IMG/VR virus record: IMGVR_UViG_3300042516_003420
Length of the DNA: 64,000 nucleotides
Direction: 5' to 3' (one strand)
Origin: an uncultured virus (IMG/VR IMGVR_UViG_3300042516_003420)
Lineage: Duplodnaviria; Heunggongvirae; Uroviricota; Caudoviricetes
How positions within the stretch are numbered: position 1 is the stretch's first letter; each line of letters starts with the position of its first letter. The notes beneath the pieces were generated by a model, which saw only the letters and a program-made list of their open reading frames with translations, did not search any database and had not been told where the DNA came from. The translations under genes and the position numbers were made by a program. This document shows positions 1 to 64,000 of the stretch, in pieces.

Positions 1-240
1 TTTGCGGAATTTCCTGACGAGCATAAGTCCCACAACATTGTGGCTTTGGACAACGGTCAAATTGGCGCTTATCCCAACAATCGTTGTCGAATGGTTGATC
101 CATCGCTCACCAACCACGACCTAAAGACGCCTGACTTTAAGGTATCGACACGATACTTTGATGTTGAGCACGCCCCCAAATGGGGACGCCTGGGTGAATG
201 CGACGATTATTTCTGGAAAACACCCAACGAATCTGTATAA
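1..240 (+). CDS. Hypothetical phage protein, 3' part (runs off window start)
   Basis: Frame is open from base 1 (FAEFPDEHKSHNIVALDNGQIGAYPNNR...) to TAA at 240. Confidence 0.7.
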   Translation, partial: FAEFPDEHKSHNIVALDNGQIGAYPNNRCRMVDPSLTNHDLKTPDFKVSTRYFDVEHAPKWGRLGECDDYFWKTPNESV

Positions 241-365
241 TAAATAGGTACCCCCTCTCTTTCCGATGGGGCTGTAAAGGGTACGACAAGGAACGTCGTA
301 TTAAATGAAGAGTCCCCTCGGCTGCATCGTAGATGATCGTAGGCAGACACTCTCGCCCTCCCTTT

Positions 366-439
366 CGGGGATTAGCGCAGTTTGGTAGCGCATCTGCTTT
401 GGGAGCAGAGGGCCGCAGGTTCAAATCCTGCATCTCCGA
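366..439 (+). tRNA. tRNA-Pro(UGG)
   Basis: Acceptor CGGGGAT/ATCTCCG, D arm GCGCAGTTTGGTAGCGC, anticodon arm TCTGC-TTTGGGA-GCAGA, T loop GGTTCAAATCC; CCA not encoded. Confidence 0.97.
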
Positions 440-443
440 TATT

Positions 444-515
444 GCTGGATTAGCTCAGTGGTAGAGCGATGGTTTTGTAAACCATTGGCCAACGGTTCAA
501 ATCCGTTATCCAGCT
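444..515 (+). tRNA. tRNA-Thr(UGU)
   Basis: Acceptor GCTGGAT/ATCCAGC, anticodon arm ATGGT-TTTGTAA-ACCAT, T loop GGTTCAAATCC. Confidence 0.97.
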
Positions 516-568
516 TATTGCTAATTCCAATAAAAACGTTATATTAAGTAGACGAATAAAAATTATGA

Positions 569-823
569 ATGCCCTGGAGCCAATCCAAGGAACGCATTAA
601 TAAGAATCGACAGAAACTTCTGGAGTACAAGAAGACTCTGGAGTGCAAGAAGTGTGGGCTGAATGATCACCGCGTCCTAGAGTTTCACCACCTTGGCGAC
701 AAGGATAATAACATCTCCAGCATGGTGAACCATGGCTATGCCTGGAGCAGGGTAGAGCAAGAGATCGGTAAATGTATACCGTTATGCTGCAACTGCCACA
801 GGCTTACACACTACGAAGAGTAG
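569..823 (+). CDS. Small HNH-type endonuclease
   Basis: CxxC (CKKC), LEFHH and CxNCH zinc/HNH signature. Confidence 0.8.
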   Translation: MPWSQSKERINKNRQKLLEYKKTLECKKCGLNDHRVLEFHHLGDKDNNISSMVNHGYAWSRVEQEIGKCIPLCCNCHRLTHYEE

Positions 824-825
824 CT

Positions 826-1080
826 TTAACGAATTAAACCAAGCTTTCTGGCTTCATCTAAAGTACCTGGTGCCGTTGGCCCTGCATTTAAAGTCATTAC
901 TGCAGCGGCAGGAATTGTTGCATATGGCAAACCAAATACATATCCAGCTGCTTTATTTAGAGGATCTTTAGTTACCGCTGCTGCACCATAACCAACTCCT
1001 GCACGAGCGCCTTGATCAAATACACTCTTGACCATTGGGTTGGCCATGAATTTTCCAGCCAATTGAAAGAAGGGATTCAT
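826..1080 (-). CDS. Hypothetical protein
   Basis: 84 aa ORF coupled to the stop of the Dps gene. Confidence 0.6.
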   Translation of the reverse strand: MNPFFQLAGKFMANPMVKSVFDQGARAGVGYGAAAVTKDPLNKAAGYVFGLPYATIPAAAVMTLNAGPTAPGTLDEARKLGLIR

Positions 1081-1643
1081 TAACTATTTCTCAGCGTTGC
1101 TTTAATAAACCAAGCAGCCTTGAAGGCCTGACCACAGAGGTCAGCCATGTAGTTCTGGATATCAATTGCACCCACCTTGGCAGCAACAGGCTCAAGCTTC
1201 TTGGTCTTCATGCCCAGCTCTTCAAGGTTCTTGTAGTACACGGCAAGCATTTCGTTGCCCTTGTAGCTGGTAACATGCTGGATACCAGGACCGGCATCAG
1301 CCAAACCCCTGGCGCACATGGGCATCAAGTAGTCCATGCTGCGGATAAACTCACTCAATGTATCGAACTGTTCCAGATGAGCTTCGTATTGGTCTTTAAG
1401 GAATGCATGCACCCCGAGGAAGTTAGACCCCTCGTAGTTCAGGTGAATGAGATGGGATTGTGTCTGAAGTTCCTTGAGGTAGGAAGCGAGGGAGATGCAC
1501 TGCTGGATGAAGGCCCCAACATCACCATTCTTTGATTTACCAGGAGCCTTGGGCTTGGCCTGCGGCTCTGGAGTCACCCCAGAATTGAGTGGTGCCACCC
1601 CCATCTGGGGTGGTTGTTGCGTTTGAGGCGGAGGGGTATACAT
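1080..1643 (-). CDS. dps: Dps/ferritin-like DNA protection protein
   Basis: SHLIHLNYEG..F..VH..LKDQY...FDTLSEFIR matches the Dps ferroxidase pattern (H, H, D, D, E); Pro/Lys-rich N-terminal tail. Confidence 0.8.
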   Translation of the reverse strand: MYTPPPQTQQPPQMGVAPLNSGVTPEPQAKPKAPGKSKNGDVGAFIQQCISLASYLKELQTQSHLIHLNYEGSNFLGVHAFLKDQYEAHLEQFDTLSEFIRSMDYLMPMCARGLADAGPGIQHVTSYKGNEMLAVYYKNLEELGMKTKKLEPVAAKVGAIDIQNYMADLCGQAFKAAWFIKATLRNS

Positions 1644-1737
1644 AGTTAAGCTCTTATTACATTAGTCTATCAACACACATTTTATTTTTTTACAACAGTG
1701 TAATGCGCTAAAATTAAAACAAAGAAAAATAAAAGTT

Positions 1738-2082
1738 ATGACCACACGACCGCCAGACATATTTTTTAATACGTATCCTGTATTAACAGCACCTGGCTCT
1801 GGTGTTTCTACATCTGTTTACTTGCCACCAACTATTGTTTCAAAGAATTTTTCTCTTTTTGCTACAGTAGCAAGCATCAATACAAATGTAATTGTCGCAC
1901 TCAATGGTTCAATTGATGGCACAAACTGGTCAAAAATTATTACCAATCAAACTATTACAGCAGATGGTACGTCCCACTACAACATAGCCAATCACCCTGT
2001 TAGATATGTTCAACCTGTTTTTGTTTCAGAATCAGGGGGAACAGCGGCAACAGTATTGTTTTCAATAGCGGCCAGTATTTAA
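1738..2082 (+). CDS. Hypothetical beta-rich protein, possibly virion-associated
   Basis: 114 aa Thr/Ser/Val-rich ORF with upstream TAAAAT and a downstream hairpin. Confidence 0.65.
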   Translation: MTTRPPDIFFNTYPVLTAPGSGVSTSVYLPPTIVSKNFSLFATVASINTNVIVALNGSIDGTNWSKIITNQTITADGTSHYNIANHPVRYVQPVFVSESGGTAATVLFSIAASI

Positions 2083-2150
2083 ATATACAGTTAACGACGG
2101 TTTAAGTGCGGAACAGCTGCCGTTGTTTTGTTTGCAATTTCAGCTACGGT

Positions 2151-2501
2151 TTAGTTTTTTTGGCCATTAATCAACTCTAAAAATTTCTTTGCATTCTCAT
2201 ATTCTTTTTTTGTGAACTCATGGTTGTTTGTTGCAGCTACAACCAATGCATTAAACAACTGATCACCGGATAGATCGCAAGAAAATTCTGCAAGCGTATC
2301 TGCAAAATATTCAACAGCTTTCTCAAATGAAAGTAATTCAGTTTCCTTTAACAATTGGGTCACAGCGTTGGTTGTGTCGTGCAGGTGTTCGCGATTGCCT
2401 TTAGTTTTCAAAGGTTCGTCCAAAGCTGCAACCATTCTGTTTTCTCGATACCATTTATGCCAGCATTCCAAAGCTTCCATTGGCTCTCTGGGTGTGTCCA
2501 T
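2151..2501 (-). CDS. Hypothetical protein
   Basis: ORF; start taken at MDTPREP, downstream of the hairpin. Confidence 0.65.
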   Translation of the reverse strand: MDTPREPMEALECWHKWYRENRMVAALDEPLKTKGNREHLHDTTNAVTQLLKETELLSFEKAVEYFADTLAEFSCDLSGDQLFNALVVAATNNHEFTKKEYENAKKFLELINGQKN

Positions 2502-2505
2502 AAGT

Positions 2506-2534
2506 AAAAAGCGACCCACTTAGTGTGGGCCGCT
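2506..2534 (-). terminator. Rho-independent terminator-like hairpin
   Basis: Minus strand AGCGGCCCAC-ACTAA-GTGGGTCGCT followed by TTTT. Confidence 0.65.
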
Positions 2535-2551
2535 AAAGAAGTAGTGTCTGT

Positions 2552-2884
2552 TTACTGTAAACCTTCTGTAGCAAAAGGTGTGATCATTGGCTCTAGCTCT
2601 CCAGCTTCAAAGCGTCGGATAGCTTCCTGCATATCAAACCAACGGTCCCGCATGGCGTAACCAGCTTCCCTAATGCAGAAGTCTTGCCAGAGCCCTGTAT
2701 ACAAAGAACGTTCCGGATGACCATCTTGATTACGTCCAGAGCATTGATACAGGTGTTCCATAAAGTCAGCCCTGCGTTGTTGTTCTTTTACGCTCCAGTT
2801 CCGCAGTTGCTCCTTAAGCCATGGTGTATCAAAAGCACCAGCCGTGTTGAGCCTTGTTGCCAGATCGTCAGTCATTGGATTCAA
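2552..2884 (-). CDS. Hypothetical protein
   Basis: 110 aa ORF in a tightly packed minus-strand operon. Confidence 0.7.
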   Translation of the reverse strand: MNPMTDDLATRLNTAGAFDTPWLKEQLRNWSVKEQQRRADFMEHLYQCSGRNQDGHPERSLYTGLWQDFCIREAGYAMRDRWFDMQEAIRRFEAGELEPMITPFATEGLQ

Positions 2885-3062
2885 TGTGGGTGCAGCTGGT
2901 AAAAACGCCCTTCACCTGAGGGAGTTCAAATAGTAGATCATCCAGATCATCTTGGAGGGCTTCTGCAATTTCATCTGCAGTTTTGCCGCCAAAAGAGTTG
3001 TACTCCACCTCAAGATCTACCGCAAAAGATACGGTGAGCTTTGGTACGTAAACCGGTTCCAT
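2868..3062 (-). CDS. Hypothetical acidic protein
   Basis: 64 aa ORF with AAGGA before ATG. Confidence 0.65.
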   Translation of the reverse strand: MEPVYVPKLTVSFAVDLEVEYNSFGGKTADEIAEALQDDLDDLLFELPQVKGVFTSCTHIESND

Positions 3063-3097
3063 TCCTTGATGTAAGGGTCCAATTACTTTAACAGTAA

Positions 3098-3358
3098 TCA
3101 GTTGCCCAGTAAACGTTCTAAGGAATTTGTTTGATGTGCTTGGTAGTAACCAAGACGTTCTTGAATAACGTTGTAATAATTAATGGCCGCATCTACCATT
3201 TCTTCTGCATCCATAGAAGATGCCAGGTGTTCGTTGGCGAGCATGGCAGCTGTCAACATGGTGACACCCCATTCCTGTTTGCTGCCAACAATGGCAGACA
3301 GAGGGGTCCCATCATGCGTAAACCCAGCCAGCAGTTTGGATACGTTTCCGTCAATCAT
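3098..3358 (-). CDS. Hypothetical protein
   Basis: 86 aa ORF in operon. Confidence 0.7.
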   Translation of the reverse strand: MIDGNVSKLLAGFTHDGTPLSAIVGSKQEWGVTMLTAAMLANEHLASSMDAEEMVDAAINYYNVIQERLGYYQAHQTNSLERLLGN

Positions 3359-3393
3359 GGAACCCCTAAGCCTTTTACTTATTGTATGTCCTT

Positions 3394-3816
3394 TTATTTA
3401 TCGGCCTTTACCATGTAATACCAGTAGGCACGAGCTGCATTCTGATGATACCGCTTGCTTTGCAGAAGCTTAAGTTTGCGATGCTCAAGATCTTCTGCAG
3501 TGCTTGACTGGTATGGAGGCAGCTCATCCCCGTCGTACAACATGGATGTTTCCAGCTCATTGATCTGCAACTGAAGATTGCAATCATCAACGGCATGGTT
3601 GTGGCAGCTCATCTTGATATGAGCGTCATCCAGGCTATGGGGCGGCTCCAGTTTCTCATAGAACTTCTCCCAAATGTTCGGATGCTTCCAGGGCAACCAA
3701 GCCTTGATCCACTCCGGGCTCACCAACAATTCGTTTGGTACGGATGCTGTAGTCTTGAGTGACTTTGACTCCATGGGGAAGGTGTTGACCTGTCGTGTAC
3801 GCATTGCGGATGGCAT
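3394..3816 (-). CDS. Hypothetical protein (start uncertain; overlaps Gp157 gene)
   Basis: ORF fills the gap between neighbours. Confidence 0.6.
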   Translation of the reverse strand: MPSAMRTRQVNTFPMESKSLKTTASVPNELLVSPEWIKAWLPWKHPNIWEKFYEKLEPPHSLDDAHIKMSCHNHAVDDCNLQLQINELETSMLYDGDELPPYQSSTAEDLEHRKLKLLQSKRYHQNAARAYWYYMVKADK

Positions 3817-4363
3817 CTAAATTCGGAATAATTTCAGTTTTGGTTTTGGGTTCAATCTTTTGATCAAGGATGGAACCATCCATAGAACGTACCACAGTTT
3901 CTTTGGTTGTGGTGACCTGTTGCTCAATACAGAAGAGAAGGCGTTCATCCTCACTCCAATCCTGGATCTCAGAAGAGATCTCTACAGTCAGATCTTTTTT
4001 CTTTACTAGGACAAACTGATAGTTGCGCCCTGTAATTTTGTTTTCATCTTTAGGCAGTGCCCGTCTCAACCAACTAAGAAGACCCTTGAGCCCACGAAGC
4101 TGTGACTCATGATGTCGTTTGGCCTGGGCCAGGAGATCTGTTTCTTGTTTGATGCGCTCTATTGCATCCTCATGGGACGCCATAGCGTAATGAATGCGAT
4201 CAATTTTTTCAGATCGTAGGTGTGCGCAGGCTTCCAGTTCAGCTTCCGCCAGTTGCCGGGACTCAGGAGTAAGGAGAGGAAGAGAGCGTTCCAGGGCACC
4301 ATAGTGATCGTACAGTTGAAGAACATTAAGTTCATTCAGTTTAGTCTGTGTGATTTGGGCCAT
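3656..4363 (-). CDS. Siphovirus Gp157-family protein
   Basis: Coiled-coil pattern EKID...IERIKQE...LKGLL and C-terminal PNLDAIRNAY..G..LP.GV; start MAQITQ. Confidence 0.7.
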   Translation of the reverse strand: MAQITQTKLNELNVLQLYDHYGALERSLPLLTPESRQLAEAELEACAHLRSEKIDRIHYAMASHEDAIERIKQETDLLAQAKRHHESQLRGLKGLLSWLRRALPKDENKITGRNYQFVLVKKKDLTVEISSEIQDWSEDERLLFCIEQQVTTTKETVVRSMDGSILDQKIEPKTKTEIIPNLDAIRNAYTTGQHLPHGVKVTQDYSIRTKRIVGEPGVDQGLVALEASEHLGEVL

Positions 4364-4365
4364 GA

Positions 4366-4485
4366 TCAAAGGGTGTTGAAATGGGATTGAATTTTGTTGA
4401 GGGTGTAGGTCAGCAGCATGGCTGCTGCTGCCCAAAGAAAATCTTTGAGGAGCGGTGCAACAAATCCAACAACGGTTTCAAACAT
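4366..4485 (-). CDS. Small hydrophobic protein (39 aa, not in ORF track)
   Basis: MFETVVGFVAPLLKDFLWAAAAMLLTYTLNKIQSHFNTL; fills gap and follows a pseudoknot copy. Confidence 0.6.
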   Translation of the reverse strand: MFETVVGFVAPLLKDFLWAAAAMLLTYTLNKIQSHFNTL

Positions 4486-4507
4486 GAGTTAAGTGAATTG
4501 AAATAGG

Positions 4508-4535
4508 TGGTCAGTTTAAAGTCATAACCAGGACT
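4508..4535 (-). promoter_or_regulatory. H-type pseudoknot motif, copy 1
   Basis: AGTC-C-TGGTTA-T-GACT-TTAAAC-TGACCA. Confidence 0.8.
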
Positions 4536-4539
4536 TAAA

Positions 4540-4749
4540 TCAAGGTGCTTCTGCAAGTACGTTGTCACATGCAGTGCGAAGGGCATCAAGAACAAATGCT
4601 TTTTGCCCTTCTTCTCCCCAGGAGTTCCACAGTTCTAGATCAGGATCTGTCTCATCCCAATCAATAACAATGTCACAAGTACCATCAGGATTATCTTCTT
4701 TAACCTGAATGGTTAGCTTTTCTATCCAGCTCTTGTTCAACATGGCCAA
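4540..4749 (-). CDS. Hypothetical protein
   Basis: 69 aa ORF in operon. Confidence 0.65.
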   Translation of the reverse strand: MAMLNKSWIEKLTIQVKEDNPDGTCDIVIDWDETDPDLELWNSWGEEGQKAFVLDALRTACDNVLAEAP

Positions 4750-4918
4750 TTAACACGTTAAGTGCGTAGTCTTCATGATGCATCTTAAGGTCTGCAGCAA
4801 GCTTAACCAGTTCCCAGTGAGTATCTTCTGGGATAACAAGTTCGTATTCGAGGTAAGTCATTTTGGTTTTGGGTTGGGTTGCAAGTTGACGTGCGTACTC
4901 AAGGATGTCGTCAGTCAT
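4700..4918 (-). CDS. Hypothetical protein
   Basis: Start MTDDILEY overlaps the previous stop. Confidence 0.6.
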   Translation of the reverse strand: MTDDILEYARQLATQPKTKMTYLEYELVIPEDTHWELVKLAADLKMHHEDYALNVLIGHVEQELDRKANHSG

Positions 4919-5177
4919 CGGGCAAGGACTCCAGCTCGGCGGCGATGGCGAGAAGTTGCTGCCTGTGCCGACTGACCGCATCAAGCCGCCCTTCGTGGTA
5001 CAAAGTGCGCTCGTCTGCCGTGCGGGGCCTGCCAAGCTCTGGCACCACCTGATCCGCAGCAGCGCGGAGGGCGGCGGCGAGGCGTGCATGAAGTGTCGGC
5101 GTAGCGCGTCCGTATCCACCACCAGCTTCGACTGACGCATTGACAATTATTTGTGCGGCGGGGGAGAGGTTAGTCAT
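4911..5177 (-). CDS. Hypothetical cyanophage protein (GC-rich)
   Basis: 88 aa, MTNLSPAAQ..., overlapping start/stop with neighbours. Confidence 0.7.
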   Translation of the reverse strand: MTNLSPAAQIIVNASVEAGGGYGRATPTLHARLAAALRAAADQVVPELGRPRTADERTLYHEGRLDAVSRHRQQLLAIAAELESLPDD

Positions 5178-5541
5178 TGGGCAGGGCCTCCAGTGCGCGG
5201 CGGATCAGTGCGTGCTCATTAGCAGTAAGAAGTGTGATGGGGTTTGGGTAGTCCGGCCCTAGTGCGTGCCTCAACGCTTCCAGCGCCTGCTCCTTCAAAC
5301 TCGGCGGCTTGGGGCGTCTGGCGGCGCGGAGTTTTTCACTCCAGAAACCATCATTGAGTTCATCCAATGCCCCACAGCACGCCTCCAGCTCCTGGTCGGC
5401 GCCCCATTGGGCGGCTTGGGTGGCGATGTGCTGTTCGTACGCCCAGTGTTCATCGTTGTGTGGCACGCCTGAAAGGTTGGCGTCGTGCCCCCACTGCTGC
5501 ACCAGCTCCGGCGGTGGGGTGATGGGGTGTTGATTAGTCAT
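5170..5541 (-). CDS. Hypothetical cyanophage protein (HPITPPPEL / AAQWGADQELEACC type)
   Basis: 123 aa; paralogous to 18541-18876. Confidence 0.75.
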   Translation of the reverse strand: MTNQHPITPPPELVQQWGHDANLSGVPHNDEHWAYEQHIATQAAQWGADQELEACCGALDELNDGFWSEKLRAARRPKPPSLKEQALEALRHALGPDYPNPITLLTANEHALIRRALEALPND

Positions 5542-6482
5542 TTCTTTAGAGCGGACTTGAGTTGTGGTAGTGAGGTGCCAGGGAATGGGACATATCCGGC
5601 CTCCATCATATTGAAGAAAAGATCCCAGGCATCACGTTGATTAAAAATCTCCCTGGGTTTGTAAGCACGCCAATGGGTCAGTGGTGCTTGAGCACCAGAC
5701 TTGGTGTGCAATAAAACAAATCTCCCATCGCTGGTGGCATCAGCGGGAGGTGCATACCACCAGGCAACGCACTTATCTGGTGTGCCACTGGGTAATGCAT
5801 TACGCACTTCCGTTCGTTTGCACAGCAACTCACGGTACTTGTGGAACCAAGTCAGGTGGATACACCAGGGTCGGAAGCCTTGGATCTCCTGCTGGAACTC
5901 TGAAACATTAAGAAGCTGACGCTGAAAGGACCCACATGAGCAATAAGGTTCAGGTGTGACTGGCGATACGCCGTTGGCTTCTTCCTCCAAGTCAGACTCC
6001 AGGTCAATGGGCCTGTTTGGAAGCCGAATCCCATCCGGTGCCACCAGATGCCCAAGATCCGTTTGATCTGACTGGAGTAAGGCGGTGAGCTTTGCGGGGT
6101 CTGATAGGTGTATAAATTTGTCTGCCCAGTGCGCCTGCAATTGGGCGTTTGCGGTGATGTGTCCAAGGGCATGACTGTAGTTCCAACCTTTGAACATAAT
6201 GTAGGCACTATTGTGCCAAATGCTTGGACCTCTGTAGTTAGGACCAAGGTATGCAAAGAAATCCTTCAGCCTATGGGAGTAATCCATGAAGGCATGTTGG
6301 ATCACCGGCCGGTTGTAAGTTTGCTCACTACCATCACGGCGCACCACAAGACAATGATTGTCTCGCAGATAAATCCCGGAGATGTCAGTGTCATCAAAAT
6401 CCTGGAAGGCACGACGGAGATTCGTCCGCGTGTAGATGCACGCCTGCGCCTGGTTGAGTTCCTGGTGAGTCTGGGTTGACAT
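5538..6482 (-). CDS. SWIM zinc-finger-containing protein
   Basis: YCSCGSF...WCIH (CxC-xn-CxH). Confidence 0.65.
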   Translation of the reverse strand: MSTQTHQELNQAQACIYTRTNLRRAFQDFDDTDISGIYLRDNHCLVVRRDGSEQTYNRPVIQHAFMDYSHRLKDFFAYLGPNYRGPSIWHNSAYIMFKGWNYSHALGHITANAQLQAHWADKFIHLSDPAKLTALLQSDQTDLGHLVAPDGIRLPNRPIDLESDLEEEANGVSPVTPEPYCSCGSFQRQLLNVSEFQQEIQGFRPWCIHLTWFHKYRELLCKRTEVRNALPSGTPDKCVAWWYAPPADATSDGRFVLLHTKSGAQAPLTHWRAYKPREIFNQRDAWDLFFNMMEAGYVPFPGTSLPQLKSALKK

Positions 6483-6521
6483 GGTTGAGATGAAGTTGAG
6501 ATTGAATGAGAAGACCGGCCT

Positions 6522-6713
6522 TTAGCCCTGGACCTTCTTGCCCTCGATTTTAGAGGAGGATTTGGCGTTGCCATAAGCGCTCTTAGCAATTTGATAAGTG
6601 GCATAGGCGAGTGCACCCCAGGCAACAGGGTTACCAACAACCGCAAGAATGCCAGCACCAATGGCACCAAACGTTCCTGCCGTAACAATTGCTGCTTTTT
6701 CTTTAGGATTCAT
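6522..6713 (-). CDS. Small membrane protein
   Basis: Gly/Ala-rich hydrophobic segment; start MNPKEK. Confidence 0.6.
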   Translation of the reverse strand: MNPKEKAAIVTAGTFGAIGAGILAVVGNPVAWGALAYATYQIAKSAYGNAKSSSKIEGKKVQG

Positions 6714-6755
6714 TTGTTTGAATGGAATTAAAATAAGGTGTTCGGTGGTGTACAA

Positions 6756-7013
6756 ATGGAAATCAAGTACGTCCCGCTTACTAAATTCCAGATCGAACCT
6801 TCAATGGAGGATAAGTTCTGGGAAGAAAAGATTAAGCGTTCGATAGATGATTGTAACTCGGTAAGTACCTTGAAAGAAATGGCGACCCTCTTAGCGAGGA
6901 TCGCCACTCAACGTCAAGGTGTAATTCGTGGGTTAGTACAGGACATGTTCATCTTCAACAATGTTGCAGTTGAACAAGAAGACCTGACCAACCCAGAGAT
7001 TCCATCAGAGTGA
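6756..7013 (+). CDS. Small helical protein, distant NblA-like candidate
   Basis: PSMEDKFWEEKIKRSI...LKEMATLLARIATQRQGVIRGLV; lone plus-strand gene with upstream TAAAAT. Confidence 0.45.
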   Translation: MEIKYVPLTKFQIEPSMEDKFWEEKIKRSIDDCNSVSTLKEMATLLARIATQRQGVIRGLVQDMFIFNNVAVEQEDLTNPEIPSE

Positions 7014-8105
7014 ATCGTCTTCCCCGGTCAGTTCATCACGACCAGGAAGAGCTTTCACTTCAACGGCATCTACAGTACGAGAAACAGGAAGAATCTCTAC
7101 ACCCTCTTTGATTCCATAGGCACCACCAAGGCGCTGTGCATCCTGGCGGGAGTGTTGGTTGATGTAATCATCAAACATCTCCTGCATCTTCCAGGTTGAT
7201 TCACGATCTTCATCGGGAATGCTGAGGCGATTCAGGGATTTAATCGCTTCATCCTGGTTGCTGTAATCAGGGATGTCAAAAGATTCAATTGCGCAGATCT
7301 CAACGTTGTTGGCTCCACGCATTTCGTTGGCAAGTACCGGAGCAAATACGGTAGTGGCGTAGAACTTTTCATTGAAGCTCAGAGGTACTTCAGCATCCAG
7401 TGCTTTGCTCAGGCACTTAGACATTTCTTTCTCATAGATTTTAATCTTGTCAGAAATGTCGGTACCATTCAATCCCTTAATGGTCAAGACCATCGGGATC
7501 TTGTGAGCACGCTTGTTGTCCTGGGTCAGGATATAAACAAGGTATTTGGTACGCACGCTATAGCGACGCTTGTACATTTCGCCCTTGCTGTTGGCAAGGT
7601 CGGATGCAACCTTGTCATCATCGAACAGTGCCTTGACCTCAGGATTCTCAAAGGTACCAATGGTCTGACGCATGCCGTTGGTTTCCTCAACCATCAGAGG
7701 AGAACGCAGCAGGATCTGAATGCGAGGCTCAACAAAGTTTAGGCCCTCTTCAATGGAGGTGTTGGGAGCCATGCCAAAAGTCTGTTTGTAGTTCCAAAGA
7801 ACAGAACCATTGGCGAAATCAGATTCTTCTGCAGTCCAACCACAGGTGTCCAGGTCAGACTTACGCACAAACCAACCACGAACCTTGGACTTGTTCAGCG
7901 GTTGGATGGTCACCAAATTCTGGTAACCAGAGACAAACTCTTTGGACTGGAACATCTTGAAAGATTCCAGGCCGCGAGTAGCAAGAGCAGCAGTTTTCTT
8001 CACGGTCATTTTGTTAGAAGTTTTCAGAGAAGGAGAAGAGGTGGTTTCAGATTCAAGTGAATCCATCCAGGAGTCACTCATCATGTCAGTTGGAGACATG
8101 GTCAT
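7005..8105 (-). CDS. DUF5895-like conserved cyanobacterial/cyanophage protein
   Basis: 366 aa; GLNF..PRI.IL.RSPL and H.IPMVLTIKG motifs recalled for this family; sits in the replication module. Confidence 0.55.
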   Translation of the reverse strand: MTMSPTDMMSDSWMDSLESETTSSPSLKTSNKMTVKKTAALATRGLESFKMFQSKEFVSGYQNLVTIQPLNKSKVRGWFVRKSDLDTCGWTAEESDFANGSVLWNYKQTFGMAPNTSIEEGLNFVEPRIQILLRSPLMVEETNGMRQTIGTFENPEVKALFDDDKVASDLANSKGEMYKRRYSVRTKYLVYILTQDNKRAHKIPMVLTIKGLNGTDISDKIKIYEKEMSKCLSKALDAEVPLSFNEKFYATTVFAPVLANEMRGANNVEICAIESFDIPDYSNQDEAIKSLNRLSIPDEDRESTWKMQEMFDDYINQHSRQDAQRLGGAYGIKEGVEILPVSRTVDAVEVKALPGRDELTGEDDSL

Positions 8106-8127
8106 GGTCTGTTCTGAGTTTGGGTGA

Positions 8128-8154
8128 TGGTGCTTTTAACGTCATTCCAGGACG
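8128..8154 (-). promoter_or_regulatory. H-type pseudoknot motif, copy 2 (weaker stem 2)
   Basis: CGTC-C-TGGAA-T-GACG-TTAAAAG-CACCA. Confidence 0.65.
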
Positions 8155-8159
8155 GACCA

Positions 8160-8450
8160 TCACTTTAAATCGTCTTGCTGTAGGGGTACCGGTTTGGTTT
8201 GTATTTCTTCATCTTTATATTCAAAGTATTCATCCGTAATGCTACGCATAAAGTTGTAAATACAGTCCTCGCTGTAATCACATCCTTTAAGAAATAAAAT
8301 AAATTGACGAATTACTTCATCAACTAACTCATGTTGGCACATAGATATATGTTTATCTGTGCCATCAAAATGCATAAATGTGTAGCAATTATATGGAAAC
8401 TCTGTACCAAAAGGTAAAACAAGTTCCTGTTCTTCTTTAAACAAAGCCAT
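8160..8450 (-). CDS. Hypothetical protein (AT-rich)
   Basis: 96 aa ORF coupled to the SSB stop. Confidence 0.65.
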   Translation of the reverse strand: MALFKEEQELVLPFGTEFPYNCYTFMHFDGTDKHISMCQHELVDEVIRQFILFLKGCDYSEDCIYNFMRSITDEYFEYKDEEIQTKPVPLQQDDLK

Positions 8451-9250
8451 TAGAAAGGTGCCTCTTCAAGTTCAGGTGCAGAACCATACTGACCAGGCAG
8501 TTCAGGTAGACCTGCATTAACAGACCAGGGATCTGTATCCTCCTCTGCTTGACGCCCACCCCACAGAGGAGCAGGTGAGTCAGACGCAATTGTTGTAGAA
8601 GGTTTGATCTCTGCAGTAGATGTGGTATTCCCCTTGGGTGCAAGAGTCATCGACACCAATTGAATCTTGGTTTGAGACTTCTTCTCACCATTGGCATCCT
8701 TCCATGCATCAGTCACCAGCCTGCCCTGGATCGTAAGCCCAGTACCTTTCCTGGTGAAGTTAACCAGAAGTTCAGCGTTGTTCAGCTTATCTTCTGCTGT
8801 ATTGATGGCATAGAAGTTAAATAGATCTGCCTGATTCCTACCTGTATTAACAGATAGGGTTTGATTGCAGATCATCAACCCACCTTCCGTAGTTTTAAAC
8901 GCCCTGGCATCGTCCGTAGCAATGTCTTTAACGCAACGGCCGCCGAGGATGACGGTGTTAAGCATCGGGAACTGATCGTTGACCTGTACAACAGTGCCGC
9001 CATGGAGCGAGTGCGTTCTGCTTTCAAGGTCGAAGCGAAGCTTGGCGCCGTGAATGTAGATGTAGTTTCCCTTCTTAAGGCGAGAGAAACGTTCTGCATT
9101 CTTTCCATAGATGTTGAGATCGATTTGGGTTTGAGCTTTGTTACCAACAGGTGGCAGGATAACCGTGCAACGTGTGGCAGTAGAAGTTGCTGAGGTATAA
9201 ACCTCTCGCGGATCTTCGGACAGATACGCGTAAACGCAAGCAAAGTTCAT
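8450..9250 (-). CDS. ssb: Single-stranded DNA-binding protein with tandem OB folds
   Basis: Two SSB-like repeats (MNFA...LKKG..IYIHG and LNTVILGGR...RKGTGLTIQGRL...W); acidic tail ending EEAPF. Confidence 0.85.
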   Translation of the reverse strand: MNFACVYAYLSEDPREVYTSATSTATRCTVILPPVGNKAQTQIDLNIYGKNAERFSRLKKGNYIYIHGAKLRFDLESRTHSLHGGTVVQVNDQFPMLNTVILGGRCVKDIATDDARAFKTTEGGLMICNQTLSVNTGRNQADLFNFYAINTAEDKLNNAELLVNFTRKGTGLTIQGRLVTDAWKDANGEKKSQTKIQLVSMTLAPKGNTTSTAEIKPSTTIASDSPAPLWGGRQAEEDTDPWSVNAGLPELPGQYGSAPELEEAPF

Positions 9251-9270
9251 GTGTTCAGAAGGTAGGTGAA

Positions 9271-9297
9271 AGGCAGTTTAACGTCATACCTGGGACG
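9271..9297 (-). promoter_or_regulatory. H-type pseudoknot motif, copy 3 (upstream of ssb)
   Basis: CGTC-CC-AGGTA-T-GACG-TTAAAC-TGCCT. Confidence 0.8.
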
Positions 9298-9306
9298 AGC
9301 ATCGGA

Positions 9307-11166
9307 TTAGTGCGTCTCAGCCCAGGTGCTACCTACGCGTGAGTCGCCCTCAATCTTACAGCGGAATCCAAAAAATTCCTGCGCCTGTGGGAATGCACGC
9401 ATCGCCTGTTCCCTGACCACCTCGGTGAGTTCCTTAGGACAAGACAGTTGAATCTCATCGTGAATCATGGCGTGCTGAATCCAATCCTTGCCGTGCACCA
9501 AATCAAGTTCATCCAAATTCTTGTGGAGATTGATGACAACTTGTTTCATGATGAGTGCGCCTGCTGCTTGTAATAACAAATTCAATCCCTTGAATTCAGA
9601 TCGACAAAACAATGCACGCTGATCTAATCCCCTGAGATAACCACGGGATTGGATAGTCAGTCCAATGTTTTCTTTCAAGGCCTTAAGAGCAGGCACACCC
9701 TTCATGAATCCATTAATTGCAGAACTTCCCAGTTGACGCAGAACTTCTGGATCTTTTTCATTCGAATCAATGATTGTTCCAGCCTTGGTAGCGCCACATC
9801 CATAGAGCATCCCATAGAGCAAACGCTTGCTGATGTCCCTGGTCTCTACACCAAATTGCTCTTGGTTATAGGTATGGATATCAATGGAATCATCTGTTAC
9901 CAGCCGTGCGTATTCACCGTTATCCCAGACGGCAAGGTATCCGGCCAGGCAACGTAACTCAAGAGCCTTAGCATCGACCCCAATAAGGTCCCAATTATAA
10001 GGAGCGTGGAAAAGATTACGGCATTCCTTTCCATACGGGGAGTAAGATGCTGGGACTTGACCCATATTTGGATTGCGGTGTGCGCAGCGCCCGCTAATGC
10101 AACCGTTAGTAACCAAATCACCATGCATACAGAGGTCATCGTTGTTGACCAATTTAAGCCAAGCATTGTTTCCATCTGCAATTTGACCAAGGCGTTTCTT
10201 GACCAACATGTATTCAGCTAAGGGTCCTGCTTCGGCGTAGGGCAAAGCCGCGAGTATATCGTCATCAAGTATTGGATTTCCTTTCTCCGTTGTTTTGTCA
10301 GGCGTCCACCCGTACTTTTGTTTAAGTCGGTCTGCAATCTGAGTACGAGATCCCGGATTGAATTCCTCAAAGCGAACCTTCGTAAAGGGCTGACCTTTAA
10401 CATAGCCACGGGTTTTGTTATTGACCTTAGGGATAAAGGTATCTTCGTGCCGTATAGGCGGAAACAATTCCTTTAGGCTGACCTCCAGTTCCGCTTGCCT
10501 TGTTCTAAGGACATCCACAAGATCAAGGCATGCATCAATATCAAAAGGAAAACCTGCTCGAATTTGTCGGTTAACCGCCAGGGCAAAGTCATGTTCAAGC
10601 TTGAGCGCAGGACCTGGGTATTCCTGTGACGCAATGAAACGCCAGAGCTTGAGGGTGACCTGAACATCTTGGACGCAGTAGTCCAGCATCTCTTGAGAAT
10701 ATTTGGAGAAGTCCTTGAAGTCGATCTTATGATCGGCCAAGCGCCATCCCCAGGCCTTGAGAGAAGCTGTACCTCGGTTCTTCTTTGGAACCTGCGGATA
10801 TTGTTCATCGTCCAGTTCCTCCAATACTTCCTTGGGCCAGATCAATCTGGTGCAAATCAGTGTGTCGATAATGCATGATTTGCTGTCAAATGAATGTAGT
10901 TTTTGCAGAACTGGTAGGTCATAAAAAATTATGTTGTGGCCAATGAGTACATCAGCGGTTGCCAGATGAGCAAGAGCAGCATCAATACGATCAGGCCCGT
11001 AGCTAAAAGTTTTTGCTCGTGTAATGTCATGGATGACAATGCAAAAAATTTCCGTAACTTTGTCATACAACCCATCCGATTCAAGGTCAAAAATCAACCA
11101 TGTTTCATTTTCTGAAACGGGCTTCATCTTGAATTGAGAGTTCTTCACGGGAAAGTTGTTTGTCAT
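9307..11166 (-). CDS. DNA polymerase family A (T7 gp5-like) with 3'-5' exonuclease
   Basis: ExoI FDLESDG, ExoII GHNIIFYD, ExoIII YCVQDV; motif A DAKALELR, motif B RDISKRLLYGMLYG, motif C HDEIQ. Confidence 0.96.
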   Translation of the reverse strand: MTNNFPVKNSQFKMKPVSENETWLIFDLESDGLYDKVTEIFCIVIHDITRAKTFSYGPDRIDAALAHLATADVLIGHNIIFYDLPVLQKLHSFDSKSCIIDTLICTRLIWPKEVLEELDDEQYPQVPKKNRGTASLKAWGWRLADHKIDFKDFSKYSQEMLDYCVQDVQVTLKLWRFIASQEYPGPALKLEHDFALAVNRQIRAGFPFDIDACLDLVDVLRTRQAELEVSLKELFPPIRHEDTFIPKVNNKTRGYVKGQPFTKVRFEEFNPGSRTQIADRLKQKYGWTPDKTTEKGNPILDDDILAALPYAEAGPLAEYMLVKKRLGQIADGNNAWLKLVNNDDLCMHGDLVTNGCISGRCAHRNPNMGQVPASYSPYGKECRNLFHAPYNWDLIGVDAKALELRCLAGYLAVWDNGEYARLVTDDSIDIHTYNQEQFGVETRDISKRLLYGMLYGCGATKAGTIIDSNEKDPEVLRQLGSSAINGFMKGVPALKALKENIGLTIQSRGYLRGLDQRALFCRSEFKGLNLLLQAAGALIMKQVVINLHKNLDELDLVHGKDWIQHAMIHDEIQLSCPKELTEVVREQAMRAFPQAQEFFGFRCKIEGDSRVGSTWAETH

Positions 11167-11338
11167 TGCTGTTAATCCACGCCAAGATCGATTGAGCACC
11201 AGCCCGGTAAGGATGGGAGAAGATCTTGTTTAAAGCTACTTCTGAATCTAGCGGAATCAACAGAAATTTATTTGTTTGAGGGCAAGCTGTAATGGCGTGT
11301 GGCTTACCCTCGCGCCAAGCTGCAATGACGTAAGACAT
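11105..11338 (-). CDS. Hypothetical protein
   Basis: Start MSYVIAAW; overlaps the polymerase 5' end. Confidence 0.6.
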   Translation of the reverse strand: MSYVIAAWREGKPHAITACPQTNKFLLIPLDSEVALNKIFSHPYRAGAQSILAWINSNDKQLSREELSIQDEARFRK

Positions 11339-11394
11339 AAAAGAAATGAAAGACGGACAGATGATATCCGATCCGTCTACATTTGCAAGTGCCT

Positions 11395-12162
11395 TCAAGA
11401 TTTATGTGGATTTGATTTGCCGTATCCCACAAATCCACCTTCCTTCTTGCGTTGAGTCACAGCTTTCATCGCATCAGACCCAGCCCGCTGGCTGCCGTGC
11501 ACCAGGAGTGCAAATGGTTTGTCACCCAAGCAATGGCTGTCATCATGATCAATCTCAAGACCTAGGTCTGCCGCTTGCTCTTCTGTGTAAACAACGTAAG
11601 CTACCCGCTGGAATACATCGGGATACTTGGGAATCAAGTAATCAAGCGTCCCACCGCAAGATGCGGTGAGATAAAAGTTGGATGGGATCTGATCACGCAA
11701 GTTGTACCACATGCCAAGGGACTTGGTGTATGCGTAGAACTTTTGCTTGGGGCGCAGGGCAGCAACCATCAACCAAGCCTTCATGTAGTTCTCAGTCCAG
11801 AAATCACCAGACTCATGGACACGCACCAGTTCCTTAGGCGGTTGCATGGTGAGTGATAGATCAAGCAGACCACGCAGCAACATGGCCTGGTTGCCGTTGG
11901 AATGGATGACCTCACGAATGAGATCCCAGTTATGCCAACGAGCTTCTCGCACGTTAGGACGCACCTCTGCCATGGCAGCAAAGCAACGGAACTCATCAGC
12001 CTGTGTGCCTGTGTACTGAGGCAGGTCAGTGATCAATCCTGTAACGCGGTCAGCAAATGTTTTGCACACACCAGCGTGAGGGCAGGAGTGACCAGCTGGC
12101 AAGGAGAAGATCAAACGATTCTTGAGCTTGCCGTTGCCGGTAGAAAACTTGAGGAGTTTCAT
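11395..12162 (-). CDS. Phage GP88-family protein (Cys-cluster, radical-SAM-like)
   Basis: GNGKL...FSLPAGHSCP.AG.C...CFA; RVHESGDF; YAYTKS. Confidence 0.75.
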   Translation of the reverse strand: MKLLKFSTGNGKLKNRLIFSLPAGHSCPHAGVCKTFADRVTGLITDLPQYTGTQADEFRCFAAMAEVRPNVREARWHNWDLIREVIHSNGNQAMLLRGLLDLSLTMQPPKELVRVHESGDFWTENYMKAWLMVAALRPKQKFYAYTKSLGMWYNLRDQIPSNFYLTASCGGTLDYLIPKYPDVFQRVAYVVYTEEQAADLGLEIDHDDSHCLGDKPFALLVHGSQRAGSDAMKAVTQRKKEGGFVGYGKSNPHKS

Positions 12163-12197
12163 GGTGTTGAATTGAGTTGAATGATAAGCGTAGCTTA

Positions 12198-12225
12198 TGG
12201 ATAAGTTTAAGGACATTCCAGGTCC
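12198..12225 (-). promoter_or_regulatory. H-type pseudoknot motif, copy 4
   Basis: GGAC-C-TGGAA-T-GTCC-TTAAAC-TTATCCA. Confidence 0.7.
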
Positions 12226-12229
12226 AGCA

Positions 12230-12400
12230 ATGAAGACCAAGGATCCTGTACACAGGTATTAAGCAAGGGTCGGCCCTTACTCCTCGGTTTGCTTCATCGT
12301 TGAATCAACGCACAGCTTCCACTCTGTGCATTGACGGAATCCGCAACTGACGCTGAAATCAGTTGCTTGGAACTCGTGGCCACGAGTGGTCTGCAGAACC
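12230..12400 (-). ncRNA. Candidate structured ncRNA or long 5' leader
   Basis: Consecutive hairpins downstream of a TATACT -10 box; no convincing ORF. Confidence 0.5.
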
Positions 12401-12417
12401 AAAGCAAGTATAGAAGA

Positions 12418-12714
12418 TCAAAGGATCGTCGTGGATCCTTGGAACTTCTCACGGCTTATCCGTAATGTGATCTGGTCCCCGTGGTCTGGAACCTCGTTAG
12501 GTCCCTGGTGGACCAACAGCTCCCAGATTGTTTCATTGATTTGCATGAGCTTTCGACAATACTCAAGAATAAGTTTGTCCTTATCTTGACCAGGCTTATA
12601 GGTCAAGACCTTCTTGGAAATTCCAAATGGAACATCCTCTTCATCTTTGGTGTAGCAAGCAATCCAGTATTGAGATGTTTTGATTGGTTGCTTTGAATCA
12701 ACAAAACCTTTCAT
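12418..12714 (-). CDS. Hypothetical protein
   Basis: 98 aa ORF. Confidence 0.65.
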   Translation of the reverse strand: MKGFVDSKQPIKTSQYWIACYTKDEEDVPFGISKKVLTYKPGQDKDKLILEYCRKLMQINETIWELLVHQGPNEVPDHGDQITLRISREKFQGSTTIL

Positions 12715-12898
12715 CGTGTTAAGGTCTTTAAGTCCTATTCAAATCATGGGGCGTTACCCGTGTTCAGACACGGTTAGGACTTGGCCTCGTGAAGCCTTGT
12801 CTGTTCTGAAGCAAAGGTAGGCCGTGGTTCCACACACGACCTACTTGTTGTGTTACAGCATGAACGACATCATATACATCAGTTGTCATATAGTTTCC

Positions 12899-12912
12899 GT
12901 ATCAATAGATAC
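12899..12912. promoter_or_regulatory. Putative NtcA binding site
   Basis: GTATCAATAGATAC fits GTA-N8-TAC, with palindromic GTATC/GATAC arms. Confidence 0.55.
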
Positions 12913-12918
12913 AGACTA

Positions 12919-13071
12919 ATGACCCTGACATATCGGGGTTGCAAGTACGAACAAGCAACCCAAGCCAAGGCAGATCGCGATTGGTGGAACCTAGCACACC
13001 GCCCGTGGCTCGTGCTGATGTACCGTAGCGTTTGCTACTTTCCATTCGTCACTGGAGGCCAGATCAAATGA
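12919..13071 (+). CDS. DUF4278-like small protein
   Basis: MTLTYRGCKY and a second LMYRSVCY repeat. Confidence 0.75.
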   Translation: MTLTYRGCKYEQATQAKADRDWWNLAHRPWLVLMYRSVCYFPFVTGGQIK

Positions 13072-13184
13072 AGCCAGCACTGATCGTTTACTTGGTGAAT
13101 ACCAAGAAGAAGTTGGCACGCAAGGATGTGGAATCCAAGCATGCCATCAAGGAATTAAAAAAACAATACACCGCGACCTTCTGA
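13068..13184 (+). CDS. Small basic protein (38 aa, not in ORF track)
   Basis: ATGA overlap with the DUF4278 stop; MKPALIVYLVNTKKKLARK... Confidence 0.5.
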   Translation: MKPALIVYLVNTKKKLARKDVESKHAIKELKKQYTATF

Positions 13185-13330
13185 TCGCCACTCATCGACT
13201 GGATCCCCTGGTTGCTCCAGGGGTTTTTGGTATGGAGGCATCAGGTCACCATTGGCATCAATGATTCCTGCATTCATCAGGAACTGACGGGCCTGCTCTG
13301 GTTCGCTGTACCTCTCGATCAGATCATTGA
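13155..13330 (-). CDS. Hypothetical protein (start uncertain)
   Basis: ...ARQFLMNAGIIDANGDLMPPY... downstream of thyX. Confidence 0.5.
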
Positions 13331-14001
13331 TCTGCTGAGAACACAGCTTCTCCGATGACAGGGAATTGCTTGCAGAAGATTCCTTTGATTGCTTCTGCAA
13401 TCTCTCGGTGTTCGAGTTGAGTTCCTGGGTCACAGCGGAGTTGGAGATAATGGATCCATGAACGGAGTGTACCATTCATGTAAAGGCGGGTTGGTGTCGC
13501 AAGAGGCAGAATAAAACGTGCTGACTCCTTGGCAATCCCTTCACTCAGCATCTCTTGATATAGATGCTTGGAATCTTCCAGGAGTGTGGACATGCGACGG
13601 TAGAGATTAGCAAGTTTCTCACCACCAAGACGTTCTTTGAGATCGTCGTTGGAGTTCTGCCTGTTCTTGAAATCCTGGCTACGCAAATGAGGCAGGATGA
13701 TACTACCTACATCCCGGATGTCTGCATAACGCTGACTAAATTCCTGGAATGAGAATGACCTATGACGCAAGATCTGGGGTGAGATTGCACGCGTTGTTTC
13801 AATCTCCACGCACATGTTGGCCATCTCAAATGGTGACCAATGCTTGTGCTTGATCAGATACTGCAACAACCGTGGAGCTGTGTCCATGTTGTCCTGGTTC
13901 TTTGGAGCAGAGACCCTTGCCATTTTGACAATGAGTTCTTCTGCATTTGGTGTTACCCAGATCAATTGAACTGTCATTTCAGCTGTGGTTAGATTTCCCA
14001 A
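13324..14001 (-). CDS. thyX: FAD-dependent thymidylate synthase
   Basis: HWSPFE, QILRHRSFSFQEFSQRY, ESARFILP, LR...TQLEHR. Confidence 0.97.
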   Translation of the reverse strand: MGNLTTAEMTVQLIWVTPNAEELIVKMARVSAPKNQDNMDTAPRLLQYLIKHKHWSPFEMANMCVEIETTRAISPQILRHRSFSFQEFSQRYADIRDVGSIILPHLRSQDFKNRQNSNDDLKERLGGEKLANLYRRMSTLLEDSKHLYQEMLSEGIAKESARFILPLATPTRLYMNGTLRSWIHYLQLRCDPGTQLEHREIAEAIKGIFCKQFPVIGEAVFSADQ

Positions 14002-14246
14002 TCATAGTTATAGCGGATATCATTTTCACCTTTAACGGCTTGCTCAACAAGCCATTCAACAACATCTTCAGCGGTGTAGTTACGCCTAACAAAATTGTTA
14101 TTCTCTTCGGTAAGAATACGTTCTGCAATTAAACGCATAAACTTACCATACTTTTTACCTGGATTAGAGTTCCACCCTTCATCCAGATGTTTCATTTCAA
14201 TCCATAGAGGACGTGTAAATTCATCCATGTCATTCACCTGGAACAA
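13989..14246 (-). CDS. Hypothetical protein
   Basis: ORF in operon. Confidence 0.6.
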   Translation of the reverse strand: MFQVNDMDEFTRPLWIEMKHLDEGWNSNPGKKYGKFMRLIAERILTEENNNFVRRNYTAEDVVEWLVEQAVKGENDIRYNYDWEI

Positions 14247-14523
14247 TAACTTCTCTACTTAGTTTAGCTAAGTCATCTATAGGACAGATCCTGCATTGCG
14301 CATGTTCGGTAGGAGTTTGCAGGTGATCCCACAGGATGTGCAGTAGCTTTTGCTTTGCACCACGAGATGTAGTCTTCTCGCTAAAGCCAACAACAGTGCC
14401 GTACCGTTGACTGCGGTATTGTGCAATCCGTTCTTGAACTTCCTTGCGCACTGCCATAAGGCCATGCGTCTTGGGACGTTCAGCTACACGATCACCAATC
14501 CCATAGATTGCTTTGCTTTTCAT
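14230..14523 (-). CDS. Hypothetical protein (SH3/KOW-like)
   Basis: IGDRVAE...YGTVVG...HILWD. Confidence 0.6.
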   Translation of the reverse strand: MKSKAIYGIGDRVAERPKTHGLMAVRKEVQERIAQYRSQRYGTVVGFSEKTTSRGAKQKLLHILWDHLQTPTEHAQCRICPIDDLAKLSREVIVPGE

Positions 14524-14858
14524 TTGATGTTGGAGTAAGTTTTGTAGTTGATGATGCGAGAAATTGTACTGCGATTCTGATTGAATCGAATGGCAAGCTG
14601 CCCATTGCTTAATCCCTGTTGATGTAGATGACGGATCATCAATACATCACGTTCTGTCAGTGTCGACATGGGATGATCGCATCCCTCCTTGGGAGAAAAG
14701 TCAGCGGGCATCTTGGGCTTAGGTACTTCATACCGTTCAACAGTACGAAACTTAGAGCCACAATCCAGACATCTACAGTATCGTTTAACAACTTCAGGAT
14801 GAATTTTATCTGTACATGTTACTCGCGTGTTGAAGCTATTGCATGAACGGCAATTCAT
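14520..14858 (-). CDS. Zinc-ribbon (NrdR/Ogr-like) plus HTH DNA-binding protein
   Basis: MNCRSC...RYCRCLDCGSKFRTVE; C-terminal LAIRFNQNRSTISRII. Confidence 0.75.
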   Translation of the reverse strand: MNCRSCNSFNTRVTCTDKIHPEVVKRYCRCLDCGSKFRTVERYEVPKPKMPADFSPKEGCDHPMSTLTERDVLMIRHLHQQGLSNGQLAIRFNQNRSTISRIINYKTYSNIK

Positions 14859-15271
14859 TCTGGATCAATAGAACTCGGAGCGCTATCAGTAGATTCTTCC
14901 TCTTCACGTTTTGCCTTGGGACCAGGAATTTTATCTAGCTGTAAACTATCAAGAATATACAATGCACTCTCCTGACCTTTGATACGCATCAGGTCAGGGA
15001 TTAGTTCCATTGGATTCTGAATGTAGTAATCTGTGAGATACAGTTCGCACATTCGGAACATTGTATCCATTGGAAGTTCATCCACAATATTGGCAACCGT
15101 TGCATCCAATACAGCAGGCCAAGTGTGGCGAGGTACAAGATCACAGATCTTTAGGACAAGTTCCATATCCACATCTTCAGGTGTGGGAATGTCTTGCTCT
15201 GATGTTTCTTGATGCACCTGAGGGAGTTGAGCTTCTTGTTGTTCAGTCATGTGATCAGGGTTTAGTTTCAT
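14855..15271 (-). CDS. Hypothetical protein
   Basis: 138 aa ORF. Confidence 0.65.
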   Translation of the reverse strand: MKLNPDHMTEQQEAQLPQVHQETSEQDIPTPEDVDMELVLKICDLVPRHTWPAVLDATVANIVDELPMDTMFRMCELYLTDYYIQNPMELIPDLMRIKGQESALYILDSLQLDKIPGPKAKREEEESTDSAPSSIDPE

Positions 15272-15318
15272 GAGAAGTAGCCCCTGCCAAAACAGGGGCC
15301 AGACATTCCGTAGGAATA

Positions 15319-15681
15319 TTACGCAGGTTGTGCGCTGGTGTCTACTACTTCATCCATCAGTCCTGATTCTTTGAGCCGATCCAACATGCCGCACATGATG
15401 GTGGCATGGGCATGGGTTTGTTCCATGAACATCTTGGCTCGGTCTGCGGACATGACATGGGTACGTCCGCAGGGTTCCACATACTTCCAGCTGCCATCAG
15501 GCTGGGGATCACCCTGGAGGGCAAGACGCTCTGAGTTTCGAACGTACCGTAGTTCGAGGTTGTGATAGTCCTTAAGGCCGTCAGCCGCTGTCCAGGTTGC
15601 TCCAATGTTGTACCTCTGATCATCGTCAGAGTAAGCGTGGAATTCAGGAATGAGGTTGGCAAATGCAGCTAGGAATTGCAT
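15319..15681 (-). CDS. Hypothetical protein
   Basis: 120 aa ORF directly after tRNA-Leu. Confidence 0.7.
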   Translation of the reverse strand: MQFLAAFANLIPEFHAYSDDDQRYNIGATWTAADGLKDYHNLELRYVRNSERLALQGDPQPDGSWKYVEPCGRTHVMSADRAKMFMEQTHAHATIMCGMLDRLKESGLMDEVVDTSAQPA

Positions 15682-15704
15682 GATTGTAATGAATTGAAGG
15701 TGGG

Positions 15705-15790
15705 TGGTAGGGACGGCGGGACTTGAACCCGCAAGGCCAATGGCCGACGCATTTTAAGTGCGTTACGTATACCTATTCCGTCACGTCCCC
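15705..15790 (-). tRNA. tRNA-Leu(UAA), intronless, CCA encoded
   Basis: GGGGACG/CGTCCCT-ACCA; anticodon arm ACGCA-CTTAAAA-TGCGT; long variable arm GGCC-ATT-GGCC; T loop GGTTCAAGTCC. Confidence 0.95.
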
Positions 15791-16000
15791 ATCACTTGGA
15801 CTTACCTCTACATCAATGGATGTTGAGTGCCAAGTGTGATCATGAGGCAATGGCTCAGTGCCATAGCTCCATGTATCGTAGTCATCCTCATTACGAGGAT
15901 CTTCATCAATCAGAATGTACTGCGGTGAATTGTCGTGGATGTATTCACCAATGTTAGCCATGGCCATGGCAAGCAGTTGGTCATCGGTGTAGTCAGTCAT
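15773..16000 (-). CDS. Hypothetical acidic protein (stop lies inside tRNA-Leu)
   Basis: 75 aa ORF. Confidence 0.6.
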   Translation of the reverse strand: MTDYTDDQLLAMAMANIGEYIHDNSPQYILIDEDPRNEDDYDTWSYGTEPLPHDHTWHSTSIDVEVSPSDGDVTE

Positions 16001-16051
16001 TGGTAGAAACCAGCCCTAGTATCGAGGCTAAGGCTGGTAAACCGTGCGGGC

Positions 16052-17761
16052 TCAGGCAGATTGTAGCTGCTTCTCCCGCTTCTGCAAGACCTCACGGAAA
16101 GCTTCCGTGTAGGCTTCCTTTTGCTCGTCCGTCAGTCGCTTGTTGGCTACGCCAGCAATCTGCTTAACAGACATCAGACCATGATCCACAACCAATTGAA
16201 TTGTGAATGTGGGATTACCATCAATCATGCAGAGCACAATGAAGTGTTTACGTTTCTTGATGTCTTCTGCATAATGAGATGCAGAACCCACGCAGTTGCG
16301 TACAGCCTGGCCCCACATGGCTAGTTGATGTGTGTCAACAGGCTGGAAGAATGACCAGGTTTCATCTTGACGGGTAACCCTAATAGGTTCAGGGAATAAA
16401 TCCTGACGTAAAGATTCCTTAGGATTCTGAATCTTCCAGGATTCTGCCTGGATGTAATCATGGAACTCGGTGATGCGCCACCGCTTGGGAGGCTCAAGAG
16501 TTTTACCATCTTCCAGGATGTTAATGATCATAGAGAATGTGTCATTCAGTTCATAAAAGTTTTGGCGTGCATAACCAACCTCACTGTCAATCCAACGCTC
16601 AAGATCTTGTTGTTCCAGATGCTTACGCAACATGGTAAACATTGATGCAACTGGCATATGCTCACATATCCAAACAAGAAGAGCGCCGTTGGTACGAATG
16701 CGGGCAAGGCGAATGTACTTGAGTTCTTTCATATAGGTTTGATAGTAATCAACAGGACAATCACCCCAGATCATTTGAATCCAATAAATTGAATTGCAGA
16801 TCTGTACAAATGTATTGAAGGCTTGCTTAATTGGATCACGCCGTTTGTTATCTGGATCTGTGTAATGTTCAGTAGCTTTATCTAGTTCAGCTTGCAATAC
16901 TTTTCGAATAGCAGGTTTAGTAATGATGTGTTTAATTGATGAGATGCTTGTATATATTGTTGAGGAGTAATGTGATTCATAGTTAAATTTATCTGCGGCA
17001 TTGACAATATTATCTACAGTTAAACCTTGGCTAACATCAAGATGCCTCTTGATTGAATCAGGAATATCTGCTGCATCAAATACATTCTTACAACGTATAC
17101 GATCAAATATTCCACGGGAATCTTCCCACAATGGAATGTTTTCACGCAGGCTTTCTTCAAGCTTAAGCGCTGCATTCTGGTTGATATCGTATCCCTTCTG
17201 ACAATAAAGATTCCCAGCTTTCCAGTGATAGCTACCCCAAGCATTGTTGTTGCTAGCTTCAATCTGTTCTTTGGTTACATTCTCCATGTAGGTGAATGTT
17301 TCACAGCCTCGGCCAATCTGGTGAGCAACACATTTATCCTTGCTTGTCCAGATGTAATGCGGTGCAGTCTTGGCAGCAGCAGCTGTATTCTTGAATGCAT
17401 AGCCATAGCCATACACATACTGATCAGCTTCCTGCTTGGGAGGCAGCCATGCTGCATACCACACCTGTTCGTAGTGATACAGGATGGCAATGACTTTGAG
17501 TCTGGCCTGTGGGGTTGCTACGTCCACAGGCGTAGTAAATACTTTGTACCGATCTGGTGCTGATTGCTGGTTGATGTGATCAATCGCAGCTTGCTGATCT
17601 GATTCACGCACCACGTTATGTGGAATGAGATGCGGAATGTTGCCCAGTGGGTACTTCGATTTCTTGGTTGTAGCTTTCTTGGTTTGCTTTGCCAACACCT
17701 TCAGTGTTGGGTCATAAGCCAAGAGTTCAGTTTGAAGGTTGGATGGAAGTTGGAATTGCAT
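16052..17761 (-). CDS. PcfJ-like domain protein
   Basis: C-terminal EFHD...P.....L..WG.AVRNCVGS..Y......I...QI.G..N pattern. Confidence 0.75.
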   Translation of the reverse strand: MQFQLPSNLQTELLAYDPTLKVLAKQTKKATTKKSKYPLGNIPHLIPHNVVRESDQQAAIDHINQQSAPDRYKVFTTPVDVATPQARLKVIAILYHYEQVWYAAWLPPKQEADQYVYGYGYAFKNTAAAAKTAPHYIWTSKDKCVAHQIGRGCETFTYMENVTKEQIEASNNNAWGSYHWKAGNLYCQKGYDINQNAALKLEESLRENIPLWEDSRGIFDRIRCKNVFDAADIPDSIKRHLDVSQGLTVDNIVNAADKFNYESHYSSTIYTSISSIKHIITKPAIRKVLQAELDKATEHYTDPDNKRRDPIKQAFNTFVQICNSIYWIQMIWGDCPVDYYQTYMKELKYIRLARIRTNGALLVWICEHMPVASMFTMLRKHLEQQDLERWIDSEVGYARQNFYELNDTFSMIINILEDGKTLEPPKRWRITEFHDYIQAESWKIQNPKESLRQDLFPEPIRVTRQDETWSFFQPVDTHQLAMWGQAVRNCVGSASHYAEDIKKRKHFIVLCMIDGNPTFTIQLVVDHGLMSVKQIAGVANKRLTDEQKEAYTEAFREVLQKREKQLQSA

Positions 17762-17789
17762 GATGAGTTCGGAGTAGGTTCGGAGTTGG

Positions 17790-17817
17790 TGAGCAGTTTA
17801 ACGTCATACTCAGGACG
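17790..17817 (-). promoter_or_regulatory. H-type pseudoknot motif, copy 5
   Basis: CGTC-C-TGAGTA-T-GACG-TTAAAC-TGCTCA. Confidence 0.85.
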
Positions 17818-17911
17818 CATGATTATTTCATAAATCCAGTGGCAAGATAAACCCTGCCCCTGGGACCACGCAGTACAAAGTACCAGCGTTTGAATTCAAT
17901 TGAGAAACCAA

Positions 17912-18172
17912 TCATTGATCTAGATGCCAATCGGATGTGTCGATGAGTTGCCACTCAAGATTGAGTGAATCAAGATAGCTACAGAAGCCATCTTCGTCAG
18001 TAGGGATCTGTTCTCCTTCATCCAGTTCGAAAGAAGCTGTGCACAATGCAGGAGCCCATTCCTCAGGGTCGAGATGAGTTGCTCTGTAGAGCAAACGCAT
18101 TTCGTCCACAACTGCTGTAACAGTGACATCATATCCATCAATGGTGGTGTTTTCGATTGCAAGTACAGTCAT
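17912..18172 (-). CDS. Hypothetical protein
   Basis: 86 aa ORF (DPEEWAPALC). Confidence 0.7.
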   Translation of the reverse strand: MTVLAIENTTIDGYDVTVTAVVDEMRLLYRATHLDPEEWAPALCTASFELDEGEQIPTDEDGFCSYLDSLNLEWQLIDTSDWHLDQ

Positions 18173-18357
18173 TAGTTTTCCTCAATGAACTGACATTCTT
18201 TGGTGATGTAACACCGATACTTAGTCCATGTGCGTGCCGTGAGGTACTCACCATGGAATCGATCAGTGTCATACAGATTCATCTCAGCCCTGCGCACAGC
18301 GCAGTTGGCGATATGAATGCGATCAAACAATGTGAGGCAATCAGTTGCAGTTGACAT
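18172..18357 (-). CDS. Hypothetical protein
   Basis: 61 aa ORF, TAATG-coupled. Confidence 0.6.
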   Translation of the reverse strand: MSTATDCLTLFDRIHIANCAVRRAEMNLYDTDRFHGEYLTARTWTKYRCYITKECQFIEEN

Positions 18358-18365
18358 GATCTGAA

Positions 18366-18569
18366 TTAGAAATCAAAGAGTTTGATGTTGCGCTTGGACA
18401 AGCCGGTGCCTGGGATTGAAATAGATCCCAACACACCAGACTTACGGGCGTTCAGCGTCAGCTGAAACGGTCCAAGCTGAAAGGATTTGGTGTAGGACTT
18501 AATGCCATGTTCAGTGACATTAAGTCCATGGATAGTGCGATCAAAATTTAATGGAGATTTGTCGGTCAT
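18366..18569 (-). CDS. DUF4236-like small protein
   Basis: LGPFQLTLN..KSG...SISIPGTGLS. Confidence 0.6.
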   Translation of the reverse strand: MTDKSPLNFDRTIHGLNVTEHGIKSYTKSFQLGPFQLTLNARKSGVLGSISIPGTGLSKRNIKLFDF

Positions 18570-18876
18570 CTTTGAGTTTGGAAATGAATTGTTGGAGTTC
18601 ATCTTCAGTACCAGTAATTGATACTGTCAATGTTGTTTGCTTCGGCTTAGACCTACGCTTATTGCGTAGATCCCGCACAGAAGATTCACGTTGGAACTTG
18701 GTGCCACATACTGAATTAGATTTGAATAATGCACAGCATTCTTCTAATTCAATATCTGCACCCCACTGTGCAGCTTCAATGAGAAGTTTACTGAAACTCT
18801 TACCATACTTCTGGTACTGTTGACGCCAAGCGTCAAGTAAGTAATCTGTTGGAACAACAGGATGTTCTTGTGTCAT
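18541..18876 (-). CDS. Hypothetical protein, paralog of 5170-5541
   Basis: MTQEHPVVP...EAAQWGADIELEECC. Confidence 0.7.
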   Translation of the reverse strand: MTQEHPVVPTDYLLDAWRQQYQKYGKSFSKLLIEAAQWGADIELEECCALFKSNSVCGTKFQRESSVRDLRNKRRSKPKQTTLTVSITGTEDELQQFISKLKDDRQISIKF

Positions 18877-18957
18877 TTGAGGTGAGTTGAGTTAGGACTT
18901 GAAGTCTACCAGCGATGTCAAGTCACCGGTAGAATTACAGATTCCCTTAATGTTTCG

Positions 18958-19248
18958 TTAGCTCCAGGCTTCGCGCTTCTCTTTGCGAGCTGCCTCGTGC
19001 ATCTCTGCCATGGTCAGCGGAGGTTCGCCAACTTCATCGATGTCATAATCAACATCAAGTTCATTCACAAGCATTGGAATGATCTCTTCCTCAAGTAATG
19101 CAGTCATACTTGGAGTAAGGTGTTGATCCATCTGATGACGTTTAGCTTCACGAGCCATGACATCTTGAAGGATGGTTAATGCTTGTTGTACGTACACGTA
19201 CTCATTCTGTTTCCAGTTAATGGATGGGTATTGAGTTGGAGTGTTCAT
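18958..19248 (-). CDS. Hypothetical protein
   Basis: Start MNTPTQ; C-terminal GEPPLTMAEMH. Confidence 0.65.
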   Translation of the reverse strand: MNTPTQYPSINWKQNEYVYVQQALTILQDVMAREAKRHQMDQHLTPSMTALLEEEIIPMLVNELDVDYDIDEVGEPPLTMAEMHEAARKEKREAWS

Positions 19249-19381
19249 TGTGATGAGAGGGTAGGTAGATGGAAGGTTATCTACTAATAAAAGGATTATT
19301 CCCTGGTACTCCCCTGCGGGGGTCTGGGGGGAATGCTTGGTATCTATCCAAGAGATTCCTCCTTCGGGATATAAGTAAAAC

Positions 19382-19633
19382 TTATGTGACGATAGGATCT
19401 TTGATGATCCAGGCGGTGTAATACTTGTTGGTTCGATCAACTGAAATAAGGTTGTATTCCTCCAGCTTGGCCAGTGCTTTAAGGTAGTCTGGCAATCTGG
19501 AAGTTTGTGTACCTACCCTTGGCACGAAGCATGGGTTATTGCCATGCCTCTTCTTGTGTGCCAAGTAGTAGGTGTATAGGTTGCGTTGATTGATTGTCAA
19601 CGAAGGCATACCGTTCTTGATTTGAGTAGACAT
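19382..19633 (-). CDS. Putative winged-helix DNA-binding protein
   Basis: LTINQRNLY...YLKALAKLEEYNLISVDR. Confidence 0.55.
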   Translation of the reverse strand: MSTQIKNGMPSLTINQRNLYTYYLAHKKRHGNNPCFVPRVGTQTSRLPDYLKALAKLEEYNLISVDRTNKYYTAWIIKDPIVT

Positions 19634-19989
19634 TAGATCAAGCCGAGAATCCTAAGCCAGCTGTCGGGGTGGTCTGGTTCAACTTCATCTTCTCCTGGTG
19701 TGAAGCAGGTGCTGTCGAACGTCCACTCTTCGATCTCTTCGTTGGTTGGGATGTCGTACCAACCTGTGAGTTCGTCCTTCTCTTCGGCTGTGTAGTTGTC
19801 TCCGGTTGGGATCCAGAAGCAACGCAGCACACCTCGCTTGTTCCTGTAGACGTTACCGGTGCAGACGATGGCGCCTTTGGGTGCGTCTTGGAAGTCTGGA
19901 TACGCTTGGTACTGCTGCTCTCCTTCTTCTGAACTGAGGGGTTCATAGCCGAAGGCTGAGGCGATTTCTTGAGTGACGGGGTGAAGCAT
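19633..19989 (-). CDS. Hypothetical cyanophage protein
   Basis: 118 aa ending EVEPDHPDSWLRILGLI; TAATG-coupled to the next gene. Confidence 0.7.
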   Translation of the reverse strand: MLHPVTQEIASAFGYEPLSSEEGEQQYQAYPDFQDAPKGAIVCTGNVYRNKRGVLRCFWIPTGDNYTAEEKDELTGWYDIPTNEEIEEWTFDSTCFTPGEDEVEPDHPDSWLRILGLI

Positions 19990-20055
19990 GAGATTAGTTC
20001 TGTGATGAGGATTGAGATGAGTGTGATGATGACAATGATGATGTCATCTTGATTG

Positions 20056-20193
20056 TTAGGTTTGGTCATCGTAAGGTTCCTGTTCGGTTGGGTTGAGTTC
20101 GTATTCTTCACGCATAGCTTGCTCCTGCTTATAGGCAATGTCTGCCATGGCATCAAGCAAGTCAGCGTTGTAGTTGGGGTCCAGTTGAGTCAT
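20056..20193 (-). CDS. Small acidic protein (45 aa, not in ORF track)
   Basis: MTQLDPNYNADLLDAMADIAYKQEQAMREEY...; follows pseudoknot copy 6. Confidence 0.6.
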   Translation of the reverse strand: MTQLDPNYNADLLDAMADIAYKQEQAMREEYELNPTEQEPYDDQT

Positions 20194-20213
20194 GGTTTGA
20201 ATTGATAAAAAGC

Positions 20214-20241
20214 TGAGCAGTTTAACGTCATACTCAGGACG
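20214..20241 (-). promoter_or_regulatory. H-type pseudoknot motif, copy 6
   Basis: Identical to copy 5. Confidence 0.85.
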
Positions 20242-20286
20242 GGGGTGAAGTCACCCCATTATGGAGTGGTAGATGATATGTATGTA

Positions 20287-20739
20287 CTACTTCACATCTT
20301 TCCAAGCAATGCCACGGGCGATGTTGGAGATAGCGCAACCGCTTACACCAAACTTCCTACCAATGAGATTGTAGAAATTGGTAATTGAACCACAAGATTT
20401 ACGGAGAGATTCATCAGATAAGATCATCCGAATCTCTTTGACCTTGTGGACATTAAGCTTGGACGGTCCATCCCATGAGCGGAAGTTACGCTTGGGATGA
20501 CGCTTGGTTGCGTCCTGTAGAGTTCCCTGCTCATACCTGGTCTCTATAACAGCCTTTACCTGTGGTGCTGGCTGTTGGAGTGGGGGCATGGGGGTCGAGC
20601 TACCAATGGAATCTCTAATGGGGAAACCAAGGGTTACGCTGGTGCCGTCCTTGATCACCGATACGGTGACCTTGCCATCCCTGGTAATCACAGAGACGTG
20701 ATCGGGGTGATGGACATCCAGTTGGCTGAGAGCTTCCAT
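20287..20739 (-). CDS. Protein with C-terminal HTH
   Basis: SKLN...VKEIR...IGRKFGVSGCAISNIARGIAWK. Confidence 0.7.
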   Translation of the reverse strand: MEALSQLDVHHPDHVSVITRDGKVTVSVIKDGTSVTLGFPIRDSIGSSTPMPPLQQPAPQVKAVIETRYEQGTLQDATKRHPKRNFRSWDGPSKLNVHKVKEIRMILSDESLRKSCGSITNFYNLIGRKFGVSGCAISNIARGIAWKDVK

Positions 20740-20823
20740 GAGTTGGAATGGAGTGCAGGTAGAGGATAGCTGGTACGTACAAAAATGCAAGTACCAGCTT
20801 TGGTGTCAGAGTTCCTAGGGACA

Positions 20824-21045
20824 CTAGGGGTGGGGTACGAAGTCAGAGTCGTGGATGAGTTGATGGACTGACAGGCAGTCCTCCATGATCTCATCTTTGG
20901 AGCTGCCCTCCCAGTCATCAGTCTGTTCTTCGATCACCTCGCAGCCAAGGTCTTCGAGTTGATCAACGAATTGATTCCAGGTACGTGCTTCGCTCCAGAT
21001 GTGGGCATAACGCCCAGTGCGATCAGCGACTAATGCGATGCGCAT
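20824..21045 (-). CDS. Hypothetical protein
   Basis: Start MRIALVAD. Confidence 0.6.
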   Translation of the reverse strand: MRIALVADRTGRYAHIWSEARTWNQFVDQLEDLGCEVIEEQTDDWEGSSKDEIMEDCLSVHQLIHDSDFVPHP

Positions 21046-21235
21046 CTTGGTTACTCCAAGTTTGTGGATTCGTGATGTCAACGCCAACCATTGCACCAGC
21101 TGTGAGTGCTGCAATAACAACTACAACAGTTGCCATAAAGAAGTTGGCGACACGATCACTGACTGTGACGTTGTGTTCTGGGTAGGAGTCAAGTTCTATA
21201 AACTTGTTGTTACCCAAGGGATAAGTACGTTTCAC
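21023..21235 (-). CDS. Small membrane protein
   Basis: GTG start; hydrophobic FFMATVVVVIAALTAGAMVGV. Confidence 0.55.
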   Translation of the reverse strand: MKRTYPLGNNKFIELDSYPEHNVTVSDRVANFFMATVVVVIAALTAGAMVGVDITNPQTWSNQDAHRISR

Positions 21236-21255
21236 GGTAGTTGAGATGTTGGATA

Positions 21256-21330
21256 GCAGGATGTTGAGTCCTGCAGAAAACCCACCATCGATACGAATTC
21301 GTATCAAAGGAAGGGTTAAGTGCAGAAGTC
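21256..21330 (-). promoter_or_regulatory. Intergenic long hairpin, family B copy 1
   Basis: TTCTGCA...TGCAGGA-CTCAACA-TCCTGC; shared with 21791-21855. Confidence 0.6.
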
Positions 21331-21338
21331 GGATGAAC

Positions 21339-21767
21339 TCAGAACTCAATAGGTTCCAGGGTAGGTTGTGCACCTGCTGCCTGTAGCTCTTGCTTGGGTG
21401 CAGGCTTACGACCAAACTCGTAATCCTTCACGATCAGCTGGATCTCAGGCCGCTTGAGTACCTGGAGATTGTTCTGTTCATCCATGTAGGTTGTACGAAT
21501 ACCATTGATCCGTCCATAGACACGAAGCTCTTGACCAACGACAAGATTGCCATTGGTAAAAGCTGTGTTGAGTCCGTTGTTATTCGTAAACGTGAGTGTG
21601 ACGCTGACCATGGAGTTCAAGTTGTGAATCATCTTCACAGCAATGAACTCACTGTTGTCTTCCTCGTTGACGAACTGCTTGATGAAAGCAATCCGTCCTT
21701 GGAATTGAACGTGTGATGAGTCAGCGTACTGCTTGAGACCGTTGGTGTCAGAGACAGGAGTAGTCAT
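21339..21767 (-). CDS. OB-fold (SSB-like) protein
   Basis: VQFQGRIA...GNLVVGQELRVYGRI; acidic end EPIEF. Confidence 0.55.
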   Translation of the reverse strand: MTTPVSDTNGLKQYADSSHVQFQGRIAFIKQFVNEEDNSEFIAVKMIHNLNSMVSVTLTFTNNNGLNTAFTNGNLVVGQELRVYGRINGIRTTYMDEQNNLQVLKRPEIQLIVKDYEFGRKPAPKQELQAAGAQPTLEPIEF

Positions 21768-21790
21768 TGAATTGAATTGAGTTGAATGTG

Positions 21791-21855
21791 TACAGGATGA
21801 TGAGTCCTGCAGTAACCCATCACTGGTAAATCAATGATGGGAAAGTGCAGAAATC
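21791..21855 (-). promoter_or_regulatory. Intergenic long hairpin, family B copy 2
   Basis: TTCTGCA...TGCAGGA-CTCATCA-TCCTGTA. Confidence 0.6.
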
Positions 21856-22039
21856 AATCACACATCAACTCTTGCTCCCACATCTGCTGCATCTCATGTT
21901 CGAGTTGAGCAGTGTGTTTCGCGATGGTGATGTACTTGTAGGCCTCACGTCGGTAATGACATTCCCGCATGAGTTCCTTCTGCATGCCTGGGTTGTTGGT
22001 ACAGATGTACCAGAGGTCTAGATTCTTGAATTGAATCAT
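21854..22039 (-). CDS. Hypothetical protein
   Basis: 61 aa ORF. Confidence 0.55.
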   Translation of the reverse strand: MIQFKNLDLWYICTNNPGMQKELMRECHYRREAYKYITIAKHTAQLEHEMQQMWEQELMCD

Positions 22040-22248
22040 TGTCCTGAAGTGAAGTGAGCTTTGTTGATGCAGTAGTACTGATCACCAAGGAAACCTTGGA
22101 CGTAGATCAGATTGTGATGGGGATGCTTGTGGCAGGTGGATTGGTAGTGCTTGTTCAGCATCTTCTGCCCTGCAACGGACAGAAGCATACCAATCCCTGT
22201 ACCCATCACGATTGCAAGTGTTGCATCAAACATGTAATGCTTGGTCAT
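22036..22248 (-). CDS. Small membrane-anchored protein
   Basis: Start MTKHYM; TM segment followed by a Cys pair. Confidence 0.6.
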   Translation of the reverse strand: MTKHYMFDATLAIVMGTGIGMLLSVAGQKMLNKHYQSTCHKHPHHNLIYVQGFLGDQYYCINKAHFTSGQ

Positions 22249-22267
22249 GACAGTTGAGCTGTGATAA

Positions 22268-22336
22268 GCCACCTGTGTTGGTGGCAATAGCTGGACCAGG
22301 GTTTGCACCTGGTCACCCGCTTGTACGGATCAGCTG
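22268..22336 (-). ncRNA. tRNA-elbow-like three-way junction element, copy 1
   Basis: AGCTG/CAGCT, CCG-TACAAG-CGG, GACCAGG-TGCAAAC-CCTGGTC, then ATT-GCCACC..GGTGGC. Confidence 0.7.
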
Positions 22337-22482
22337 TGAACCCGTTCCTCACTAATAAGGAAGCGTTCACCTTCCTCTGGTTCCTGGGCTTGTACGTATT
22401 TGTCAGCCGCTTGATGGCTAGCAAACACACCCATGAAGTGATCCTGGTACAGATCACAGAGGATAACAACGTAAACCGACAT
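22330..22482 (-). CDS. Small protein (50 aa, not in ORF track)
   Basis: AGGAG SD, then MSVYVVILCDLYQDHFMGVFASHQAADKY... Confidence 0.65.
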   Translation of the reverse strand: MSVYVVILCDLYQDHFMGVFASHQAADKYVQAQEPEEGERFLISEERVHS

Positions 22483-22563
22483 GGTTTACTCCTGTTGTGC
22501 GGTGCCCATCTCCGCTGAGGGCTAGGAGTTGTTTGGCAGGCTCGAGGCCTGTTGAGGGAACAA

Positions 22564-22719
22564 TCACCGTTTGATAGGTGGCATCTTTGGCATGATTGCA
22601 TTGGCGAGACCAACGCGTACAGCAAAGATTGTCTTACCAATGTTCTCCTTGCTCTTGTCATTCTCCAACACCTTGGCGGCGTTGATGAACTGTTTAGCAA
22701 CGGATGTACGGATGCCCAT
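22564..22719 (-). CDS. Small basic protein
   Basis: Start MGIRTSVAKQF. Confidence 0.55.
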   Translation of the reverse strand: MGIRTSVAKQFINAAKVLENDKSKENIGKTIFAVRVGLANAIMPKMPPIKR

Positions 22720-22740
22720 TGTGTTGACATGTGATGCGGT

Positions 22741-22810
22741 GCCTATCTCCGCTGGAGGCAATAACTGGAGGAAGGTTTGCACTTCCTCTCCCGCTTATAC
22801 GGATCAGTTG
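22741..22810 (-). ncRNA. tRNA-elbow-like three-way junction element, copy 2
   Basis: AACTG/CAGTT, CCG-TATAAG-CGG, GAGGAAG-TGCAAAC-CTTCCTC, then ATT-GCCT..AGGC. Confidence 0.7.
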
Positions 22811-23010
22811 GTTGAGTAGCCATTGTCTGCGCACCATTCCATGTGGATGTCATGGGCGTTTGCAGGCCAATCATGAGTAGCACATTGATGTGCTGTTGCT
22901 TGCTTTAGGTTGTGTAACGTCAACCAAGGTTGAGTAACAACAAAGTTGATAGCAATGATTGCAATCAGTCCTGTAATGAATGCGCAAGCTTTGATGTTGA
23001 GGTTGTCCAT
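22804..23010 (-). CDS. Small membrane-anchored protein, first gene of the early arm
   Basis: N-terminal TM; QC..HDWP...H..WC..NGY. Confidence 0.7.
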   Translation of the reverse strand: MDNLNIKACAFITGLIAIIAINFVVTQPWLTLHNLKQATAHQCATHDWPANAHDIHMEWCADNGYSTN

Positions 23011-23398
23011 GGAAATGAATTGAATAATTGATTCGTGAGAATCAAGGCTGTTTAGTGTAACTCCTGGTAACTGTGAAAGTTAACCGCTGAGTAACTCTTC
23101 TATACCGCAGCTCCTCGGGGGAGGGGCGAAACCTAATTTCAGGCGCGATATGAATTCGTATCACCGTGAAATTTAGGTGTGGAATGTGCGCGTATCATGA
23201 CATTTCGGTGTAAACAAAATGAATGCACCCCGCAATTCTTTTTTTTCTACCTGTATTCCTCGTCGCGTAGGGGGTGGGAGAAGAGTCAGGTAATTTTGCA
23301 CCCTATTGGGCCTGTATAGGAGGCCCCCTTCGCACAAAAACAAGGGTTTATTTTTAGTTTTTGTAATTATTTTCCCTAATTAGCCCAAAAAATTGGAC

Positions 23399-23425
23399 AA
23401 AAAAGCCGGGGTATTTAGCCCCGGC
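23399..23425 (-). terminator. Rho-independent terminator
   Basis: GCCGGGG-CTAAATA-CCCCGGC-TTTTTT after gene 23448-23663. Confidence 0.85.
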
Positions 23426-23447
23426 GTGTGCGTTGATCAGGTTTAAG

Positions 23448-23663
23448 TCAGAATCCTTCTTTTTGCCGCTTGTATGTCAGTGTTGCACGCGCTGCTTTTT
23501 GAAATGCGTTCTCATCTGGAAGCTCATATGCCAAAGTCTCCCTTGCATCCCTAACAAAACTACTGACCTCAAAGGAATCAGCACCTTTGGAAGCCATTTC
23601 CATTGCTTTATTTTTAATCGCCTCTAGTCCTTCGACTCTTTTTTGGCGGATTCCAGCATCCAT
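23448..23663 (-). CDS. Hypothetical protein
   Basis: 71 aa ORF with its own terminator. Confidence 0.7.
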   Translation of the reverse strand: MDAGIRQKRVEGLEAIKNKAMEMASKGADSFEVSSFVRDARETLAYELPDENAFQKAARATLTYKRQKEGF

Positions 23664-23764
23664 GTGGAACTAAAACCTGATCATCTATAAATATACAACC
23701 AGTAACCCTTAGGTTAGAACGGAATAGAATGTGAACAGACAAAAATATCAAGTTATAAATTTCA

Positions 23765-26056
23765 ATGGCTGTATCTCAGGCGGACTTCTACGCATTTAGC
23801 CAAGCCACTGGCGCCCCAGTGCCCGAAGATCCGGAAGCACGGGCCAGGATTGCGCCTCAGGTGATGGAATGGCGGCGAAATCAACTCAAGCAAGCCCCCC
23901 AACAGGAAGAAGGTCCCAACCTTGTCCAAACGATTGGTGGTTTAGCGGCTGCCGCAGGGGTAGGTACGTTGGCATTCCTGGGGGGAAGGCGTCTTGGTGG
24001 CGCAATGGCTGCCAGGAGAGGCGTACAACCCGTCAATGTGCAGGTCCAGGAGGAGGCAGTGCGGCGTGCAGCCCAACCCATCCCCCAACTGAGGGGTGTC
24101 ACCCAGGCAACCGGAGCCCAAACCGCGCGGCCGCCCAGTCCCCGGCCTCCCTCCCCAGTCACACCAGTCTCGGTTCGCGACATCACCCCTCCTTCAGCAC
24201 CTCCGAGGGGGCAACGTGGTCCTGGAATTGTTGATCCTTGGTCTGGTCCTGCGCCTACTTCGTATCGCGGACCATTATTTACGCCTGATCAAGAAACAAC
24301 CCAGTCATTAACCCAACTTCGCGACTTCCTTGGTACAAAAGGGCGTTTTCCTGAGACAACTAGCGAGTTTGAAGAAAATATTGCGTACAATCAACGCCTT
24401 GGTCTAGCACTTCCTGAGGTAGAAGAGGAATTTGTAGCTTATCGCCCGGATCCGCGTGAATCTGTGGCACGACAAGTGGCAGATGCCCGTCGTCAAGCAG
24501 CAACCGAGAATTTATTACGTGCAGCAGAGGCACGTCGCGATACATACCAGCCAGATCTCCCTGGTATCAAAGGAACATTGATGGCATTGCGTTCTCCTGC
24601 CGGTGTTTCGGCAGAAGAAGCTGGTGAGTTAGTAGCACAAGCAGAATCACGGCCATTATCTGCAGCACCGGCGCAAACAAACCTTTTCCAGTACGTCAAA
24701 CAAGCAGCAGAACCAGAAGGTGATGCGGTTGATCGTTTGCTTACCGAATACAACCAACTTGTTGAACGCCAAGCTCGTGCTGATCAACGTGCACAGTCTT
24801 CTGTTCGCGAATACAAAATGCAACTCCAGGGCAAAGCAATGCGCGTCCTGGATGACCTCAGGCAAGAGTCGTTGGTTGAAACACAGCAGTCCAAGATTCC
24901 TTTCAACGTTGATCAAGCAATCAACGCCCTGGATGCAAGTGAAGATCAAGCAACTGGTCGCGTGCGGCAACAGCTGCAACGCAATGAAGATCTTAACCTT
25001 GGTGTTATCGACCGCATTGAAGACAGCACCAACAACATCAACGTTGCTGCATCGATGACACCTGATGGTATTCCTGTGGATCAGGCTGAATCTGGTGGTC
25101 GCATCAACCAACTTGTTGAGCAAGGCAAACGCTACTTGCGGGCACAGGAAGTTGATCTTGATTTTGACTATGGCCCTGAGAACCGTCGCCAAGCAGCCCA
25201 GGTTAATGACCGACTTTCCCGTGCATTAGAGCTGAAGAACACAGCGGATCGTATTATTCAAGAAGAGCTGGCCACACCTTCCCCCGTGGAGATGGCGCGT
25301 GACGTTAGTGCGTCTGAACGTGCCCGCCTCAAGGCACAAGGCTTTGCTGGTCAAAAACTAGAGCAACAATTACTGGAGAACATGCGGGCAAACTTCCCTG
25401 AAGGTCGGGAGGTCATGGCACCGCTGCAGGAAGAAACCCGTCGCATTGAACGCACAGGTATGCCAAGTGCCCTTTCGGTTGTTGAAAATGTTGGCTCTGT
25501 AGCACCTCTTAAGCAAGGCGAAGAGCGCATTGGAAAACCTGCTTCTCAACAGGCTGGATATGAAGGCGGCATTCGTGGCATGGGTCGTATTACTCGTGAA
25601 GATCTAGAAGAAAGCTCAAAAACAATTATCAATGAACCTGTAATTCCTCTTAAACCAACACAGCAGTATGTTCGTGTTCCCCGCGCTGGTGGGATGGGCG
25701 TCTATGGTCTTGAATCGGCATTTGCCCCTGGTGCTATCCGAAAACTGGGTCAGTTTGGTGAATCAGAATATGGCGAGATCGGTTATGAGTATTCACCAGC
25801 GGCTGAGCGCCGTCCCACAGATCTCACTGGCAAGCCTGGGTTAGAAGAGCTGCGCAACCCATATTCTCGTTTATCGGATGAACAGCTGGGCGAACTGTCC
25901 ATGTACGGTAGTGATACCGACAAATACAACGCACAACAACAACTTAAGAGCCGGGCGTCTGTAGATGTCACCCGAGAGTTGCGCCGGTTACAATTATCAA
26001 ATGAGCCTGGTGCCGCAGAAAATTTCCTCACTCGTTTTAAACAAGGTTTGATCTGA
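23765..26056 (+). CDS. Large helical protein, putative internal virion protein
   Basis: 763 aa, Gln/Glu/Ala/Arg-rich with a Gly/Ala hydrophobic segment; first gene of the late arm. Confidence 0.6.
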   Translation: MAVSQADFYAFSQATGAPVPEDPEARARIAPQVMEWRRNQLKQAPQQEEGPNLVQTIGGLAAAAGVGTLAFLGGRRLGGAMAARRGVQPVNVQVQEEAVRRAAQPIPQLRGVTQATGAQTARPPSPRPPSPVTPVSVRDITPPSAPPRGQRGPGIVDPWSGPAPTSYRGPLFTPDQETTQSLTQLRDFLGTKGRFPETTSEFEENIAYNQRLGLALPEVEEEFVAYRPDPRESVARQVADARRQAATENLLRAAEARRDTYQPDLPGIKGTLMALRSPAGVSAEEAGELVAQAESRPLSAAPAQTNLFQYVKQAAEPEGDAVDRLLTEYNQLVERQARADQRAQSSVREYKMQLQGKAMRVLDDLRQESLVETQQSKIPFNVDQAINALDASEDQATGRVRQQLQRNEDLNLGVIDRIEDSTNNINVAASMTPDGIPVDQAESGGRINQLVEQGKRYLRAQEVDLDFDYGPENRRQAAQVNDRLSRALELKNTADRIIQEELATPSPVEMARDVSASERARLKAQGFAGQKLEQQLLENMRANFPEGREVMAPLQEETRRIERTGMPSALSVVENVGSVAPLKQGEERIGKPASQQAGYEGGIRGMGRITREDLEESSKTIINEPVIPLKPTQQYVRVPRAGGMGVYGLESAFAPGAIRKLGQFGESEYGEIGYEYSPAAERRPTDLTGKPGLEELRNPYSRLSDEQLGELSMYGSDTDKYNAQQQLKSRASVDVTRELRRLQLSNEPGAAENFLTRFKQGLI

Positions 26057-26277
26057 TGGCCGAACAGAAAAAGAAAAAAGAAAAGAAGTGGATTCAAGGC
26101 ATGGAGATGAAGGAAGGTGCCTTCACCGCCAAAGCCAAAAAGAAAGGAATTACTACTTCACAGCTTCAGGAGAATGTTCTTTCTAATCCTGAAAAGTATG
26201 ACGAAAAAACCGTCAAACAAGCTAACTTGCGTAAGACGTTAGTAGGATTACATAACAAGAAGAAAGCTAAAGGCTAA
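26056..26277 (+). CDS. Small Lys-rich protein
   Basis: KWIQ...KEGAFTAKAKK...ANLRKTL. Confidence 0.7.
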   Translation: MAEQKKKKEKKWIQGMEMKEGAFTAKAKKKGITTSQLQENVLSNPEKYDEKTVKQANLRKTLVGLHNKKKAKG

Positions 26278-26912
26278 TGGCAAAAGACCATCGGCTTGAC
26301 CTTGGCCGTTATGTTACCAACCCCTTTAACAAACAGGGTAATATCCGAGCCAACTTAGATTTCGATGAACTGTTTCGGGCAAAACCCGAGACAGGTGCTT
26401 ACCCCTGGAACCCATCTCGGTTTCAAGAGACGGACCTGCTAAAAAGAATGCAATCGCGGAAACGCATTCTTAACCCGGATCTAAACTTTGTATCTAACTT
26501 TCCCTTCTTTGGTACAAACACAGACAATGTTATTGATTACGAACTGTTTGAAGGCTTAGGACGGTTTAACCGTCCAGAAGAATATGACTTCAACGAAGGG
26601 CGTGCAATAACAAATCAGCGTCCACAAGATCAACCAGACTTCAACCCTGTTTGGGTTGATGCCTACCGTCTCAGCCCAACAGTGAATCCTGGCAAAGTTG
26701 CCAAGAATCCAATGCCTCGCATGAGGAACCCAGATCCCAACGGTTATCTGATGGCAGCTGCGGAGAAACGTGCAGAGAACGAAGTGGAAGGCAAGATGTC
26801 AATTGCTCAGCTCCTGGACCGCAAAGGAGTGATGAAACCTGTAGAGGTCAAAAAAGAAGAAGAGGAAGGAACCAAGATTGAAGAAGAGCCAAATCCTGGG
26901 CCACCAGGTTAA
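26277..26912 (+). CDS. Hypothetical protein
   Basis: 211 aa, TAATG-coupled. Confidence 0.7.
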   Translation: MAKDHRLDLGRYVTNPFNKQGNIRANLDFDELFRAKPETGAYPWNPSRFQETDLLKRMQSRKRILNPDLNFVSNFPFFGTNTDNVIDYELFEGLGRFNRPEEYDFNEGRAITNQRPQDQPDFNPVWVDAYRLSPTVNPGKVAKNPMPRMRNPDPNGYLMAAAEKRAENEVEGKMSIAQLLDRKGVMKPVEVKKEEEEGTKIEEEPNPGPPG

Positions 26913-26955
26913 TTAAAAATAGGAAGAATATAATACTTAAAAGGGCGCCAATAGA

Positions 26956-27570
26956 ATGATTAAACTTGCAGGCCAAGCATTACAAAAAATTCTTGGCTCA
27001 CGCATTGGCCAAGCCATGACGGCTCCTGCAACCAGGGAAGCGGCAAAGGCTTCTATTCCTGGTTCTGTATTAACGGCAGGTTTTACAGGATTAGCAGGCG
27101 GCGGCCTGGGAACTTCTTTGGCGACAGCTGGTTTAGATATGGGCCTGTCAACAGCAGGTGCACGCCTTGCTGGGAAAGTAACACCAGAAATGCTTTCCAG
27201 GGTAACCGGTAAACGCATCGGCAATCTCCTTGCAGGTTCTAAACCAGGTGAGATGTCTGTGCTGCAGAACATCGCAATGGGTACGGGCAGTGTTGGTGCA
27301 GCCCTGGCGACTGCTCCCATGCTGGCCAATGACCAGATTGCAGCATTATCTCAACAACAGCTGCAACAACTCATGGCCGAACCTGTGGTCATGGATCAAA
27401 CAGCAACAGCAGAACAACAGCTTCTCCAACGAGATTTAATTAATAACCTTCAAGGCGAAGCACTGTCTCCTGGCACCATGTTCCAGATGCAAGGCATTGA
27501 ATCCACTCTTGGACGCATTGATCCTTCTCTTGATCCTTACGGCATCATGCGCGGGGGAGCCCTGCGATGA
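26956..27570 (+). CDS. Gly/Ala/Gln-rich putative internal virion protein
   Basis: Composition and position. Confidence 0.55.
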   Translation: MIKLAGQALQKILGSRIGQAMTAPATREAAKASIPGSVLTAGFTGLAGGGLGTSLATAGLDMGLSTAGARLAGKVTPEMLSRVTGKRIGNLLAGSKPGEMSVLQNIAMGTGSVGAALATAPMLANDQIAALSQQQLQQLMAEPVVMDQTATAEQQLLQRDLINNLQGEALSPGTMFQMQGIESTLGRIDPSLDPYGIMRGGALR

Positions 27571-28547
27571 ACCCGCAACTTAACAATATTCTTCGCAATA
27601 TCAAAACCGGCGTTCAGGATTTCAAAACTGGCGTCCGGATGGCGGACGAAGTTCAACGCGCAAGCCAAGCAAATATTGAAGGAGGTCTTGGTTACGGGCA
27701 AAGTATTCTTGACCCAAGATTCAAACAAGGAGTCGCCCAAGCGGGCATCTCATTCAAAGAAAATCCATCTCAGTTTTTAGGTGCGTATACCTCTCGTTTG
27801 ATTGTTGATGCAGCCAATGACGGATCGCGTACCTACTGGTGGCGTTACAACCATCCATTGGCCGTAGCTCAAAAGAGTGTTGAGTATGGTGTGAATCCAA
27901 TTCAATCACCAACTGCGCGTGCAGCTGCTGCTCTTGCTATTGCAGTACCGGCGGTTTCTGCAGCGGGTACTTACAACTTGTTAAATCCTGGTGAGCTGTT
28001 CCGTCCCAAAGGTTACGCTCAAACCTATTCCGAACCAGGCTCAGAAGATCGTCGCGAAACAGCTCAACCTGCGCAGGAGTTAGTTGAACGTTTCTTCATG
28101 GGACGCACAGGAGAACCCTTGAAGTACGAAACCGCTAAACAAGATATCCCATCATTAACGCCGCAACGTTACGCAAACTACCAAAACTTCTTGTACAACG
28201 AACGCGGATTGCTTGACCTGGGCGTAATTAAAGCAACTTCCGAAAACCTGCAAGGTTACCCAGAGGCCCGGATGTTGGGCTTCCCAGTTACCATCCCAAT
28301 GGCAGGTGCTTTTGCGGCAGGTTCTATCGGTGCTCGCCAAGCAATGGTCAAAGGTCGTACCGTTACTCCAGAAGGTAAAACGGTTACAGACTTTTATACC
28401 GGGCGTAAAGGCGCAACCCGTGGCATTTTGGGTGGTCTTGCCGGTTCTGTGGCAGGTGTTGCAGCTGGTCATTTAATTAATGAAGTTATTGCAACTGCAA
28501 ACCGTCCTAAACTAGAAGAGTTAAATAATTATCAGCAAGGTATGTAG
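27567..28547 (+). CDS. Putative virion protein with Gly-zipper segments
   Basis: 326 aa; GILGGLAGSVAGVAAG. Confidence 0.55.
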   Translation: MNPQLNNILRNIKTGVQDFKTGVRMADEVQRASQANIEGGLGYGQSILDPRFKQGVAQAGISFKENPSQFLGAYTSRLIVDAANDGSRTYWWRYNHPLAVAQKSVEYGVNPIQSPTARAAAALAIAVPAVSAAGTYNLLNPGELFRPKGYAQTYSEPGSEDRRETAQPAQELVERFFMGRTGEPLKYETAKQDIPSLTPQRYANYQNFLYNERGLLDLGVIKATSENLQGYPEARMLGFPVTIPMAGAFAAGSIGARQAMVKGRTVTPEGKTVTDFYTGRKGATRGILGGLAGSVAGVAAGHLINEVIATANRPKLEELNNYQQGM

Positions 28548-28587
28548 GCTGATAAAATTAAACTATCTAAAGTAATAGTTTTTAAAT

Positions 28588-29430
28588 ATGGCTTACGTCG
28601 GTTACCCTGCTGGGTCTGCACAAGCTCCTCAGTCGGGGCTTCCCGGCGGCGCAATGGTTCCTTATGGCGGCGCACAATTAACTACCGGTTTAGGCGCTCC
28701 TGGTGCTGGCCAACAAGATCCTCGGTTCTTCCAGGATTTACTGAATAAACTCAAAGGTGCGGGTGCAGCCGCCGCTCCTGCTATCGGTGCAATCGGTAAG
28801 TATGGTGCCGCTACCGCACCAGGTGTTCAAAGCATGTTAGGTGGTGACATCCTTGGCGGTGCTGCTCAGGTTGCCGCTGGTGCTGGTGCAACTGCAGCCG
28901 CTGCCCCTGTTGGTGCTGCTGTTGCCCGTGGTGCCGCTGCTGCATTACCAGGTCCACTTAAGGCAGCCGCTCCTTTCATCGGTGGCGCAACTCAAGCATT
29001 AGCCGGTACTCTTGCTAGTGCAGGTGTTGGTGCTGGTATTGGTGCTGCCAAAGCTGCGGTCGGGAACATCCCAGGCGCTCAACGTGAAGCTGGTCAAACC
29101 CCTGGGGCCGTCCCTGGCACAACCGCAGGTGGCGTTGGCTTAGATCAACTGAGCGGTGAGCAAAAGCAAATTGCAGAACTTGCACGTTTGATGGGTGTGG
29201 ACATTCCTGCTCAGCAAGCCGCTGCTCTGATGCCATATGCTAATCAGATGAAGAATTCTGACATGCAACGTCAGATGCAACTGAATCAACAACTGGGTCA
29301 ACTGACCGGTGCCCTAAACCGCCAACAGTACGCCTTCCAGCTTGCAGGTGGTGCTCAAGGCCAAGCAGGTGAAACACTGCGCACCATGATGACCAGCAAT
29401 CCTTACGCTGCTTCTACCTTCCGGTATTGA
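28588..29430 (+). CDS. Gly/Ala-rich putative ejection/pilot protein
   Basis: Very G/A-rich core and Gln-rich C-terminus. Confidence 0.55.
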   Translation: MAYVGYPAGSAQAPQSGLPGGAMVPYGGAQLTTGLGAPGAGQQDPRFFQDLLNKLKGAGAAAAPAIGAIGKYGAATAPGVQSMLGGDILGGAAQVAAGAGATAAAAPVGAAVARGAAAALPGPLKAAAPFIGGATQALAGTLASAGVGAGIGAAKAAVGNIPGAQREAGQTPGAVPGTTAGGVGLDQLSGEQKQIAELARLMGVDIPAQQAAALMPYANQMKNSDMQRQMQLNQQLGQLTGALNRQQYAFQLAGGAQGQAGETLRTMMTSNPYAASTFRY

Positions 29431-29433
29431 TCA

Positions 29434-29991
29434 ATGGCTTTTAACGCAGGAAAATGGGGCGGTCTTCTTAGCCAAGAAAGTGCCGCTGCTCTTACTGGAG
29501 GACCTGCTTTAGCTGGATCTTCTGCTGCGTCTCAGTTTGGTGCAGGCGGAATTGAAAATTTTCAGAACGCCATCAACCAGTGGCGACAAGCAACCCAAGG
29601 CTTGAGCAAAGAAGAGCAACAGATGTTTGCTCCTCAGTTTATGCAGAGCCTGTTCCCTTCTGCCGATAATGCCCTGGTGGATCGCTTGATGGGGATGTAT
29701 GAAAAACAGATGTCGCCTGAGGAACAGATGCGTCAGCTGGAGTTGGCAGACAAGTACCAAACCCGTAAGGGCTGGAAATCTGCAATGTTCAATACCTTAA
29801 ATTCTGGTATTGAGAACCTTACCAAGGGTATCGCAATGTCGATGAATCCTTATGGCACTCCTGAAGCTGCTCGCTATGCGGCAGACATGATTGCAGGAGC
29901 AGGTGACCGCATGGCAGCTGGTTACCAGGCAGCTCGCAATCCGATGATGATCCCAGCGGTTAGTCCCCCTGGTGCAATCTCCTACTTTTAA
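29434..29991 (+). CDS. Putative internal virion protein
   Basis: 185 aa, same cluster. Confidence 0.55.
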   Translation: MAFNAGKWGGLLSQESAAALTGGPALAGSSAASQFGAGGIENFQNAINQWRQATQGLSKEEQQMFAPQFMQSLFPSADNALVDRLMGMYEKQMSPEEQMRQLELADKYQTRKGWKSAMFNTLNSGIENLTKGIAMSMNPYGTPEAARYAADMIAGAGDRMAAGYQAARNPMMIPAVSPPGAISYF

Positions 29992-30011
29992 ATTGTTTAA
30001 GGAGTAAGGCA

Positions 30012-30692
30012 ATGGCTTTTGATTGGGCAACATTTGGGGGTTTTGGCTTAGGTGCCATTGGCAACGTTGTTGGCGGCATCTTTCAAGGCCAAGCTCAACA
30101 ACGTGCTGCCCAAATCCAAGCCAATGCTGCAAACGTTGCTTCCTTAGGTTCTCTTCGTGGCCAGCAGATGGCCATGAGCCAGAATCGCCTGGACCGTGGT
30201 TATCGCAACATTGCTGACCTTCTAAACATGAAGGCAGCTCAAGATGCAAGAACAGATAATTACGTTTATGGAATGAATGCTTTCTTGATGAAAAATCAAG
30301 GAGATATTCAGCGTGACATAGTTGGTCAGGCCGGTCAGATGCGCGGCATGCTTGCCGGCAAATCAATGGATGCCCTTAATTCCATTATTGATACTAGTAA
30401 TCAGTTACGGGTTGCAGATAATGCTTTTGCAAATACTTCCTTGTTGAATACACAAGGGCAGCAACTGGCTGAACGTGCAGGTAAATTCCGCGCACTGTTT
30501 GAAAATCCAATGGAAACAGCGGAACTTGGAGCACGGCGCCGTCAAGATATTGGCATTTCTCTTTCACCAGAAGCGCGTGAGCTTTCTCAACGTGAACGGA
30601 AGGGGCGCATCCAAGAAGCAGTGGCAATTCAACGTGGTGTTCTGGACAAGATGTTTGGAAATTATTCGGCAGGCTTTGGTCCTTATGCGTAA
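30012..30692 (+). CDS. Putative DNA ejection protein (T7 gp14/P22 gp7-like architecture)
   Basis: N-terminal GLGAIGNVVGGIF followed by an AQQRAAQIQANAA coil. Confidence 0.55.
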   Translation: MAFDWATFGGFGLGAIGNVVGGIFQGQAQQRAAQIQANAANVASLGSLRGQQMAMSQNRLDRGYRNIADLLNMKAAQDARTDNYVYGMNAFLMKNQGDIQRDIVGQAGQMRGMLAGKSMDALNSIIDTSNQLRVADNAFANTSLLNTQGQQLAERAGKFRALFENPMETAELGARRRQDIGISLSPEARELSQRERKGRIQEAVAIQRGVLDKMFGNYSAGFGPYA

Positions 30693-30733
30693 CCATTGCT
30701 TTAAAATGTATCTATCTAACGGAGTAATTTAAA

Positions 30734-31867
30734 ATGGGTGGCGGTGGCGGTCCAAGTGACAATTCAGATAAAGTTGCAAGAGAACAAAGAAAAATTGCTG
30801 AAAAGCAACTTGAATTTGATAAAAGGGAAGCTAAACGTCAAGCGGCATACCGCGATCAAGTCCTTGCCCAACAGCGTGTTACAGATGAACGTAGGTATGG
30901 GTTAGATCTGAAGGCAGACGAACGAGCTACGTCTGCTGCATCTTTTAACCAAACGATGGCCCAGCAACAGCTGGCCTACCAAACTCAGCGTGACGCTCAA
31001 CTTTACGGTTTACAACAGCAAGAGCTGCAGTATGCCGAAGCAGATCGCAATTACTATCGCGAAAAAGCAGCACGGGAAGAACAAGCAATTGCCGCTCAAC
31101 GTGCTGCGCAAGAAGCAAAAGAATCAGCTCGCCTTGCCAGTGGTGCTGTTGGGTACGATCCTTTTAAACAATCAATTGAAACGCAACTGCGCTCTGGTTT
31201 AATTAACTTCCAGCAAGCTCAGGATTACCTGCGCGATTACACAACAAAATATGAGCTAACAGGTAAAGAAGGAGAGCTGGGGCAGTTTGCTAATTTATAC
31301 GCACAAGAGATTGCTCCTACTCGATTTGCCACTGGCCTTGAAGGGGCTTATGAAGAGATCCTTGGACGCAAGGCTACCGAAGAAGAAAAAGCTACGGGTG
31401 TTGAGCGTTTTAAGGGTGGTTATTATCAAACCATTACCGATCTCAAGGAATCCCTTTACAAGGGTCAGGAGTACCAGAAGAAATTCAACAAGAGTTATCT
31501 TGACTCCTATTACGACACCATGTTTGGTGACGAGATCAAGGATACAGAAGGAGCTGGTACTGGAAGAAGGACCTTTAAGTTTGATAAGAACTTGCTGCCT
31601 ACTTACGCAGGTGATCTTTCAGAACGCACAAAAGTTAGTCTTCCAAGTTTTGCTGATCAGTTTGAAGGAACCCCTGCAGAGCTTGAGCAGCAACTGCAGA
31701 ACGTTCGTGACTCCCGCCAATTCCTGTACAGCGCTGGTTTAACCAACCTCCAAGGTGAGATTGACAAGGAAACCCAGAAGCTGAAAAACGAAGGCGCTAA
31801 AGAGGTTCAAAAGATCGCAGCTCAAGGGGATATTTACAAATCTCTTGTTGGAAGCTTTAGCTTCTAA
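30734..31867 (+). CDS. Coiled-coil putative virion protein
   Basis: 377 aa with MGGGGG start. Confidence 0.6.
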   Translation: MGGGGGPSDNSDKVAREQRKIAEKQLEFDKREAKRQAAYRDQVLAQQRVTDERRYGLDLKADERATSAASFNQTMAQQQLAYQTQRDAQLYGLQQQELQYAEADRNYYREKAAREEQAIAAQRAAQEAKESARLASGAVGYDPFKQSIETQLRSGLINFQQAQDYLRDYTTKYELTGKEGELGQFANLYAQEIAPTRFATGLEGAYEEILGRKATEEEKATGVERFKGGYYQTITDLKESLYKGQEYQKKFNKSYLDSYYDTMFGDEIKDTEGAGTGRRTFKFDKNLLPTYAGDLSERTKVSLPSFADQFEGTPAELEQQLQNVRDSRQFLYSAGLTNLQGEIDKETQKLKNEGAKEVQKIAAQGDIYKSLVGSFSF

Positions 31868-31909
31868 GAAAATACCCCTTATAATTAATTTATTGGTATT
31901 TGATAAACC

Positions 31910-32086
31910 ATGACAAACACTCCTGTTATCGGTTCTACTGCCGACGATTATTTTGATATCAGTAAGTTCGAAGAACTCCTGAACCGTCTTGAAGCATCTA
32001 AGCAGCGTCAGCAGCGCCAGAAGAGCGTTGAAGGTCGCCGTGACATCTTCAGCACCGGTCTTGCTGGCATGATGAGCAACTTCTGA
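31910..32086 (+). CDS. Small protein, tandem copy A (58 aa, not in ORF track)
   Basis: MTNTPVIGSTADDYFDISKFEELLNRLEASKQRQQRQKSVEGRRDIFSTGLAGMMSNF. Confidence 0.85.
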   Translation: MTNTPVIGSTADDYFDISKFEELLNRLEASKQRQQRQKSVEGRRDIFSTGLAGMMSNF

Positions 32087-32097
32087 GGTAAACAACC

Positions 32098-32274
32098 ATG
32101 ACCACAACGCCTGTTCTTGGCTCAACAACTGATGACTATTTTGACATCACAAAGTTTGAGCAGCTGCTAGATCGCCTTGAAGCATCGAAGCAACGGCAAC
32201 AGCGCCAGAAGAGCGTTGAAGGTCGTCGCGATATCTTTAGTACCGGTCTTGCCGGTATGATGAGCAACTTCTGA
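32098..32274 (+). CDS. Small protein, tandem copy B (58 aa, not in ORF track)
   Basis: MTTTPVLGSTTDDYFDITKFEQLLDRLEASKQRQQRQKSVEGRRDIFSTGLAGMMSNF. Confidence 0.85.
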   Translation: MTTTPVLGSTTDDYFDITKFEQLLDRLEASKQRQQRQKSVEGRRDIFSTGLAGMMSNF

Positions 32275-32288
32275 TTTGAGTTATTAGA

Positions 32289-32537
32289 ATGGCTGCAACA
32301 GACATTACTGATACTTACAGTACAGACGACTGGTTTGATATTGACAAATATCGCCAGGCAGCTGGTGTAGCCTACGAATTCTCAAAGAAAAAAGCAGAAG
32401 ATGTTGGAACCCAAGAGCGAGAAACAATCGGCAAAGGAGCGTCTGAACAACGAACCTCTGCCGAACAAGCTCAGCAGTTCAAGCAAAAGGACGAAGAGCG
32501 AGACTACGGCCAGGCTCAACGAGCTTATCGATATTGA
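32289..32537 (+). CDS. Small protein sharing the DD[YW]FDI motif
   Basis: STDDWFDIDKY. Confidence 0.75.
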   Translation: MAATDITDTYSTDDWFDIDKYRQAAGVAYEFSKKKAEDVGTQERETIGKGASEQRTSAEQAQQFKQKDEERDYGQAQRAYRY

Positions 32538-33024
32538 GGTTTTTGACCAGTGGGTTGACAATCTCGACTCCTCTGTTCAAGAATCTTTTTGTTCTTTCGC
32601 CAAAGATAATAACTCCGTAATTGAGTGCTTCCTGTATTCCCGGTTCCTTGGGTATACAGGGAGTATTGTTGCGTGTGATCTTTGGGTTAATAAACACTAC
32701 AAAAAACCTGATCATCGTAAAACTCTTCTTTACGAGATCGAGGAAATGCAAGAAGATATTCGGAAGCTTAGGGAAGCTGTTGAGCAAGGCACTGTCAAAC
32801 GTGATGCAGGTGTTGCCCGCGTGGCGTCCATGCAAAAAGAATTGCGCGGTGCAATCCAACAAATTGAGCAATTCTCTTCTGCTAGAGATCGCAAAGGTTT
32901 GTTGATGGCTGGTGCTGATAGGGCCATTCGTGAGTTAATGTTTATTTTTAAAGACGACCCAATTGAAGGTCCTCTGCAAGAAGCCTCGATGAGTGTCTGG
33001 GCCAGAATGCAGCTCGAAGAGTAA
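32401..33024 (+). CDS. Hypothetical protein (possible terminase small subunit; start uncertain)
   Basis: Helical 207 aa ORF about 0.9 kb upstream of terL. Confidence 0.5.
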   Translation: MLEPKSEKQSAKERLNNEPLPNKLSSSSKRTKSETTARLNELIDIEVFDQWVDNLDSSVQESFCSFAKDNNSVIECFLYSRFLGYTGSIVACDLWVNKHYKKPDHRKTLLYEIEEMQEDIRKLREAVEQGTVKRDAGVARVASMQKELRGAIQQIEQFSSARDRKGLLMAGADRAIRELMFIFKDDPIEGPLQEASMSVWARMQLEE

Positions 33025-33064
33025 ATTCATTCCTTTAAAATATTAAGTAACTAAAAGATTAATC

Positions 33065-33508
33065 ATGGGCGCTGGCAAACCAATTCAACGCAGGCCTGGG
33101 TCAGCTTCAATGTTTCCAGGGGAAGCTCCTCAAGTACCCCTACGTCCAGGCATGGAGGAGTCTACTTTCCGCCGTGGTGAGATCACTGCAGAACGTGATC
33201 GCAATGGTCGCCGGGAAGAAATGTACCGGGACTTCCAAGCGGCTGAACAACAGCAGCAGCAAATGCGGGCGCAGATGGAAGCAGAACGTGCTCGTGCCAC
33301 TGCCAGCGTTGCTCCCGGCGGTGCAGTAGAGCGCGGCGCTCAAGCTTTTGGGGCAGCCTTTGGTGGCGCAGGTCAAGGTCCAGCAAACATTCCTGCGCGT
33401 TCAGGCGTTGCGTTTGGCCCAGGACGTACAACCCGCACACCAGAACCTGGTACACCTGAGTTCAATGATCTGATTCAACGTGGTCGTAAGGCCATTGGTC
33501 GTCGCTGA
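33065..33508 (+). CDS. Hypothetical protein
   Basis: 147 aa with upstream TAAAAT. Confidence 0.65.
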   Translation: MGAGKPIQRRPGSASMFPGEAPQVPLRPGMEESTFRRGEITAERDRNGRREEMYRDFQAAEQQQQQMRAQMEAERARATASVAPGGAVERGAQAFGAAFGGAGQGPANIPARSGVAFGPGRTTRTPEPGTPEFNDLIQRGRKAIGRR

Positions 33509-33510
33509 CA

Positions 33511-33666
33511 ATGGCTAAAGATAAAATGCCGCCTGAGCTTCTTAGCCATTTCAAAAAGAAAGAAGCAAAAAATCAAGACGGTTCGGAAATGAACGATAAA
33601 GAAAAACGTCGGGCGGCATTAGATAAGGCGCGTAAGTACCAAGAACAAAAACAAAAAGGTAAATAA
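33511..33666 (+). CDS. Small Lys-rich protein (51 aa, not in ORF track)
   Basis: MAKDKMPPELLSHFKKKEAK... Confidence 0.65.
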   Translation: MAKDKMPPELLSHFKKKEAKNQDGSEMNDKEKRRAALDKARKYQEQKQKGK

Positions 33667-33668
33667 CA

Positions 33669-33917
33669 ATGGGCGGCGCATCCCCACAAAAACCGCAATT
33701 AGGCTCTCAACTGAACTCACAGTTTGAGCAGGCTTACGCTGCTGCACGGCAGGCACGCAAGGAAGGCTGGGAAACCCAATCAAGTGATTTGTTTCAAACC
33801 CTTTTGAAAACGGGGCAGAAACCATATAGTTCACCTTATGAACCAGAGGATTACTTTGCCCCAATGAGCAATCAAAATCCTGGGCCATTCGACAGCATGT
33901 TCAATCGTTTAGGTTAG
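33669..33917 (+). CDS. Hypothetical protein
   Basis: 82 aa ORF. Confidence 0.6.
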   Translation: MGGASPQKPQLGSQLNSQFEQAYAAARQARKEGWETQSSDLFQTLLKTGQKPYSSPYEPEDYFAPMSNQNPGPFDSMFNRLG

Positions 33918-33943
33918 TATTAGGAATACCTTGAAGTAGTGCT

Positions 33944-35473
33944 GTGCCTTCTTACGTTCATCTTGCGTATCGGCGCAACGCCAAAGCAGCTGCTCAAAAA
34001 TTCAACGTTAAACCACATAAAAATTTAGAGCAGATCGAATTAGCTCGCGAAGACTTCGGCTACTTTTGCGAGTATATGGATGAGAAAAAGAAACCAGCAA
34101 AACACCATTTAGATTGGCATCGTCATTTTGTTACAAACGAGGACAGCAGCTGTTTAATTAAAATTGCTGGTCCCAACATTGACCTGTTAGCTCCCCGTGG
34201 ATCAGCAAAAAGCACGGTGCTTGGCTTGTTAACTGCTTGGGCTATTGGCATCCACGCACAAGCAAAACTGCCACTGCAAATTCTTTACCTCTCCTATACG
34301 GTTGATATTGCTCGTTCTAAATCGGCAACCATCAAACGAATCATTGAAAGTAAAAAATACCAAGAAGTTTTCCCTACTGTTCGCCTCTTAAAGAATGTAA
34401 CCAGTAATGAGTACTGGTCCATTGATCACAAATTTGCTGGCATTGATGTCACAGGTGACGAACAATTCACGTTGTGTGCTGCTGGTCTAAAAGGTTCAGT
34501 GACCTCCAAGCGTTCTCATCTGGTGATGATTGATGACGCCATTAAATCAGCGGCAGACATTTCCAACCCTGACATCAGGAAAATGATGCAGGACAACTGG
34601 AACGCGGTGATTGCTCCCACCATGTTTGAAGGCGCCCGTGCCATCTGCCTTGGAACACGGTTTAGACACGATGACATTCATTCCACAACTTTCAACGAAC
34701 AAAACAACTGGACTCAGATTGTTCTCTCGGCAATTCAAACAGATCCCAAAACAGGTGACGAACAATCCTATTGGCCAGAAATGTGGTCATTGGATTATTT
34801 AAAAGAAAAGAAAAGGCAGGCGCCAATTGCTTTTTCTTTCCAGTACATGAATCAAGTCGTCAGACAGAACGAGCTGTCCCTGGCGCCAGAATTAATTGTT
34901 AAAGCCGAAATTTCAACGGAATTTGACGCCCTTGGTATTGGGGTTGACCTGTCCGCTGGTGTTAAAGAAAAGAACGATTACACCGTCATGGTACTTGGCG
35001 GACGTATCGGAGATCGTATCCACATTATTGATTACCGTAGGTTGCGGGTAATGGGCAACCTAGAAAAGCTCGATGCAATGAAAGAGCTACTTAATGATTG
35101 GTCAGTTTTAGGCAGAGATGACAATGGGAACTACTTCCCAACATACTCCACTTGTGATATCTGGTCAGAAGCGGTCCAGTACCAGGCTTCACTGGAAGCT
35201 GACTTTAAACGGGTCTGCCTGAATAACGAAGGTCTCTATAACCTTATTTGGCACCCAGTCAAAGGATTCCGTGCTGATAAATTGGCACGTTTTAGGGGAA
35301 TCATTGGCATGTTCGAAGACCGAAAAATCATTTTCAATCGGTATCGAAATTTCACAAATCTCTTCGAGGAACTCACGAACTTCGGAGTCAGTAGCCATGA
35401 CGATTGTGTCGATGCTTTGGTTTGGCTTGTAACAGGTCTTGCCAGGAAAGGGCAACTTCAGCTTGATTTCTAA
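33944..35473 (+). CDS. terL: Terminase large subunit
   Basis: Walker A APRGSAKST, Walker B VMIDD, coupling GTR, nuclease GVDLS / NDYT / HDDCVDA. Confidence 0.95.
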   Translation: MPSYVHLAYRRNAKAAAQKFNVKPHKNLEQIELAREDFGYFCEYMDEKKKPAKHHLDWHRHFVTNEDSSCLIKIAGPNIDLLAPRGSAKSTVLGLLTAWAIGIHAQAKLPLQILYLSYTVDIARSKSATIKRIIESKKYQEVFPTVRLLKNVTSNEYWSIDHKFAGIDVTGDEQFTLCAAGLKGSVTSKRSHLVMIDDAIKSAADISNPDIRKMMQDNWNAVIAPTMFEGARAICLGTRFRHDDIHSTTFNEQNNWTQIVLSAIQTDPKTGDEQSYWPEMWSLDYLKEKKRQAPIAFSFQYMNQVVRQNELSLAPELIVKAEISTEFDALGIGVDLSAGVKEKNDYTVMVLGGRIGDRIHIIDYRRLRVMGNLEKLDAMKELLNDWSVLGRDDNGNYFPTYSTCDIWSEAVQYQASLEADFKRVCLNNEGLYNLIWHPVKGFRADKLARFRGIIGMFEDRKIIFNRYRNFTNLFEELTNFGVSSHDDCVDALVWLVTGLARKGQLQLDF

Positions 35474-35503
35474 AATTAGAATTAGAAAAAAGCATTTTTT
35501 AAA

Positions 35504-35797
35504 GTGGGTCCTGAATACGTTGCGTTGGCTTTAACGGCCATTGCGTCTGCACTCAGCGGTGGCACCTGGGTTGCCAATAAAATCTTAAGCCGACAAAGCC
35601 AAGATATTCAACAGGCCTTTAGTTACACCAACGCACAAAAGCGCAGGATTGACATCTTGGAAGATCAAATTAATCGCATGCCTTTGGACTATGTCTTAAA
35701 GGTTGACTTCTTAAGAGAAATTCAAGAAATGCATGATAACTTTCGCGAAATCAATAATAAGCTTGATAAACTAATGGAAAAGATTTTGTCCAAATGA
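35504..35797 (+). CDS. Membrane-anchored coiled-coil protein
   Basis: N-terminal TM; MPLDYVLKVDF...INNKLDKL. Confidence 0.6.
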   Translation: MGPEYVALALTAIASALSGGTWVANKILSRQSQDIQQAFSYTNAQKRRIDILEDQINRMPLDYVLKVDFLREIQEMHDNFREINNKLDKLMEKILSK

Positions 35798-35979
35798 GTT
35801 ACATCCTTGAAGTCGAAGAAGACGACAACGGTGATCTGTTCCTCACTTTCCCCGAAGACCTACTCGAAGAGATGGGATGGCGAGAAGGAGATATTTTGAA
35901 TTGGGATGTCCAGGGGGACGGGATTGTCCTGACTAAAGTAAATGACCCATTTGGGTACGAAGTAGAAGAATGCGAGTAA
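35794..35979 (+). CDS. AbrB/MazE/SpoVT-like DNA-binding protein
   Basis: GDLFLTFPEDLLEEMGWREGDILNW. Confidence 0.7.
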   Translation: MSYILEVEEDDNGDLFLTFPEDLLEEMGWREGDILNWDVQGDGIVLTKVNDPFGYEVEECE

Positions 35980-36005
35980 AATAAAAAAATTGAGATAGCA
36001 GAAGT

Positions 36006-36338
36006 ATGTTTAGAGTTTATGGCGGTCAACCAGTAGGGATGGGTAATGCCGGTGCAGTGATGGCTGGCAATCCCTTTGGCGCAGGTTTCGTCATTCCTGG
36101 CAAACGTCCAGTTGGGCAACCTGTTTTACCTGGTGAAAACAGAGAAGCCGTCGAGGGTGTTTACGGAACACCAATCCCCAAGCAGATGCCAGGCTCCGCG
36201 CCCCTGGGGTTACCAATGGCTATGGGTAGCAGTAATTTGCCTAATGCTATTGGCAACATGGCTGGCTTGGCCAACGCGCAGTTTTATATGGGGCCACAAC
36301 TTGGACAAGCAGGTCTTCAATTTAGAGGTGTAATGTGA
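36006..36338 (+). CDS. Gly/Pro-rich hypothetical protein
   Basis: 110 aa ORF. Confidence 0.6.
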   Translation: MFRVYGGQPVGMGNAGAVMAGNPFGAGFVIPGKRPVGQPVLPGENREAVEGVYGTPIPKQMPGSAPLGLPMAMGSSNLPNAIGNMAGLANAQFYMGPQLGQAGLQFRGVM

Positions 36339-36475
36339 AAACAAAGAAGCTGGTCAAGCAGGCTCTTAAGCACCCGGAGTTATACACTCCCGCTGAATTA
36401 AGCTTCTTTGGTCTTTGGCTTCGCAAGAAAAAAGAACATAAGAAAACTGCTAAGATCAAAAAAGAAAAAGGGTAG
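36335..36475 (+). CDS. Small basic protein (46 aa, not in ORF track)
   Basis: GTGA overlap; MKTKKLVKQALKHPELYTPAELSFF... Confidence 0.55.
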   Translation: MKTKKLVKQALKHPELYTPAELSFFGLWLRKKKEHKKTAKIKKEKG

Positions 36476-36482
36476 ACGGTGA

Positions 36483-38858
36483 ATGGCAACCAGCTCTAAT
36501 GCACGACTCCAGGAAATCATCAACGCGTACATCGAAAAAGATGGCAACGCGGTTGTTGATACCAGCGTGGTTGCCTCTCACCTGGCGCAAATGAAATTAT
36601 TTGGCATCCGTCAGGGTGTTGAGTTTTTTCCAGGGCAAGACAACTTTGGCAATCAGCGCAAAGATTTTATTGACCGCGTAATTAAGTACAACCAACTTGA
36701 TACGCGCCTGGATTCTATCTGGGATTATTTTCTGTGTGATGGTAAAGGGTTGTTTTACATCCGTCCCACCAAACAGAATTACAGACTTTATTACTTCCGG
36801 GAGCATGAGTACCGCACGTTTTACAACGTAGACGGCGAGCTTGAAGAAGTAATCATCATCTATAGCTACAAGGTGCGGCGGGGCTTTGGTTTTGGTGACA
36901 ACATCAACGTCACCAACGTCACTGGTCAAGCAATCAGTGGCGACCAAGGTGCAAAACGATACATCAAGCTCTCGATCAAAGCAAAAGAAATTGAAGAAAC
37001 GCACTCAGAAGGCGAGATGTCTTTTGAGATGCCTTCGTTTGCCACGCCTGGCAAAACTAAAAAATTCAAAAACTCCCTGGGGTTTATTCCTTGCGTTGAG
37101 ATCTTTAACAACCCCAAGGGGTTCTCAATGGAAGGTGTTGGTGAGTTCGACGCCTTAGCGAATCACATCACAACGCATGATGAGTTGGTTCGCACCATGC
37201 GGAAGAACGTGCAGTTCTTTGGTAACCCAACACTTCTTTCTTCTCGTCCCAAGACAGACTTGATGGAGGCGGGTAGTGACGGTGCCGTCCAGCGTCCTTC
37301 TATTGCCGCAAACTCTGGCTTTGGCAGCTTAAGTGCGTACAGCCGCTCAACCTTTAAGCAAGATCCAATCTCCCGTGGTGTCGACGGCCAGATCCGAGTT
37401 CCACGAGTTATTGCAAACCTGGAGCCAAACGACCGTGTTGGCTATATTGTTCCTGATGCAATCACTGGTGACCAAAACGCTTTTGCTCGTCAGTATCGAG
37501 AAGAAATTCGAACTGCCCTGGGTGGTGTTGATGAACTTTCTATTTCTGCAGGCGTAACGGCAACTGAATACAAATCTCTGTTTGGACGCGTTGCAGCTAC
37601 TTCAAAGAAAAAGGCAAACGCCATTTACACACACGGCCTTTGCCGCTGCCTCGAACTGATTATTTTCCAGGAAGAACGTTTGTTCCGAGAGAGTCTTGCT
37701 GCAGCAGCAGGAATTGAAAAACCCCTGGAACCGTCCGAGGAAGCTTCCCAAGAAGAATTAGATATGTACGAAGAAGCCCTTGATGGCTTCAATGAACAGA
37801 TTAAGCAGTTGATGATGGCTTCTGTTCAAACTCAACAAATTCCACCTGGTGTTATTGGTTTGATTCCAGATGGTGATGTCACAATGCTTTGGCGTTGGCT
37901 TGGTCCTGTTTACGAGGATTCCACCCAGGACATCTTGAACAACTCCATTGTTGTTCGAAATTTGCAAGAATTAGGTGTTGATAGCATTGAAGCACTGAAA
38001 TACCTCTTCCCGTCTAAGACGGATGAGGAACGGGCCGAGATGTTATCTGGGTTCCCGTTCAGGATGGTGAACGAACTACAGGGTGCATACTCTCAGTTCG
38101 CTCGCTTAGTGGGGGGCATGATGCAGACCCCTCACCCGCAATCACCGGATCTTCCGATGGCTGCTGATCCCAGATTGGATTTAACTCCATATCTGTATCG
38201 AACCTTAGAAGCCTTACAAAAGGAGATGAGTTATGCAGGACGCTACCGTCCAATCGATCCCACAGACGAGCCAACCGTCGCCAGTAGCGGTAGCTCCAAG
38301 CAGCTACGTGGCTCCGGCACCCCAAGTGCAGCAGGCACCGGTGGCTTATCAGGTGGGTACCAGCTACCCGCAGGCAGTACCACAGGCGAGCCCCAATTAC
38401 CAATTCGCCCCGTCTCAATACGCCCCCCAGTCCCCATCGGTCCAGACGGCGGAATCGACCTCGAATCCGTGGGAATCGGCGTTCAACAAGGTGGTGAACC
38501 TGCTGAGCGCACCAGTTCAATCCCCGTTCCAGGCTCCACAGTCGGCTCCGACGAGCTATACCCCGGCCAATTACGGGTCGACCAGCCTCCAAGGTATGCC
38601 ACAATCGGCAGCGCCGACCTCGTATCCCAGCCAGGCATACTCGCCCAGCTCTTCCCAAACCTACTTGACGGGCTCCTCAGCCGCGCAAGCGCACGCGGAA
38701 GTGAACGAGGCGGTGGCGGATTATTACAATCTGAGCCAGGAAAGTCGCCAAATTCTGAACGCGTTCGGGATCGAAGCTCCGGCAATTCTGAACAACTACG
38801 CCCTCCAGCTGGAAGGGATGCTGGACAGCGCCGTCGCGTGGGGAAACCGCGCCGCTGA
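36483..38858 (+). CDS. Portal protein (putative) with C-terminal extension overlapping the scaffold gene
   Basis: Size and position between terL and capsid; NSLGFIPCVEIFN portal-like motif. Confidence 0.75.
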   Translation: MATSSNARLQEIINAYIEKDGNAVVDTSVVASHLAQMKLFGIRQGVEFFPGQDNFGNQRKDFIDRVIKYNQLDTRLDSIWDYFLCDGKGLFYIRPTKQNYRLYYFREHEYRTFYNVDGELEEVIIIYSYKVRRGFGFGDNINVTNVTGQAISGDQGAKRYIKLSIKAKEIEETHSEGEMSFEMPSFATPGKTKKFKNSLGFIPCVEIFNNPKGFSMEGVGEFDALANHITTHDELVRTMRKNVQFFGNPTLLSSRPKTDLMEAGSDGAVQRPSIAANSGFGSLSAYSRSTFKQDPISRGVDGQIRVPRVIANLEPNDRVGYIVPDAITGDQNAFARQYREEIRTALGGVDELSISAGVTATEYKSLFGRVAATSKKKANAIYTHGLCRCLELIIFQEERLFRESLAAAAGIEKPLEPSEEASQEELDMYEEALDGFNEQIKQLMMASVQTQQIPPGVIGLIPDGDVTMLWRWLGPVYEDSTQDILNNSIVVRNLQELGVDSIEALKYLFPSKTDEERAEMLSGFPFRMVNELQGAYSQFARLVGGMMQTPHPQSPDLPMAADPRLDLTPYLYRTLEALQKEMSYAGRYRPIDPTDEPTVASSGSSKQLRGSGTPSAAGTGGLSGGYQLPAGSTTGEPQLPIRPVSIRPPVPIGPDGGIDLESVGIGVQQGGEPAERTSSIPVPGSTVGSDELYPGQLRVDQPPRYATIGSADLVSQPGILAQLFPNLLDGLLSRASARGSERGGGGLLQSEPGKSPNSERVRDRSSGNSEQLRPPAGRDAGQRRRVGKPRR

Positions 38859-39222
38859 TACCATCCAGGGTTACGCCAACTTCGCTGTGGGCGAGCACCA
38901 AGAGAATCTCGCTTATAACGAAATTCTGACCAACCCTGACGTACTGAGTGATTACACACTCAAGTTCTTTGGTCCCGAAGGGCCTTATCCCGTTTACGAA
39001 AGTGAGGCCCAATTGGAAACTCCTGGTTACCCGACTCAGCAAATTCAACAACCTGAATTTGGTCAGTTCCCTGCTCCCCCTGCTGCCGCTGCTCCCCAGC
39101 AACCCGGCAACTTCTGGGGTGACTTTAACGAGGCCATGGCCCGTAACCCACAAGAAGCATGGCGCGTTCTGAATCACGCTCAGCCCCAAGTGGTTGCGAA
39201 TAAATTATTCGTAATGGAATGA
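38233..39222 (+). CDS. Capsid scaffolding protein (putative)
   Basis: Pro/Gln/Ala/Ser-rich, AAGGAG SD, directly upstream of the capsid gene. Confidence 0.65.
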   Translation: MQDATVQSIPQTSQPSPVAVAPSSYVAPAPQVQQAPVAYQVGTSYPQAVPQASPNYQFAPSQYAPQSPSVQTAESTSNPWESAFNKVVNLLSAPVQSPFQAPQSAPTSYTPANYGSTSLQGMPQSAAPTSYPSQAYSPSSSQTYLTGSSAAQAHAEVNEAVADYYNLSQESRQILNAFGIEAPAILNNYALQLEGMLDSAVAWGNRAADTIQGYANFAVGEHQENLAYNEILTNPDVLSDYTLKFFGPEGPYPVYESEAQLETPGYPTQQIQQPEFGQFPAPPAAAAPQQPGNFWGDFNEAMARNPQEAWRVLNHAQPQVVANKLFVME

Positions 39223-39228
39223 TTAAAG

Positions 39229-39255
39229 GTCGGTAATTAAATAAAAATTACCGAC
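39229..39255. repeat. Perfect 10-bp inverted repeat upstream of the capsid promoter
   Basis: GTCGGTAATT-AAATAAA-AATTACCGAC. Confidence 0.8.
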
Positions 39256-39344
39256 TGCTAAAATTTGTGTTAGATAAGACATATAAATGTCTGAATCTTT
39301 CACCCGATAAACAACCTTCCTGAGACTCTGGAGGATAACACAAA

Positions 39345-40511
39345 GTGTTCATTGATAACGATTTTCCAAAAATCCTTGGTGCGGAACTTTATCGTCCCCA
39401 CCCTGCTTACATTGCCGAAATGGCAGTGGAGCCCGTGGTTGTCCACGACTTCACTCGTCAACCCGGTCAAACCGTTCAGTTAGACCGCTACAAGTTCTGG
39501 GGTACCCCTGGTACCAAGGATAGCCGGGAGCGTATCGCTGACCAGACTATCGGTACTGCCAACAGCCGCAACATCACCAAGGAGAAAGTCCTGGTGGTGC
39601 TTAAGGAATACACCGGCCCTGCGGATCCGGGCGACCCGACCCAGCCTTCGACCTTCAAGATTGCTCGTGAGACCCTGATCACAGCCCAGCGCCTTCTGCT
39701 GGACACGGGCAACCTGAACATGTTCCACCAGTCCATCGGTAGCCTGACGCTGCTTGATGACTATCGCCGTTGGCGCGACCGCGTGTTCATTGATGAACTC
39801 GCCAAAGCCGAAGCCAATGGTGCTGCATCTACCACCCAAGGCGGTTACTACTTCCCTGGTGGTAAGACCAAGAACGCTTCCGGTCAGATCACCTACACCG
39901 GCACTGAGTACACCGCTGACGTTCAGCAGTTCTCCGTGCGTACTGACCTCCTGAACGTTGTTAAGGATCTGCGTAAGCGCAACGTGCCGACCTTCTCTGA
40001 TGGTCTGTATCGCTGCATCTGCGATCCTACTTTCATGATGCACCTGCGTCGTGATCCTGACTTCCGTGAGATCGCTCGTTACGCTGGTAACCCTGGCCAA
40101 GGCATGTACATGGGCAACCCCATGATGCCTAACAACGCCAGCTTCTACATGGGTCCCCAGGCTGGTCAAGGTTACTTCCTGGCTGGTGAACCTGTGATGC
40201 CTACTGGCGTGCAGTTTGAAGGCGTCAAGTTCTTCGAGTCGACCAACTTCCCGACCAAGAACATCACCGCTTCCTTTGCTGGTACCGGCGGTTCTTACAC
40301 TTCTCAAGAAGTTGCTCAGGGTTACTTCTTCGGTCCTCAAGCCATTGGCGTGGGTATCGGCGGCCCGAACGCTCAGGTGCTGATCAACAACAACGACGAC
40401 TTCAGCCGCTTTATCATTCTGATCTGGCAGCTGTACGCTGGCTTCGAGATCCTCAACAAGGACTTCGTGACCACCGCCTTCAGCTTCGTGTCTGATGACG
40501 GCGACGTTTGA
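39345..40511 (+). CDS. Major capsid protein (HK97 fold, putative)
   Basis: 388 aa, GGAGG SD, strongly C/T-ending codons; PGQTVQL..Y, G..FEGVKFFESTN, DDFSR..I.IW. Confidence 0.85.
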   Translation: MFIDNDFPKILGAELYRPHPAYIAEMAVEPVVVHDFTRQPGQTVQLDRYKFWGTPGTKDSRERIADQTIGTANSRNITKEKVLVVLKEYTGPADPGDPTQPSTFKIARETLITAQRLLLDTGNLNMFHQSIGSLTLLDDYRRWRDRVFIDELAKAEANGAASTTQGGYYFPGGKTKNASGQITYTGTEYTADVQQFSVRTDLLNVVKDLRKRNVPTFSDGLYRCICDPTFMMHLRRDPDFREIARYAGNPGQGMYMGNPMMPNNASFYMGPQAGQGYFLAGEPVMPTGVQFEGVKFFESTNFPTKNITASFAGTGGSYTSQEVAQGYFFGPQAIGVGIGGPNAQVLINNNDDFSRFIILIWQLYAGFEILNKDFVTTAFSFVSDDGDV

Positions 40512-40544
40512 TTTACATAAACTGTAAAAACAAAGGACAAATAA

Positions 40545-41342
40545 ATGACCTATCTTTCGTCTAAAAAAATCTACCCAGGTAACTGGGCAGAACCTCTGAA
40601 CGGTTGGTACAAGAATATTGATACCAACGATGACGGTAGCAATAACGCTTCCAAGGGTGGCCCTACTTCGGTGCTGGCCACCCCTGGTTACCGTTATTTC
40701 CAGCAGCGTGGTTACGTTGCTGTGACCCAGACCTCTGGTGCTCCCCTGGTGACCGGCAACGTGATCGTGCCGTCTCCTTATCGCCAGGATGACACTCGTC
40801 CTGACATCACCGGCATGGTGATCTCTGGCAGCACCAGCCTGCCTGTGTATGTGTATCGCACCGCTATCTCCGTGGCTTCTGGCTGGGGCGATGGTCGTGT
40901 GGCCTCTGGTGTGTATGCCGCCACCGGTAACGTGATCTCCTTCGGTCGCGACTCCAGTGGTCCTACCGCCGCTTCTGGCGTGGGCGAAGGTCCTATTCAG
41001 GCCAACCTGACCTCCTCTGTGTCTGGTGACGCAGCCACTAAGATCTTCTTTGCTGGTGGTACTGCTGGCTATGGTACTAATCCCTTCATCACCGCTACCG
41101 GTGCTGCTGGCGTTTCGGGTGGCACCCTGTACTACTCGTCCACCACTGGCGTCAACCTGAAGGTGTTTGCCAAGGGCGCTGCAAACGACACCAGCACTTC
41201 TGGTGGTATCTACATCTCCGATGCCGATTCCGCTGCTGGCCGTGCAGGCTACCTGGTGGTTGAAGTGTGCTACATCCAGCCGGATGAAGCTCCTGGCTAC
41301 GAAGACATTGATGGCTACTTAACTGGCCGCACTGTCAGCTGA
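40545..41342 (+). CDS. Virion structural protein (capsid decoration candidate)
   Basis: Gly/Thr/Ser-rich, same codon bias as the capsid gene, AGGA SD. Confidence 0.65.
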   Translation: MTYLSSKKIYPGNWAEPLNGWYKNIDTNDDGSNNASKGGPTSVLATPGYRYFQQRGYVAVTQTSGAPLVTGNVIVPSPYRQDDTRPDITGMVISGSTSLPVYVYRTAISVASGWGDGRVASGVYAATGNVISFGRDSSGPTAASGVGEGPIQANLTSSVSGDAATKIFFAGGTAGYGTNPFITATGAAGVSGGTLYYSSTTGVNLKVFAKGAANDTSTSGGIYISDADSAAGRAGYLVVEVCYIQPDEAPGYEDIDGYLTGRTVS

Positions 41343-41377
41343 GTGAGTTAAACTAGGACCAGAGATACTTTGGTCCT

Positions 41378-41806
41378 ATGACAACAACTGCCGCCATTCT
41401 TTACCAGCACAAAAAAACAGGTGCAAGGGTAAAAGTAGTTAGTGAATGGGATAACGGCGACTGGTTCATGGTCGAAGATCAGGACGGTCGCCTTTATACC
41501 GCTTACAAAACTGAACTCATCCCTGATGAAGCGGCAACGAAGAAAGTAAAAACTCTTCAGATTAAAGACAAAGCTGCACAGGAAGAGCCTCGCTCTTTCC
41601 CTCCTGAAACGCGGTTGAACATCAATACGGCCACCGCTCAAATGATCGCTGATCATATTAAGGGTATTGGCCTTAAAACTGCCCGAGAAATCAAAGACCT
41701 TCAAATGTCCTTATCGGGTGAACGGTTCAACAACTTAGAGCAACTCAGGCAGATCAAACGTGTGGACTGGGATGCGGTTTTAGCAGCTGATCTGATTCGC
41801 GTATAA
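41378..41806 (+). CDS. Helix-hairpin-helix (ComEA-like) DNA-binding protein
   Basis: RLNINTAT...IKGIGLKTAREI...F..LEQL..I. Confidence 0.8.
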   Translation: MTTTAAILYQHKKTGARVKVVSEWDNGDWFMVEDQDGRLYTAYKTELIPDEAATKKVKTLQIKDKAAQEEPRSFPPETRLNINTATAQMIADHIKGIGLKTAREIKDLQMSLSGERFNNLEQLRQIKRVDWDAVLAADLIRV

Positions 41807-41826
41807 CCTCCTTTTCTAAGGCATTT

Positions 41827-41852
41827 AACCCCTGGGATTCCAGGGGTTTTTT
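41827..41852 (+). terminator. Rho-independent terminator
   Basis: AACCCCTGG-GATT-CCAGGGGTT-TTTT. Confidence 0.9.
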
Positions 41853-41878
41853 AGTTTTAGAATAAAAAGAAAAAGAAT

Positions 41879-42625
41879 ATGGCCGGTCCAGCTTTATTTA
41901 AAGGAAAAGTAGGATCCACAGGTGTTTCTACTGGCCCTCATGCGCACTTTACTCTCACTAAAGACGGGAAAGAAATCCCTCTTTCAATTGCACGTAAAGA
42001 TATTGGCCAATATTTGCAGTTTCGGCTGCCAGGAAAAGAAGAATGGCAGTCTATTTACAGCCCCGAGAAACAAGGCTTTGCTTTGAATCCTGGAACGCAG
42101 ATTACCAGCCCCATGGGGAAAAGAACCGCACCAACAGCGGGAGCATCCACATATCACCGTGGTGAGGATTATGCATTTCCTGAAGGAACTTCTTTGCGTT
42201 TTTTAGGTCAAGGTTCAGTATCAACACATTCAGGACAGGGTGCTGCGGGCAATGTATCTGTGTTGCGCACTGGTCCCTATGAACTTCAAACTTTTCATTT
42301 AAGCGAGCTTCCTCAAGCGGCTACAACACGCAAGAATGATGCACCGTTAAACACTGATTTCAATACATCTGCTTTATTGGCCCAGGCGTTTGTTCAAAAT
42401 GAGGTTGCCAATAAAACACAACAAGGCCAGCTGATTGAAGCTCTGATTAGCGTTTTGGGTGAGAAAGAAAAACCCAAAACAATGATGGAACAATTAAAGG
42501 AGGGCCTGGTTGGTGGAATGATGCAGCAAGCTTTAAGTCCTAAAAACTTTCTTGGTCAGTTCATGGATAGCGAGCCCTATCTCCAGGGTCAAAAGTTTGC
42601 CACCAACCAATTCTTTGGACTCTGA
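41879..42625 (+). CDS. M23 metallopeptidase, circularly permuted
   Basis: GSTGVSTGPHAHF at the N-terminus; ITSPMGKR...HRGEDY and FHL later. Confidence 0.8.
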   Translation: MAGPALFKGKVGSTGVSTGPHAHFTLTKDGKEIPLSIARKDIGQYLQFRLPGKEEWQSIYSPEKQGFALNPGTQITSPMGKRTAPTAGASTYHRGEDYAFPEGTSLRFLGQGSVSTHSGQGAAGNVSVLRTGPYELQTFHLSELPQAATTRKNDAPLNTDFNTSALLAQAFVQNEVANKTQQGQLIEALISVLGEKEKPKTMMEQLKEGLVGGMMQQALSPKNFLGQFMDSEPYLQGQKFATNQFFGL

Positions 42626-42668
42626 TTGATTTCTTGCAACTATAATTAATTGATATTGGAAGGTAGAA

Positions 42669-43130
42669 GTGCAGCTATCTGACTTCGATAAAAGTAGAGT
42701 CAGGTATCACCTGGGCTATTTCACGGTTTCCGTTCCGGCTGGCGATTACGCTCGCCTGGAAGAGGCCATGAATACCGTGCCTGATTCCTATTTTTACGAC
42801 AAGATTATTATTCAGATCGGCCGTTGTGATACGGCTGAAAAGAAAACAGAGGTTGCCACTTCTCCTTCCACCCGATTGGAGAGCATCCTTGGCGACGTTG
42901 ATCGTACCATTCGGTCGAGCAATGCCCAGGAAGCTCTTAAAGTTTGGAACGAAGTTTACCTTTACGAAACCAATCGTTTAGCCAATATTCTTTACGTTCC
43001 CAACTACAAGGATCCATTCCAAGCTCGCTATCGATATGAGCGTTCAGGCGCGGAATTTATTCAGGCTTTACCTGGCCCAGCTGACACTGCAGTGGGTTCT
43101 CGTATTTATCTTCATGAGGTTTGGCGGTAA
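42669..43130 (+). CDS. Virion protein (head-tail adaptor candidate)
   Basis: DKSRVRYHLGY N-terminus; position. Confidence 0.55.
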   Translation: MQLSDFDKSRVRYHLGYFTVSVPAGDYARLEEAMNTVPDSYFYDKIIIQIGRCDTAEKKTEVATSPSTRLESILGDVDRTIRSSNAQEALKVWNEVYLYETNRLANILYVPNYKDPFQARYRYERSGAEFIQALPGPADTAVGSRIYLHEVWR

Positions 43131-44503
43131 TGGGTAACGCATTTCTTCAGCTGTTCATGCGTGGTGGTCCAGCAGCCCTGAAAGCTGTTCAAGGGTTTGG
43201 CGCCAAAGCTGCACCTAAGGCGCTGAAGCAGGTTGCCGATACGGTTACCAACCCACAGACCTATCGTTCTCTTGCTGCGCAGGCTGAGAATGTCCTGCAA
43301 CGTGGACTACCTTCTCAGTTCGCTGGCCCAAATTTTGGCAATATTCCGGCTCGTTTCACTGGTTTAATTAGTGACGTTGCTGGGATGCCAGCTGGTCTAC
43401 AGCGCTCTGCTCAGGCTGGTATGGTGAATCGTGCCATCCAAGAAGCAGCAGGCGCTGGTCCCCAGCTTGCCCGAAGCGTACAACAGTACGCCACTGGCGC
43501 CCTCAAGGCCCCTGTTATTGGTGATGCCATCCAATCTGCTCGGCAGGTAGCAACAGGCCTTCAAGGGGCCTTGGTTAGCCCAACAGGTTTTGGTGGCCCA
43601 TTCATGCGGGATCCGGCCTTACGCCGTGAGTTTCTTAAACAGTTTGGTGGTACCTCTGAAAAAGCAGCGCGTGCTTTAGCCGGTGGTGGCGGTGGCGTTA
43701 ATTTTGGTCAAGTCGGCAGCTTACTTCAGAACCTTTCCCCAGGTGGTGCGACTGGGTTGCGTGGTTCCGTAGCCTTACCTGGAGCCCTTGGTGGCGCGGC
43801 TTGGGCTTTATCTGACCCAACACCAATGATTCAAGCTGGTCAAGGATTGACTCAAATGCTGGCCGACAGGGGCTTGGTGTATGACCCACGAAAAGATCCA
43901 CGCGTTACTTCGATTCAAAATCGCCCTGTCGTGAATCCAGGGGAGCTTGCACCTGATTACAGCGGTGCGAGGGATCGGACATTTCGATTTGCGCAATATC
44001 AAGGAATGGGGCAGAATCCAGTTGGTGGCACCCCGCCGCCAGCTCCTGGTGGTTATTCACCACCTCCTGCTCCTGTGCTGACACCTCCTCAAGGTGTTAG
44101 TCAACCTGGAGCACAAGCCGGACAGCAGACACCCATTGCCTCGGATGTACCCATTGGTGGTTCGTTCCCTGGTGGACCCACATACGGTGGGACAAGGGTG
44201 TCTAACGGGGCCGGTGTTCCCGCACTACGTCAAAATGTTCAAAACCGCGCACTCTCTCAAGAAGTACTTAATGCTGCTCAGCAGTACCCTGCTCCTACAA
44301 GTGTCCCCCTTCCTTCCTTCTATGAGGGCCAGCAGCAACTGGGTAGGAGTATGGAGCAGACGGGAGAGTTGCAACGGCAACTGATGGAGTTAGGTGGTGC
44401 GACCGGAATGTCACCAGAAGTCCTGATGCAGTGGGCTCAACAGAATCCCGGTCTTGCTTACAGCCAGCTTCAGAAACTCCAGGGCAGGAGAAGCGTCCAA
44501 TGA
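43130..44503 (+). CDS. Gly/Ala/Gln/Pro-rich putative internal virion protein
   Basis: About 457 aa; TAATG-coupled. Confidence 0.6.
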   Translation: MGNAFLQLFMRGGPAALKAVQGFGAKAAPKALKQVADTVTNPQTYRSLAAQAENVLQRGLPSQFAGPNFGNIPARFTGLISDVAGMPAGLQRSAQAGMVNRAIQEAAGAGPQLARSVQQYATGALKAPVIGDAIQSARQVATGLQGALVSPTGFGGPFMRDPALRREFLKQFGGTSEKAARALAGGGGGVNFGQVGSLLQNLSPGGATGLRGSVALPGALGGAAWALSDPTPMIQAGQGLTQMLADRGLVYDPRKDPRVTSIQNRPVVNPGELAPDYSGARDRTFRFAQYQGMGQNPVGGTPPPAPGGYSPPPAPVLTPPQGVSQPGAQAGQQTPIASDVPIGGSFPGGPTYGGTRVSNGAGVPALRQNVQNRALSQEVLNAAQQYPAPTSVPLPSFYEGQQQLGRSMEQTGELQRQLMELGGATGMSPEVLMQWAQQNPGLAYSQLQKLQGRRSVQ

Positions 44504-45213
44504 ACGAGCGTCAGTTCCTAGAAAAATTTCGCCAGACTCCTGAGGGTCAGCGTCTTCTAAAAACCATTCGGTTTGCAGAAGGAACTGCTGGACCCAAAGG
44601 GTATCAAACCATGTTTGGTGGCGGAACTTTCTCTGATCTGAGTCGCCATCCTGATCGTGTTATTCGCAGTGGTGGATACGCAAGTGCTGCCGCAGGTGCT
44701 TACCAGTTCCTCCCTGGAACCTGGCAAAGCCAAGCATCTCGCCTAGGTTTAAAAGGTTTTGGACCTGCTGAACAGGACGTTGCAGCTTTAGCTCTTGCTC
44801 GTAACCGTTTAATGGGAATTGGTGGTTTATCAACACTTCAAAAAGAGGGTTTATCTCCTCGTGTTGCAGCTGCCCTTGCTCCTGAATGGGCTTCTTTCCC
44901 AACGGAAAGCGGACGTAGCTACTACGGTCAACCCGTTAAATCCTTGTCTTCTCTTCAGAATTATTACGGCAATGCATCAGTTGCCCCCGCTGCCCAGCAG
45001 GTGGCAGCAAGTGCACCAAGGGCTGCAACTTCACCAGCCCCCGATTCTGATATTGACATTCAAGCTTTAACAACTGCCCTAAGGAAGAAGAAGTCAACTT
45101 CGCTTCTTGATTCCTTTAAGGCAGGTATTGTTGATCAGTTGCTTCGCCAGACAGTCCCAGGAAATCTCAATTTCCTTGGAGCACCTCTCTTTGGTAGTAC
45201 CGGTTTATTCTGA
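44500..45213 (+). CDS. Lambda R-like lytic transglycosylase (GH104)
   Basis: TIRFAEGT, Y..MFGG..F..LSRHP, SAAAGAYQFL..TW, F.P..QD. Confidence 0.9.
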   Translation: MNERQFLEKFRQTPEGQRLLKTIRFAEGTAGPKGYQTMFGGGTFSDLSRHPDRVIRSGGYASAAAGAYQFLPGTWQSQASRLGLKGFGPAEQDVAALALARNRLMGIGGLSTLQKEGLSPRVAAALAPEWASFPTESGRSYYGQPVKSLSSLQNYYGNASVAPAAQQVAASAPRAATSPAPDSDIDIQALTTALRKKKSTSLLDSFKAGIVDQLLRQTVPGNLNFLGAPLFGSTGLF

Positions 45214-45458
45214 TGGCTTACTCTCAGTACGCGGACAAGTATCTTCCTGGTGAATATTACCGGGAAGTTTTTGGCAAGAATCGTTTTGCGTTTAGTCCGG
45301 GTACTGAGACCACAATGGATAGCGCATCTTTCCAAAGGTTTTTAAATCTTCAGCGCAATCCACAAGGTTTATTCTTAGAGTCTGTTAGGTATCCAAAAGG
45401 ATTCACGGAAATGATGGCGTTGTCTTCTGAGTTTGGTTTAAATTCAAACTCGCTTTAG
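45213..45458 (+). CDS. Hypothetical protein
   Basis: 81 aa, TGATG-coupled. Confidence 0.6.
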   Translation: MAYSQYADKYLPGEYYREVFGKNRFAFSPGTETTMDSASFQRFLNLQRNPQGLFLESVRYPKGFTEMMALSSEFGLNSNSL

Positions 45459-45492
45459 TCCTTTATAATTAATGAAAAGGTAAAGTAAAGAC

Positions 45493-46272
45493 GTGTCTAG
45501 TACCGCCACTAACAAGCAGCCACTGCTTATTGACCGCCCTTTGTTTGATTCCGTGCGGGTCACGACTCAAACAGTTGGTAACGCAACTTCCAATACTTTG
45601 TTTGTACAGGGTGGTCAGGCGCCGTCCATTCTTGTAGACATGGATGCTGCTTTGGAAGAAGACAATAATAATGGTGGGGTTATTGATTCCATTACCATTG
45701 TTCGCAACGACAACTATCGCGAGGCGGACTACACAATTAGCTCTGGCACATCAGGTAATGTTGTTTCGTTGACCAGTGGTCAAATTGTCTTTATCCAACA
45801 GACCGGGGTATTGGCCACAGCAGCGATGAGCGGCTACGGTTATTACACTTACACAGGTTCCGCAACACTGACGGGCGTGAATACAAGCCTTGTGTTTTCC
45901 GGTGGCACCACAAGCGGCTTTAGCTATATCGGTTCTACTTACGGCTACCAGCCCGCAGTGACATTTGTGTTTTACCACACGCGTGGTACAACTACTCCCA
46001 TTCCTGGTAGTGGTGACTATCGTCTTCTGTTTTCCAAAACAGTTCCTGCCAACAGCGGCGAAGTTGATTGCTCGGATCTAATGCCACAACTTGGGGCTCC
46101 TATGCCCAGCGCCGGCAATACCACAGGCCTTGGATCATCTGCCCCCTTACGCAACAAAGGTGTTTACCTGGAACGGGGTGACCGTATTTATGTGGGTGTT
46201 TTCCCAGACGGCCCGAACATCTCTGGTTACACGCCAGGCGCTCATATCTACGCACAAGGCGGCTTCTTCTAA
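45493..46272 (+). CDS. Tail/virion structural protein (putative)
   Basis: Beta-rich, Gly/Thr/Ser-rich. Confidence 0.6.
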   Translation: MSSTATNKQPLLIDRPLFDSVRVTTQTVGNATSNTLFVQGGQAPSILVDMDAALEEDNNNGGVIDSITIVRNDNYREADYTISSGTSGNVVSLTSGQIVFIQQTGVLATAAMSGYGYYTYTGSATLTGVNTSLVFSGGTTSGFSYIGSTYGYQPAVTFVFYHTRGTTTPIPGSGDYRLLFSKTVPANSGEVDCSDLMPQLGAPMPSAGNTTGLGSSAPLRNKGVYLERGDRIYVGVFPDGPNISGYTPGAHIYAQGGFF

Positions 46273-46275
46273 ACC

Positions 46276-47838
46276 ATGGCCAAAAAGAGTGGAAGCTCTT
46301 TTGGAAACTTCAATAAGGCCGAGGTGTTTGACCCTCGGTCTGTAAAACCGATTACGACAGAATTTTCCAAAGGATCAGTTCCTGATTCTTTATATACGAT
46401 TAATCGTGAGTCAGCATGGTCCCGCTGGCGCCGTGGTTACGAAATTGCAACCGCTTGTTTTTACGATAATTCTTACGATTATCCTTTTACCTACAAGGTT
46501 CCTGTCCCCGCTGGCACTCCTTCAACAAGTGGTAATCAACCAACTATTCCAGGTGTTTTTAAAGGATTTCCAACAACGAATAAAGAATTTGGCATGCACT
46601 GGGCTGGCGTCCGTGTTGCTGGTAGTTTACGGTTTGACAATGTTTTTGATAGCACTGGGGTGCGTGCTTCTATTGCTTCTGTAACTGAAGACACTGACTT
46701 TTGGTACGTACAACTTAACGGAAGTTGGAGTTCCGGCAACCCGTTACCTCCGCCTTTATATGTTGCAATTCCTGGCGTACCTGGTGGACTGAAGGCGATT
46801 AACGGAGAAATACTGGAAGATCGAATCATCACACCCGGCGGCGTTCCTATAGATAGAGATACGATTGATCCTGCAACACAAAAAAGGTATGGATATGTTT
46901 CGGCTGTACTGGCAGATACAGACCCTTTTACTGGGATTTTAAAAATACGAAAAGCTGGTTCAGTAGAGGCAACGCCAGATAGAGATTTAATTACGCCTGC
47001 GACAAGGCCTCCAAACTTAAACAGGTTTTTTATGACGGGCACTCGCTATTGCTGTTCCTGTCAAGATTTTAATCGGCGCGATTATGGATTCATTAGCTCT
47101 TTAAATAAAGTTTCTGATTCATTAAAAGTAAAATTTCCGCGGACTAATGTTGCCACATTGAAACCTGGCAGGTATGAAATAATGACCAAAAATGGAATAG
47201 TTGATAACAGTTCAATGACAAGTGCCACGGTTAATCGTGACATGCGAATTGTGTCACCCGCTCCCCAATACAACGTGCCACCAACAGTTACACCAACAGT
47301 ATCAACTAAAGTAGGAGCCAATAGAGACAATCCAGGTGTGTTTAGAGATTTTGGTGCAATGTATCTCCGCAATACTCCTGATCCTTCTATTCCAGGAGCG
47401 AAAGCAGAAGGCTTGCCAACTTATAACGATTATTCTGCTGCAGGAAACGTTATCACATCTTTAACGGATACCTGGACCCCCCTGCTTGATGAGATGCGCT
47501 ATTGCAAGCACATTTATGCCATGAAATATGAAGAAGGTGTATTTCCACCCGAACCGTCAGATTTCCCTGTAGGTATTCAAAGCATGGCCGCCTGGGAGCA
47601 AAAATTAGTGGAAGATACAGAAAAAGAGCAAACTGAAGCTAAGGCCGCAAATTTACAAAGACGTTCTTTGTCAACAATGGACGTACCTCCTTACAACTGT
47701 CAGGCGCCAATGATGATGCCAATGATGCAAAAACTTTTCAATATCCCATCAACATTTGTAAAAATGAATGGTTTTACAATGATTGATAAAAACGGAAGCA
47801 AGTATATTCCAGCTTCTGGTGAACGCCCTGGAGTGTGA
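46276..47838 (+). CDS. Putative virion protein with a split SWIM-like Zn motif
   Basis: 520 aa; YCCSCQDF ... YCKHIYAM. Confidence 0.6.
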   Translation: MAKKSGSSFGNFNKAEVFDPRSVKPITTEFSKGSVPDSLYTINRESAWSRWRRGYEIATACFYDNSYDYPFTYKVPVPAGTPSTSGNQPTIPGVFKGFPTTNKEFGMHWAGVRVAGSLRFDNVFDSTGVRASIASVTEDTDFWYVQLNGSWSSGNPLPPPLYVAIPGVPGGLKAINGEILEDRIITPGGVPIDRDTIDPATQKRYGYVSAVLADTDPFTGILKIRKAGSVEATPDRDLITPATRPPNLNRFFMTGTRYCCSCQDFNRRDYGFISSLNKVSDSLKVKFPRTNVATLKPGRYEIMTKNGIVDNSSMTSATVNRDMRIVSPAPQYNVPPTVTPTVSTKVGANRDNPGVFRDFGAMYLRNTPDPSIPGAKAEGLPTYNDYSAAGNVITSLTDTWTPLLDEMRYCKHIYAMKYEEGVFPPEPSDFPVGIQSMAAWEQKLVEDTEKEQTEAKAANLQRRSLSTMDVPPYNCQAPMMMPMMQKLFNIPSTFVKMNGFTMIDKNGSKYIPASGERPGV

Positions 47839-48062
47839 TTATGGCTGAGTTTGGAGATGTCGTTTCAACCAATTTCATTTATTCACAAGAGCAATTAAAT
47901 GAAAGGATCTACGGGGATAGTGAGATCCAGTACAGCGGAATACCTACCGTGTATCACGCTGGCGATGTTGTACACCTTCCTTACCAGTCAGGTGAAATAT
48001 CCACAATGGAAGCTTTGGGCCTCGCCTGGGCTGCGTTTGCCAGTGGAATTGGACCAGAGTAA
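47835..48062 (+). CDS. Hypothetical protein
   Basis: 75 aa, GTGA overlap. Confidence 0.6.
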   Translation: MIMAEFGDVVSTNFIYSQEQLNERIYGDSEIQYSGIPTVYHAGDVVHLPYQSGEISTMEALGLAWAAFASGIGPE

Positions 48063-48170
48063 CATAATGTAAACTTATATTAGTCCCGTAGGACTTATTA
48101 AGAAATCCTTTACCACTTGCGCCCTGGAGCCCTGCTTGCTTAGCTTCGGGTTATCCAGCTCATCTCAGTT

Positions 48171-48593
48171 ATGACTCACTCCCCGCCTATTGACCAGCGG
48201 ATTGTTGATGAGTATTTCCAGCTGGCCTCACGAAAAAAAACCAAAGCAGTTGCCTGGTTGTATGGAATGATTGCAACCTATGGAGTAAAGCCTGACGAGT
48301 TAAACGGATTTACCTGGCAATCTGATAATTCAATTCTACTTCAAAGTAAAAAGAAAAAGATTGCCCCACTACATCCGCAGTGGGTTTTTCTTTTTGGGCT
48401 AAAAGAAAAGCGGTCCTGCGAAATGCAAGACCGCCTGGAATCCCTCTCCCGCTCTCTGTATCAAGCCATTGCCTACCAGGATGTTCGATTAAACATCACT
48501 GATTTGCTTTTGGCACACCGCATGAGAAAAAATCATTCTCGTGCATTCAAGAACATGCAGCCAGCATGTCTTGCTTTTGCAGGTGCTTCCTGA
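48171..48593 (+). CDS. Truncated, catalytically degenerate tyrosine-recombinase-like protein
   Basis: WLYGMIATYGVKPDEL, PLHPQWVFLFGL, TDLLLAHRMR; no GH box or catalytic Tyr. Confidence 0.65.
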   Translation: MTHSPPIDQRIVDEYFQLASRKKTKAVAWLYGMIATYGVKPDELNGFTWQSDNSILLQSKKKKIAPLHPQWVFLFGLKEKRSCEMQDRLESLSRSLYQAIAYQDVRLNITDLLLAHRMRKNHSRAFKNMQPACLAFAGAS

Positions 48594-48765
48594 CTGCCGT
48601 TACGTTCCAGCGGTAGCCATCGCGTGAACGGGTCTCAGGAAAGGCTGCAAAGTGCGGCCCAAGCTTGAGGGTGCCATTATCCCTGTACTTAAACAAGGTC
48701 TTCCGGTCAATGCCAAGGAGTTCTTCCGCTCTTTGAACGGAGACCCAACCATTGGTCTTGGTCAT
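48547..48765 (-). CDS. Excisionase-like (MerR/AlpA-type) HTH protein
   Basis: WVSVQRAEELLGIDRKTLFKYR..G.LK.G.HF...YRWNV. Confidence 0.75.
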   Translation of the reverse strand: MTKTNGWVSVQRAEELLGIDRKTLFKYRDNGTLKLGPHFAAFPETRSRDGYRWNVTAVRKHLQKQDMLAACS

Positions 48766-48904
48766 GGCGCGAGTAAAAACGCGTACCCAAGTACGGTAGC
48801 GCCTGGAAGGGACCTGTCAACTTTCCTTATGTTTTGTTAATAGTTCTGTTGTGGTTTTAAATGAATGAGGTGAAATTAAAATAAAGTAACGGCAACTAAA
48901 GAGC

Positions 48905-49273
48905 ATGTTCAATTGTGAGCAGGATCCGCTTTCCTTACTCATTGAATTAACTCCAAAGTTAGCAAAGAAACGTTATCGACAGTCCATCTACGAAGCCTGG
49001 GACTTTAAGTGTGCATATTGCAAGGCAGAGGCAACAAGCCTTGATCACATTATTCCTAGGTTCAAATCAGGTTCAAGCAATAGAAATAATCTGATTCCCG
49101 CGTGCAGATCGTGCAATACAAATAAAGCAAGCACTAAAATGGAAGACTGGTACTGCAATCAAGACTTCTTTGATGAAGTTCAGTACAATCGAATCAAGAC
49201 CTGGATGTCCCAGGAATTCATTGATTGGTTCCAGCCTGAGCATTTTGATCTTCATCCTAAAGTTGCCGTCTAA
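48905..49273 (+). CDS. HNH endonuclease
   Basis: CAYC...SLDHIIPRFKSG...NLIPACRSCN..K. Confidence 0.9.
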   Translation: MFNCEQDPLSLLIELTPKLAKKRYRQSIYEAWDFKCAYCKAEATSLDHIIPRFKSGSSNRNNLIPACRSCNTNKASTKMEDWYCNQDFFDEVQYNRIKTWMSQEFIDWFQPEHFDLHPKVAV

Positions 49274-49286
49274 TTAAATAACTCAA

Positions 49287-52200
49287 ATGGCTATTGTTTA
49301 TGACGCTACAGCGAAGAAGTGGGTCGTTACCAATGAGAAGACGGATTACAATACCAATTTTCCTACTAACTACGACACAACAAGAAGAACTGATTACCCA
49401 ACAAACTTAACAACTAACACTGCTCTTCCTGAGTTTCTTGCTACAAATTTAAAGTATGACTATGAAACCAATTTAAGAACTGATTACCCAACAGATAAGA
49501 AAACCAAAAAAACCATTCACGTCCATCATGTTACCCTGCTTGGTAAAAAGTTTATTGGCAAAATCAGTGATGATGACAAGACCCCGGATATGGGGTATTC
49601 AGTACAATCCGTAGAAATCACTCCAAATACATCATTTTCAGATATTAAATCTGCGGTTGGAGGCAATGTTGATACATTTAATGACGATCCAAAAAATAAA
49701 TTTTTAAACTTAAAGCAAGTTGTAGTAGATAATCAAGCAACAAATACAGCTAATGCGACTACTAATACAAATAACAAAGCTGCCAATGAAAAAAATGCAG
49801 CTTTAAATGCTGCCAACTATAAAACTAATATTGATAACGCCACTAAAAACGTTCAAATTGAAAAAGAACGGCAAGCTATCCAGGCACAGAACACTGCAAA
49901 TGCGCAAACTAATGCAACAAATACTACACTAAATGCTGCAAATGAAAAGCTGAATTATGAAGGCAAAGTTTTAAATACTAATAACACAACTCTCAACCAA
50001 CAAAATACAGTTTTAAACACTAAAAACACAGCCTTAAATGGTTTATATTCAACTACTGTTGCTACCGCAGGCGCAACACAAGGCGGTGATTACGTAGCGC
50101 AACGAGATAAATTAACAACAAACAACCTGATAGCCGCAGGGTTTACCGCCAAAGAAGCTGCAGATATTGTTTCTGGTGTCAAAGATCAGTTTAAAGTTTT
50201 TTATCAAGTAGAGAAATTAGTTCCATGGGATGCAAACCTTGGGGCCAAACCTCCCTATGGAACGTTTGATCCTAAGTACTACAGTGGACAGAATGCAACA
50301 GTAAAGAAAGCCTGGGACGACGCTGTAGCAAAAGATGATATTGATATTACGCAGCGTTATGGCGAGAATAACTTTTATTTGCAGCACTATACCAACATTG
50401 GTAAAGCGCAAGGGTTGCGCGGTAATGCTGCAGAAACAACTGCAAGAGCTAATGCATATGTTGAAAACAAACCTACAGATGCTGAGATCCAACAGATTCG
50501 AGATTTACAGCTGGGGGTAGATCGTGACACGATTACTCAGCGCCTATTAAACATCACACAGGTTAATAATGAATGGACAAAAGCAAAACAAGGAGACCCC
50601 TATTGGCGTGCGTTAGCAAAAGAAAAGTACTTGGATCCAGATGATCCGGATGAGTTTGCTGTTCTATTCCGTTTATCTGAACGACCGGAAGATAAACAGG
50701 TAATTTTGAATTACAACATTAATACAGGTAGTGGCATCACTGAATTAGAGCAAGCAATTAACGACGCTATCGGTACAAAAGCAGAAGTTGATGTTAAAAA
50801 GTTTGCAGCGTTAAATCAAACAATTTTAAAAGACACGATTGCAGAGATTAAAAAGGTACAGTCCAGACAGCAAGCCCTTGATTTCTATAAAGGGTTTGAC
50901 GGTTTCAGTGAGGTTTTCAATTTGAACCAGACATTGGCAGACTCCATCCTGGGTGACAGTGGAGTTGGCGGGGTCCTCTCCCTAACCTCTGGTGGCAAGG
51001 CAGAAGAAGACCTCCTGGGCGCCCTTGGGAATGTGACCGGGATGCGCGATAACGTGGGTTACAACTGGCAGCAATGGTTTGATACTGCAATCAAACAAAA
51101 GTACGGAATTGACTACAGTTTGTTTGAACCCCTGGAAGAAAAAAAGGATATTATCAGTGCATTTACAAGTGATGCAACGACCGCAAAAGTATTTGACCCA
51201 ACTACAAATAAATTCACAGAGGATTTCCTGAAGCGTGCTGGATTCACAACAACAGAACAACTAGTTGATTTCCTTGGAAAGCAAGGAACAGAAGGGCAGA
51301 CAATCTTAAACACAATCAAGGGTGATCCTGGTAGCACAGCAAAAACAACTCTTACACCTATCCAATCAAGGCTAGAAGCTGATATTAAAACGTTAGACGA
51401 ACAAAAAAATAGAAGCCTTGCACTTGCTTATTCAACAAGCGAGAAAACGCAAATGATGAATGTTGAGGCTGAATTTGCGCGTAGTTATATTGACGAATAT
51501 TTGCTACCCCGCTTCAACACATCACGATCCATGGATGAGTTCATGGAATATCTTGATGTTAGACAGCAAGAGCAGAACCCATTCCAAACGCAAGATTCAT
51601 ATGATGCGCTAAAAACGCTTGGTGACTTGTATACCAAAAAATATCTGGATGATGTTAAGAGTACTGGTGCCAGATCTTTTGACCCTACTTTTTACTTTGA
51701 TCCAGTTACAGACAGTTACAACAAGACCAATTACGAAAAACAAAAAACAACCGTTGCAGAAGATTGGGCAAAAGCAAAAGCTGGAGACCCTTATTGGGCG
51801 CAGCAAATTTATCGTTTTGGTATTGATGTAAACAATAAAGCGGCGTTTGCCCGCATGCATTTTGAGGTAAAGGGTCAGGGATTAGGGTTTGACCCAGCGG
51901 AAGATATTGTCAACGCAGGCAAGGTTAAGGATTACATTTATGGCACTGTGCTGCCAGTGATGAAAGAAGAAGCATTAAAAGGAGATCCCGTTTTTGGTCA
52001 ATTTATTACACCAGAAGAATTTGCAGATGAGATGTTGCAAGGTTTAGATCCAACAAAAACACCTGAGGCATGGGAAGAGGTGTTGAATCGTTATGGATTA
52101 AAAGATTTTGCAGGCGACAAGGAAGAATTAAGGCAATACATTATTGATGCACTTCGCACAGGATCGGCACAAACAATCAGGGAGAACATTAAATTCCTAA

Positions 52201-52634
52201 ACGAAAAACGCGAAAAGCCAACGCAAGAAATTTTGGGCGTCACTTATATTGAACGTCCTGAAGACTTTGACACAGGAGCCGTCAAGCCAACAACACAGCT
52301 ATACGCAGTGTTTAAAAATGCTGGATATCAAGGCACAGAAGATGAGTTTTATGAAAAGTTTTTCCCTGACCTTGATCGAAGTGAGCAAGTGCTCCTTACA
52401 AAATCAGGATCAAATGAAGCGCTTAAGTTTGAAGGAATTGACTTAAGCGATCCGTTTGCTTCTCTTACTTCGATTGGAAACTTATTTCCAGATGACAAGG
52501 AGAAAACGGATGATGAATCCAAGGATCGTGAAACTAATTATTTTACAATGGGTGATGACGAGGAAGACGAGGACACTTATGGGGGTGCTCAATCTTTCCT
52601 GGGAGAGTTTACTTCACTGTTTAAAGGCCTCTAA
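49287..52634 (+). CDS. Large putative virion protein with internal repeats
   Basis: 1115 aa; TDYPT repeats, Asn/Thr coil, repeated FDP..Y and W.KAK.GDPYW. Confidence 0.65.
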   Translation: MAIVYDATAKKWVVTNEKTDYNTNFPTNYDTTRRTDYPTNLTTNTALPEFLATNLKYDYETNLRTDYPTDKKTKKTIHVHHVTLLGKKFIGKISDDDKTPDMGYSVQSVEITPNTSFSDIKSAVGGNVDTFNDDPKNKFLNLKQVVVDNQATNTANATTNTNNKAANEKNAALNAANYKTNIDNATKNVQIEKERQAIQAQNTANAQTNATNTTLNAANEKLNYEGKVLNTNNTTLNQQNTVLNTKNTALNGLYSTTVATAGATQGGDYVAQRDKLTTNNLIAAGFTAKEAADIVSGVKDQFKVFYQVEKLVPWDANLGAKPPYGTFDPKYYSGQNATVKKAWDDAVAKDDIDITQRYGENNFYLQHYTNIGKAQGLRGNAAETTARANAYVENKPTDAEIQQIRDLQLGVDRDTITQRLLNITQVNNEWTKAKQGDPYWRALAKEKYLDPDDPDEFAVLFRLSERPEDKQVILNYNINTGSGITELEQAINDAIGTKAEVDVKKFAALNQTILKDTIAEIKKVQSRQQALDFYKGFDGFSEVFNLNQTLADSILGDSGVGGVLSLTSGGKAEEDLLGALGNVTGMRDNVGYNWQQWFDTAIKQKYGIDYSLFEPLEEKKDIISAFTSDATTAKVFDPTTNKFTEDFLKRAGFTTTEQLVDFLGKQGTEGQTILNTIKGDPGSTAKTTLTPIQSRLEADIKTLDEQKNRSLALAYSTSEKTQMMNVEAEFARSYIDEYLLPRFNTSRSMDEFMEYLDVRQQEQNPFQTQDSYDALKTLGDLYTKKYLDDVKSTGARSFDPTFYFDPVTDSYNKTNYEKQKTTVAEDWAKAKAGDPYWAQQIYRFGIDVNNKAAFARMHFEVKGQGLGFDPAEDIVNAGKVKDYIYGTVLPVMKEEALKGDPVFGQFITPEEFADEMLQGLDPTKTPEAWEEVLNRYGLKDFAGDKEELRQYIIDALRTGSAQTIRENIKFLNEKREKPTQEILGVTYIERPEDFDTGAVKPTTQLYAVFKNAGYQGTEDEFYEKFFPDLDRSEQVLLTKSGSNEALKFEGIDLSDPFASLTSIGNLFPDDKEKTDDESKDRETNYFTMGDDEEDEDTYGGAQSFLGEFTSLFKGL

Positions 52635-52933
52635 TGTCTGATAAAAGGAAAAAAGCTGCGTCTGCGGCAAAGCTTGCAAAAGACAAGATGGCTTGTAACA
52701 AACCCAGGCGCACCCCTGGGCACCCAACAAAATCACATGTGGTCAAAGCATGTAAGGGTGGGGAGGAAAAGATTGTTCGATTTGGACAGCAGGGGGTTGA
52801 GGGCGCTGGTAAAAATCCCCAATCCGCCAAGGACAAGGCACGAAAGAAATCATATTACGCCAGGCATAATGCCCAAGATCCAAATCCTGACATCATGTCT
52901 GCACGCTTTTGGAGCCACCGTGTGAAGTGGTAA
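52634..52933 (+). CDS. Conserved small basic phage protein
   Basis: HPTKSHVVKAC...IVRFGQQG...KSYYARH...SARFWS. Confidence 0.75.
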   Translation: MSDKRKKAASAAKLAKDKMACNKPRRTPGHPTKSHVVKACKGGEEKIVRFGQQGVEGAGKNPQSAKDKARKKSYYARHNAQDPNPDIMSARFWSHRVKW

Positions 52934-52973
52934 ACAGCGTTAAGTGGTATACTATTTGGGTTGCTTAAATTTA

Positions 52974-53399
52974 ATGGCCAACGCTAATAGCCGTTTTGTT
53001 GATGTGTTTTGTGAAACCTGTGCATGCGCTGGAAGCATTCGCATTGATCAGTACACAAGAAGAAAGGGTCTTTGGAAGTGCCGTTCATGCAACAAAAAAA
53101 GCCAAGTTCCGAAAAACAAAGGCACAGGCGTAAAAAATGACCCGGCCATGCTAAGAACCCGTTCAAGTTATTACAAGGCTCGTTATCGATGTAAAACGGG
53201 CCACCGTGGATATTATGTGAACGTTGAATTTAGATTTAACTCTTTACAGCAATTAGTTGATGATATAGGGACGAGGCCTATAGGAATGAGTTTAGATCGT
53301 ATTGATAATCTTGGACATTACGAACCAGGAAATGTTCGTTGGGCAACCCATCAAGAACAATGTAACAATAGACGCCCACGGGGCTCGGTTTCCCTGTAA
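52974..53399 (+). CDS. HNH homing endonuclease
   Basis: Two CxxC; IGTRP.GMSLDRIDN.GHYEPGNVRWAT..EQ.NNRR. Confidence 0.9.
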   Translation: MANANSRFVDVFCETCACAGSIRIDQYTRRKGLWKCRSCNKKSQVPKNKGTGVKNDPAMLRTRSSYYKARYRCKTGHRGYYVNVEFRFNSLQQLVDDIGTRPIGMSLDRIDNLGHYEPGNVRWATHQEQCNNRRPRGSVSL

Positions 53400-53425
53400 A
53401 GTGGTGACGCCAACCACTTCCAACC

Positions 53426-53548
53426 ATGGCAAAACCCAAGTCAACCATCAATAAAATTGAATCCAAACCCAAGAAAACACGTCAAGGCCAGGGTTTAAAT
53501 TCAAAGCCCAATCATGGCCGTAAAAAAACAAGGGGTCAAGGACGTTAA
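53426..53548 (+). CDS. Small Lys/Arg-rich protein (40 aa, not in ORF track)
   Basis: MAKPKSTINKIESKPKKTRQGQG...RKKTRGQGR. Confidence 0.65.
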   Translation: MAKPKSTINKIESKPKKTRQGQGLNSKPNHGRKKTRGQGR

Positions 53549-53595
53549 CAAAATATTTTTAAGGTGTGTAGTATGGGAGTACTTGATGTACTCCC

Positions 53596-54249
53596 ATGTC
53601 AGATTTGCGAGAAGCGGTTGCTCTTATTCGTAAATACGAAGGCTTTAATGAGAAAGCTTTCCTTTCTGACGAGGAAGGACGTTACACCATTGGCTATGGG
53701 ACTCAGTTTTACCCAGATGGTTCTCCGGTAAAACAAGGTCAATGGTGCACCAAAGAAAAAGCACTTGAGTACTTGAGTTGTGAAGTAAAAGCAATCAAGA
53801 ATTTACTGAAGGATTTAAACTTACATTTAAACGAGCCTTCTGAGCAGGCTTTAATTTCTTTTGTCCATTCAATTGGATGGAAACCTTTTCTCTATAGCAA
53901 TGTCATTGACTGCTTAAATGATGAGGACTGGGCTGGCGTTGCAGAAGAAATCTCGCACTGGATCTTTGATGAAAACCATCGAGTTATTGGTGGTTTGATC
54001 GATAGGCGCAGGGAGGAGGTTGAACTGTTCTTGCGTGAGATTGATGCAAATCCCTGGGTATCCACAGAGGTACTGCTTAAGGCGTTTCGAAACTATAGTG
54101 CTGCACCACATCAAGTTAGGGCCATCAGAGAGCTTGAAGAAAAAATCAATCCTTACGCCCTTGCAGAGTTTGCAAATTCGTTTAAGGTAGACGAAGATCC
54201 CTGGGGGTTGGTTGACGATCAAGGACTTGAAACTTTATTCGCCAGCTAG
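53596..54249 (+). CDS. Lysozyme/endolysin (GH24, T4-like)
   Basis: LIRKYEGF...D..G.YTIGYGT; ALISFV.S.G; GLIDRRREE. Confidence 0.9.
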   Translation: MSDLREAVALIRKYEGFNEKAFLSDEEGRYTIGYGTQFYPDGSPVKQGQWCTKEKALEYLSCEVKAIKNLLKDLNLHLNEPSEQALISFVHSIGWKPFLYSNVIDCLNDEDWAGVAEEISHWIFDENHRVIGGLIDRRREEVELFLREIDANPWVSTEVLLKAFRNYSAAPHQVRAIRELEEKINPYALAEFANSFKVDEDPWGLVDDQGLETLFAS

Positions 54250-54273
54250 CCTTAAAATAGTTTCATCAAGACC

Positions 54274-54579
54274 ATGAAAAACGCAATGGAAAGATCAGTA
54301 GAGCCCAGGGAATTTGAACTGCCCTTGGAACTTCAGTTTTCCATGCGGAAGGCTGAGATGGTGGCCAAGGAAATGACCTGGGATGAACTCTATGTCACCC
54401 TGTTGAACCTATACCATCAACGCCTGATGGAGTGGCAAGCGGTCAAAGAGATCCTTTCCGACGAAAACATTCAGCTTGATTTTGACGTACCCACAGATAT
54501 TGAACTGGAAGAACTCGCCGCCGCCTGTTCTTACTTTGACGACGGCGACGAGGATGAAGATGAGCTTCAGCCGTTCTGA
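54274..54579 (+). CDS. nblA: NblA-like phycobilisome degradation adaptor with acidic tail
   Basis: ELPLELQFSMR......EMTWDE....LLNLYHQ follows the NblA pattern LSLEQQF..R......MS..Q....L..LY.Q. Confidence 0.65.
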   Translation: MKNAMERSVEPREFELPLELQFSMRKAEMVAKEMTWDELYVTLLNLYHQRLMEWQAVKEILSDENIQLDFDVPTDIELEELAAACSYFDDGDEDEDELQPF

Positions 54580-55133
54580 GCTTCATCAAATTGAATAAGG
54601 CGGTCTAAGTACCACTGCGCTTTTTTCAGTGACTTAGTGCCGCCCTTCATGCGTTCGCGCCAGCTATATTTCATCAAGTTACCTTTACAGTAACCACGGA
54701 ACTCTTCTGGAGTTAAAGAAGCTTCGATTGCTTCGATGCACTCAATGCCGCCATCATTGTAATGAGGGGGGTGATTGACCTCATCCGACTGGACAACAGG
54801 AGGTTCTTCAATAGTGTTCTCGCCAGGAAAGTTGGAATCCCGGTCCTTACTCAAAAATTCAGAGCTGGCAAGAGCTTCGACACCCTTAGCCCAAGGTACG
54901 GGGCATACACCACCTGGGCAATCACTCAGCTCGTTCACCGGGTCAAACCACGTCGTTTTGCGGACAGAGCCTTCTCCTTCTCTGGAACCATCTCCAGCTC
55001 CAGTACCAAGCCTTTGGGCTTGGGTGCTGCTCCCATCTCCAGACCTTCCTCCATCGAAGGGATATAGCCCGTTAGTCCCGGACGACGCCCTTCCGCCAAA
55101 GATAGGTTCTGCCTCTCGTTTCCTTGTTGACAT
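54567..55133 (-). CDS. DUF3310 (SaV-like) protein; start uncertain
   Basis: D.VNHPPHY..GGIECIEAI...GYCKGN..KY.WR...K....L.KA.WYL. Confidence 0.85.
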   Translation of the reverse strand: MSTRKREAEPIFGGRASSGTNGLYPFDGGRSGDGSSTQAQRLGTGAGDGSREGEGSVRKTTWFDPVNELSDCPGGVCPVPWAKGVEALASSEFLSKDRDSNFPGENTIEEPPVVQSDEVNHPPHYNDGGIECIEAIEASLTPEEFRGYCKGNLMKYSWRERMKGGTKSLKKAQWYLDRLIQFDEAQNG

Positions 55134-55282
55134 GCCGCTAGTCCACGGTTGTACATGTCATATAAGGGTACATCATTTTCTTCGTTTGCGAGCGGCTGCC
55201 CAAAGTCTTCTTCGCTTAAGCAGCGACACTTCACTTCGTCTTGGACAAACGCATCCAGGAACGATGCTGCGTTATGCATCAT
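54935..55282 (-). CDS. Hypothetical protein
   Basis: 115 aa; overlaps the 5' region of the DUF3310 ORF. Confidence 0.55.
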   Translation of the reverse strand: MMHNAASFLDAFVQDEVKCRCLSEEDFGQPLANEENDVPLYDMYNRGLAACQQGNERQNLSLAEGRRPGLTGYIPSMEEGLEMGAAPKPKGLVLELEMVPEKEKALSAKRRGLTR

Positions 55283-55318
55283 ATTAAGAATTTGAATTAC
55301 TCCTTTTACAATAATACT

Positions 55319-55699
55319 ATGGCAAGATTCTTTGATCCCACATACGATCCACGGCAGGATTCTGGTAGTTCCGGATCGGAAATCAGTGATCTTGTTCCGG
55401 AACGGAATTACGATACAGACCTACGTCGAATTCCTCAAGATGAACGAACAACAGTAGAACCAATAAACGAAAAACAAGAGGGAATTAAAAAGTTCTTTAG
55501 CGCAGCAAAAGCGGCAAATAAATTCCGCCAGAAAGCTTCCATTGATGAGCCAACCCTCCGTGGTGAAACCCCCAGGTCAGAAGCCACCATAGGTGGTGTT
55601 GAAGTTCCAAGTCTGGGGGACGAGTACGGCACAGTGGGAAGCGTGGGTTACGCCAAAAAGCCCCGGCCACAGTCAGGTACTTTTTACGGTTTTAGCTAA
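55319..55699 (+). CDS. Hypothetical protein
   Basis: Start MARFFD after TACAAT. Confidence 0.65.
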   Translation: MARFFDPTYDPRQDSGSSGSEISDLVPERNYDTDLRRIPQDERTTVEPINEKQEGIKKFFSAAKAANKFRQKASIDEPTLRGETPRSEATIGGVEVPSLGDEYGTVGSVGYAKKPRPQSGTFYGFS

Positions 55700-55908
55700 C
55701 TCCAGTTGTTGCTGAAGTCTTCTAAATCCAAAGCGTCTTGCATCTGCCCCAGAGAATCCTGGAGCGTATTCAAAACCCATTGGACGTTACCTGTTTTAAA
55801 AGGAGCAAGCTTGCCTGCCAGCTCCGCATTACTTAAAAAGATAACCTGGTTTTCAAGGATCTCAAGGATATCGATCCTTTGCTCTAAGTCACTGGAATCC
55901 ATGCTCAA
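55696..55908 (-). CDS. Hypothetical coiled-coil protein
   Basis: 70 aa after dcd. Confidence 0.6.
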   Translation of the reverse strand: MSMDSSDLEQRIDILEILENQVIFLSNAELAGKLAPFKTGNVQWVLNTLQDSLGQMQDALDLEDFSNNWS

Positions 55909-56492
55909 GCCTTAGAGTAAACAACTTCTTGTGCCTGGTTCTGGTACTTACCTTTCCGGTCCTGGTAAGAAACTTCACAAGGAGTTCCGCGAAGGAACAG
56001 AAGTTGGATGATCCCTTCGTTTGCGTAGATACGATTGAATTGCCCCGTGGCATTGCTGATCTCAAGGGTCAGGTAGCCCTCCCAACCGGCCTCTGCGGGC
56101 GTGATGTTAGCAATGATGCCCGAGCGTGCGTAACTGCTCTTGCCCATGGCAATTACCGTCACATCCTGGGGAAGCTTCAGGCGCTCTTCTGCAACTGCCA
56201 AGCAATAGCCGTAGGGAGGCAGAAGGAAGTATTGGCCTTTCTCGTCTTCCAGGAGAGCTGAATCAGAAAGGATCTTAGGATTGAAGTCCTTTGGATCTGA
56301 TACACCTTCTTGAATGCGTCCAAAGATGAGACACTGTTTAGGGGACAGGCGGATGTCGTACCCGTAAGAACTCAAACCGTAACTCAGAACACGTCGCCCA
56401 CTTTCTTCGTTGATTAACCGATCTGTAAACGGTTCAATCATCCCCTGTTCAAGGGCAAATTTCTTGATTTCGCTGTCGCAAAGGATTCCCAT
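55905..56492 (-). CDS. dcd: dCTP deaminase
   Basis: SYGLSSYGYDIRL, GKSSYARSG, TPAEAGWEGYLTLEISN, IYANEGI.Q, Y.DRKGKYQNQ. Confidence 0.96.
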   Translation of the reverse strand: MGILCDSEIKKFALEQGMIEPFTDRLINEESGRRVLSYGLSSYGYDIRLSPKQCLIFGRIQEGVSDPKDFNPKILSDSALLEDEKGQYFLLPPYGYCLAVAEERLKLPQDVTVIAMGKSSYARSGIIANITPAEAGWEGYLTLEISNATGQFNRIYANEGIIQLLFLRGTPCEVSYQDRKGKYQNQAQEVVYSKA

Positions 56493-56525
56493 AAAGCCCT
56501 TTAATCGTCTTTAACTATACCCAAT

Positions 56526-57113
56526 TCAGTAGATAACGCGGCCAAATTGCTCGTAAACATCGATAAATTTTTGCGTTGCCTCAGACGAGTTCAATTTGGG
56601 TTGCAAATGAACCACAAAAGAAGTACAGGTTTTATGCTCACCGATTCCCTCGCTAGTGTTCTTGATCAAACGTGGTACCGTCTTCAAGAAGCAGATGGGA
56701 AAATCAAATATCTTCTGTTCATAACGAATCATGTCAGGGCAGTTGCTGAAGTAGATGGCTTGCTCAACCTCATCGGCGTACCATTTCTTGAATAGAGTCC
56801 TAAACCAAACAGCATGAGATGAAACCAAGGTTGGGGATGAGGCCCTGGTCATCTTCCACCTGTCAAGTTTCTTATCAAAGAAATAACAACCACTGGGTGG
56901 AAACAAATACACCTTCCCAAACCACTGCTGGGCATTAAGGCCGTCTTGTTGCGGACCAAAGAACTGATCCGCTTGCACAAACTGCTGTGCCACTTTGGAA
57001 CTGGCGGGATCAAGGTCGATGTTCCCCATAACCATGTTGGCGGCTTGTATTAACTCCGTGGGGGTGATCAACTCAAGATCTTCCTTTCTGCCCGTAACCC
57101 GCCTAATCGTCAC
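56526..57113 (-). CDS. Phage N6-adenine methyltransferase-like protein with altered catalytic motif
   Basis: TP..LI.AA..VMG.IDLDPASS...DGL...W.GKVYL, then FPPS in place of NPPY. Confidence 0.7.
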   Translation of the reverse strand: MTIRRVTGRKEDLELITPTELIQAANMVMGNIDLDPASSKVAQQFVQADQFFGPQQDGLNAQQWFGKVYLFPPSGCYFFDKKLDRWKMTRASSPTLVSSHAVWFRTLFKKWYADEVEQAIYFSNCPDMIRYEQKIFDFPICFLKTVPRLIKNTSEGIGEHKTCTSFVVHLQPKLNSSEATQKFIDVYEQFGRVIY

Positions 57114-57499
57114 TTCTTGTCCACCATTTGGTTGTAATCAATCTCAAAATAACGCACGCCTTCATCATCATTAATGACGTAACCCGCCTTTTCTTCAGGG
57201 TCAATTTTTTGAGCGGCCTCTAAAATGCGCCTAAAGCTTTCCGCAAGATCACCTTTATTGTCTCGTTCGCATTCCTCTTGAGCAGAGTGAATTTCTTTTA
57301 ACGTCCAGTAAAACATGGAGCGCTCTTTACTCTGGGGTTGAAATACCATGACCCCTGGACCATCAACTTGCCAAAATTGATAGTACATTGATCCCATATC
57401 GCCAAGAATGAAATCAATGGTTTGATTTAGCATCTTGCCTTTGGTTTCATTCATGTCACCCTGAAGGGTTGCATGAATCAGTTTTTCTCTCCGGTTCAT
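57110..57499 (-). CDS. Hypothetical protein
   Basis: 129 aa in operon. Confidence 0.7.
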   Translation of the reverse strand: MNRREKLIHATLQGDMNETKGKMLNQTIDFILGDMGSMYYQFWQVDGPGVMVFQPQSKERSMFYWTLKEIHSAQEECERDNKGDLAESFRRILEAAQKIDPEEKAGYVINDDEGVRYFEIDYNQMVDKK

Positions 57500-57956
57500 T
57501 TGAAACCAATCCCTGTCGAAGTAATGATTCTTTTAGCTTAGGCAATGGCTGGTAGATAACGACCAGTTTTCCAAGGTTCCCTCTCTTTTTGACAAGCTTT
57601 CCTTTTTCGTCCCGTAGCTTATCAAACTCTCCGGAGCGAATCAAATACTCAGCAACGCACCGTAATCTCCGCTTGAGAGGCAACTCTGCTTGCGGAAATT
57701 TACCACAGATTGTATCTGGGTGCATATCAACAAAAGCCAAGCGAAGCCGGTTGGCTAATGTCATGCCGGAATTGGCGTCCTCCTCTTCATACTCTTTAAC
57801 GTTTTCTAGATATCGACGCAGGCATAAATCATCGAACGATCCCTCAGGAGGGAGGAAGTCCTGGACCTGATTAAACAAAGATTCGGGCAGCAGATCCTGA
57901 CAGTTTTTGACCGTGAGTTCCTGTAGGTCTAAGTCATGGAAACGATTTAACATCAT
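57456..57956 (-). CDS. Hypothetical protein
   Basis: 166 aa in operon. Confidence 0.7.
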   Translation of the reverse strand: MMLNRFHDLDLQELTVKNCQDLLPESLFNQVQDFLPPEGSFDDLCLRRYLENVKEYEEEDANSGMTLANRLRLAFVDMHPDTICGKFPQAELPLKRRLRCVAEYLIRSGEFDKLRDEKGKLVKKRGNLGKLVVIYQPLPKLKESLLRQGLVSNEPERKTDSCNPSG

Positions 57957-58366
57957 TCAAGTTTCTCTTGGGTACTTTGGTACTTCCTGCCATAGAAGTC
58001 AGACAGATCAATGTCTTTGTTTTTTGAAAAGGACATGATCAAGTGATTCCAAGGAACACGAATTACCGCTTTCTTGGATGGATCAGGAGAAACGTTGACG
58101 TAATGCAGTCCTTCCGTCCAGCCTTTCTCAGGTTTTTTCTTGCCAATAGCAATCCAATTTCGAATGGTCTGATCTGATATCCCAAGCCGACGAGCACATT
58201 CTTCTGTAGAAATGTACTCATCAGCAAAAGCCTGAGGATTTAACTGGTCAGTTTCCTGGGTTTGATACCGACTGTGCCACATGGACGCCAAGATGTTTCG
58301 CACACCTTTTAGTTCATGGGCGATATCCTCCAATCCCTTTCGAATCCCGTAACTCATACTCGACAT
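57953..58366 (-). CDS. HTH (excisionase/MerR-like) DNA-binding protein
   Basis: YISTEECARRLGISDQTIRNWI..G...W.EG.HY. Confidence 0.75.
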   Translation of the reverse strand: MSSMSYGIRKGLEDIAHELKGVRNILASMWHSRYQTQETDQLNPQAFADEYISTEECARRLGISDQTIRNWIAIGKKKPEKGWTEGLHYVNVSPDPSKKAVIRVPWNHLIMSFSKNKDIDLSDFYGRKYQSTQEKLE

Positions 58367-58410
58367 GTTTTGATTAAATGCTAAGGTATAAAAAAGCATT
58401 CTGCTATCCA

Positions 58411-58794
58411 ATGGAAGATCAAGTAACCCCTTCCAATCCGCCCCGTTCTCCGGAACAAAATTTCAACGTTCCCTTGCCAAGGACTATCACACCTGAGTTA
58501 CTGGAAGCACTCAAGGCCCAGGCACGAGAAAATGCAATCAAACAGGCACTGGAAGAAAGTAGTGCAGCAGCCCGGTCTCCCATGCCACAACAAAGCATGG
58601 TTTTCCCTCCATTGCAAGGCAGAAACGTCCCAGAATTTGTGGAGCCACCACAGTTTGTTTATGTGAGGCGCAACCTGACAGTGGCTGAATTGATTGTGGT
58701 TTTTGCTCTTTCCTGTGGCCTTGTTTTAGGCATTCAAGGAGCCTGGCACCTCGGTTCTCGTTTGCTGCCAAGTATTGAAATTAAGGTCAAATAA
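58411..58794 (+). CDS. Hypothetical protein with C-terminal TM
   Basis: LIVVFALSCGLVLGI. Confidence 0.65.
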   Translation: MEDQVTPSNPPRSPEQNFNVPLPRTITPELLEALKAQARENAIKQALEESSAAARSPMPQQSMVFPPLQGRNVPEFVEPPQFVYVRRNLTVAELIVVFALSCGLVLGIQGAWHLGSRLLPSIEIKVK

Positions 58795-58847
58795 AATAAG
58801 CACATCTCGCCTATAATTTAATTTATAGGTTTATGTGTTTTAAATAG

Positions 58848-61800
58848 GTGGCTAATAGGCGCATAACTGAATTGCCAGCGATCACGTCGACGAATATCAA
58901 CGACGACGATCTTTTATTGGTTGTTGATGTTGCCGAAGTTGATCCTGGTCTAAAAAGTAAAAAACTCACGTTTAACGAAACAAAGCAATATTTCAACAAC
59001 TACTATCTTCAGTTAACAGGTGGTGGTGTTGCAGGCGACTTAACTGTTGGCGGCAATCTTTCCGTTAGCGGTTCATTTACTCCTGCTTCGATCAACGTCA
59101 CGAACACTGGTACTTTTGCGTACCTTACGGTAAATAGTGGCGCGGTCTTTAATTCGTTAACCAGTGGAACAGTATTTACTGGTCAGACATTTCAGGCTGT
59201 TGATGTCAACGCATCTACTGGCAATTTCACAAACGTAATCGGTGGAACTGCAACAATCGGAACGGGCAATTTTACAAGGTTAAGCGGAACAACAGTAACA
59301 GGTGTTTCTGGTGCGTTCACTTCTTTAACAGGACAAACGATTACAGGAGCAACCGGTTTATTTTCTAGTTTCAGTGGCACCAACATTACTGGTGTCAACG
59401 GTGTATTTACAACTCAAGTTTCTGGTGCTGTTGTAACTGGTGATGCAGTTCAAGCCAGTAGCATTACTGGTATCAGTGGCGTTTTTACAACTCGTTTATC
59501 CGGAGCAACAATTACAGGAGCGGCAGGTTTATTTGCAAACTTAACGGGTGTTTCCGGAGTATTTACCACAAGTGTTTCTGGTTCAACTGTCACAGGAGAT
59601 ACTGGTTTATTTGCAAATTTAACCGGAGTTAGCGGAACTTTCACCACACGGGTATCGGGTTTAACGGTAACCGGTGCCACTGGTTTATTTGCAAATTTAA
59701 CTGGTGGCTTAGGTACGTTTACAACACAAATCTCCGGTGCAGTTGTTACAGGTAATGTTGGTACTTTTACTAACATTACCGGAGTATCAGGTGTATTTAC
59801 TAGTAGAATTTCTGGCGCAGTAGTAACAGGGGATGCGGGAACCTTTACTAGTGTCACAGGTGCTACTGGAGTTTTCACGACACGCGTGTCTGGTGCAACC
59901 ATCACAGGCGTCACTGGTTTATTCCAAAAGATTGAAGCTCAAACCGGTGTTTTTACTAACACTATTTCTATTCCAACAATTGATACAACTGGCAACATTA
60001 GTGCCGCAGGGAATTTAAACATCAGTGGCAACGCAACATTTTCTTCCGGGATTGTTGTTAGTGGTCAGATTTCAGGAGGATCTGTTACAGGTATTACCGG
60101 TACTTTTGGGATACTAACTGGAAATGAAATATACGGTTTAACCAGTATTTCCGGTAATACCATTACTGGTGCATCTGGTAACTTCACAACGGCAAGAGCT
60201 GTTACAGGCGTGTTCACCACGACTTTAAGTGGTACAACAATTACAGGAAACACCATTAACGCCACAACCGGTACTTTTGTATCAGGGATTTTTAACGTTG
60301 TTTCTGGAGCAACCGTTACTGGAAATAACGGGCAGTTTGCGAACTTAACAGGCGTTTCAGGTACCTTTACGGATCGCCTTTCTGGCGCAACCATTACTGG
60401 TAGCACAGGTGGGTTTGCACAGCTTAATGGAATTAGTGGTGCGTTTACTGGACGCGTTTCTGGAGCAACAATCACCGGAGACAATGGTCAATTTACAGCT
60501 ATTACAGGGCAGACTGGTATATTTACAACCCTTTTGTCAGGGGCTGCAATCACGGGATCTATTGGTAACTTTGGATCTATTACTGGTGTATCTGGTGTAT
60601 TTACATCACAGCTGTCTGGAGCAAACATAACAGGAACCGCTGGTTCGTTTACCAGGGTTACAGGCGTTAGTGGCGTATTTACATCTCAAATTTCAGGTCA
60701 AAATTTTGTAGGCGAAAACGCAACTTTCAATTACGTTACCGGTAGCACCCGAGTCGAAGGCGGAACAGTTACAGGAGTCACAGGTAATTTTGTAACTATT
60801 AACAGCGTTTCCGGAAGTTTTACCTCGCAGCTTTCTGGCGCTTCCATAACCGGTGGTACGGCTGCCTTTACAAGGATTACCGGAATTAGTGGCGTATTTA
60901 CATCACAGCTTTCAGGACAAAATGTTATCGGTGATAGCGCAACCTTTAACCAAATTACAGGAACAACAAAAATAGACGGTGGCACGGTTTCGGGAGGAAC
61001 CGTTACAGGAAACCTTGGTTTATTTACGAATTTAACTGGCATTTCCGGTACATTCACATCTAGGGTTTCTGGTGCATATATCACAGGAGTTACCGTTGAA
61101 GCCGTTACCGTTACTGCTGCAACAGGTAATTTTACGACCGTAAACTTTACTCAAACAACTACCGGAAATATTCAGGTTAGTGGCAGCGGTATTTTTGGCA
61201 GTGGAGTTTTTACAGCAGGTATTATTTCCGGTAATACGTACTACGCTAGCGGTGGTGTTTTAATTGTCAGTGGATCTGGTGATATTCGTCCTTATGGTTT
61301 ATTTTCTTTTCCACCAACAACAGGAACCTCTGGCTTTATATTAAGCACAAATTCTGATGGAACTACTTCATGGATTTCTGGTGTTTCCGGTTTAATTGGC
61401 CAAACAGATTCCGGAAGCCCGTTTGAAACAAGCCTTGGTTTTGAAGCAGGTTTAAACAATACCGGAAGTGATAATACTTTTATTGGTTATCGAGCAGGTA
61501 AAGAAAATACAACAGGTATTTCTAATACTGCAGTTGGTCGATTTGCTTTAGGCAGTAATACAACAGGCTCTGAAAATACTGCAGTTGGTCGAGCTGCTTT
61601 AGGCAATACTACAACAGGCGTCAATAATACTGCAGTTGGCCGAGGCGCTTTAGCCACTAATGTAATAGGCTCTGGTAATACTGCAGTTGGTCGAGCTGCT
61701 TTAACTTTTAGTGTAACAGGGAATAATAACACTGCAGTTGGTGAAAATGCTTTAGATAGCGCATCAAACGTTAGCAATAATACTGCGATTGGTCAAAATG

Positions 61801-63389
61801 CTTTAGAGTCTACTACAATAGGCGCTAATAATACCGCAGTTGGTCAAAATGCTTTAGATTCTAATACAACAGCATCTGGTAATACTGCAGTTGGTCAAAA
61901 TGCTTTAGTTGCTAATACAACAGGCATTCAGAATACAGCAGTTGGTCAAAATGCTTTAGGTGCTAATACAGTAGCATCTGGTAATACTGCTGTTGGTAAT
62001 AGTGCTTTAGCTGCCAATGCAACAGGTACCAGTAATGTTGCCATAGGCGTAAACGCCCTTACTGCTCATACAACAAGTAATACTGTTGCCGTAGGCGTCA
62101 GTGGTCTTGCATCGAATACCACGGGCGTAGGCAATACTGCAGTAGGTTACGTTGCGCTTTTTGCCAACACAACAGGCATAGGTAATACTGCATTAGGTTT
62201 CAGTGCGCTTCAAAACAGTACAGCAGGAACTGCCAATACTGCTCTTGGATCTAATGCACTTCGTCAAGCAACAACAGGAAACAATAACACTGCAGTTGGC
62301 TCCAGTGGTCTTACTTTAAATACAACAGGATCAAACAATGTTGCCGTAGGTGCTAGTGGTCTTGCTTCTAATACAGCGGGTCTCAATAATACTGCCATTG
62401 GTACTAATGCGCTTGCTGCTAATACAACAGCTAGCGGGAATGTTGCTATTGGTTTTAACGCTCTTGATGTAAATACAGTAGGCTCAATTAATGTTGCTAT
62501 AGGTGTTAATGCACTTGGAAGCTCTACAACAGGATCTGGTAATACTGCAGTTGGTGCCAGTGCATTGCTTTCCAATACAACAGGTGTCAATAATATTGCC
62601 ATCGGCGTCAGTGGACTTGCTTCTAACACAATAGGAACGGGCAATATTGCAGTCGGCTCAAGCGCTTTAGCTGTTAATACAACAGGCGTTCACAATACTG
62701 CTGTAGGTCAGCAAGCTTTATTTACTAATACAACAGGTGTTAATAATGTTGCAGTTGGTCGGGATGCTTTAAATGCTAATATAACAGGCGCTTCTAATGT
62801 TGCAGTTGGTTCTAGTGCGCTTCAAAACAATACGGCAGGTAATCAAAACGTCGCAGTTGGTCGACAAACGTTATTATCAAACACCACTGCAACAGGAAAT
62901 ACCGCGCTTGGACATTCTGCTGGTTCGGGTCTTACTACAGGCGTTAATAACACCTGTATTGGTAACGAAGCCCAGGCTTCTGCGGCAACTGTTACTGGTG
63001 AGTTTACACTTGGTAATGCTGACGTTGTCAACCTTCGTTGTGCTGATACGACAATTTCAACACTGTCGGACCAGCGGGATAAAACCAACATTAAGGATCT
63101 TCCTTATGGTGTAACCTTCATTAACGCCCTACGTCCAGTGCAGTTTGACTGGGCAACACGCGATGGTTCTCGCAAAGGAAGAAAAGATTTTGGTTTTATT
63201 GCCCAGGAATTAGATGCAGTTGAAACTTCTTTTGGTACAGCCGAATACACACGTTTGGTACATAAGAACAATCCTGATTGCTGGGAAGCTGATCCAATGA
63301 AGACGTATCCAATCTTGATTAAAGCAACGCAGGAACTTGCTAAGCGTTTGAAAGAATTGGAAAATAAAGTATCGGGATTAACGCCGTAA
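58848..63389 (+). CDS. Long tail fibre with C-terminal intramolecular chaperone (peptidase S74)
   Basis: N-terminal RITELP; ~25-aa SGATITG..G.F..LTGVSG.FT repeats; 14-aa NTAVG..AL..NTT repeats; SDQRDK.NI...GFIAQE. Confidence 0.9.
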   Translation: MANRRITELPAITSTNINDDDLLLVVDVAEVDPGLKSKKLTFNETKQYFNNYYLQLTGGGVAGDLTVGGNLSVSGSFTPASINVTNTGTFAYLTVNSGAVFNSLTSGTVFTGQTFQAVDVNASTGNFTNVIGGTATIGTGNFTRLSGTTVTGVSGAFTSLTGQTITGATGLFSSFSGTNITGVNGVFTTQVSGAVVTGDAVQASSITGISGVFTTRLSGATITGAAGLFANLTGVSGVFTTSVSGSTVTGDTGLFANLTGVSGTFTTRVSGLTVTGATGLFANLTGGLGTFTTQISGAVVTGNVGTFTNITGVSGVFTSRISGAVVTGDAGTFTSVTGATGVFTTRVSGATITGVTGLFQKIEAQTGVFTNTISIPTIDTTGNISAAGNLNISGNATFSSGIVVSGQISGGSVTGITGTFGILTGNEIYGLTSISGNTITGASGNFTTARAVTGVFTTTLSGTTITGNTINATTGTFVSGIFNVVSGATVTGNNGQFANLTGVSGTFTDRLSGATITGSTGGFAQLNGISGAFTGRVSGATITGDNGQFTAITGQTGIFTTLLSGAAITGSIGNFGSITGVSGVFTSQLSGANITGTAGSFTRVTGVSGVFTSQISGQNFVGENATFNYVTGSTRVEGGTVTGVTGNFVTINSVSGSFTSQLSGASITGGTAAFTRITGISGVFTSQLSGQNVIGDSATFNQITGTTKIDGGTVSGGTVTGNLGLFTNLTGISGTFTSRVSGAYITGVTVEAVTVTAATGNFTTVNFTQTTTGNIQVSGSGIFGSGVFTAGIISGNTYYASGGVLIVSGSGDIRPYGLFSFPPTTGTSGFILSTNSDGTTSWISGVSGLIGQTDSGSPFETSLGFEAGLNNTGSDNTFIGYRAGKENTTGISNTAVGRFALGSNTTGSENTAVGRAALGNTTTGVNNTAVGRGALATNVIGSGNTAVGRAALTFSVTGNNNTAVGENALDSASNVSNNTAIGQNALESTTIGANNTAVGQNALDSNTTASGNTAVGQNALVANTTGIQNTAVGQNALGANTVASGNTAVGNSALAANATGTSNVAIGVNALTAHTTSNTVAVGVSGLASNTTGVGNTAVGYVALFANTTGIGNTALGFSALQNSTAGTANTALGSNALRQATTGNNNTAVGSSGLTLNTTGSNNVAVGASGLASNTAGLNNTAIGTNALAANTTASGNVAIGFNALDVNTVGSINVAIGVNALGSSTTGSGNTAVGASALLSNTTGVNNIAIGVSGLASNTIGTGNIAVGSSALAVNTTGVHNTAVGQQALFTNTTGVNNVAVGRDALNANITGASNVAVGSSALQNNTAGNQNVAVGRQTLLSNTTATGNTALGHSAGSGLTTGVNNTCIGNEAQASAATVTGEFTLGNADVVNLRCADTTISTLSDQRDKTNIKDLPYGVTFINALRPVQFDWATRDGSRKGRKDFGFIAQELDAVETSFGTAEYTRLVHKNNPDCWEADPMKTYPILIKATQELAKRLKELENKVSGLTP

Positions 63390-63434
63390 TGCGTTGAAAC
63401 TGACGTATAATAAAACCATTGACTCTTGCCAACA

Positions 63435-63743
63435 ATGGTTGTACATACCCAGGGCGCTACTAAAGCTCTCTCTAAGGCTATCCCCACCGTTAAAACCAAC
63501 GGTAAAGTCCGTAAGTGGGATCTGACTGTCGTCTACTCCTACGGTGGTTTCAACCGTGATTTCGGCACCGAAGTGGACGTGGAATACCTTGACAAAGAGC
63601 CCGCCGATTTCACCAAAGCTGAACTCCTCGGTTTCTGCAACACCGTGCACTGGGACATGGTGTTCGACAGTATGTACGGCAGCCTCACCACCCCTGCCAC
63701 AGAAAGCAAGGTTGACGACTTTGATATCACCTCCCTGACCTGA
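63435..63743 (+). CDS. Hypothetical protein (tail-fibre associated candidate)
   Basis: Follows the fibre gene; upstream TATAAT; C-ending codon bias. Confidence 0.65.
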   Translation: MVVHTQGATKALSKAIPTVKTNGKVRKWDLTVVYSYGGFNRDFGTEVDVEYLDKEPADFTKAELLGFCNTVHWDMVFDSMYGSLTTPATESKVDDFDITSLT

Positions 63744-63750
63744 TTCCTTC

Positions 63751-63993
63751 ATGGATCGGTTTCGGCAACGTCTCCGGCATCTAGAGCACCCCGTTACGAG
63801 TGTCCTAGATGTCGGGGCTTATCGTGGCGAATTTGCACGGTTAGCTCGCCAGTTATTTCCTGCTGCACGAATTAAATGCATTGAGGGTGACGAAAGGCAA
63901 GCGTCACTCCTCCAGGCATTTGACACAGACTTTTATCTGCTTGGCAAAGAAACCAAGCAGGTGGATTTCTACACCCTTCCAGAGGAGAGCTGA
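63751..63993 (+). CDS. FkbM-family methyltransferase, N-terminal part ending at a premature-looking TGA
   Basis: VLDVGAYRGEF......FP.A.I.CIE SAM-binding motif; only 80 aa. Confidence 0.65.
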   Translation: MDRFRQRLRHLEHPVTSVLDVGAYRGEFARLARQLFPAARIKCIEGDERQASLLQAFDTDFYLLGKETKQVDFYTLPEES

Positions 63994-64000
63994 ACAACAG

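Follow-up and report, generated by a model that had tools for sequence, protein, structure and literature searches.

Six pseudoknots in the leaders of minus-strand genes

The 64-kb stretch of viral DNA analyzed here (the window) carries six minus-strand elements of about 28 nt each, all six H-type pseudoknots located 20–35 nt 5′ of an ATG. The layout combines two stems, S1 (nGUC/GACn, always closed by a C-G pair) and S2, with an L1 consisting of C and an L3 with the sequence UUAAA(C). The sequences and coordinates of the six elements in the first-pass annotation were checked against the window and proved correct. The elements and adjoining features are as follows.

4508..4535, minus strand: copy 1, S1 AGUC/GACU, L1 C, S2 UGGUUA/UGACCA, L3 UUAAAC
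8128..8154, minus strand: copy 2, S1 CGUC/GACG, 7-nt loop, short S2 UGG/CCA, L3 UUAAAAG
9271..9297, minus strand: copy 3, S1 CGUC/GACG, S2 AGGUA/UGCCU; 44.1 bits
12198..12225, minus strand: copy 4, S1 GGAC/GUCC, 7-nt loop, 4-bp S2 UGGA/UCCA
12184..12198, minus strand: hp2-like hairpin AUAAGC-UAC-GCUUAU, abutting S2 of copy 4
17790..17817, minus strand: copy 5, S1 CGUC/GACG, S2 UGAGUA/UGCUCA; 48.7 bits
17762..17789, minus strand: G-poor leader without SD from copy 5 to the ATG (example leader)
20214..20241, minus strand: copy 6, sequence as copy 5, S2 extendable to 7 bp; 48.9 bits
20242..20257, minus strand: GC-rich hairpin GGGGUGA-CU-UCACCCC, abutting copy 6 on its 5′ side
4486..4507, 8106..8127, 9251..9270, 12163..12197 and 20194..20213, minus strand: equivalent leaders of the other copies

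The distances from the motif end to the ATG were 22, 22, 20, 35, 28 and 20 nt for copies 1–6, within the range originally proposed, and Pfam agreed with the gene labels. Copy 1 lies 4 nt from the stop codon of an upstream 69-aa ORF and is followed, from ATG 4485, by a 39-aa ORF and then by the Sipho_Gp157 gene. Copy 2 has the stop codon of an ORF of 96 aa 5 nt upstream and precedes the gene for a DUF5895 protein (ATG 8105), and copy 3 separates the DNA polymerase stop, 9 nt upstream, from the SSB gene (ATG 9250). Copy 4, with two compensatory pairs in S1, precedes GP88 (ATG 12162). Copy 5 lies 5 nt downstream of the stop codon that ends a conserved 43-aa ORF (17823–17954) and precedes a PcfJ-like gene (ATG 17761), while copy 6 has C-UUUUU directly after it and precedes a 45-aa acidic ORF (ATG 20193). 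Leaders similar to those of the window are also present in relatives, and relatives show the hairpin-then-knot arrangement of copy 6 (GGGGUGGUAUCACCCC).

Both strands were scanned for a 4-bp Watson–Crick S1 followed by TTAAA and an S2 of at least 3 bp. Seven places were found in the window, six of them the copies listed above; the seventh (41812–41846, minus strand) has a loop and a context unlike those of the six. The core 11-mer ATGACGTTAAA has four exact occurrences in the window, every one within a copy, and with up to two mismatches there were 31 matches as opposed to 18.2 ± 4.0 in shuffled sequences, a number reached in none of 100 shuffles. A covariance model built from relatives, in which S1 was treated as sequence, was used to search the window with filters off. 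Five of the six copies were recovered (E from 2.6e-11 to 9e-4 for the 64-kb window), copy 1 with 43.5 bits (E 8e-10) and copy 2, the weakest, with 21.8 bits (E 9e-4); beyond the copies, no match in the 64 kb was better than E = 2. For this treatment of S1, the model did not recover copy 4, whose stem is GGAC/GUCC. Nested folding energies were unremarkable (−2.8 to −7.4 kcal/mol, z −1.7 to +0.5), and the minimum free energy structure at copy 4 consisted of hp1 and hp2 (−7.4 kcal/mol).

Covariation of both stems in relatives

That both stems covary, as first read from the six copies, was confirmed on about 150 distinct relatives, in which the covariation is strong. Three parts are invariant throughout the family, namely the 4-bp hairpin with its C-G closing pair, a C as the first base of the loop, and the UUAAAC(U) spacer; S2 has 5–7 bp of free sequence, and there is one junction base. 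A set of 95 distinct sequences was ascertained with a search pattern that left S2 free. In this set 88% of the cells were paired versus 18–47% with slid partners, and 132 cells showed double changes against 40 ± 9 after shuffling (0 of 500 shuffles reached the observed value). The outer S1 pair together with all four inner S2 pairs was present in 72 of the 95 sequences, with a chance estimate of about 0.7%. An unbiased set was obtained from 39 loci fetched through protein homology rather than through the motif. These loci gave 78 model matches, all 78 on the gene strand, and 49 distinct sequences in which 98.6% of the cells were paired; the S1 pairs 1–16 and 3–14 covaried even though the model structure excluded S1. 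The compensatory changes in two interleaved helices, the strict co-orientation with genes and the intergenic placement uphold the initial proposal of an RNA structure over a double-stranded DNA operator, and support an H-type pseudoknot selected as structure.

Distribution and genomic placement

The six knots belong to a large, very widespread and undescribed phage-borne RNA family; no Rfam 15 family matches the element. S-EIV1-like cyanophages have 6–7 copies per genome. Relatives were also found in cyanophages of the T4-like and T7-like groups, in phages infecting Lactobacillus, Staphylococcus, Geobacillus, Mycobacterium, Paracoccus and Vibrio, and in contigs from many phyla that resemble prophages. 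The Vibrio phages carry a variant of the element. The carriers include phages that have a polymerase of their own and phages that have none. In phages of other lineages than S-EIV1 a single copy is the usual state, most commonly just upstream of head scaffolding and capsid genes. Of 47 downstream proteins with an annotation, 14 were scaffolding or capsid proteins, and the element has this position in phages D6E, SAP3 and Lj771 as well. Other downstream genes are SSB, small ORFs and a methyltransferase gene, and some copies lie 5–10 nt before a tRNA. The restriction to the early arm that had been suggested stands for the S-EIV1 lineage, with no copy in the plus-strand late arm of the window, and fails elsewhere, where the element sits in the late structural operon. 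Natural variants include AAAAAC, AUAAAC and CUAAAC spacers, swapped second and third stem pairs, loss of the outer pair, and tandem copies. A run of U residues right after S2 is found in 15 of 24 UUAAAA-type instances versus 9 of 69 of the UUAAAC type. Among 148 distinct instances, the gap between the upstream stop codon and the knot is exactly 5 nt in 50 and shorter in only three, and the start codon is 20–29 nt downstream in 83. The sharp 5-nt minimum is consistent with a structure whose unwinding is not to be left to ribosomes.

Proposed function and alternatives

The best supported reading, which we favor tentatively and at a little less than even confidence, is that the knot is a protein-independent mechanical barrier that shields downstream RNA from 5′-to-3′ decay. 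Most likely, the knot within a polycistronic early mRNA would work without a dedicated protein, as a directional barrier positioned at the 5′ border of a cistron or a tRNA. It would halt decay that comes in from upstream, and the downstream message, its unstructured leader intact, would outlast the upstream message. In cyanobacteria and Firmicutes the decay agent could be the 5′–3′ exonuclease RNase J, and elsewhere possibly 5′-end-dependent scanning by RNase E. Both the stalling of the nuclease and the effect on mRNA level are what we infer. A roadblock to 5′–3′ decay was the second option of the first-pass annotation, and it gains independent support from the match of the core with coremin, an exoribonuclease-resistant RNA (xrRNA) of plant viruses. 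Counting against it, the nested folding energies are unremarkable, the Vibrio hosts of phages with the variant element are not known to possess RNase J, and the U-run after S2 in the UUAAAA-type subfamily looks like an intrinsic terminator. The stop codons piled up exactly 5 nt upstream may also point to a link with translation termination and not with decay. In favor of the barrier, a flaviviral xrRNA is reported to stop bacterial RNase J1 in vitro (PMC5760640).

It is unlikely that the knot is placed so as to abut a ribosome terminating on the upstream gene and acts on translation, either by blocking read-through or sliding 70S ribosomes, which would uncouple neighboring cistrons, or by forming with the G-poor leader a platform on which SD-independent initiation is enhanced or ribosomes stand by. 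The 5-nt gap is common to unrelated phages (L217, L267 and L280), the start codon lies 20–29 nt downstream in 83 of the 148 instances, cyanophage leaders have no SD sequences, and coremin reportedly stops ribosomes that are scanning and promotes −1 frameshifting, also in an E. coli screen. However, the 5-nt mode is also expected from genome compaction against a hard lower limit, copies 4 and 6 have no stop nearby and come after long non-coding gaps or hairpins, most copies are not preceded by a slippery heptamer, and Firmicutes phages have a normal SD 55–100 nt further on. The position just ahead of tRNA genes also argues against a role in translation only. We give a lower probability to the knot acting in the nascent RNA, as an unusual intrinsic terminator or 3′-end stabilizer of the upstream transcript, or as a put-like antiterminator that modifies the polymerase. 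The U-runs of the UUAAAA type and of copy 6, the location at operon-internal boundaries, and the canonical terminators and promoter-like sequences that, in Firmicutes-type loci, often lie just upstream and just downstream of the knot, respectively, would agree with such an activity, but U-runs occur in only 9 of 69 UUAAAC-type instances and are absent from five of the six window copies, a terminator needs neither the invariant AAA nor the closing pair, and the spacing to downstream starts and tRNAs is tight. A binding site for a specific protein or ligand is improbable, be it for translational repression by SSB as in T4 gene 32, for another phage or host RNA-binding protein, or as a small-ligand riboswitch. 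The conserved single-stranded bases (C5, U12 and UUAAAC) are possible recognition points, the replication arm holds six copies, and one copy precedes SSB in the lineage of the window. Nevertheless, the same bases are the ones on which coremin depends for its protein-free activity, the annotations gave no phage protein common to the carriers, no riboswitch family matched, and the gene sets and hosts are unrelated, with mostly single copies before scaffolding genes or tRNAs. The SSB-nucleated, gene 32-like regulon of the first-pass annotation is not supported by this distribution, in which the same element precedes scaffolding, capsid, small-ORF, methyltransferase and tRNA genes of unrelated phages. 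Since the element stands before unrelated genes and tRNAs in many phyla, neither a phage-specific protein nor control of translation only can be its general function. A DNA-level signal is the least probable alternative and very improbable, whether as a promoter recognized by a phage or host polymerase or as a structure of single-stranded DNA that serves replication or recombination. In some phages the positions are typical of promoters (after terminators, before genes), and −10-like hexamers sometimes occur a few bases upstream. Yet a duplex recognition site would not be expected to show two interleaved helices that are free in sequence and change in a compensatory way, every model match was on the mRNA strand, the stop of an upstream ORF is usually found 5 nt ahead of the element, and possession of a polymerase does not distinguish the carriers.

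Comparison with known RNA systems

Luteovirus-type frameshift pseudoknots (such as that of BWYV) have about 28 nt, a short L1 that contains a C, and an A-rich loop that runs in the minor groove of S1. The phage element shares their size, short C-bearing L1 and A-rich loop, but it has no slippery site in front of it and lies outside any reading-frame overlap. The T-even gene 32 pseudoknot is likewise a small H-type knot that lies in a 5′ leader ahead of an unstructured region, and one window copy precedes SSB; the phage knot differs in showing no visible sequence likeness to it, in being much nearer the start codon and in preceding many unrelated genes and tRNAs across phage groups, with no link to SSB binding. 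The flavivirus- and dianthovirus-type xrRNAs (classes 1–3) are also viral, protein-independent and based on pseudoknots, and one is described as blocking RNase J1 (PMC5760640), but they are three-way-junction or stem-loop folds of 45–70 nt with a ring around the 5′ end and resemble the 28-nt knot neither in sequence nor in secondary structure. GP20-a and GP20-b (RF02991, RF03003) and other candidate RNAs (PMC10690425) are found upstream of GP20-type scaffolding genes of Caudoviricetes, as the knot is. GP20-a and GP20-b motifs are 72–107 nt long and had no match in Rfam scans of the scaffold-upstream loci; the newer candidates (PMC10690425), set apart by description, lie within 25 nt of the gene versus 45–160 nt for the knot.

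Judged from sequence, the conserved core of the family matches coremin, or xrRNA_C, of plant and fungal RNA viruses (BNYVV RNA3, cucumoviruses and others; PMC10520033, PMC6546385, PMC10321173) in its Watson–Crick pseudoknot form, xrRNA_WCC (Dilweg et al. 2019, 2023). The hp1 of coremin is a 4-bp nGUC/GACn stem with a required C-G closing pair, and its spacer starts with UUAAACU, in which AAA is invariant and the first two bases are free (PMC10520033, PMC6546385, PMC10321173). With xrRNA_WCC the element shares the topology, a one-nucleotide L1 and an S2 that pairs the loop to just past UUAAA. The positions essential in coremin (C-G closing pair, pyrimidine at loop position 1, AAA) are invariant in the phage family, and the changes that coremin tolerates are the natural variants of the family: in coremin the second and third stem pairs are interchangeable if complementary, the outer pair is dispensable and tandem copies occur. 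There are also differences. The phage loop has 7–9 nt and coremin's 4–6 nt, loop position 2 is U instead of the required G, S2 has 5–7 bp instead of 3 bp or non-canonical pairing, there is an extra junction base, and the UUAAAAG subfamily differs at the bases corresponding to the essential C18 and U19. The phage element occurs between cistrons in mRNAs of double-stranded DNA phages, whereas coremin is located in 3′ UTRs. The phage knot may share the three-dimensional fold of coremin. The match could also reflect convergence on a stable triplex pseudoknot that serves another function. In coremin hp2 is strictly required for Xrn1 resistance, and most phage copies, including five of the six in the window, are without it. 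Copy 4 with the hairpin at 12184..12198 has the two-hairpin layout of coremin, and a hairpin at the hp2 position is also found in orthologues of copy 4. At this orthologous site the abutting hairpin was present in six of eight sequences with a short S2 and in none of seven with a long S2, as expected if a long S2 replaces the hp2 of coremin.

Six Copies in the Window

The first-pass annotation had reported six minus-strand elements, each drawn as an H-type RNA pseudoknot of about 28 nt (the knot: an S1 hairpin, a one-nucleotide L1, a second helix S2 and the L3 spacer UUAAA(C)). All six are present with the sequences and coordinates it gave, each ends 20–35 nt before an ATG, and the downstream genes are those it named. 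They are listed here together with the three tRNA genes of the window (Rfam, 57–75 bits).

366-439, plus strand: tRNA gene
444-515, plus strand: tRNA gene
4508-4535, minus strand: copy 1, before a 39-aa ORF and the Sipho_Gp157 gene
8128-8154, minus strand: copy 2, before DUF5895
9271-9297, minus strand: copy 3, before SSB
12198-12225, minus strand: copy 4, before GP88
15708-15790, minus strand: tRNA gene, within the early arm, between motif-bearing operon segments
17790-17817, minus strand: copy 5, before the PcfJ-like gene
20214-20241, minus strand: copy 6, before a 45-aa acidic ORF

Both strands of the window were scanned for a 4-bp Watson-Crick stem with a 6–10 nt loop, TTAAA, and a second helix between the loop and the next 12 nt. 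Seven places were found, the six copies and 41812-41846. The core 11-mer ATGACGTTAAA occurs exactly four times, each time inside a copy; when up to two mismatches were allowed there were 31 matches versus 18.2 ± 4.0 in shuffles. A covariance model recovered every copy except copy 4, which has GGAC/GUCC as S1; E ranged from 2.6e-11 to 9e-4 for the five, and no other place scored better than E = 2. The seventh place (minus strand) is a CCCC-UGGAAUCCCA-GGGG-UUAAA hairpin located between two plus-strand late genes. It has the UGGAAU loop start and UUAAA of copies 2 and 4, lies on the strand opposite to the genes, and may be a bidirectional terminator. Nested folding energies of the six copies are weak, MFE and z-scores being uninformative for a pseudoknot, and the case for the fold comes from covariation, not from thermodynamics.

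Covariation of the Two Stems

The proposal that both stems covary was borne out in relatives, in one set of 95 distinct pattern-found sequences (A1) and another of 49 distinct model-found sequences from protein-fetched loci (A3). For A1, IMG/VR was searched with a pattern that fixed only GUCC, AUGAC and UUAAA, and at least 120 loci matched. Among the matches listed there were 95 distinct 33-mers of the 8-nt-loop class, 72 of which have the S1 outer pair and all four inner S2 pairs; the chance expectation for those five pairs is about 0.7%, estimated as (6/16)^5. In these 95 sequences, chance matches included, 88% of the cells pair versus 18–47% with slid partners, and 132 cells are changed on both sides versus 40 ± 9 in shuffles, none of 500 shuffles reaching 132. 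Since S2 lay outside the search pattern, the search itself did not build in this covariation; it did fix the inner three S1 pairs, which are thus uninformative in A1.

An unbiased sample was obtained by fetching 39 loci through homology of the PcfJ-like protein (44–74% identity) and searching them with a covariance model in which S2 alone was structural. All 78 model matches were on the gene strand, and a copy stood directly upstream of the PcfJ-like homologue in 35 of the 39 loci by our count. In A3, 98.6% of the cells are paired. The two sides change together at S1 pair 1-16 (CG in 42 sequences, GC in 4, UA in 2) and at pair 3-14 (UA in 45, AU in 4). Changes on both sides occur at four S2 pairs in A1 as well as in A3; of the 95 sequences among the A1 matches listed, 25–33 have them at pairs 7-27, 8-26 and 9-25, and 14 at pair 10-24. 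S2 cells are paired in 81.6% of cases in A1 (among the matches listed) and in 98.3% in A3. With this covariation, the knot is very probably a real fold.

Distribution among Phages and Bacteria

The window belongs to a cyanophage related to Synechococcus phage S-EIVl, with a portal-like protein that is 74% identical (protein search); megablast of 17 kb of the window against named phages gave no match. No motif was found in the nearest record (43.7 kb), which is 55% complete and so says nothing on absence. In S-EIVl, five copies are clear and stand at syntenic places, their stem sequences being different, and two more are weaker.

Named phages were searched by BLAST with two copies of the knot, and the matches were intergenic. 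They came from Lactobacillus phages Lj771, KC5a, phi jlb1, phig1e and phiEF-1.1, Staphylococcus phages SAP3 and PMBT9, Geobacillus phage D6E, Anoxybacillus phage A403, Streptococcus phages, Mycobacterium phage Labelle, the T7-like Paracoccus phages ParMal1 and ParKuw1 and Nostoc phage NMeng1, the T4-like cyanophages S-SM2, S-H35 and S-RIM4, a Vibrio phage group, and others. Eleven of these phages were checked by sequence; both helices are kept and their sequences vary. S1 variants include CGAC/GUCG (SAP3), UGAC/GUCG (Lj771) and UCUC/GAGA (Vibrio phage), and the spacer appears as AAAAAC (Labelle), AUAAAC (S-H35), CUAAAC (S-SM2) and CCAAAAC (ParMal1).

A scan of a bacterial genome collection covered 9-nt-loop variants only and is not usable as a census. 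It gave 26 matches, about 13 of them with a 6–7 bp S2; 10–11 have the S1 outer pair and five of five inner S2 pairs, and 3 more have all seven S2 pairs with the S1 outer pair mismatched. The contigs of the roughly 13 are labeled Saccharimonadales, Patescibacteria, Omnitrophota, Richelia, Synechococcus and Bacillota, with Pelotomaculum, Crocinitomicaceae, Desulfomonilaceae, Gastranaerophilaceae and one gammaproteobacterial MAG as further labels. A 36-nt copy had no BLAST match in 5,426 E. coli genomes, a blank that is not evidence of absence because such a short query with a free S2 is insensitive.

Four unrelated IMG/VR contigs carry a single copy each. Having several copies is characteristic of the S-EIV1 lineage, and a few others have tandem arrays. 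In those arrays two or three copies stand 25–300 nt apart (loci L127, of record G006, at 3355-3480, and L157, L283 and L291). In the G006-type phage, three copies in a row precede the gene before the major head gene, and one has the stem CGCC/GGCG with AC replacing AU.

Genes, tRNAs and Leaders around the Knot

In loci L124, L125 and L127 and in D6E, SAP3 and Lj771, the knot lies between a portal or minor-head gene and the scaffolding and major capsid genes. Downstream proteins were annotated in loci L206–L283 with long flanks, excluding the near-duplicates L220, L229, L240, L260, L256 and L258 and the truncated ORF of L283, which left 47. Thirteen are head scaffolding proteins of two families and one is a major head protein; there are also 2 SSBs, 2 HNH endonucleases, 1 methyltransferase and 3 members of PHROGs of unknown function, and 25 had no match at all. 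In NMeng1-type contigs and in L149 the knot ends 5–10 nt 5′ of a tRNA, and in Mycobacterium phage Labelle a tRNA follows about 180 nt 3′ of it.

The leader between copy 5 and the PcfJ-like start (17762-17789) contains a direct repeat, ACUCCGAAC occurring twice, and the corresponding repeat in relatives (L185, L186, L188, L200) reads CUACGAACUCA / CUCCGAACUCA. A second leader type, UUCCAUUUACCYACUCAAWUCA, recurs before other genes. These recurring types indicate that the repeated unit takes in the G-poor, SD-less leader. On the other side of copy 5, an unannotated-looking 43-aa ORF (17823-17954, minus strand) stops 5 nt before the knot; it is probably a real gene, because its last eight residues, YLATGFMK, are kept in L163 despite six synonymous codon changes.

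Known RNA Classes Considered

No family of Rfam 15 matches the knot, the PreQ1 classes, pistol, GP20-a/b and hammerhead included. At the gathering threshold the window gave only the three tRNAs, copy 5, searched with a cutoff of E = 10, matched nothing but two snoRNAs by chance, and three batches of related loci (20 + 9 + 13) gave tRNAs only at gathering scores. Sub-threshold matches in related loci were one hammerhead, beside and not on the motif (L138), and four others. At L138 121-189, on the gammaproteobacterial MAG contig, a hammerhead-like core CUGAUGAG...CGAAA stands about 12 nt 3′ of a 9-nt-loop knot (Rfam Hammerhead_HH9, 21.4 bits, E 0.09, below the gathering score).

The pistol ribozyme, with its P1 loop pseudoknot and UUAAAU linker, bears some likeness to the knot. 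Pistol, minimal HDV-like or theta ribozymes, preQ1 riboswitches and the hammerhead core were all rejected: helix order or conserved cores do not fit, there was no model match, and in the cyanophage there is nothing structured 3′ of the knot. A tRNA-like or RNase P substrate mimic was discarded as well, the 5′ and 3′ ends of the knot leaving from opposite ends of the stacked helix.

Proposed Function and Its Alternatives

We tentatively propose, by analogy with known xrRNAs, that the knot may be a barrier to RNA decay. Placed at the 5′ edge of the RNA that it protects, it would work mechanically and without a protein partner. Once an endonuclease has cut upstream, or pyrophosphate has been removed, a 5′-3′ exonuclease would enter the RNA and stall at the knot; the candidate enzyme is RNase J, present in cyanobacteria (title of PMC12464536). 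The cistron behind the knot would survive together with its start codon and G-poor leader, and its translation would continue. The barrier view fits the placement of the knot before genes of the most-needed products (scaffold, capsid, SSB) and before tRNAs, with no shared phage protein required, and it also fits the report that an unrelated xrRNA stops RNase J1 (PMC5760640). By itself, it leaves the Vibrio phage copies and a subfamily with U-runs unexplained. RNase E scans RNA in a 5′-end-dependent manner, and in Vibrio-type hosts the knot might obstruct this scanning instead.

A role directed at the ribosome would account for the position of the knot behind the preceding gene, and we consider it unlikely. 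The gap between the stop codon of the same-strand upstream ORF (at least 30 codons) and the first S1 base was determined in 148 distinct instances: it is 5 nt in 50, 6 nt in 10, 7 nt in 7, 8 nt in 6, 9 nt in 4 and shorter than 5 nt in only 3, with no ORF of at least 30 codons within 60 nt in 16. Many of the 148 sequences are kin, although the 5-nt gap is found again in unrelated phages (L217, L267, L280). From S2 to the next start there are 20–29 nt in 83 of the 148. The ribosome reportedly unwinds mRNA at a distance of about 11 nt from the first base in the P site (Takyar, Hickerson and Noller 2005); on this geometry, a gap of 5 nt would be the closest at which the knot stays unopened with the stop codon in the A site. 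The gaps of copies 1–6 in the window are 4, 5, 9, at least 51, 5 and 45 nt. Before copy 2, a 96-aa ORF ends ...GAU UUA AAG UGA (8160-8169, minus strand), with the slippery-type heptamer U UUA AAG in its zero frame, the stop immediately after it and the knot beginning 8 nt past the heptamer. This single case is laid out like a -1 frameshift site, yet the -1 frame does not lead into the next gene. As a general role, a -1 frameshift or readthrough signal was rejected: a slippery heptamer is missing from most upstream sequences, and reading through does not lead in frame into the next gene.

A terminator or 3′-end role is quite unlikely. An intrinsic terminator is a G+C-rich hairpin with a U-run right behind it, and this role would suit the U-runs that follow S2 in 15 of 24 UUAAAA-type instances, versus 9 of 69 of the UUAAAC type; in the window only copy 6 has one (C-UUUUU). 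At Firmicutes-type loci (L024, L046, L097, L109 and similar), S2 of the UUAAAAGG subfamily leads into a U-run and next AUGC or ACAC. This tail also comes after canonical terminators just upstream in those loci, and some 30 nt further 3′ there is a TGnTAAAAT-like -10 element. A GC-rich hairpin, GGGGUGA-CU-UCACCCC (20242-20257), abuts the 5′ side of copy 6 with zero spacer and might be a terminator or a second protective structure; GGGGUGGUAUCACCCC forms a hairpin at the same position in L185, L187 and L194. We give a low probability to a binding site for a specific protein or ligand. The form of it suggested by the first-pass annotation, autoregulation by the SSB as at T4 gene 32, was not supported: SSB is downstream of only one of the six window copies, SSBs among the annotated downstream proteins elsewhere number 2 of 47 against 13 scaffolding proteins, and there are tRNA contexts too. 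Least probable of all is a DNA signal. Same-strand long open frames make up 61% of the flanking 800 nt and those of the opposite strand 15% (59 instances), so the knot is co-oriented with its neighbors. Tentative as it is, the decay barrier is the function we favor.

Comparison with the Coremin Motif

PMC10520033, PMC6546385 and PMC10321173 describe the plant-virus xrRNA motif coremin as a 4-bp hairpin nGUC/GACn (hp1) with a 4–6 nt loop, the spacer UUAAACUAC and, directly after it, a second hairpin (hp2) that is strictly required for Xrn1 resistance. Coremin stalls Xrn1 one nucleotide before hp1, blocks scanning ribosomes and stimulates -1 frameshifting, and natural motifs include tandem copies. 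According to the same papers, hp1 may have 3–5 bp, with a C-G (Y-R) loop-closing pair and the other pairs free if complementary; the first loop nucleotide is a pyrimidine (consensus YGAD or YGNNAD), hepta- and octaloops being tolerated with an undefined consensus (PMC10520033); and the first two spacer bases are free, while A15-A17, C18, U19 and A20 are essential. The Watson-Crick variant, xrRNA_WCC, has a single-nucleotide L1 (base 5), a helix between loop bases 6-8 and the trinucleotide that follows UUAAA, and adenines whose predicted place is the minor groove of S1 (PMC10520033, PMC6546385, PMC10321173).

The hairpin stem of the phage knot is that of coremin, and the first seven spacer bases agree, UUAAACU being common to its main subfamily and the start of the coremin spacer. 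Three features essential in coremin are kept in phages: the closing pair C4-G13 (48 of 49 distinct A3 sequences, and across the stem variants GGAC/GUCC, CGAC/GUCG, CGCC/GGCG and UCUC/GAGA), the first-loop pyrimidine (C in 49 of 49 in A3; set by the pattern in A1) and the three adenines, invariant in every instance seen. What coremin tolerates is variable in phages, namely the first two spacer bases (AA, AU, CU, CA), swaps of the second or third stem pair and loss of the outer pair. The last two loop bases, A then U/C/A, fit the A-D of coremin, and tandem copies are common to both. With xrRNA_WCC the knot shares the topology, an antiparallel S2 just after UUAAA and a one-nucleotide L1; the phage S2 is longer.

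The phage knot differs from coremin in its loop of 7–9 nt, whose second base is U where coremin has G (T6 in 90% or more of A2, another aligned set), in an extra junction base and in the UUAAAAG subfamily. The base matching A20 is G, and the equivalents of C18 and U19 are changed in that subfamily; these three positions are free in the published Watson-Crick variant because they pair. The foremost difference is that there is no separate second hairpin. It is absent at five of the six window copies and present at copy 4, where hp1, spacer, a 4-bp S2 and an abutting hairpin (12184-12198) make up the two-hairpin kind. At the GP88 site, 6 of 8 distinct sequences with a 4-bp S2 have a hairpin (5 bp or longer, no more than 5 nt away), versus none of 7 with a 6-bp S2 (L198 and L199 have one about 10 nt further on), a trade-off that is a hint and not a statistic since the sequences are related. 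These observations suggest that S2, where it is long, can do the bracing otherwise left to hp2. In a general test, which is noisy because the relaxed pattern lets in many chance matches, a hairpin comes after the knot in 13 of 129 instances whose S2 has 6 bp or more, versus 45 of 173 whose S2 is shorter. On balance, the phage knot and coremin probably have a common fold.

To our knowledge, exoribonuclease-resistant RNAs have so far come from RNA viruses of eukaryotes. In the literature, we found no paper tying coremin to phages and none on exoribonuclease-resistant elements of bacteriophages. Phages and bacteria are not mentioned in the accessible parts of PMC10520033 and PMC10321173, and one of the 10,006 candidate phage RNAs in PMC10690425, also accessible in part, may cover the knot. 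Even without a nuclease role, a widespread, strongly covarying RNA family absent from Rfam merits description. If the fold is the same in phages, bacterial 5′-3′ decay (RNase J, perhaps RNase E scanning) would be a selective force on phage operons, and there would be an explanation for the raised output of scaffold, capsid and SSB inside long operons. Hundreds of natural variants would be at hand for solving the structure of coremin, still unsolved, and bacterial engineering would gain a tiny portable mRNA-stabilizing insulator. It is conceivable, although we would not count on it, that tailed phages of many phyla carry a true xrRNA with the coremin fold, by common descent or tight convergence, and that it insulates against decay universally and with no need of protein. 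In phage operons, the 28-nt knot would in that case set how stable the cistrons are relative to one another (capsid and scaffold more than portal, SSB more than polymerase), and it would also abut the terminating ribosome of the upstream gene. It would be the first natural xrRNA of prokaryotic viruses, with a fold common to dsDNA phages and eukaryotic RNA viruses. Compared with known systems, the knot is probably a variant of the coremin kind in an unexpected group of viruses.

What the first reader, a model, noticed from the sequence alone, without database searches (positions are those of the whole stretch)
22268..22810. Two tRNA-elbow-like three-way junction RNAs starting exactly at stop codons of the first early genes
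Seen (minus strand): 22336-22268 CAGCTG-AT-CCG-TACAAG-CGG-GT-GACCAGG-TGCAAAC-CCTGGTC-CAGCT-ATT-GCC-hairpin, and 22810-22741 CAACTG-AT-CCG-TATAAG-CGG-GA-GAGGAAG-TGCAAAC-CTTCCTC-CAGTT-ATT-GCC-hairpin. The closing stem and the 7-bp stem differ in sequence but keep full pairing (five compensated pairs), while the loops are conserved. The 7-nt TGCAAAC loop resembles a tRNA T-loop. In both, the TGA of the upstream ORF sits at the junction of the 5' closing strand and the following linker. Inference: an anticodon-less tRNA mimic acting as an RNase P/Z processing signal, an antitermination element (put/nut-like, fitting its place at the start of a ~20 kb arm), or a decoy for tRNA-targeting defences.
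Basis: partly seen in the sequence, partly recalled or inferred. Interest (0 to 1): 0.8.

Follow-up and report, generated by a model that had tools for sequence, protein, structure and literature searches.

The report
Anticodon-less tRNA mimic punctuating cyanophage early genes
Between the first small genes of this S-EIV1-type cyanophage sits a conserved, uncatalogued ~55-base RNA that copies the top half of a tRNA and carries the stop codon of the gene before it, most likely a signal telling host tRNA-trimming enzymes where to cut the long early message.

Summary
The two copies (minus strand, 22811-22757 and 22337-22283) belong to a large RNA family that has no Rfam match. I found it in the isolate Synechococcus phage S-EIV1, in 5 of 5 near-complete relatives (1-4 clustered copies each), and in over 120 loci in each of the viral and metagenome collections.

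All three helices covary: 98% of cells are paired and 13 of 16 pairs change on both sides.

The fold is a tRNA top half:
- a 5-bp acceptor-like stem stacked directly on a 7-bp T-like arm, 12 bp in all;
- a 7-nt loop reading U-(G/U)-C-R-A-N-N, with canonical UUCGAUU in rare copies;
- a small D-arm substitute whose loop covaries with the T-loop as tRNA G19:C56 and G18:psi55 do;
- then an unpaired A, UU, and a GCC-initiated hairpin or a covarying H-type pseudoknot before the next start codon.

A stop codon sits at the end of the 5' closing strand in 138 of 139 and 142 of 147 instances. It ends a real upstream ORF in about 87% of them.

Function is inferred, not shown. The best guess (about 0.4) is a cis signal for host RNase Z/P that punctuates the early polycistronic mRNA. 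No RNA data were available.

The parts
22757..22811 (-). tRNA-like element (TLS), copy A. P1 22809-22805 pairs with 22767-22763. P2 22802-22799 pairs with 22794-22791, loop 22798-22795. P3 (T-like arm) 22788-22782 pairs with 22774-22768, loop UGCAAAC 22781-22775. Unpaired A at 22762, UU at 22761-22760.
   Evidence: (77.0 bits)
22804..22806 (-). UGA stop codon of ORF 23010->22804 (68 aa), embedded in P1 and J1/2 of copy A
22736..22759 (-). H-type pseudoknot after copy A. S1 GCCU 22759-22756 pairs with AGGC 22744-22741. S2 GCGG 22752-22749 pairs with CCGC 22739-22736. The next gene's ATG is at 22719-22717.
22283..22337 (-). tRNA-like element (TLS), copy B. P1 22335-22331 pairs with 22293-22289. 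P2 22328-22325 pairs with 22320-22317. P3 22314-22308 pairs with 22300-22294, loop UGCAAAC 22307-22301. Unpaired A at 22288, UU at 22287-22286.
   Evidence: (82.9 bits)
22330..22332 (-). UGA stop codon of ORF 22482->22330 (50 aa), embedded in P1 and J1/2 of copy B
22268..22285 (-). GCC-initiated hairpin after copy B (GCCACC-AACACA-GGUGGC). The next gene's ATG is at 22248-22246.
22499..22522 (-). Stand-alone copy of the same pseudoknot module, with no TLS before it (GCCC-UCA-GCGG-AGAU-GGGC-A-CCGC), 17 nt upstream of ATG 22482
   Evidence: (D2)
22246..23010 (-). The stretch that holds the elements: the first three small ORFs of the minus-strand (replication/early) arm and the start of the fourth (23010-22804, 22719-22564, 22482-22330, and the ORF starting at 22248). 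It lies downstream of an intrinsic terminator at 23425-23405 and a ~390-nt AT-rich spacer.

Best explanation
The element is a cis-acting RNA within the early polycistronic mRNA that mimics the acceptor/T-arm 'top half' and elbow of a tRNA. It has no anticodon arm.

Shown:
- the fold;
- the 12-bp coaxial stack (5 + 7);
- the T-loop signature;
- elbow-type tertiary covariation;
- an unpaired A followed by UU;
- a structured GCC-module before the next ribosome-binding site;
- the embedded stop codon.

Inferred: host tRNA end-processing enzymes read the element as a pre-tRNA. RNase Z would cut after the discriminator-like A. The upstream cistron would then end in a compact tRNA-like 3' cap that contains its own stop codon. 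The downstream cistron would start two bases before a hairpin or pseudoknot that shields its 5' end.

RNase P could also cut at the 5' edge of P1. That cut falls one sense codon before the stop and would yield a non-stop upstream message, a possible shut-off route. Because the stop codon lies in P1, a terminating ribosome must melt P1 and P2, so translation of the upstream gene and recognition of the element would exclude each other. The phage encodes no recognisable RNase or RNA polymerase, so host enzymes would do the work.
For: Family and fold:
- No Rfam match.
- 166 matches in 81 sources and 147 matches in 80 sources.
- 13 of 16 pairs covary.
- RNAalifold predicts the same fold.

tRNA top-half features:
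- Loop positions across 119 distinct sequences: U 119, G 117/U 2, C 118, A 116/G 3, A 119. The closing pair is G-C in 118.
- Canonical UUCGAUU, UUCAAUG and UUCGACU loops occur in diverged copies.
- P3 runs straight into the P1 3' strand, giving 7 + 5 = 12 bp.

Elbow (228 parsable of 247 unique elements):
- The last base of the P2 loop is G when T-loop base 3 is C (226), and A when it is U (2). There is no exception.
- The penultimate base is A or C when T-loop base 2 is G (222), and G when it is U (5). There is one exception.
- Six copies without P2 carry a UGGUG or AGGUG linker together with a UUCGAYU loop.

3' side:
- The discriminator position is A in 100 of 119; the next two bases are U in 117 and 118 of 119.
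- RNase Z cuts directly after the discriminator and is suppressed by C's there (PMC7479834, passages read).
- A GCC/ACC structure follows in 128 of 135 unique downstream sequences: 61 pseudoknots, 38 long hairpins and 29 five-bp hairpins.
- The pseudoknot stems covary.

Stop codon:
- Present in 138 of 139 and 142 of 147 instances.
- Ends an ORF of at least 30 codons in 119 of 138 and 113 of 129, against 49/19 and 38/16 in the other two frames.
- UGA changes to UAA together with a compensating C-to-U in P1.

Context:
- Copies are clustered on one strand at the head of the replication arm.
- No phage RNase or RNA polymerase was found.

Precedent: plant-mitochondrial t-elements direct RNase P/Z cuts at mRNA ends, including cuts inside reading frames (PMC1920247, passages read).

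Weak hint: the window's two CCA-less tRNA genes are followed by TATTGCT, like the TLS 'T-TATTGCC'.
Against: - No cleavage, RNA end or small RNA has been observed.
- The base at -1 is not enriched for U (C 56, A 35, U 19, G 9 of 119), so nothing points specifically to RNase P.
- An RNase P cut would remove the stop codon, which seems wasteful unless shut-off is the aim.
- The acceptor-like stem is only 5 bp, and its first pair is unpaired in 23 of 119. A seven-bp acceptor stem is called a major RNase P determinant in PMC4201824 (passages read).
- T-loop base 2 is G, not U, in 98% of copies.
- A stable stem only 3 nt past P1 might hinder rather than help RNase Z.
- The near-invariance of the loops could instead reflect a dedicated protein partner.
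- The processing model does not by itself require the stop-codon overlap.
Confidence: 0.4

Rival explanations
1. The same tRNA-like fold works without being cut. It would be a compact 3' barrier and translation-linked stability element between cistrons. It blocks 3'-to-5' exonucleases and leaves no naked RNA between the terminating ribosome and the structure, while the GCC hairpin or pseudoknot organises the next ribosome-binding site.
For: The stop codon abuts or overlaps the structure in about 87% of instances, so no untranslated gap exists. Both modules are stable and GC-rich. The pseudoknot also occurs without the TLS directly before a start codon (window 22522-22499).
Against: A simple stability hairpin would not need a T-loop signature, a 12-bp stack, or elbow-type tertiary covariation. 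Nor would it need an invariant A-UU single-stranded joint.
Confidence: 0.2
2. The element is excised (or acts in place) as an abundant early tRNA-top-half decoy or sponge. It would bind a host or phage protein that recognises the tRNA elbow or acceptor end, for example a defence nuclease or nucleotidyltransferase, the CCA-adding enzyme, or a modification enzyme.
For: The mimicry of the elbow is faithful, down to covarying tertiary pairs. The loop sequences are extremely conserved (UGCAAAC in 99 of 119), as expected for a specific partner. There are 1-4 copies in the very first transcribed genes.
Against: There is no anticodon arm, so anticodon nucleases cannot be the target. A trans-acting decoy gives no reason for the stop-codon phasing or for the fixed joint to the next gene's leader. 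No candidate partner gene was recognised in the window.
Confidence: 0.15
3. The element mainly serves genome plasticity. As a conserved linker repeated between small early genes, it would be a site of homologous exchange that shuffles gene cassettes, in the manner of PeSL. Alternatively it is a small mobile repeat.
For: The same downstream gene cluster follows up to 8 different upstream gene clusters, and one upstream cluster precedes 15 different downstream clusters. Metagenome contigs often break near the element.
Against: Compensatory changes in three helices and two tertiary pairs show selection on an RNA fold. Copies are confined to one cluster and one strand, 1-4 per genome, not dispersed. 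No sigma-70-like promoter was found in the region, so it is not a promoter-stem-loop cassette. Only 2 cellular contigs hold it, both MAG contigs.
Confidence: 0.1
4. It is a put/nut-like processive antitermination RNA that modifies host RNA polymerase at the start of the early arm.
For: It lies near the start of a ~22-kb transcription arm, and an intrinsic terminator lies just upstream of the operon.
Against: It follows ORFs rather than the promoter, is repeated up to four times, overlaps stop codons so ribosomes unfold it, and is built as a tRNA mimic. No terminator-like site was found just downstream of either copy in the scanned 21500-23900.
Confidence: 0.05

Closest known systems
Plant-mitochondrial t-elements (Forner et al. 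2007, PMC1920247; passages read)
   Same: Both are tRNA-like structures inside mRNAs that have a T-arm and an acceptor-like stem but are not tRNAs. They lie at cistron borders and sometimes overlap the 3' end of a reading frame. They are proposed, and partly shown, to direct RNase P and RNase Z cuts that make mRNA ends.
   Different: t-elements are degenerate cloverleaves recognised by the canonical GGTTCRANYCC motif in organelle genomes. The phage element is a 55-nt three-way junction with no anticodon arm, a 5/7 instead of 7/5 stem split, mostly UGCAAAC instead of UUCRANY, a fixed embedded stop codon and a fixed downstream hairpin or pseudoknot. Cleavage has not been shown for it.
mascRNA / MALAT1 and MEN-beta tRNA-like 3' elements, and the mitochondrial tRNA punctuation model (recalled, not read here)
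   Same: A tRNA-like fold in a long transcript is cut by RNase P and RNase Z to define the ends of the flanking RNAs.
   Different: These are eukaryotic and have full cloverleaf-like folds. There is no match to any Rfam family, mascRNA included, at E up to 10. No translation stop is involved.
Bacterial and phage YrlA Y RNAs (Chen et al. 2014, PMC4201824; passages read)
   Same: A non-tRNA that mimics the D arm, T arm and acceptor stem, including the tertiary contacts. It is found in phages too, and one member is cut by RNase P and receives CCA.
   Different: YrlA is a stand-alone non-coding RNA encoded next to Ro60 and carries a Ro-binding helix. The element here lies inside an mRNA between ORFs, has no Ro-binding module and no Rfam hit.
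tmRNA tRNA-like domain
   Same: An acceptor stem plus a T arm, with a reduced D analogue and no anticodon arm.
   Different: tmRNA has a free CCA end, a G3:U70 alanine identity pair and a tag reading frame. The element has UU after the discriminator and C-G (or U-A, G-C) at the third pair. ARAGORN calls neither a tRNA nor a tmRNA there.
PeSL promoter-early-stem-loop cassettes of T4-type phages (recalled; also named in an earlier finding, e1-6077219)
   Same: A conserved intergenic repeat between small early genes in a mosaic region, with gene neighbours shuffled at the repeat.
   Different: PeSLs are DNA promoter plus terminator-like stem units. Here no promoter-like site was found, and selection is on a three-helix RNA fold with tertiary pairs.

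Membership tests
Genuine tRNA (Rfam RF00005; ARAGORN) | Cloverleaf with an anticodon arm, recognised by tRNA models | tested here: not met
   ARAGORN finds only 3 tRNAs elsewhere in the window. Rfam at the gathering threshold and at E up to 10 over 21800-23400 gives no tRNA hit at the element. Only 2 nt separate P2 from P3.
tRNA top-half (acceptor/T minihelix plus elbow) mimic | 7-nt T-loop reading U-N-C-R-A-N-N, closed by G-C | tested here: met
   Of 119 distinct sequences: U 119, G 117/U 2, C 118, A 116/G 3, A 119. The closing pair is G-C in 118. Canonical UUCGAUU and UUCGACU variants occur.
tRNA top-half (acceptor/T minihelix plus elbow) mimic | 12-bp coaxial acceptor + T helix, with the 3' strands contiguous | tested here: met
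   P3 (7 bp) is followed directly by the P1 3' strand (5 bp) in the alignments. The split is 5/7, not 7/5. The first P1 pair is unpaired in 23 of 119.
tRNA top-half (acceptor/T minihelix plus elbow) mimic | D-loop/T-loop tertiary pairs (G19:C56, G18:psi55) | tested here: met
   By covariation only, in 228 parsable of 247 unique elements: G:C 226 and A:U 2 with no exception; A/C:G 222, G:U 5, A:U 1. Six P2-less copies carry a GG linker with a UUCGAYU loop. No 3D model or probing. The A that pairs with U could also pair with the U on the other side of the P2 loop.
tRNA top-half (acceptor/T minihelix plus elbow) mimic | Unpaired discriminator followed by a non-CCA, non-C trailer (an RNase Z-type precursor) | tested here: met
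   A in 100 of 119, then U in 117 and U in 118 of 119. The rule that C's after the discriminator suppress RNase Z comes from PMC7479834 (passages read).
t-element / tRNA punctuation signal | Mapped RNA ends coincide with the element borders; cut by RNase P and/or RNase Z | not testable with these tools
   No RNA run was listed for the window.
YrlA / Y RNA | Ro60-binding helix and a neighbouring Ro60 (TROVE) gene | tested here: not met
   No Rfam hit. No TROVE domain among the 96 ORFs scanned against Pfam.
PeSL cassette | Early sigma-70 promoter joined to a stem-loop | tested here: not met
   0 promoter-like sites in 21500-23900, against 3.4 expected in shuffles. The scan uses the E. coli-type consensus only.
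HK022 put-type antiterminator RNA | Two stem-loops directly downstream of an early promoter that act on RNA polymerase | not tested
   The anatomy differs: a three-way junction that follows ORFs and is repeated. No functional assay.
Bacterial SECIS / stop-codon recoding signal | UGA specifically, with an open frame continuing past it | tested here: not met
   UAA replaces UGA in 5 of 139 and 2 of 147 instances. In copy A, a TAA follows three codons after the TGA.

The most novel reading that the evidence does not exclude
S-EIV1-type cyanophages run a 'tRNA punctuation' system of their own. A minimal tRNA elbow mimic, with the upstream gene's stop codon built into its acceptor-like stem, would couple translation termination to cleavage by host RNase Z/P. 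Each early cistron would then be released with a tRNA-like 3' cap, or be stripped of its stop codon and shut off, while the next cistron starts at a protective pseudoknot. To my knowledge this would be the first punctuation-type mRNA processing code described for a bacteriophage, and a new, very small class of elbow mimic.
Probability: 0.35. Interest if true: 0.8.

Novelty: new variant of a known kind. Interest (0 to 1): 0.74.

Why it matters
tRNA-like signals that punctuate long transcripts are textbook for mitochondria and for a few eukaryotic long non-coding RNAs. I found none described for phage or bacterial mRNAs in my searches (Rfam).

This is a compact 55-nt family found in hundreds of environmental contigs and in a cultured phage-host pair (S-EIV1 and Synechococcus PCCC-A2c). 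Its helices and tertiary contacts are already defined by covariation.

The family offers three things:
- a directly testable model of how a phage without its own RNA polymerase or RNases organises early gene expression in a host that lacks Rho (recalled);
- a minimal natural tRNA-elbow mimic for structural work on RNase P, RNase Z and CCA-enzyme recognition;
- an unexplained rule that needs a mechanism: the stop codon is built into the acceptor-like stem in more than 95% of copies.

The accompanying pseudoknot is a second uncatalogued motif.

Tried and rejected
- RNA evidence: a search for sequencing runs holding window 19000-27000 listed no RNA holder. This is no evidence either way.
- Nearest held record: G001, a 43.7-kb fragment, has no copy. 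It is probably the wrong part of the genome, so this is uninformative.
- Loop-tail pseudoknot: I considered pairing between T-like loop GCAA and tail UUGC, and rejected it. The tail G is A in 26 of 119 while the loop C stays. That G/A instead covaries with the 3' strand of the downstream stem.
- Known ribozymes and riboswitches (hammerhead, pistol, twister, HDV-like, purine-like three-way junction): no Rfam hit. The junctions are only 1-2 nt, and the element is repeated after unrelated ORFs.
- Selenocysteine or read-through signal: rejected, because UAA variants exist and the downstream frame is not consistently open.
- Promoter inside the module: no consensus match.
- IS200/IS605-like ssDNA hairpin ends (the TTGAT target resemblance is recalled): not pursued. 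The clustered, single-strand, syntenic placement and the tRNA-type covariation argue against it.
- Real tRNA genes beside the elements in relatives: ARAGORN found none in 126 loci apart from one doubtful call.
- Supplement search of PMC10690425 (10,006 predicted viral structured RNAs) for the loop motif: nothing found in 6 files, but 3 files could not be searched. The motif may be among those unnamed predictions.
- Earlier findings of this scan: nothing for this genome or sequence.
- Pellegrini et al. 2003 on RNase Z could not be read. The statement that a U after the cut is favoured is therefore recalled only.
Full report
**What is there.**
The window is an S-EIV1-like cyanophage. The only GenBank phage with DNA similarity is Synechococcus phage S-EIV1 (69% identity over 11% of a 3-kb query). 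Genes run leftward from about 23,000 and rightward from 23,765.
- The leftward arm holds replication genes: family A DNA polymerase, SSB, ThyX and a gp88-like protein.
- The rightward arm holds structural and lysis genes: terminase, major head protein, lysozyme and a tail fibre.
- No phage RNA polymerase or RNase was recognised.

On the minus strand, an intrinsic terminator (23425-23405) and a ~390-nt AT-rich spacer precede a run of tiny ORFs. The two elements follow the first ORF (23010-22804, 68 aa) and the third ORF (22482-22330, 50 aa). That this arm is 'early' is inferred from gene content and layout, not from expression data.

**Check of the observation.**
The two copies form a 58-nt direct repeat, 81% identical. 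Each folds into the proposed three-way junction as its minimum-free-energy structure. The 56-nt cores give z = -3.30 and -2.94. The covariance model R1 scores them at 82.9 and 77.0 bits, and nothing else in the 64 kb exceeds 12.9 bits with filters off.

Between the two window copies I count four compensated pairs, not five.

**Relatives.**
- A 15-base core pattern hit 122 viral loci. Of 127 matches, 39 had the TGCAAAC loop in place. These gave 35 distinct 95-nt sequences.
It found only two cellular records, both MAG contigs.
- All 5 near-complete relatives searched (72-86 kb) carry 1-4 copies, clustered within about 1.2 kb on one strand.
- The isolate S-EIV1 carries two copies. Its annotated CDS at locus L134 4271..4507 ends exactly at the element's UGA.
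- R1 found 166 matches in 81 sources and 147 matches in 80 metagenome loci.
- Rfam 15 has no family for it, either at the gathering threshold over the whole window or at E up to 10 over 21800-23400.

**Secondary structure.**
In 35 sequences, 98.0% of cells pair against 82.3% in shuffles, and 11 of 20 pairs change on both sides.

In 119 distinct sequences of the model-fitted alignment, 98.1% pair against 75.8% in shuffles (0 of 500 shuffles reach it) and 38-51% with slid partners. Of 16 pairs, 13 change on both sides, including 2 of 4 in P2, which the first search pattern had held fixed. That alignment is fitted to the model and so leans towards it. However, RNAalifold on the plain MAFFT alignment predicts the same junction.

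**Why it is a tRNA top half.**
1. The 7-nt loop follows the T-loop rule in every distinct sequence and is closed by G-C. Rare copies have the canonical UUCGAUU, UUCAAUG or UUCGACU.
2. The 7-bp stem runs without a break into the 3' strand of the 5-bp closing stem, making a 12-bp stack. That is the length of the tRNA acceptor/T branch. tRNAs with 8/4 and 9/3 splits of the same 12 bp are known (PMC5389517, abstract seen in the listing).
3. Tertiary covariation (228 parsable of 247 unique elements, the 19 unparsed ones are listed in that call).
   - The last base of the P2 loop is G when T-loop base 3 is C (226), and A when it is U (2), with no exception.
   - The penultimate base is A or C when T-loop base 2 is G (222), and G when it is U (5), with one exception.
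   - Six copies that lack P2 have a UGGUG or AGGUG linker with a UUCGAYU loop.
   - These are the positions and partners of tRNA G19:C56 and G18:psi55. The numbers count sequences, not independent events. In the two A:U cases the A could also pair with the U across the P2 loop.
4. After P1 comes one unpaired base (A in 100 of 119), then UU (117 and 118 of 119).

**The stop codon.**
A stop codon occupies the last two bases of the 5' strand of P1 plus the first junction base.
- Viral set: 138 of 139 context-unique instances (TGA 132, TAA 5, TAG 1).
- Metagenome set: 142 of 147 (TGA 140, TAA 2).

It closes an open frame of at least 30 codons in 119 of 138 and 113 of 129 instances. The other two frames do so in 49 and 19, and in 38 and 16. 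An earlier, smaller count gave 46 of 52.

Where UGA becomes UAA, the partner C usually becomes U. The three outer P1 pairs vary freely. The two pairs that carry U and G/A do not, apart from a subfamily shifted by one base. So termination at this exact place is a conserved part of the design.

In several of the exceptions another stop lies a few bases upstream.

**Downstream module.**
Three bases after P1 a stem starts with GCC or ACC. Of 135 unique downstream sequences:
- 61 are an H-type pseudoknot, RCCY-N3-GYRG-AGAU-RGGY-A-CYRC;
- 38 are a hairpin of at least 6 bp;
- 29 are a 5-bp GCCAC...GUGGC hairpin (counted by eye within the 36 'other');
- 7 are something else.

Both pseudoknot stems covary.
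- S2 types include GCGG/CCGC, GUGG/CCAC, GCAG/CUGC, CAGG/CCUG and AGGG/CCCU.
- S1 types include GCCC/GGGC, GCCU/AGGC and ACCC/GGGU.
- S2 is 90% paired in 144 anchor-selected windows, against 25-48% with slid partners and at most 79% in 500 shuffles.

The same pseudoknot stands alone at 22522-22499, before the ORF starting at 22482. The next start codon follows within a few tens of bases. My automatic start-finder sometimes picked an AUG inside the pseudoknot, so its distance percentiles are not reliable.

**Mechanism.**
Shown: the fold, its tRNA-type features, the stop-codon rule, the A-UU joint, the downstream structures and the clustered early placement.

Inferred: host RNase Z cuts after the unpaired A. 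RNase Z cleaves directly after the discriminator and is suppressed by C's there (PMC7479834, passages read). A cyanobacterial RNase Z study is cited in that paper but I did not read it. The cut would give the upstream cistron a tRNA-like 3' cap and start the downstream cistron just before a protective stem.

RNase P could cut at the 5' edge of P1, one sense codon before the stop, making a non-stop message. Plant t-elements do produce frame-internal mRNA 3' ends in this way (PMC1920247, passages read).

Because the stop lies in P1, a terminating ribosome must open P1 and P2. Translation and recognition would therefore compete. This step is pure inference.

A weak hint of shared 3' processing: the window's two CCA-less tRNA genes are followed by TATTGCT, resembling the element's T-TATTGCC. 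This is n = 2, and the first case overlaps the next tRNA.

**Evidence against, and rivals.**
- Nothing shows cleavage.
- The -1 base is not U-rich.
- The acceptor-like stem is short.
- T-loop base 2 is G.
- The stop-codon rule is not demanded by processing alone.
- Gene neighbours are strongly reshuffled at the element: one downstream cluster has 8 upstream partners, and one upstream cluster has 15 downstream partners. The repeat may therefore also act as a recombination linker.
- A stability-only role, a decoy role and antitermination are weighed in the Rival explanations section.

**Literature.**
Searches on S-EIV1, tRNA-like elements in phages and cyanophages, tRNA mimics and RNase P in cyanobacteria found no description of this element. 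A 2023 catalogue of 10,006 predicted viral structured RNAs may contain it unnamed. Its supplements could be searched only in part.

An earlier finding of this scan (e1-5897476) proposes a similar 'cut or protect' role for a different hairpin after stop codons in mycobacteriophage-like viruses. It is an unchecked lead, not support.

**Verdict.**
This is a real, widespread, uncatalogued RNA family: a minimal tRNA elbow/top-half mimic with an embedded stop codon, coupled to a hairpin or pseudoknot leader module. Its structure is established by covariation. Its function remains inferred, and the lead hypothesis is host RNase Z/P punctuation of early mRNA.

Noticed in passing
window 22499-22522 (-), and after many elements in relatives (e.g. 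L155, L163, L175): A second uncatalogued motif: a small H-type pseudoknot, RCCY-N3-GYRG-AGAU-RGGY-A-CYRC-AC, lying 10-25 nt before start codons. Both stems covary. It occurs with and without the tRNA-like element.
   Followed up: partly
window 23147-23162 and 21290-21305: A 16-bp palindrome, GATA(T/C)GAATTCGTATC, occurs twice. One copy is in the spacer upstream of the first early ORF and one is about 1.9 kb into the arm. It looks like an operator for a dimeric regulator (D3, I3).
   Followed up: no
window 366-439, 444-515 and flanks: tRNA-Pro and tRNA-Thr lack an encoded CCA, and each is followed by TATTGCT. tRNA-Leu (15790-15705) and the tRNA-Leu(UAA) genes of three relatives have an encoded CCA.
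   Followed up: partly
loci L137-L216 (relatives): Gene order around the element is mosaic. The same downstream gene family follows up to 8 different upstream families, and one upstream family precedes 15 downstream families.
   Followed up: partly
relatives, e.g. L155:695-749 downstream, L150, L159: Leaders of a conserved gene (V/M-IDLTTGW...) read ACAGGAG-NNN-CCUGUG. The Shine-Dalgarno sequence and the GUG start can therefore pair with each other in a small hairpin (output).
   Followed up: no
window 23405-23425 (-): A strong intrinsic terminator (7 G-C pairs, then TTTTTTG) ends the 71-aa ORF 23663-23448, just upstream of the early operon.
   Followed up: no
L295:644-690, L335:112-158, L314:179-225, L294:758-804, L302:113-159, L324:671-717: A 47-nt minimal subfamily has no P2 hairpin. 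It consists of a 5-bp stem, a (U/A)GGUGNA linker and a 7-bp stem with a canonical UUCGAYU loop. It still carries the UGA and the AUUGCC tail.
   Followed up: partly
window 35794-35976 (+) and 48905-49270 (+): A MazE/AbrB-type antitoxin-like ORF and an HNH endonuclease ORF sit among the structural genes.
   Followed up: no
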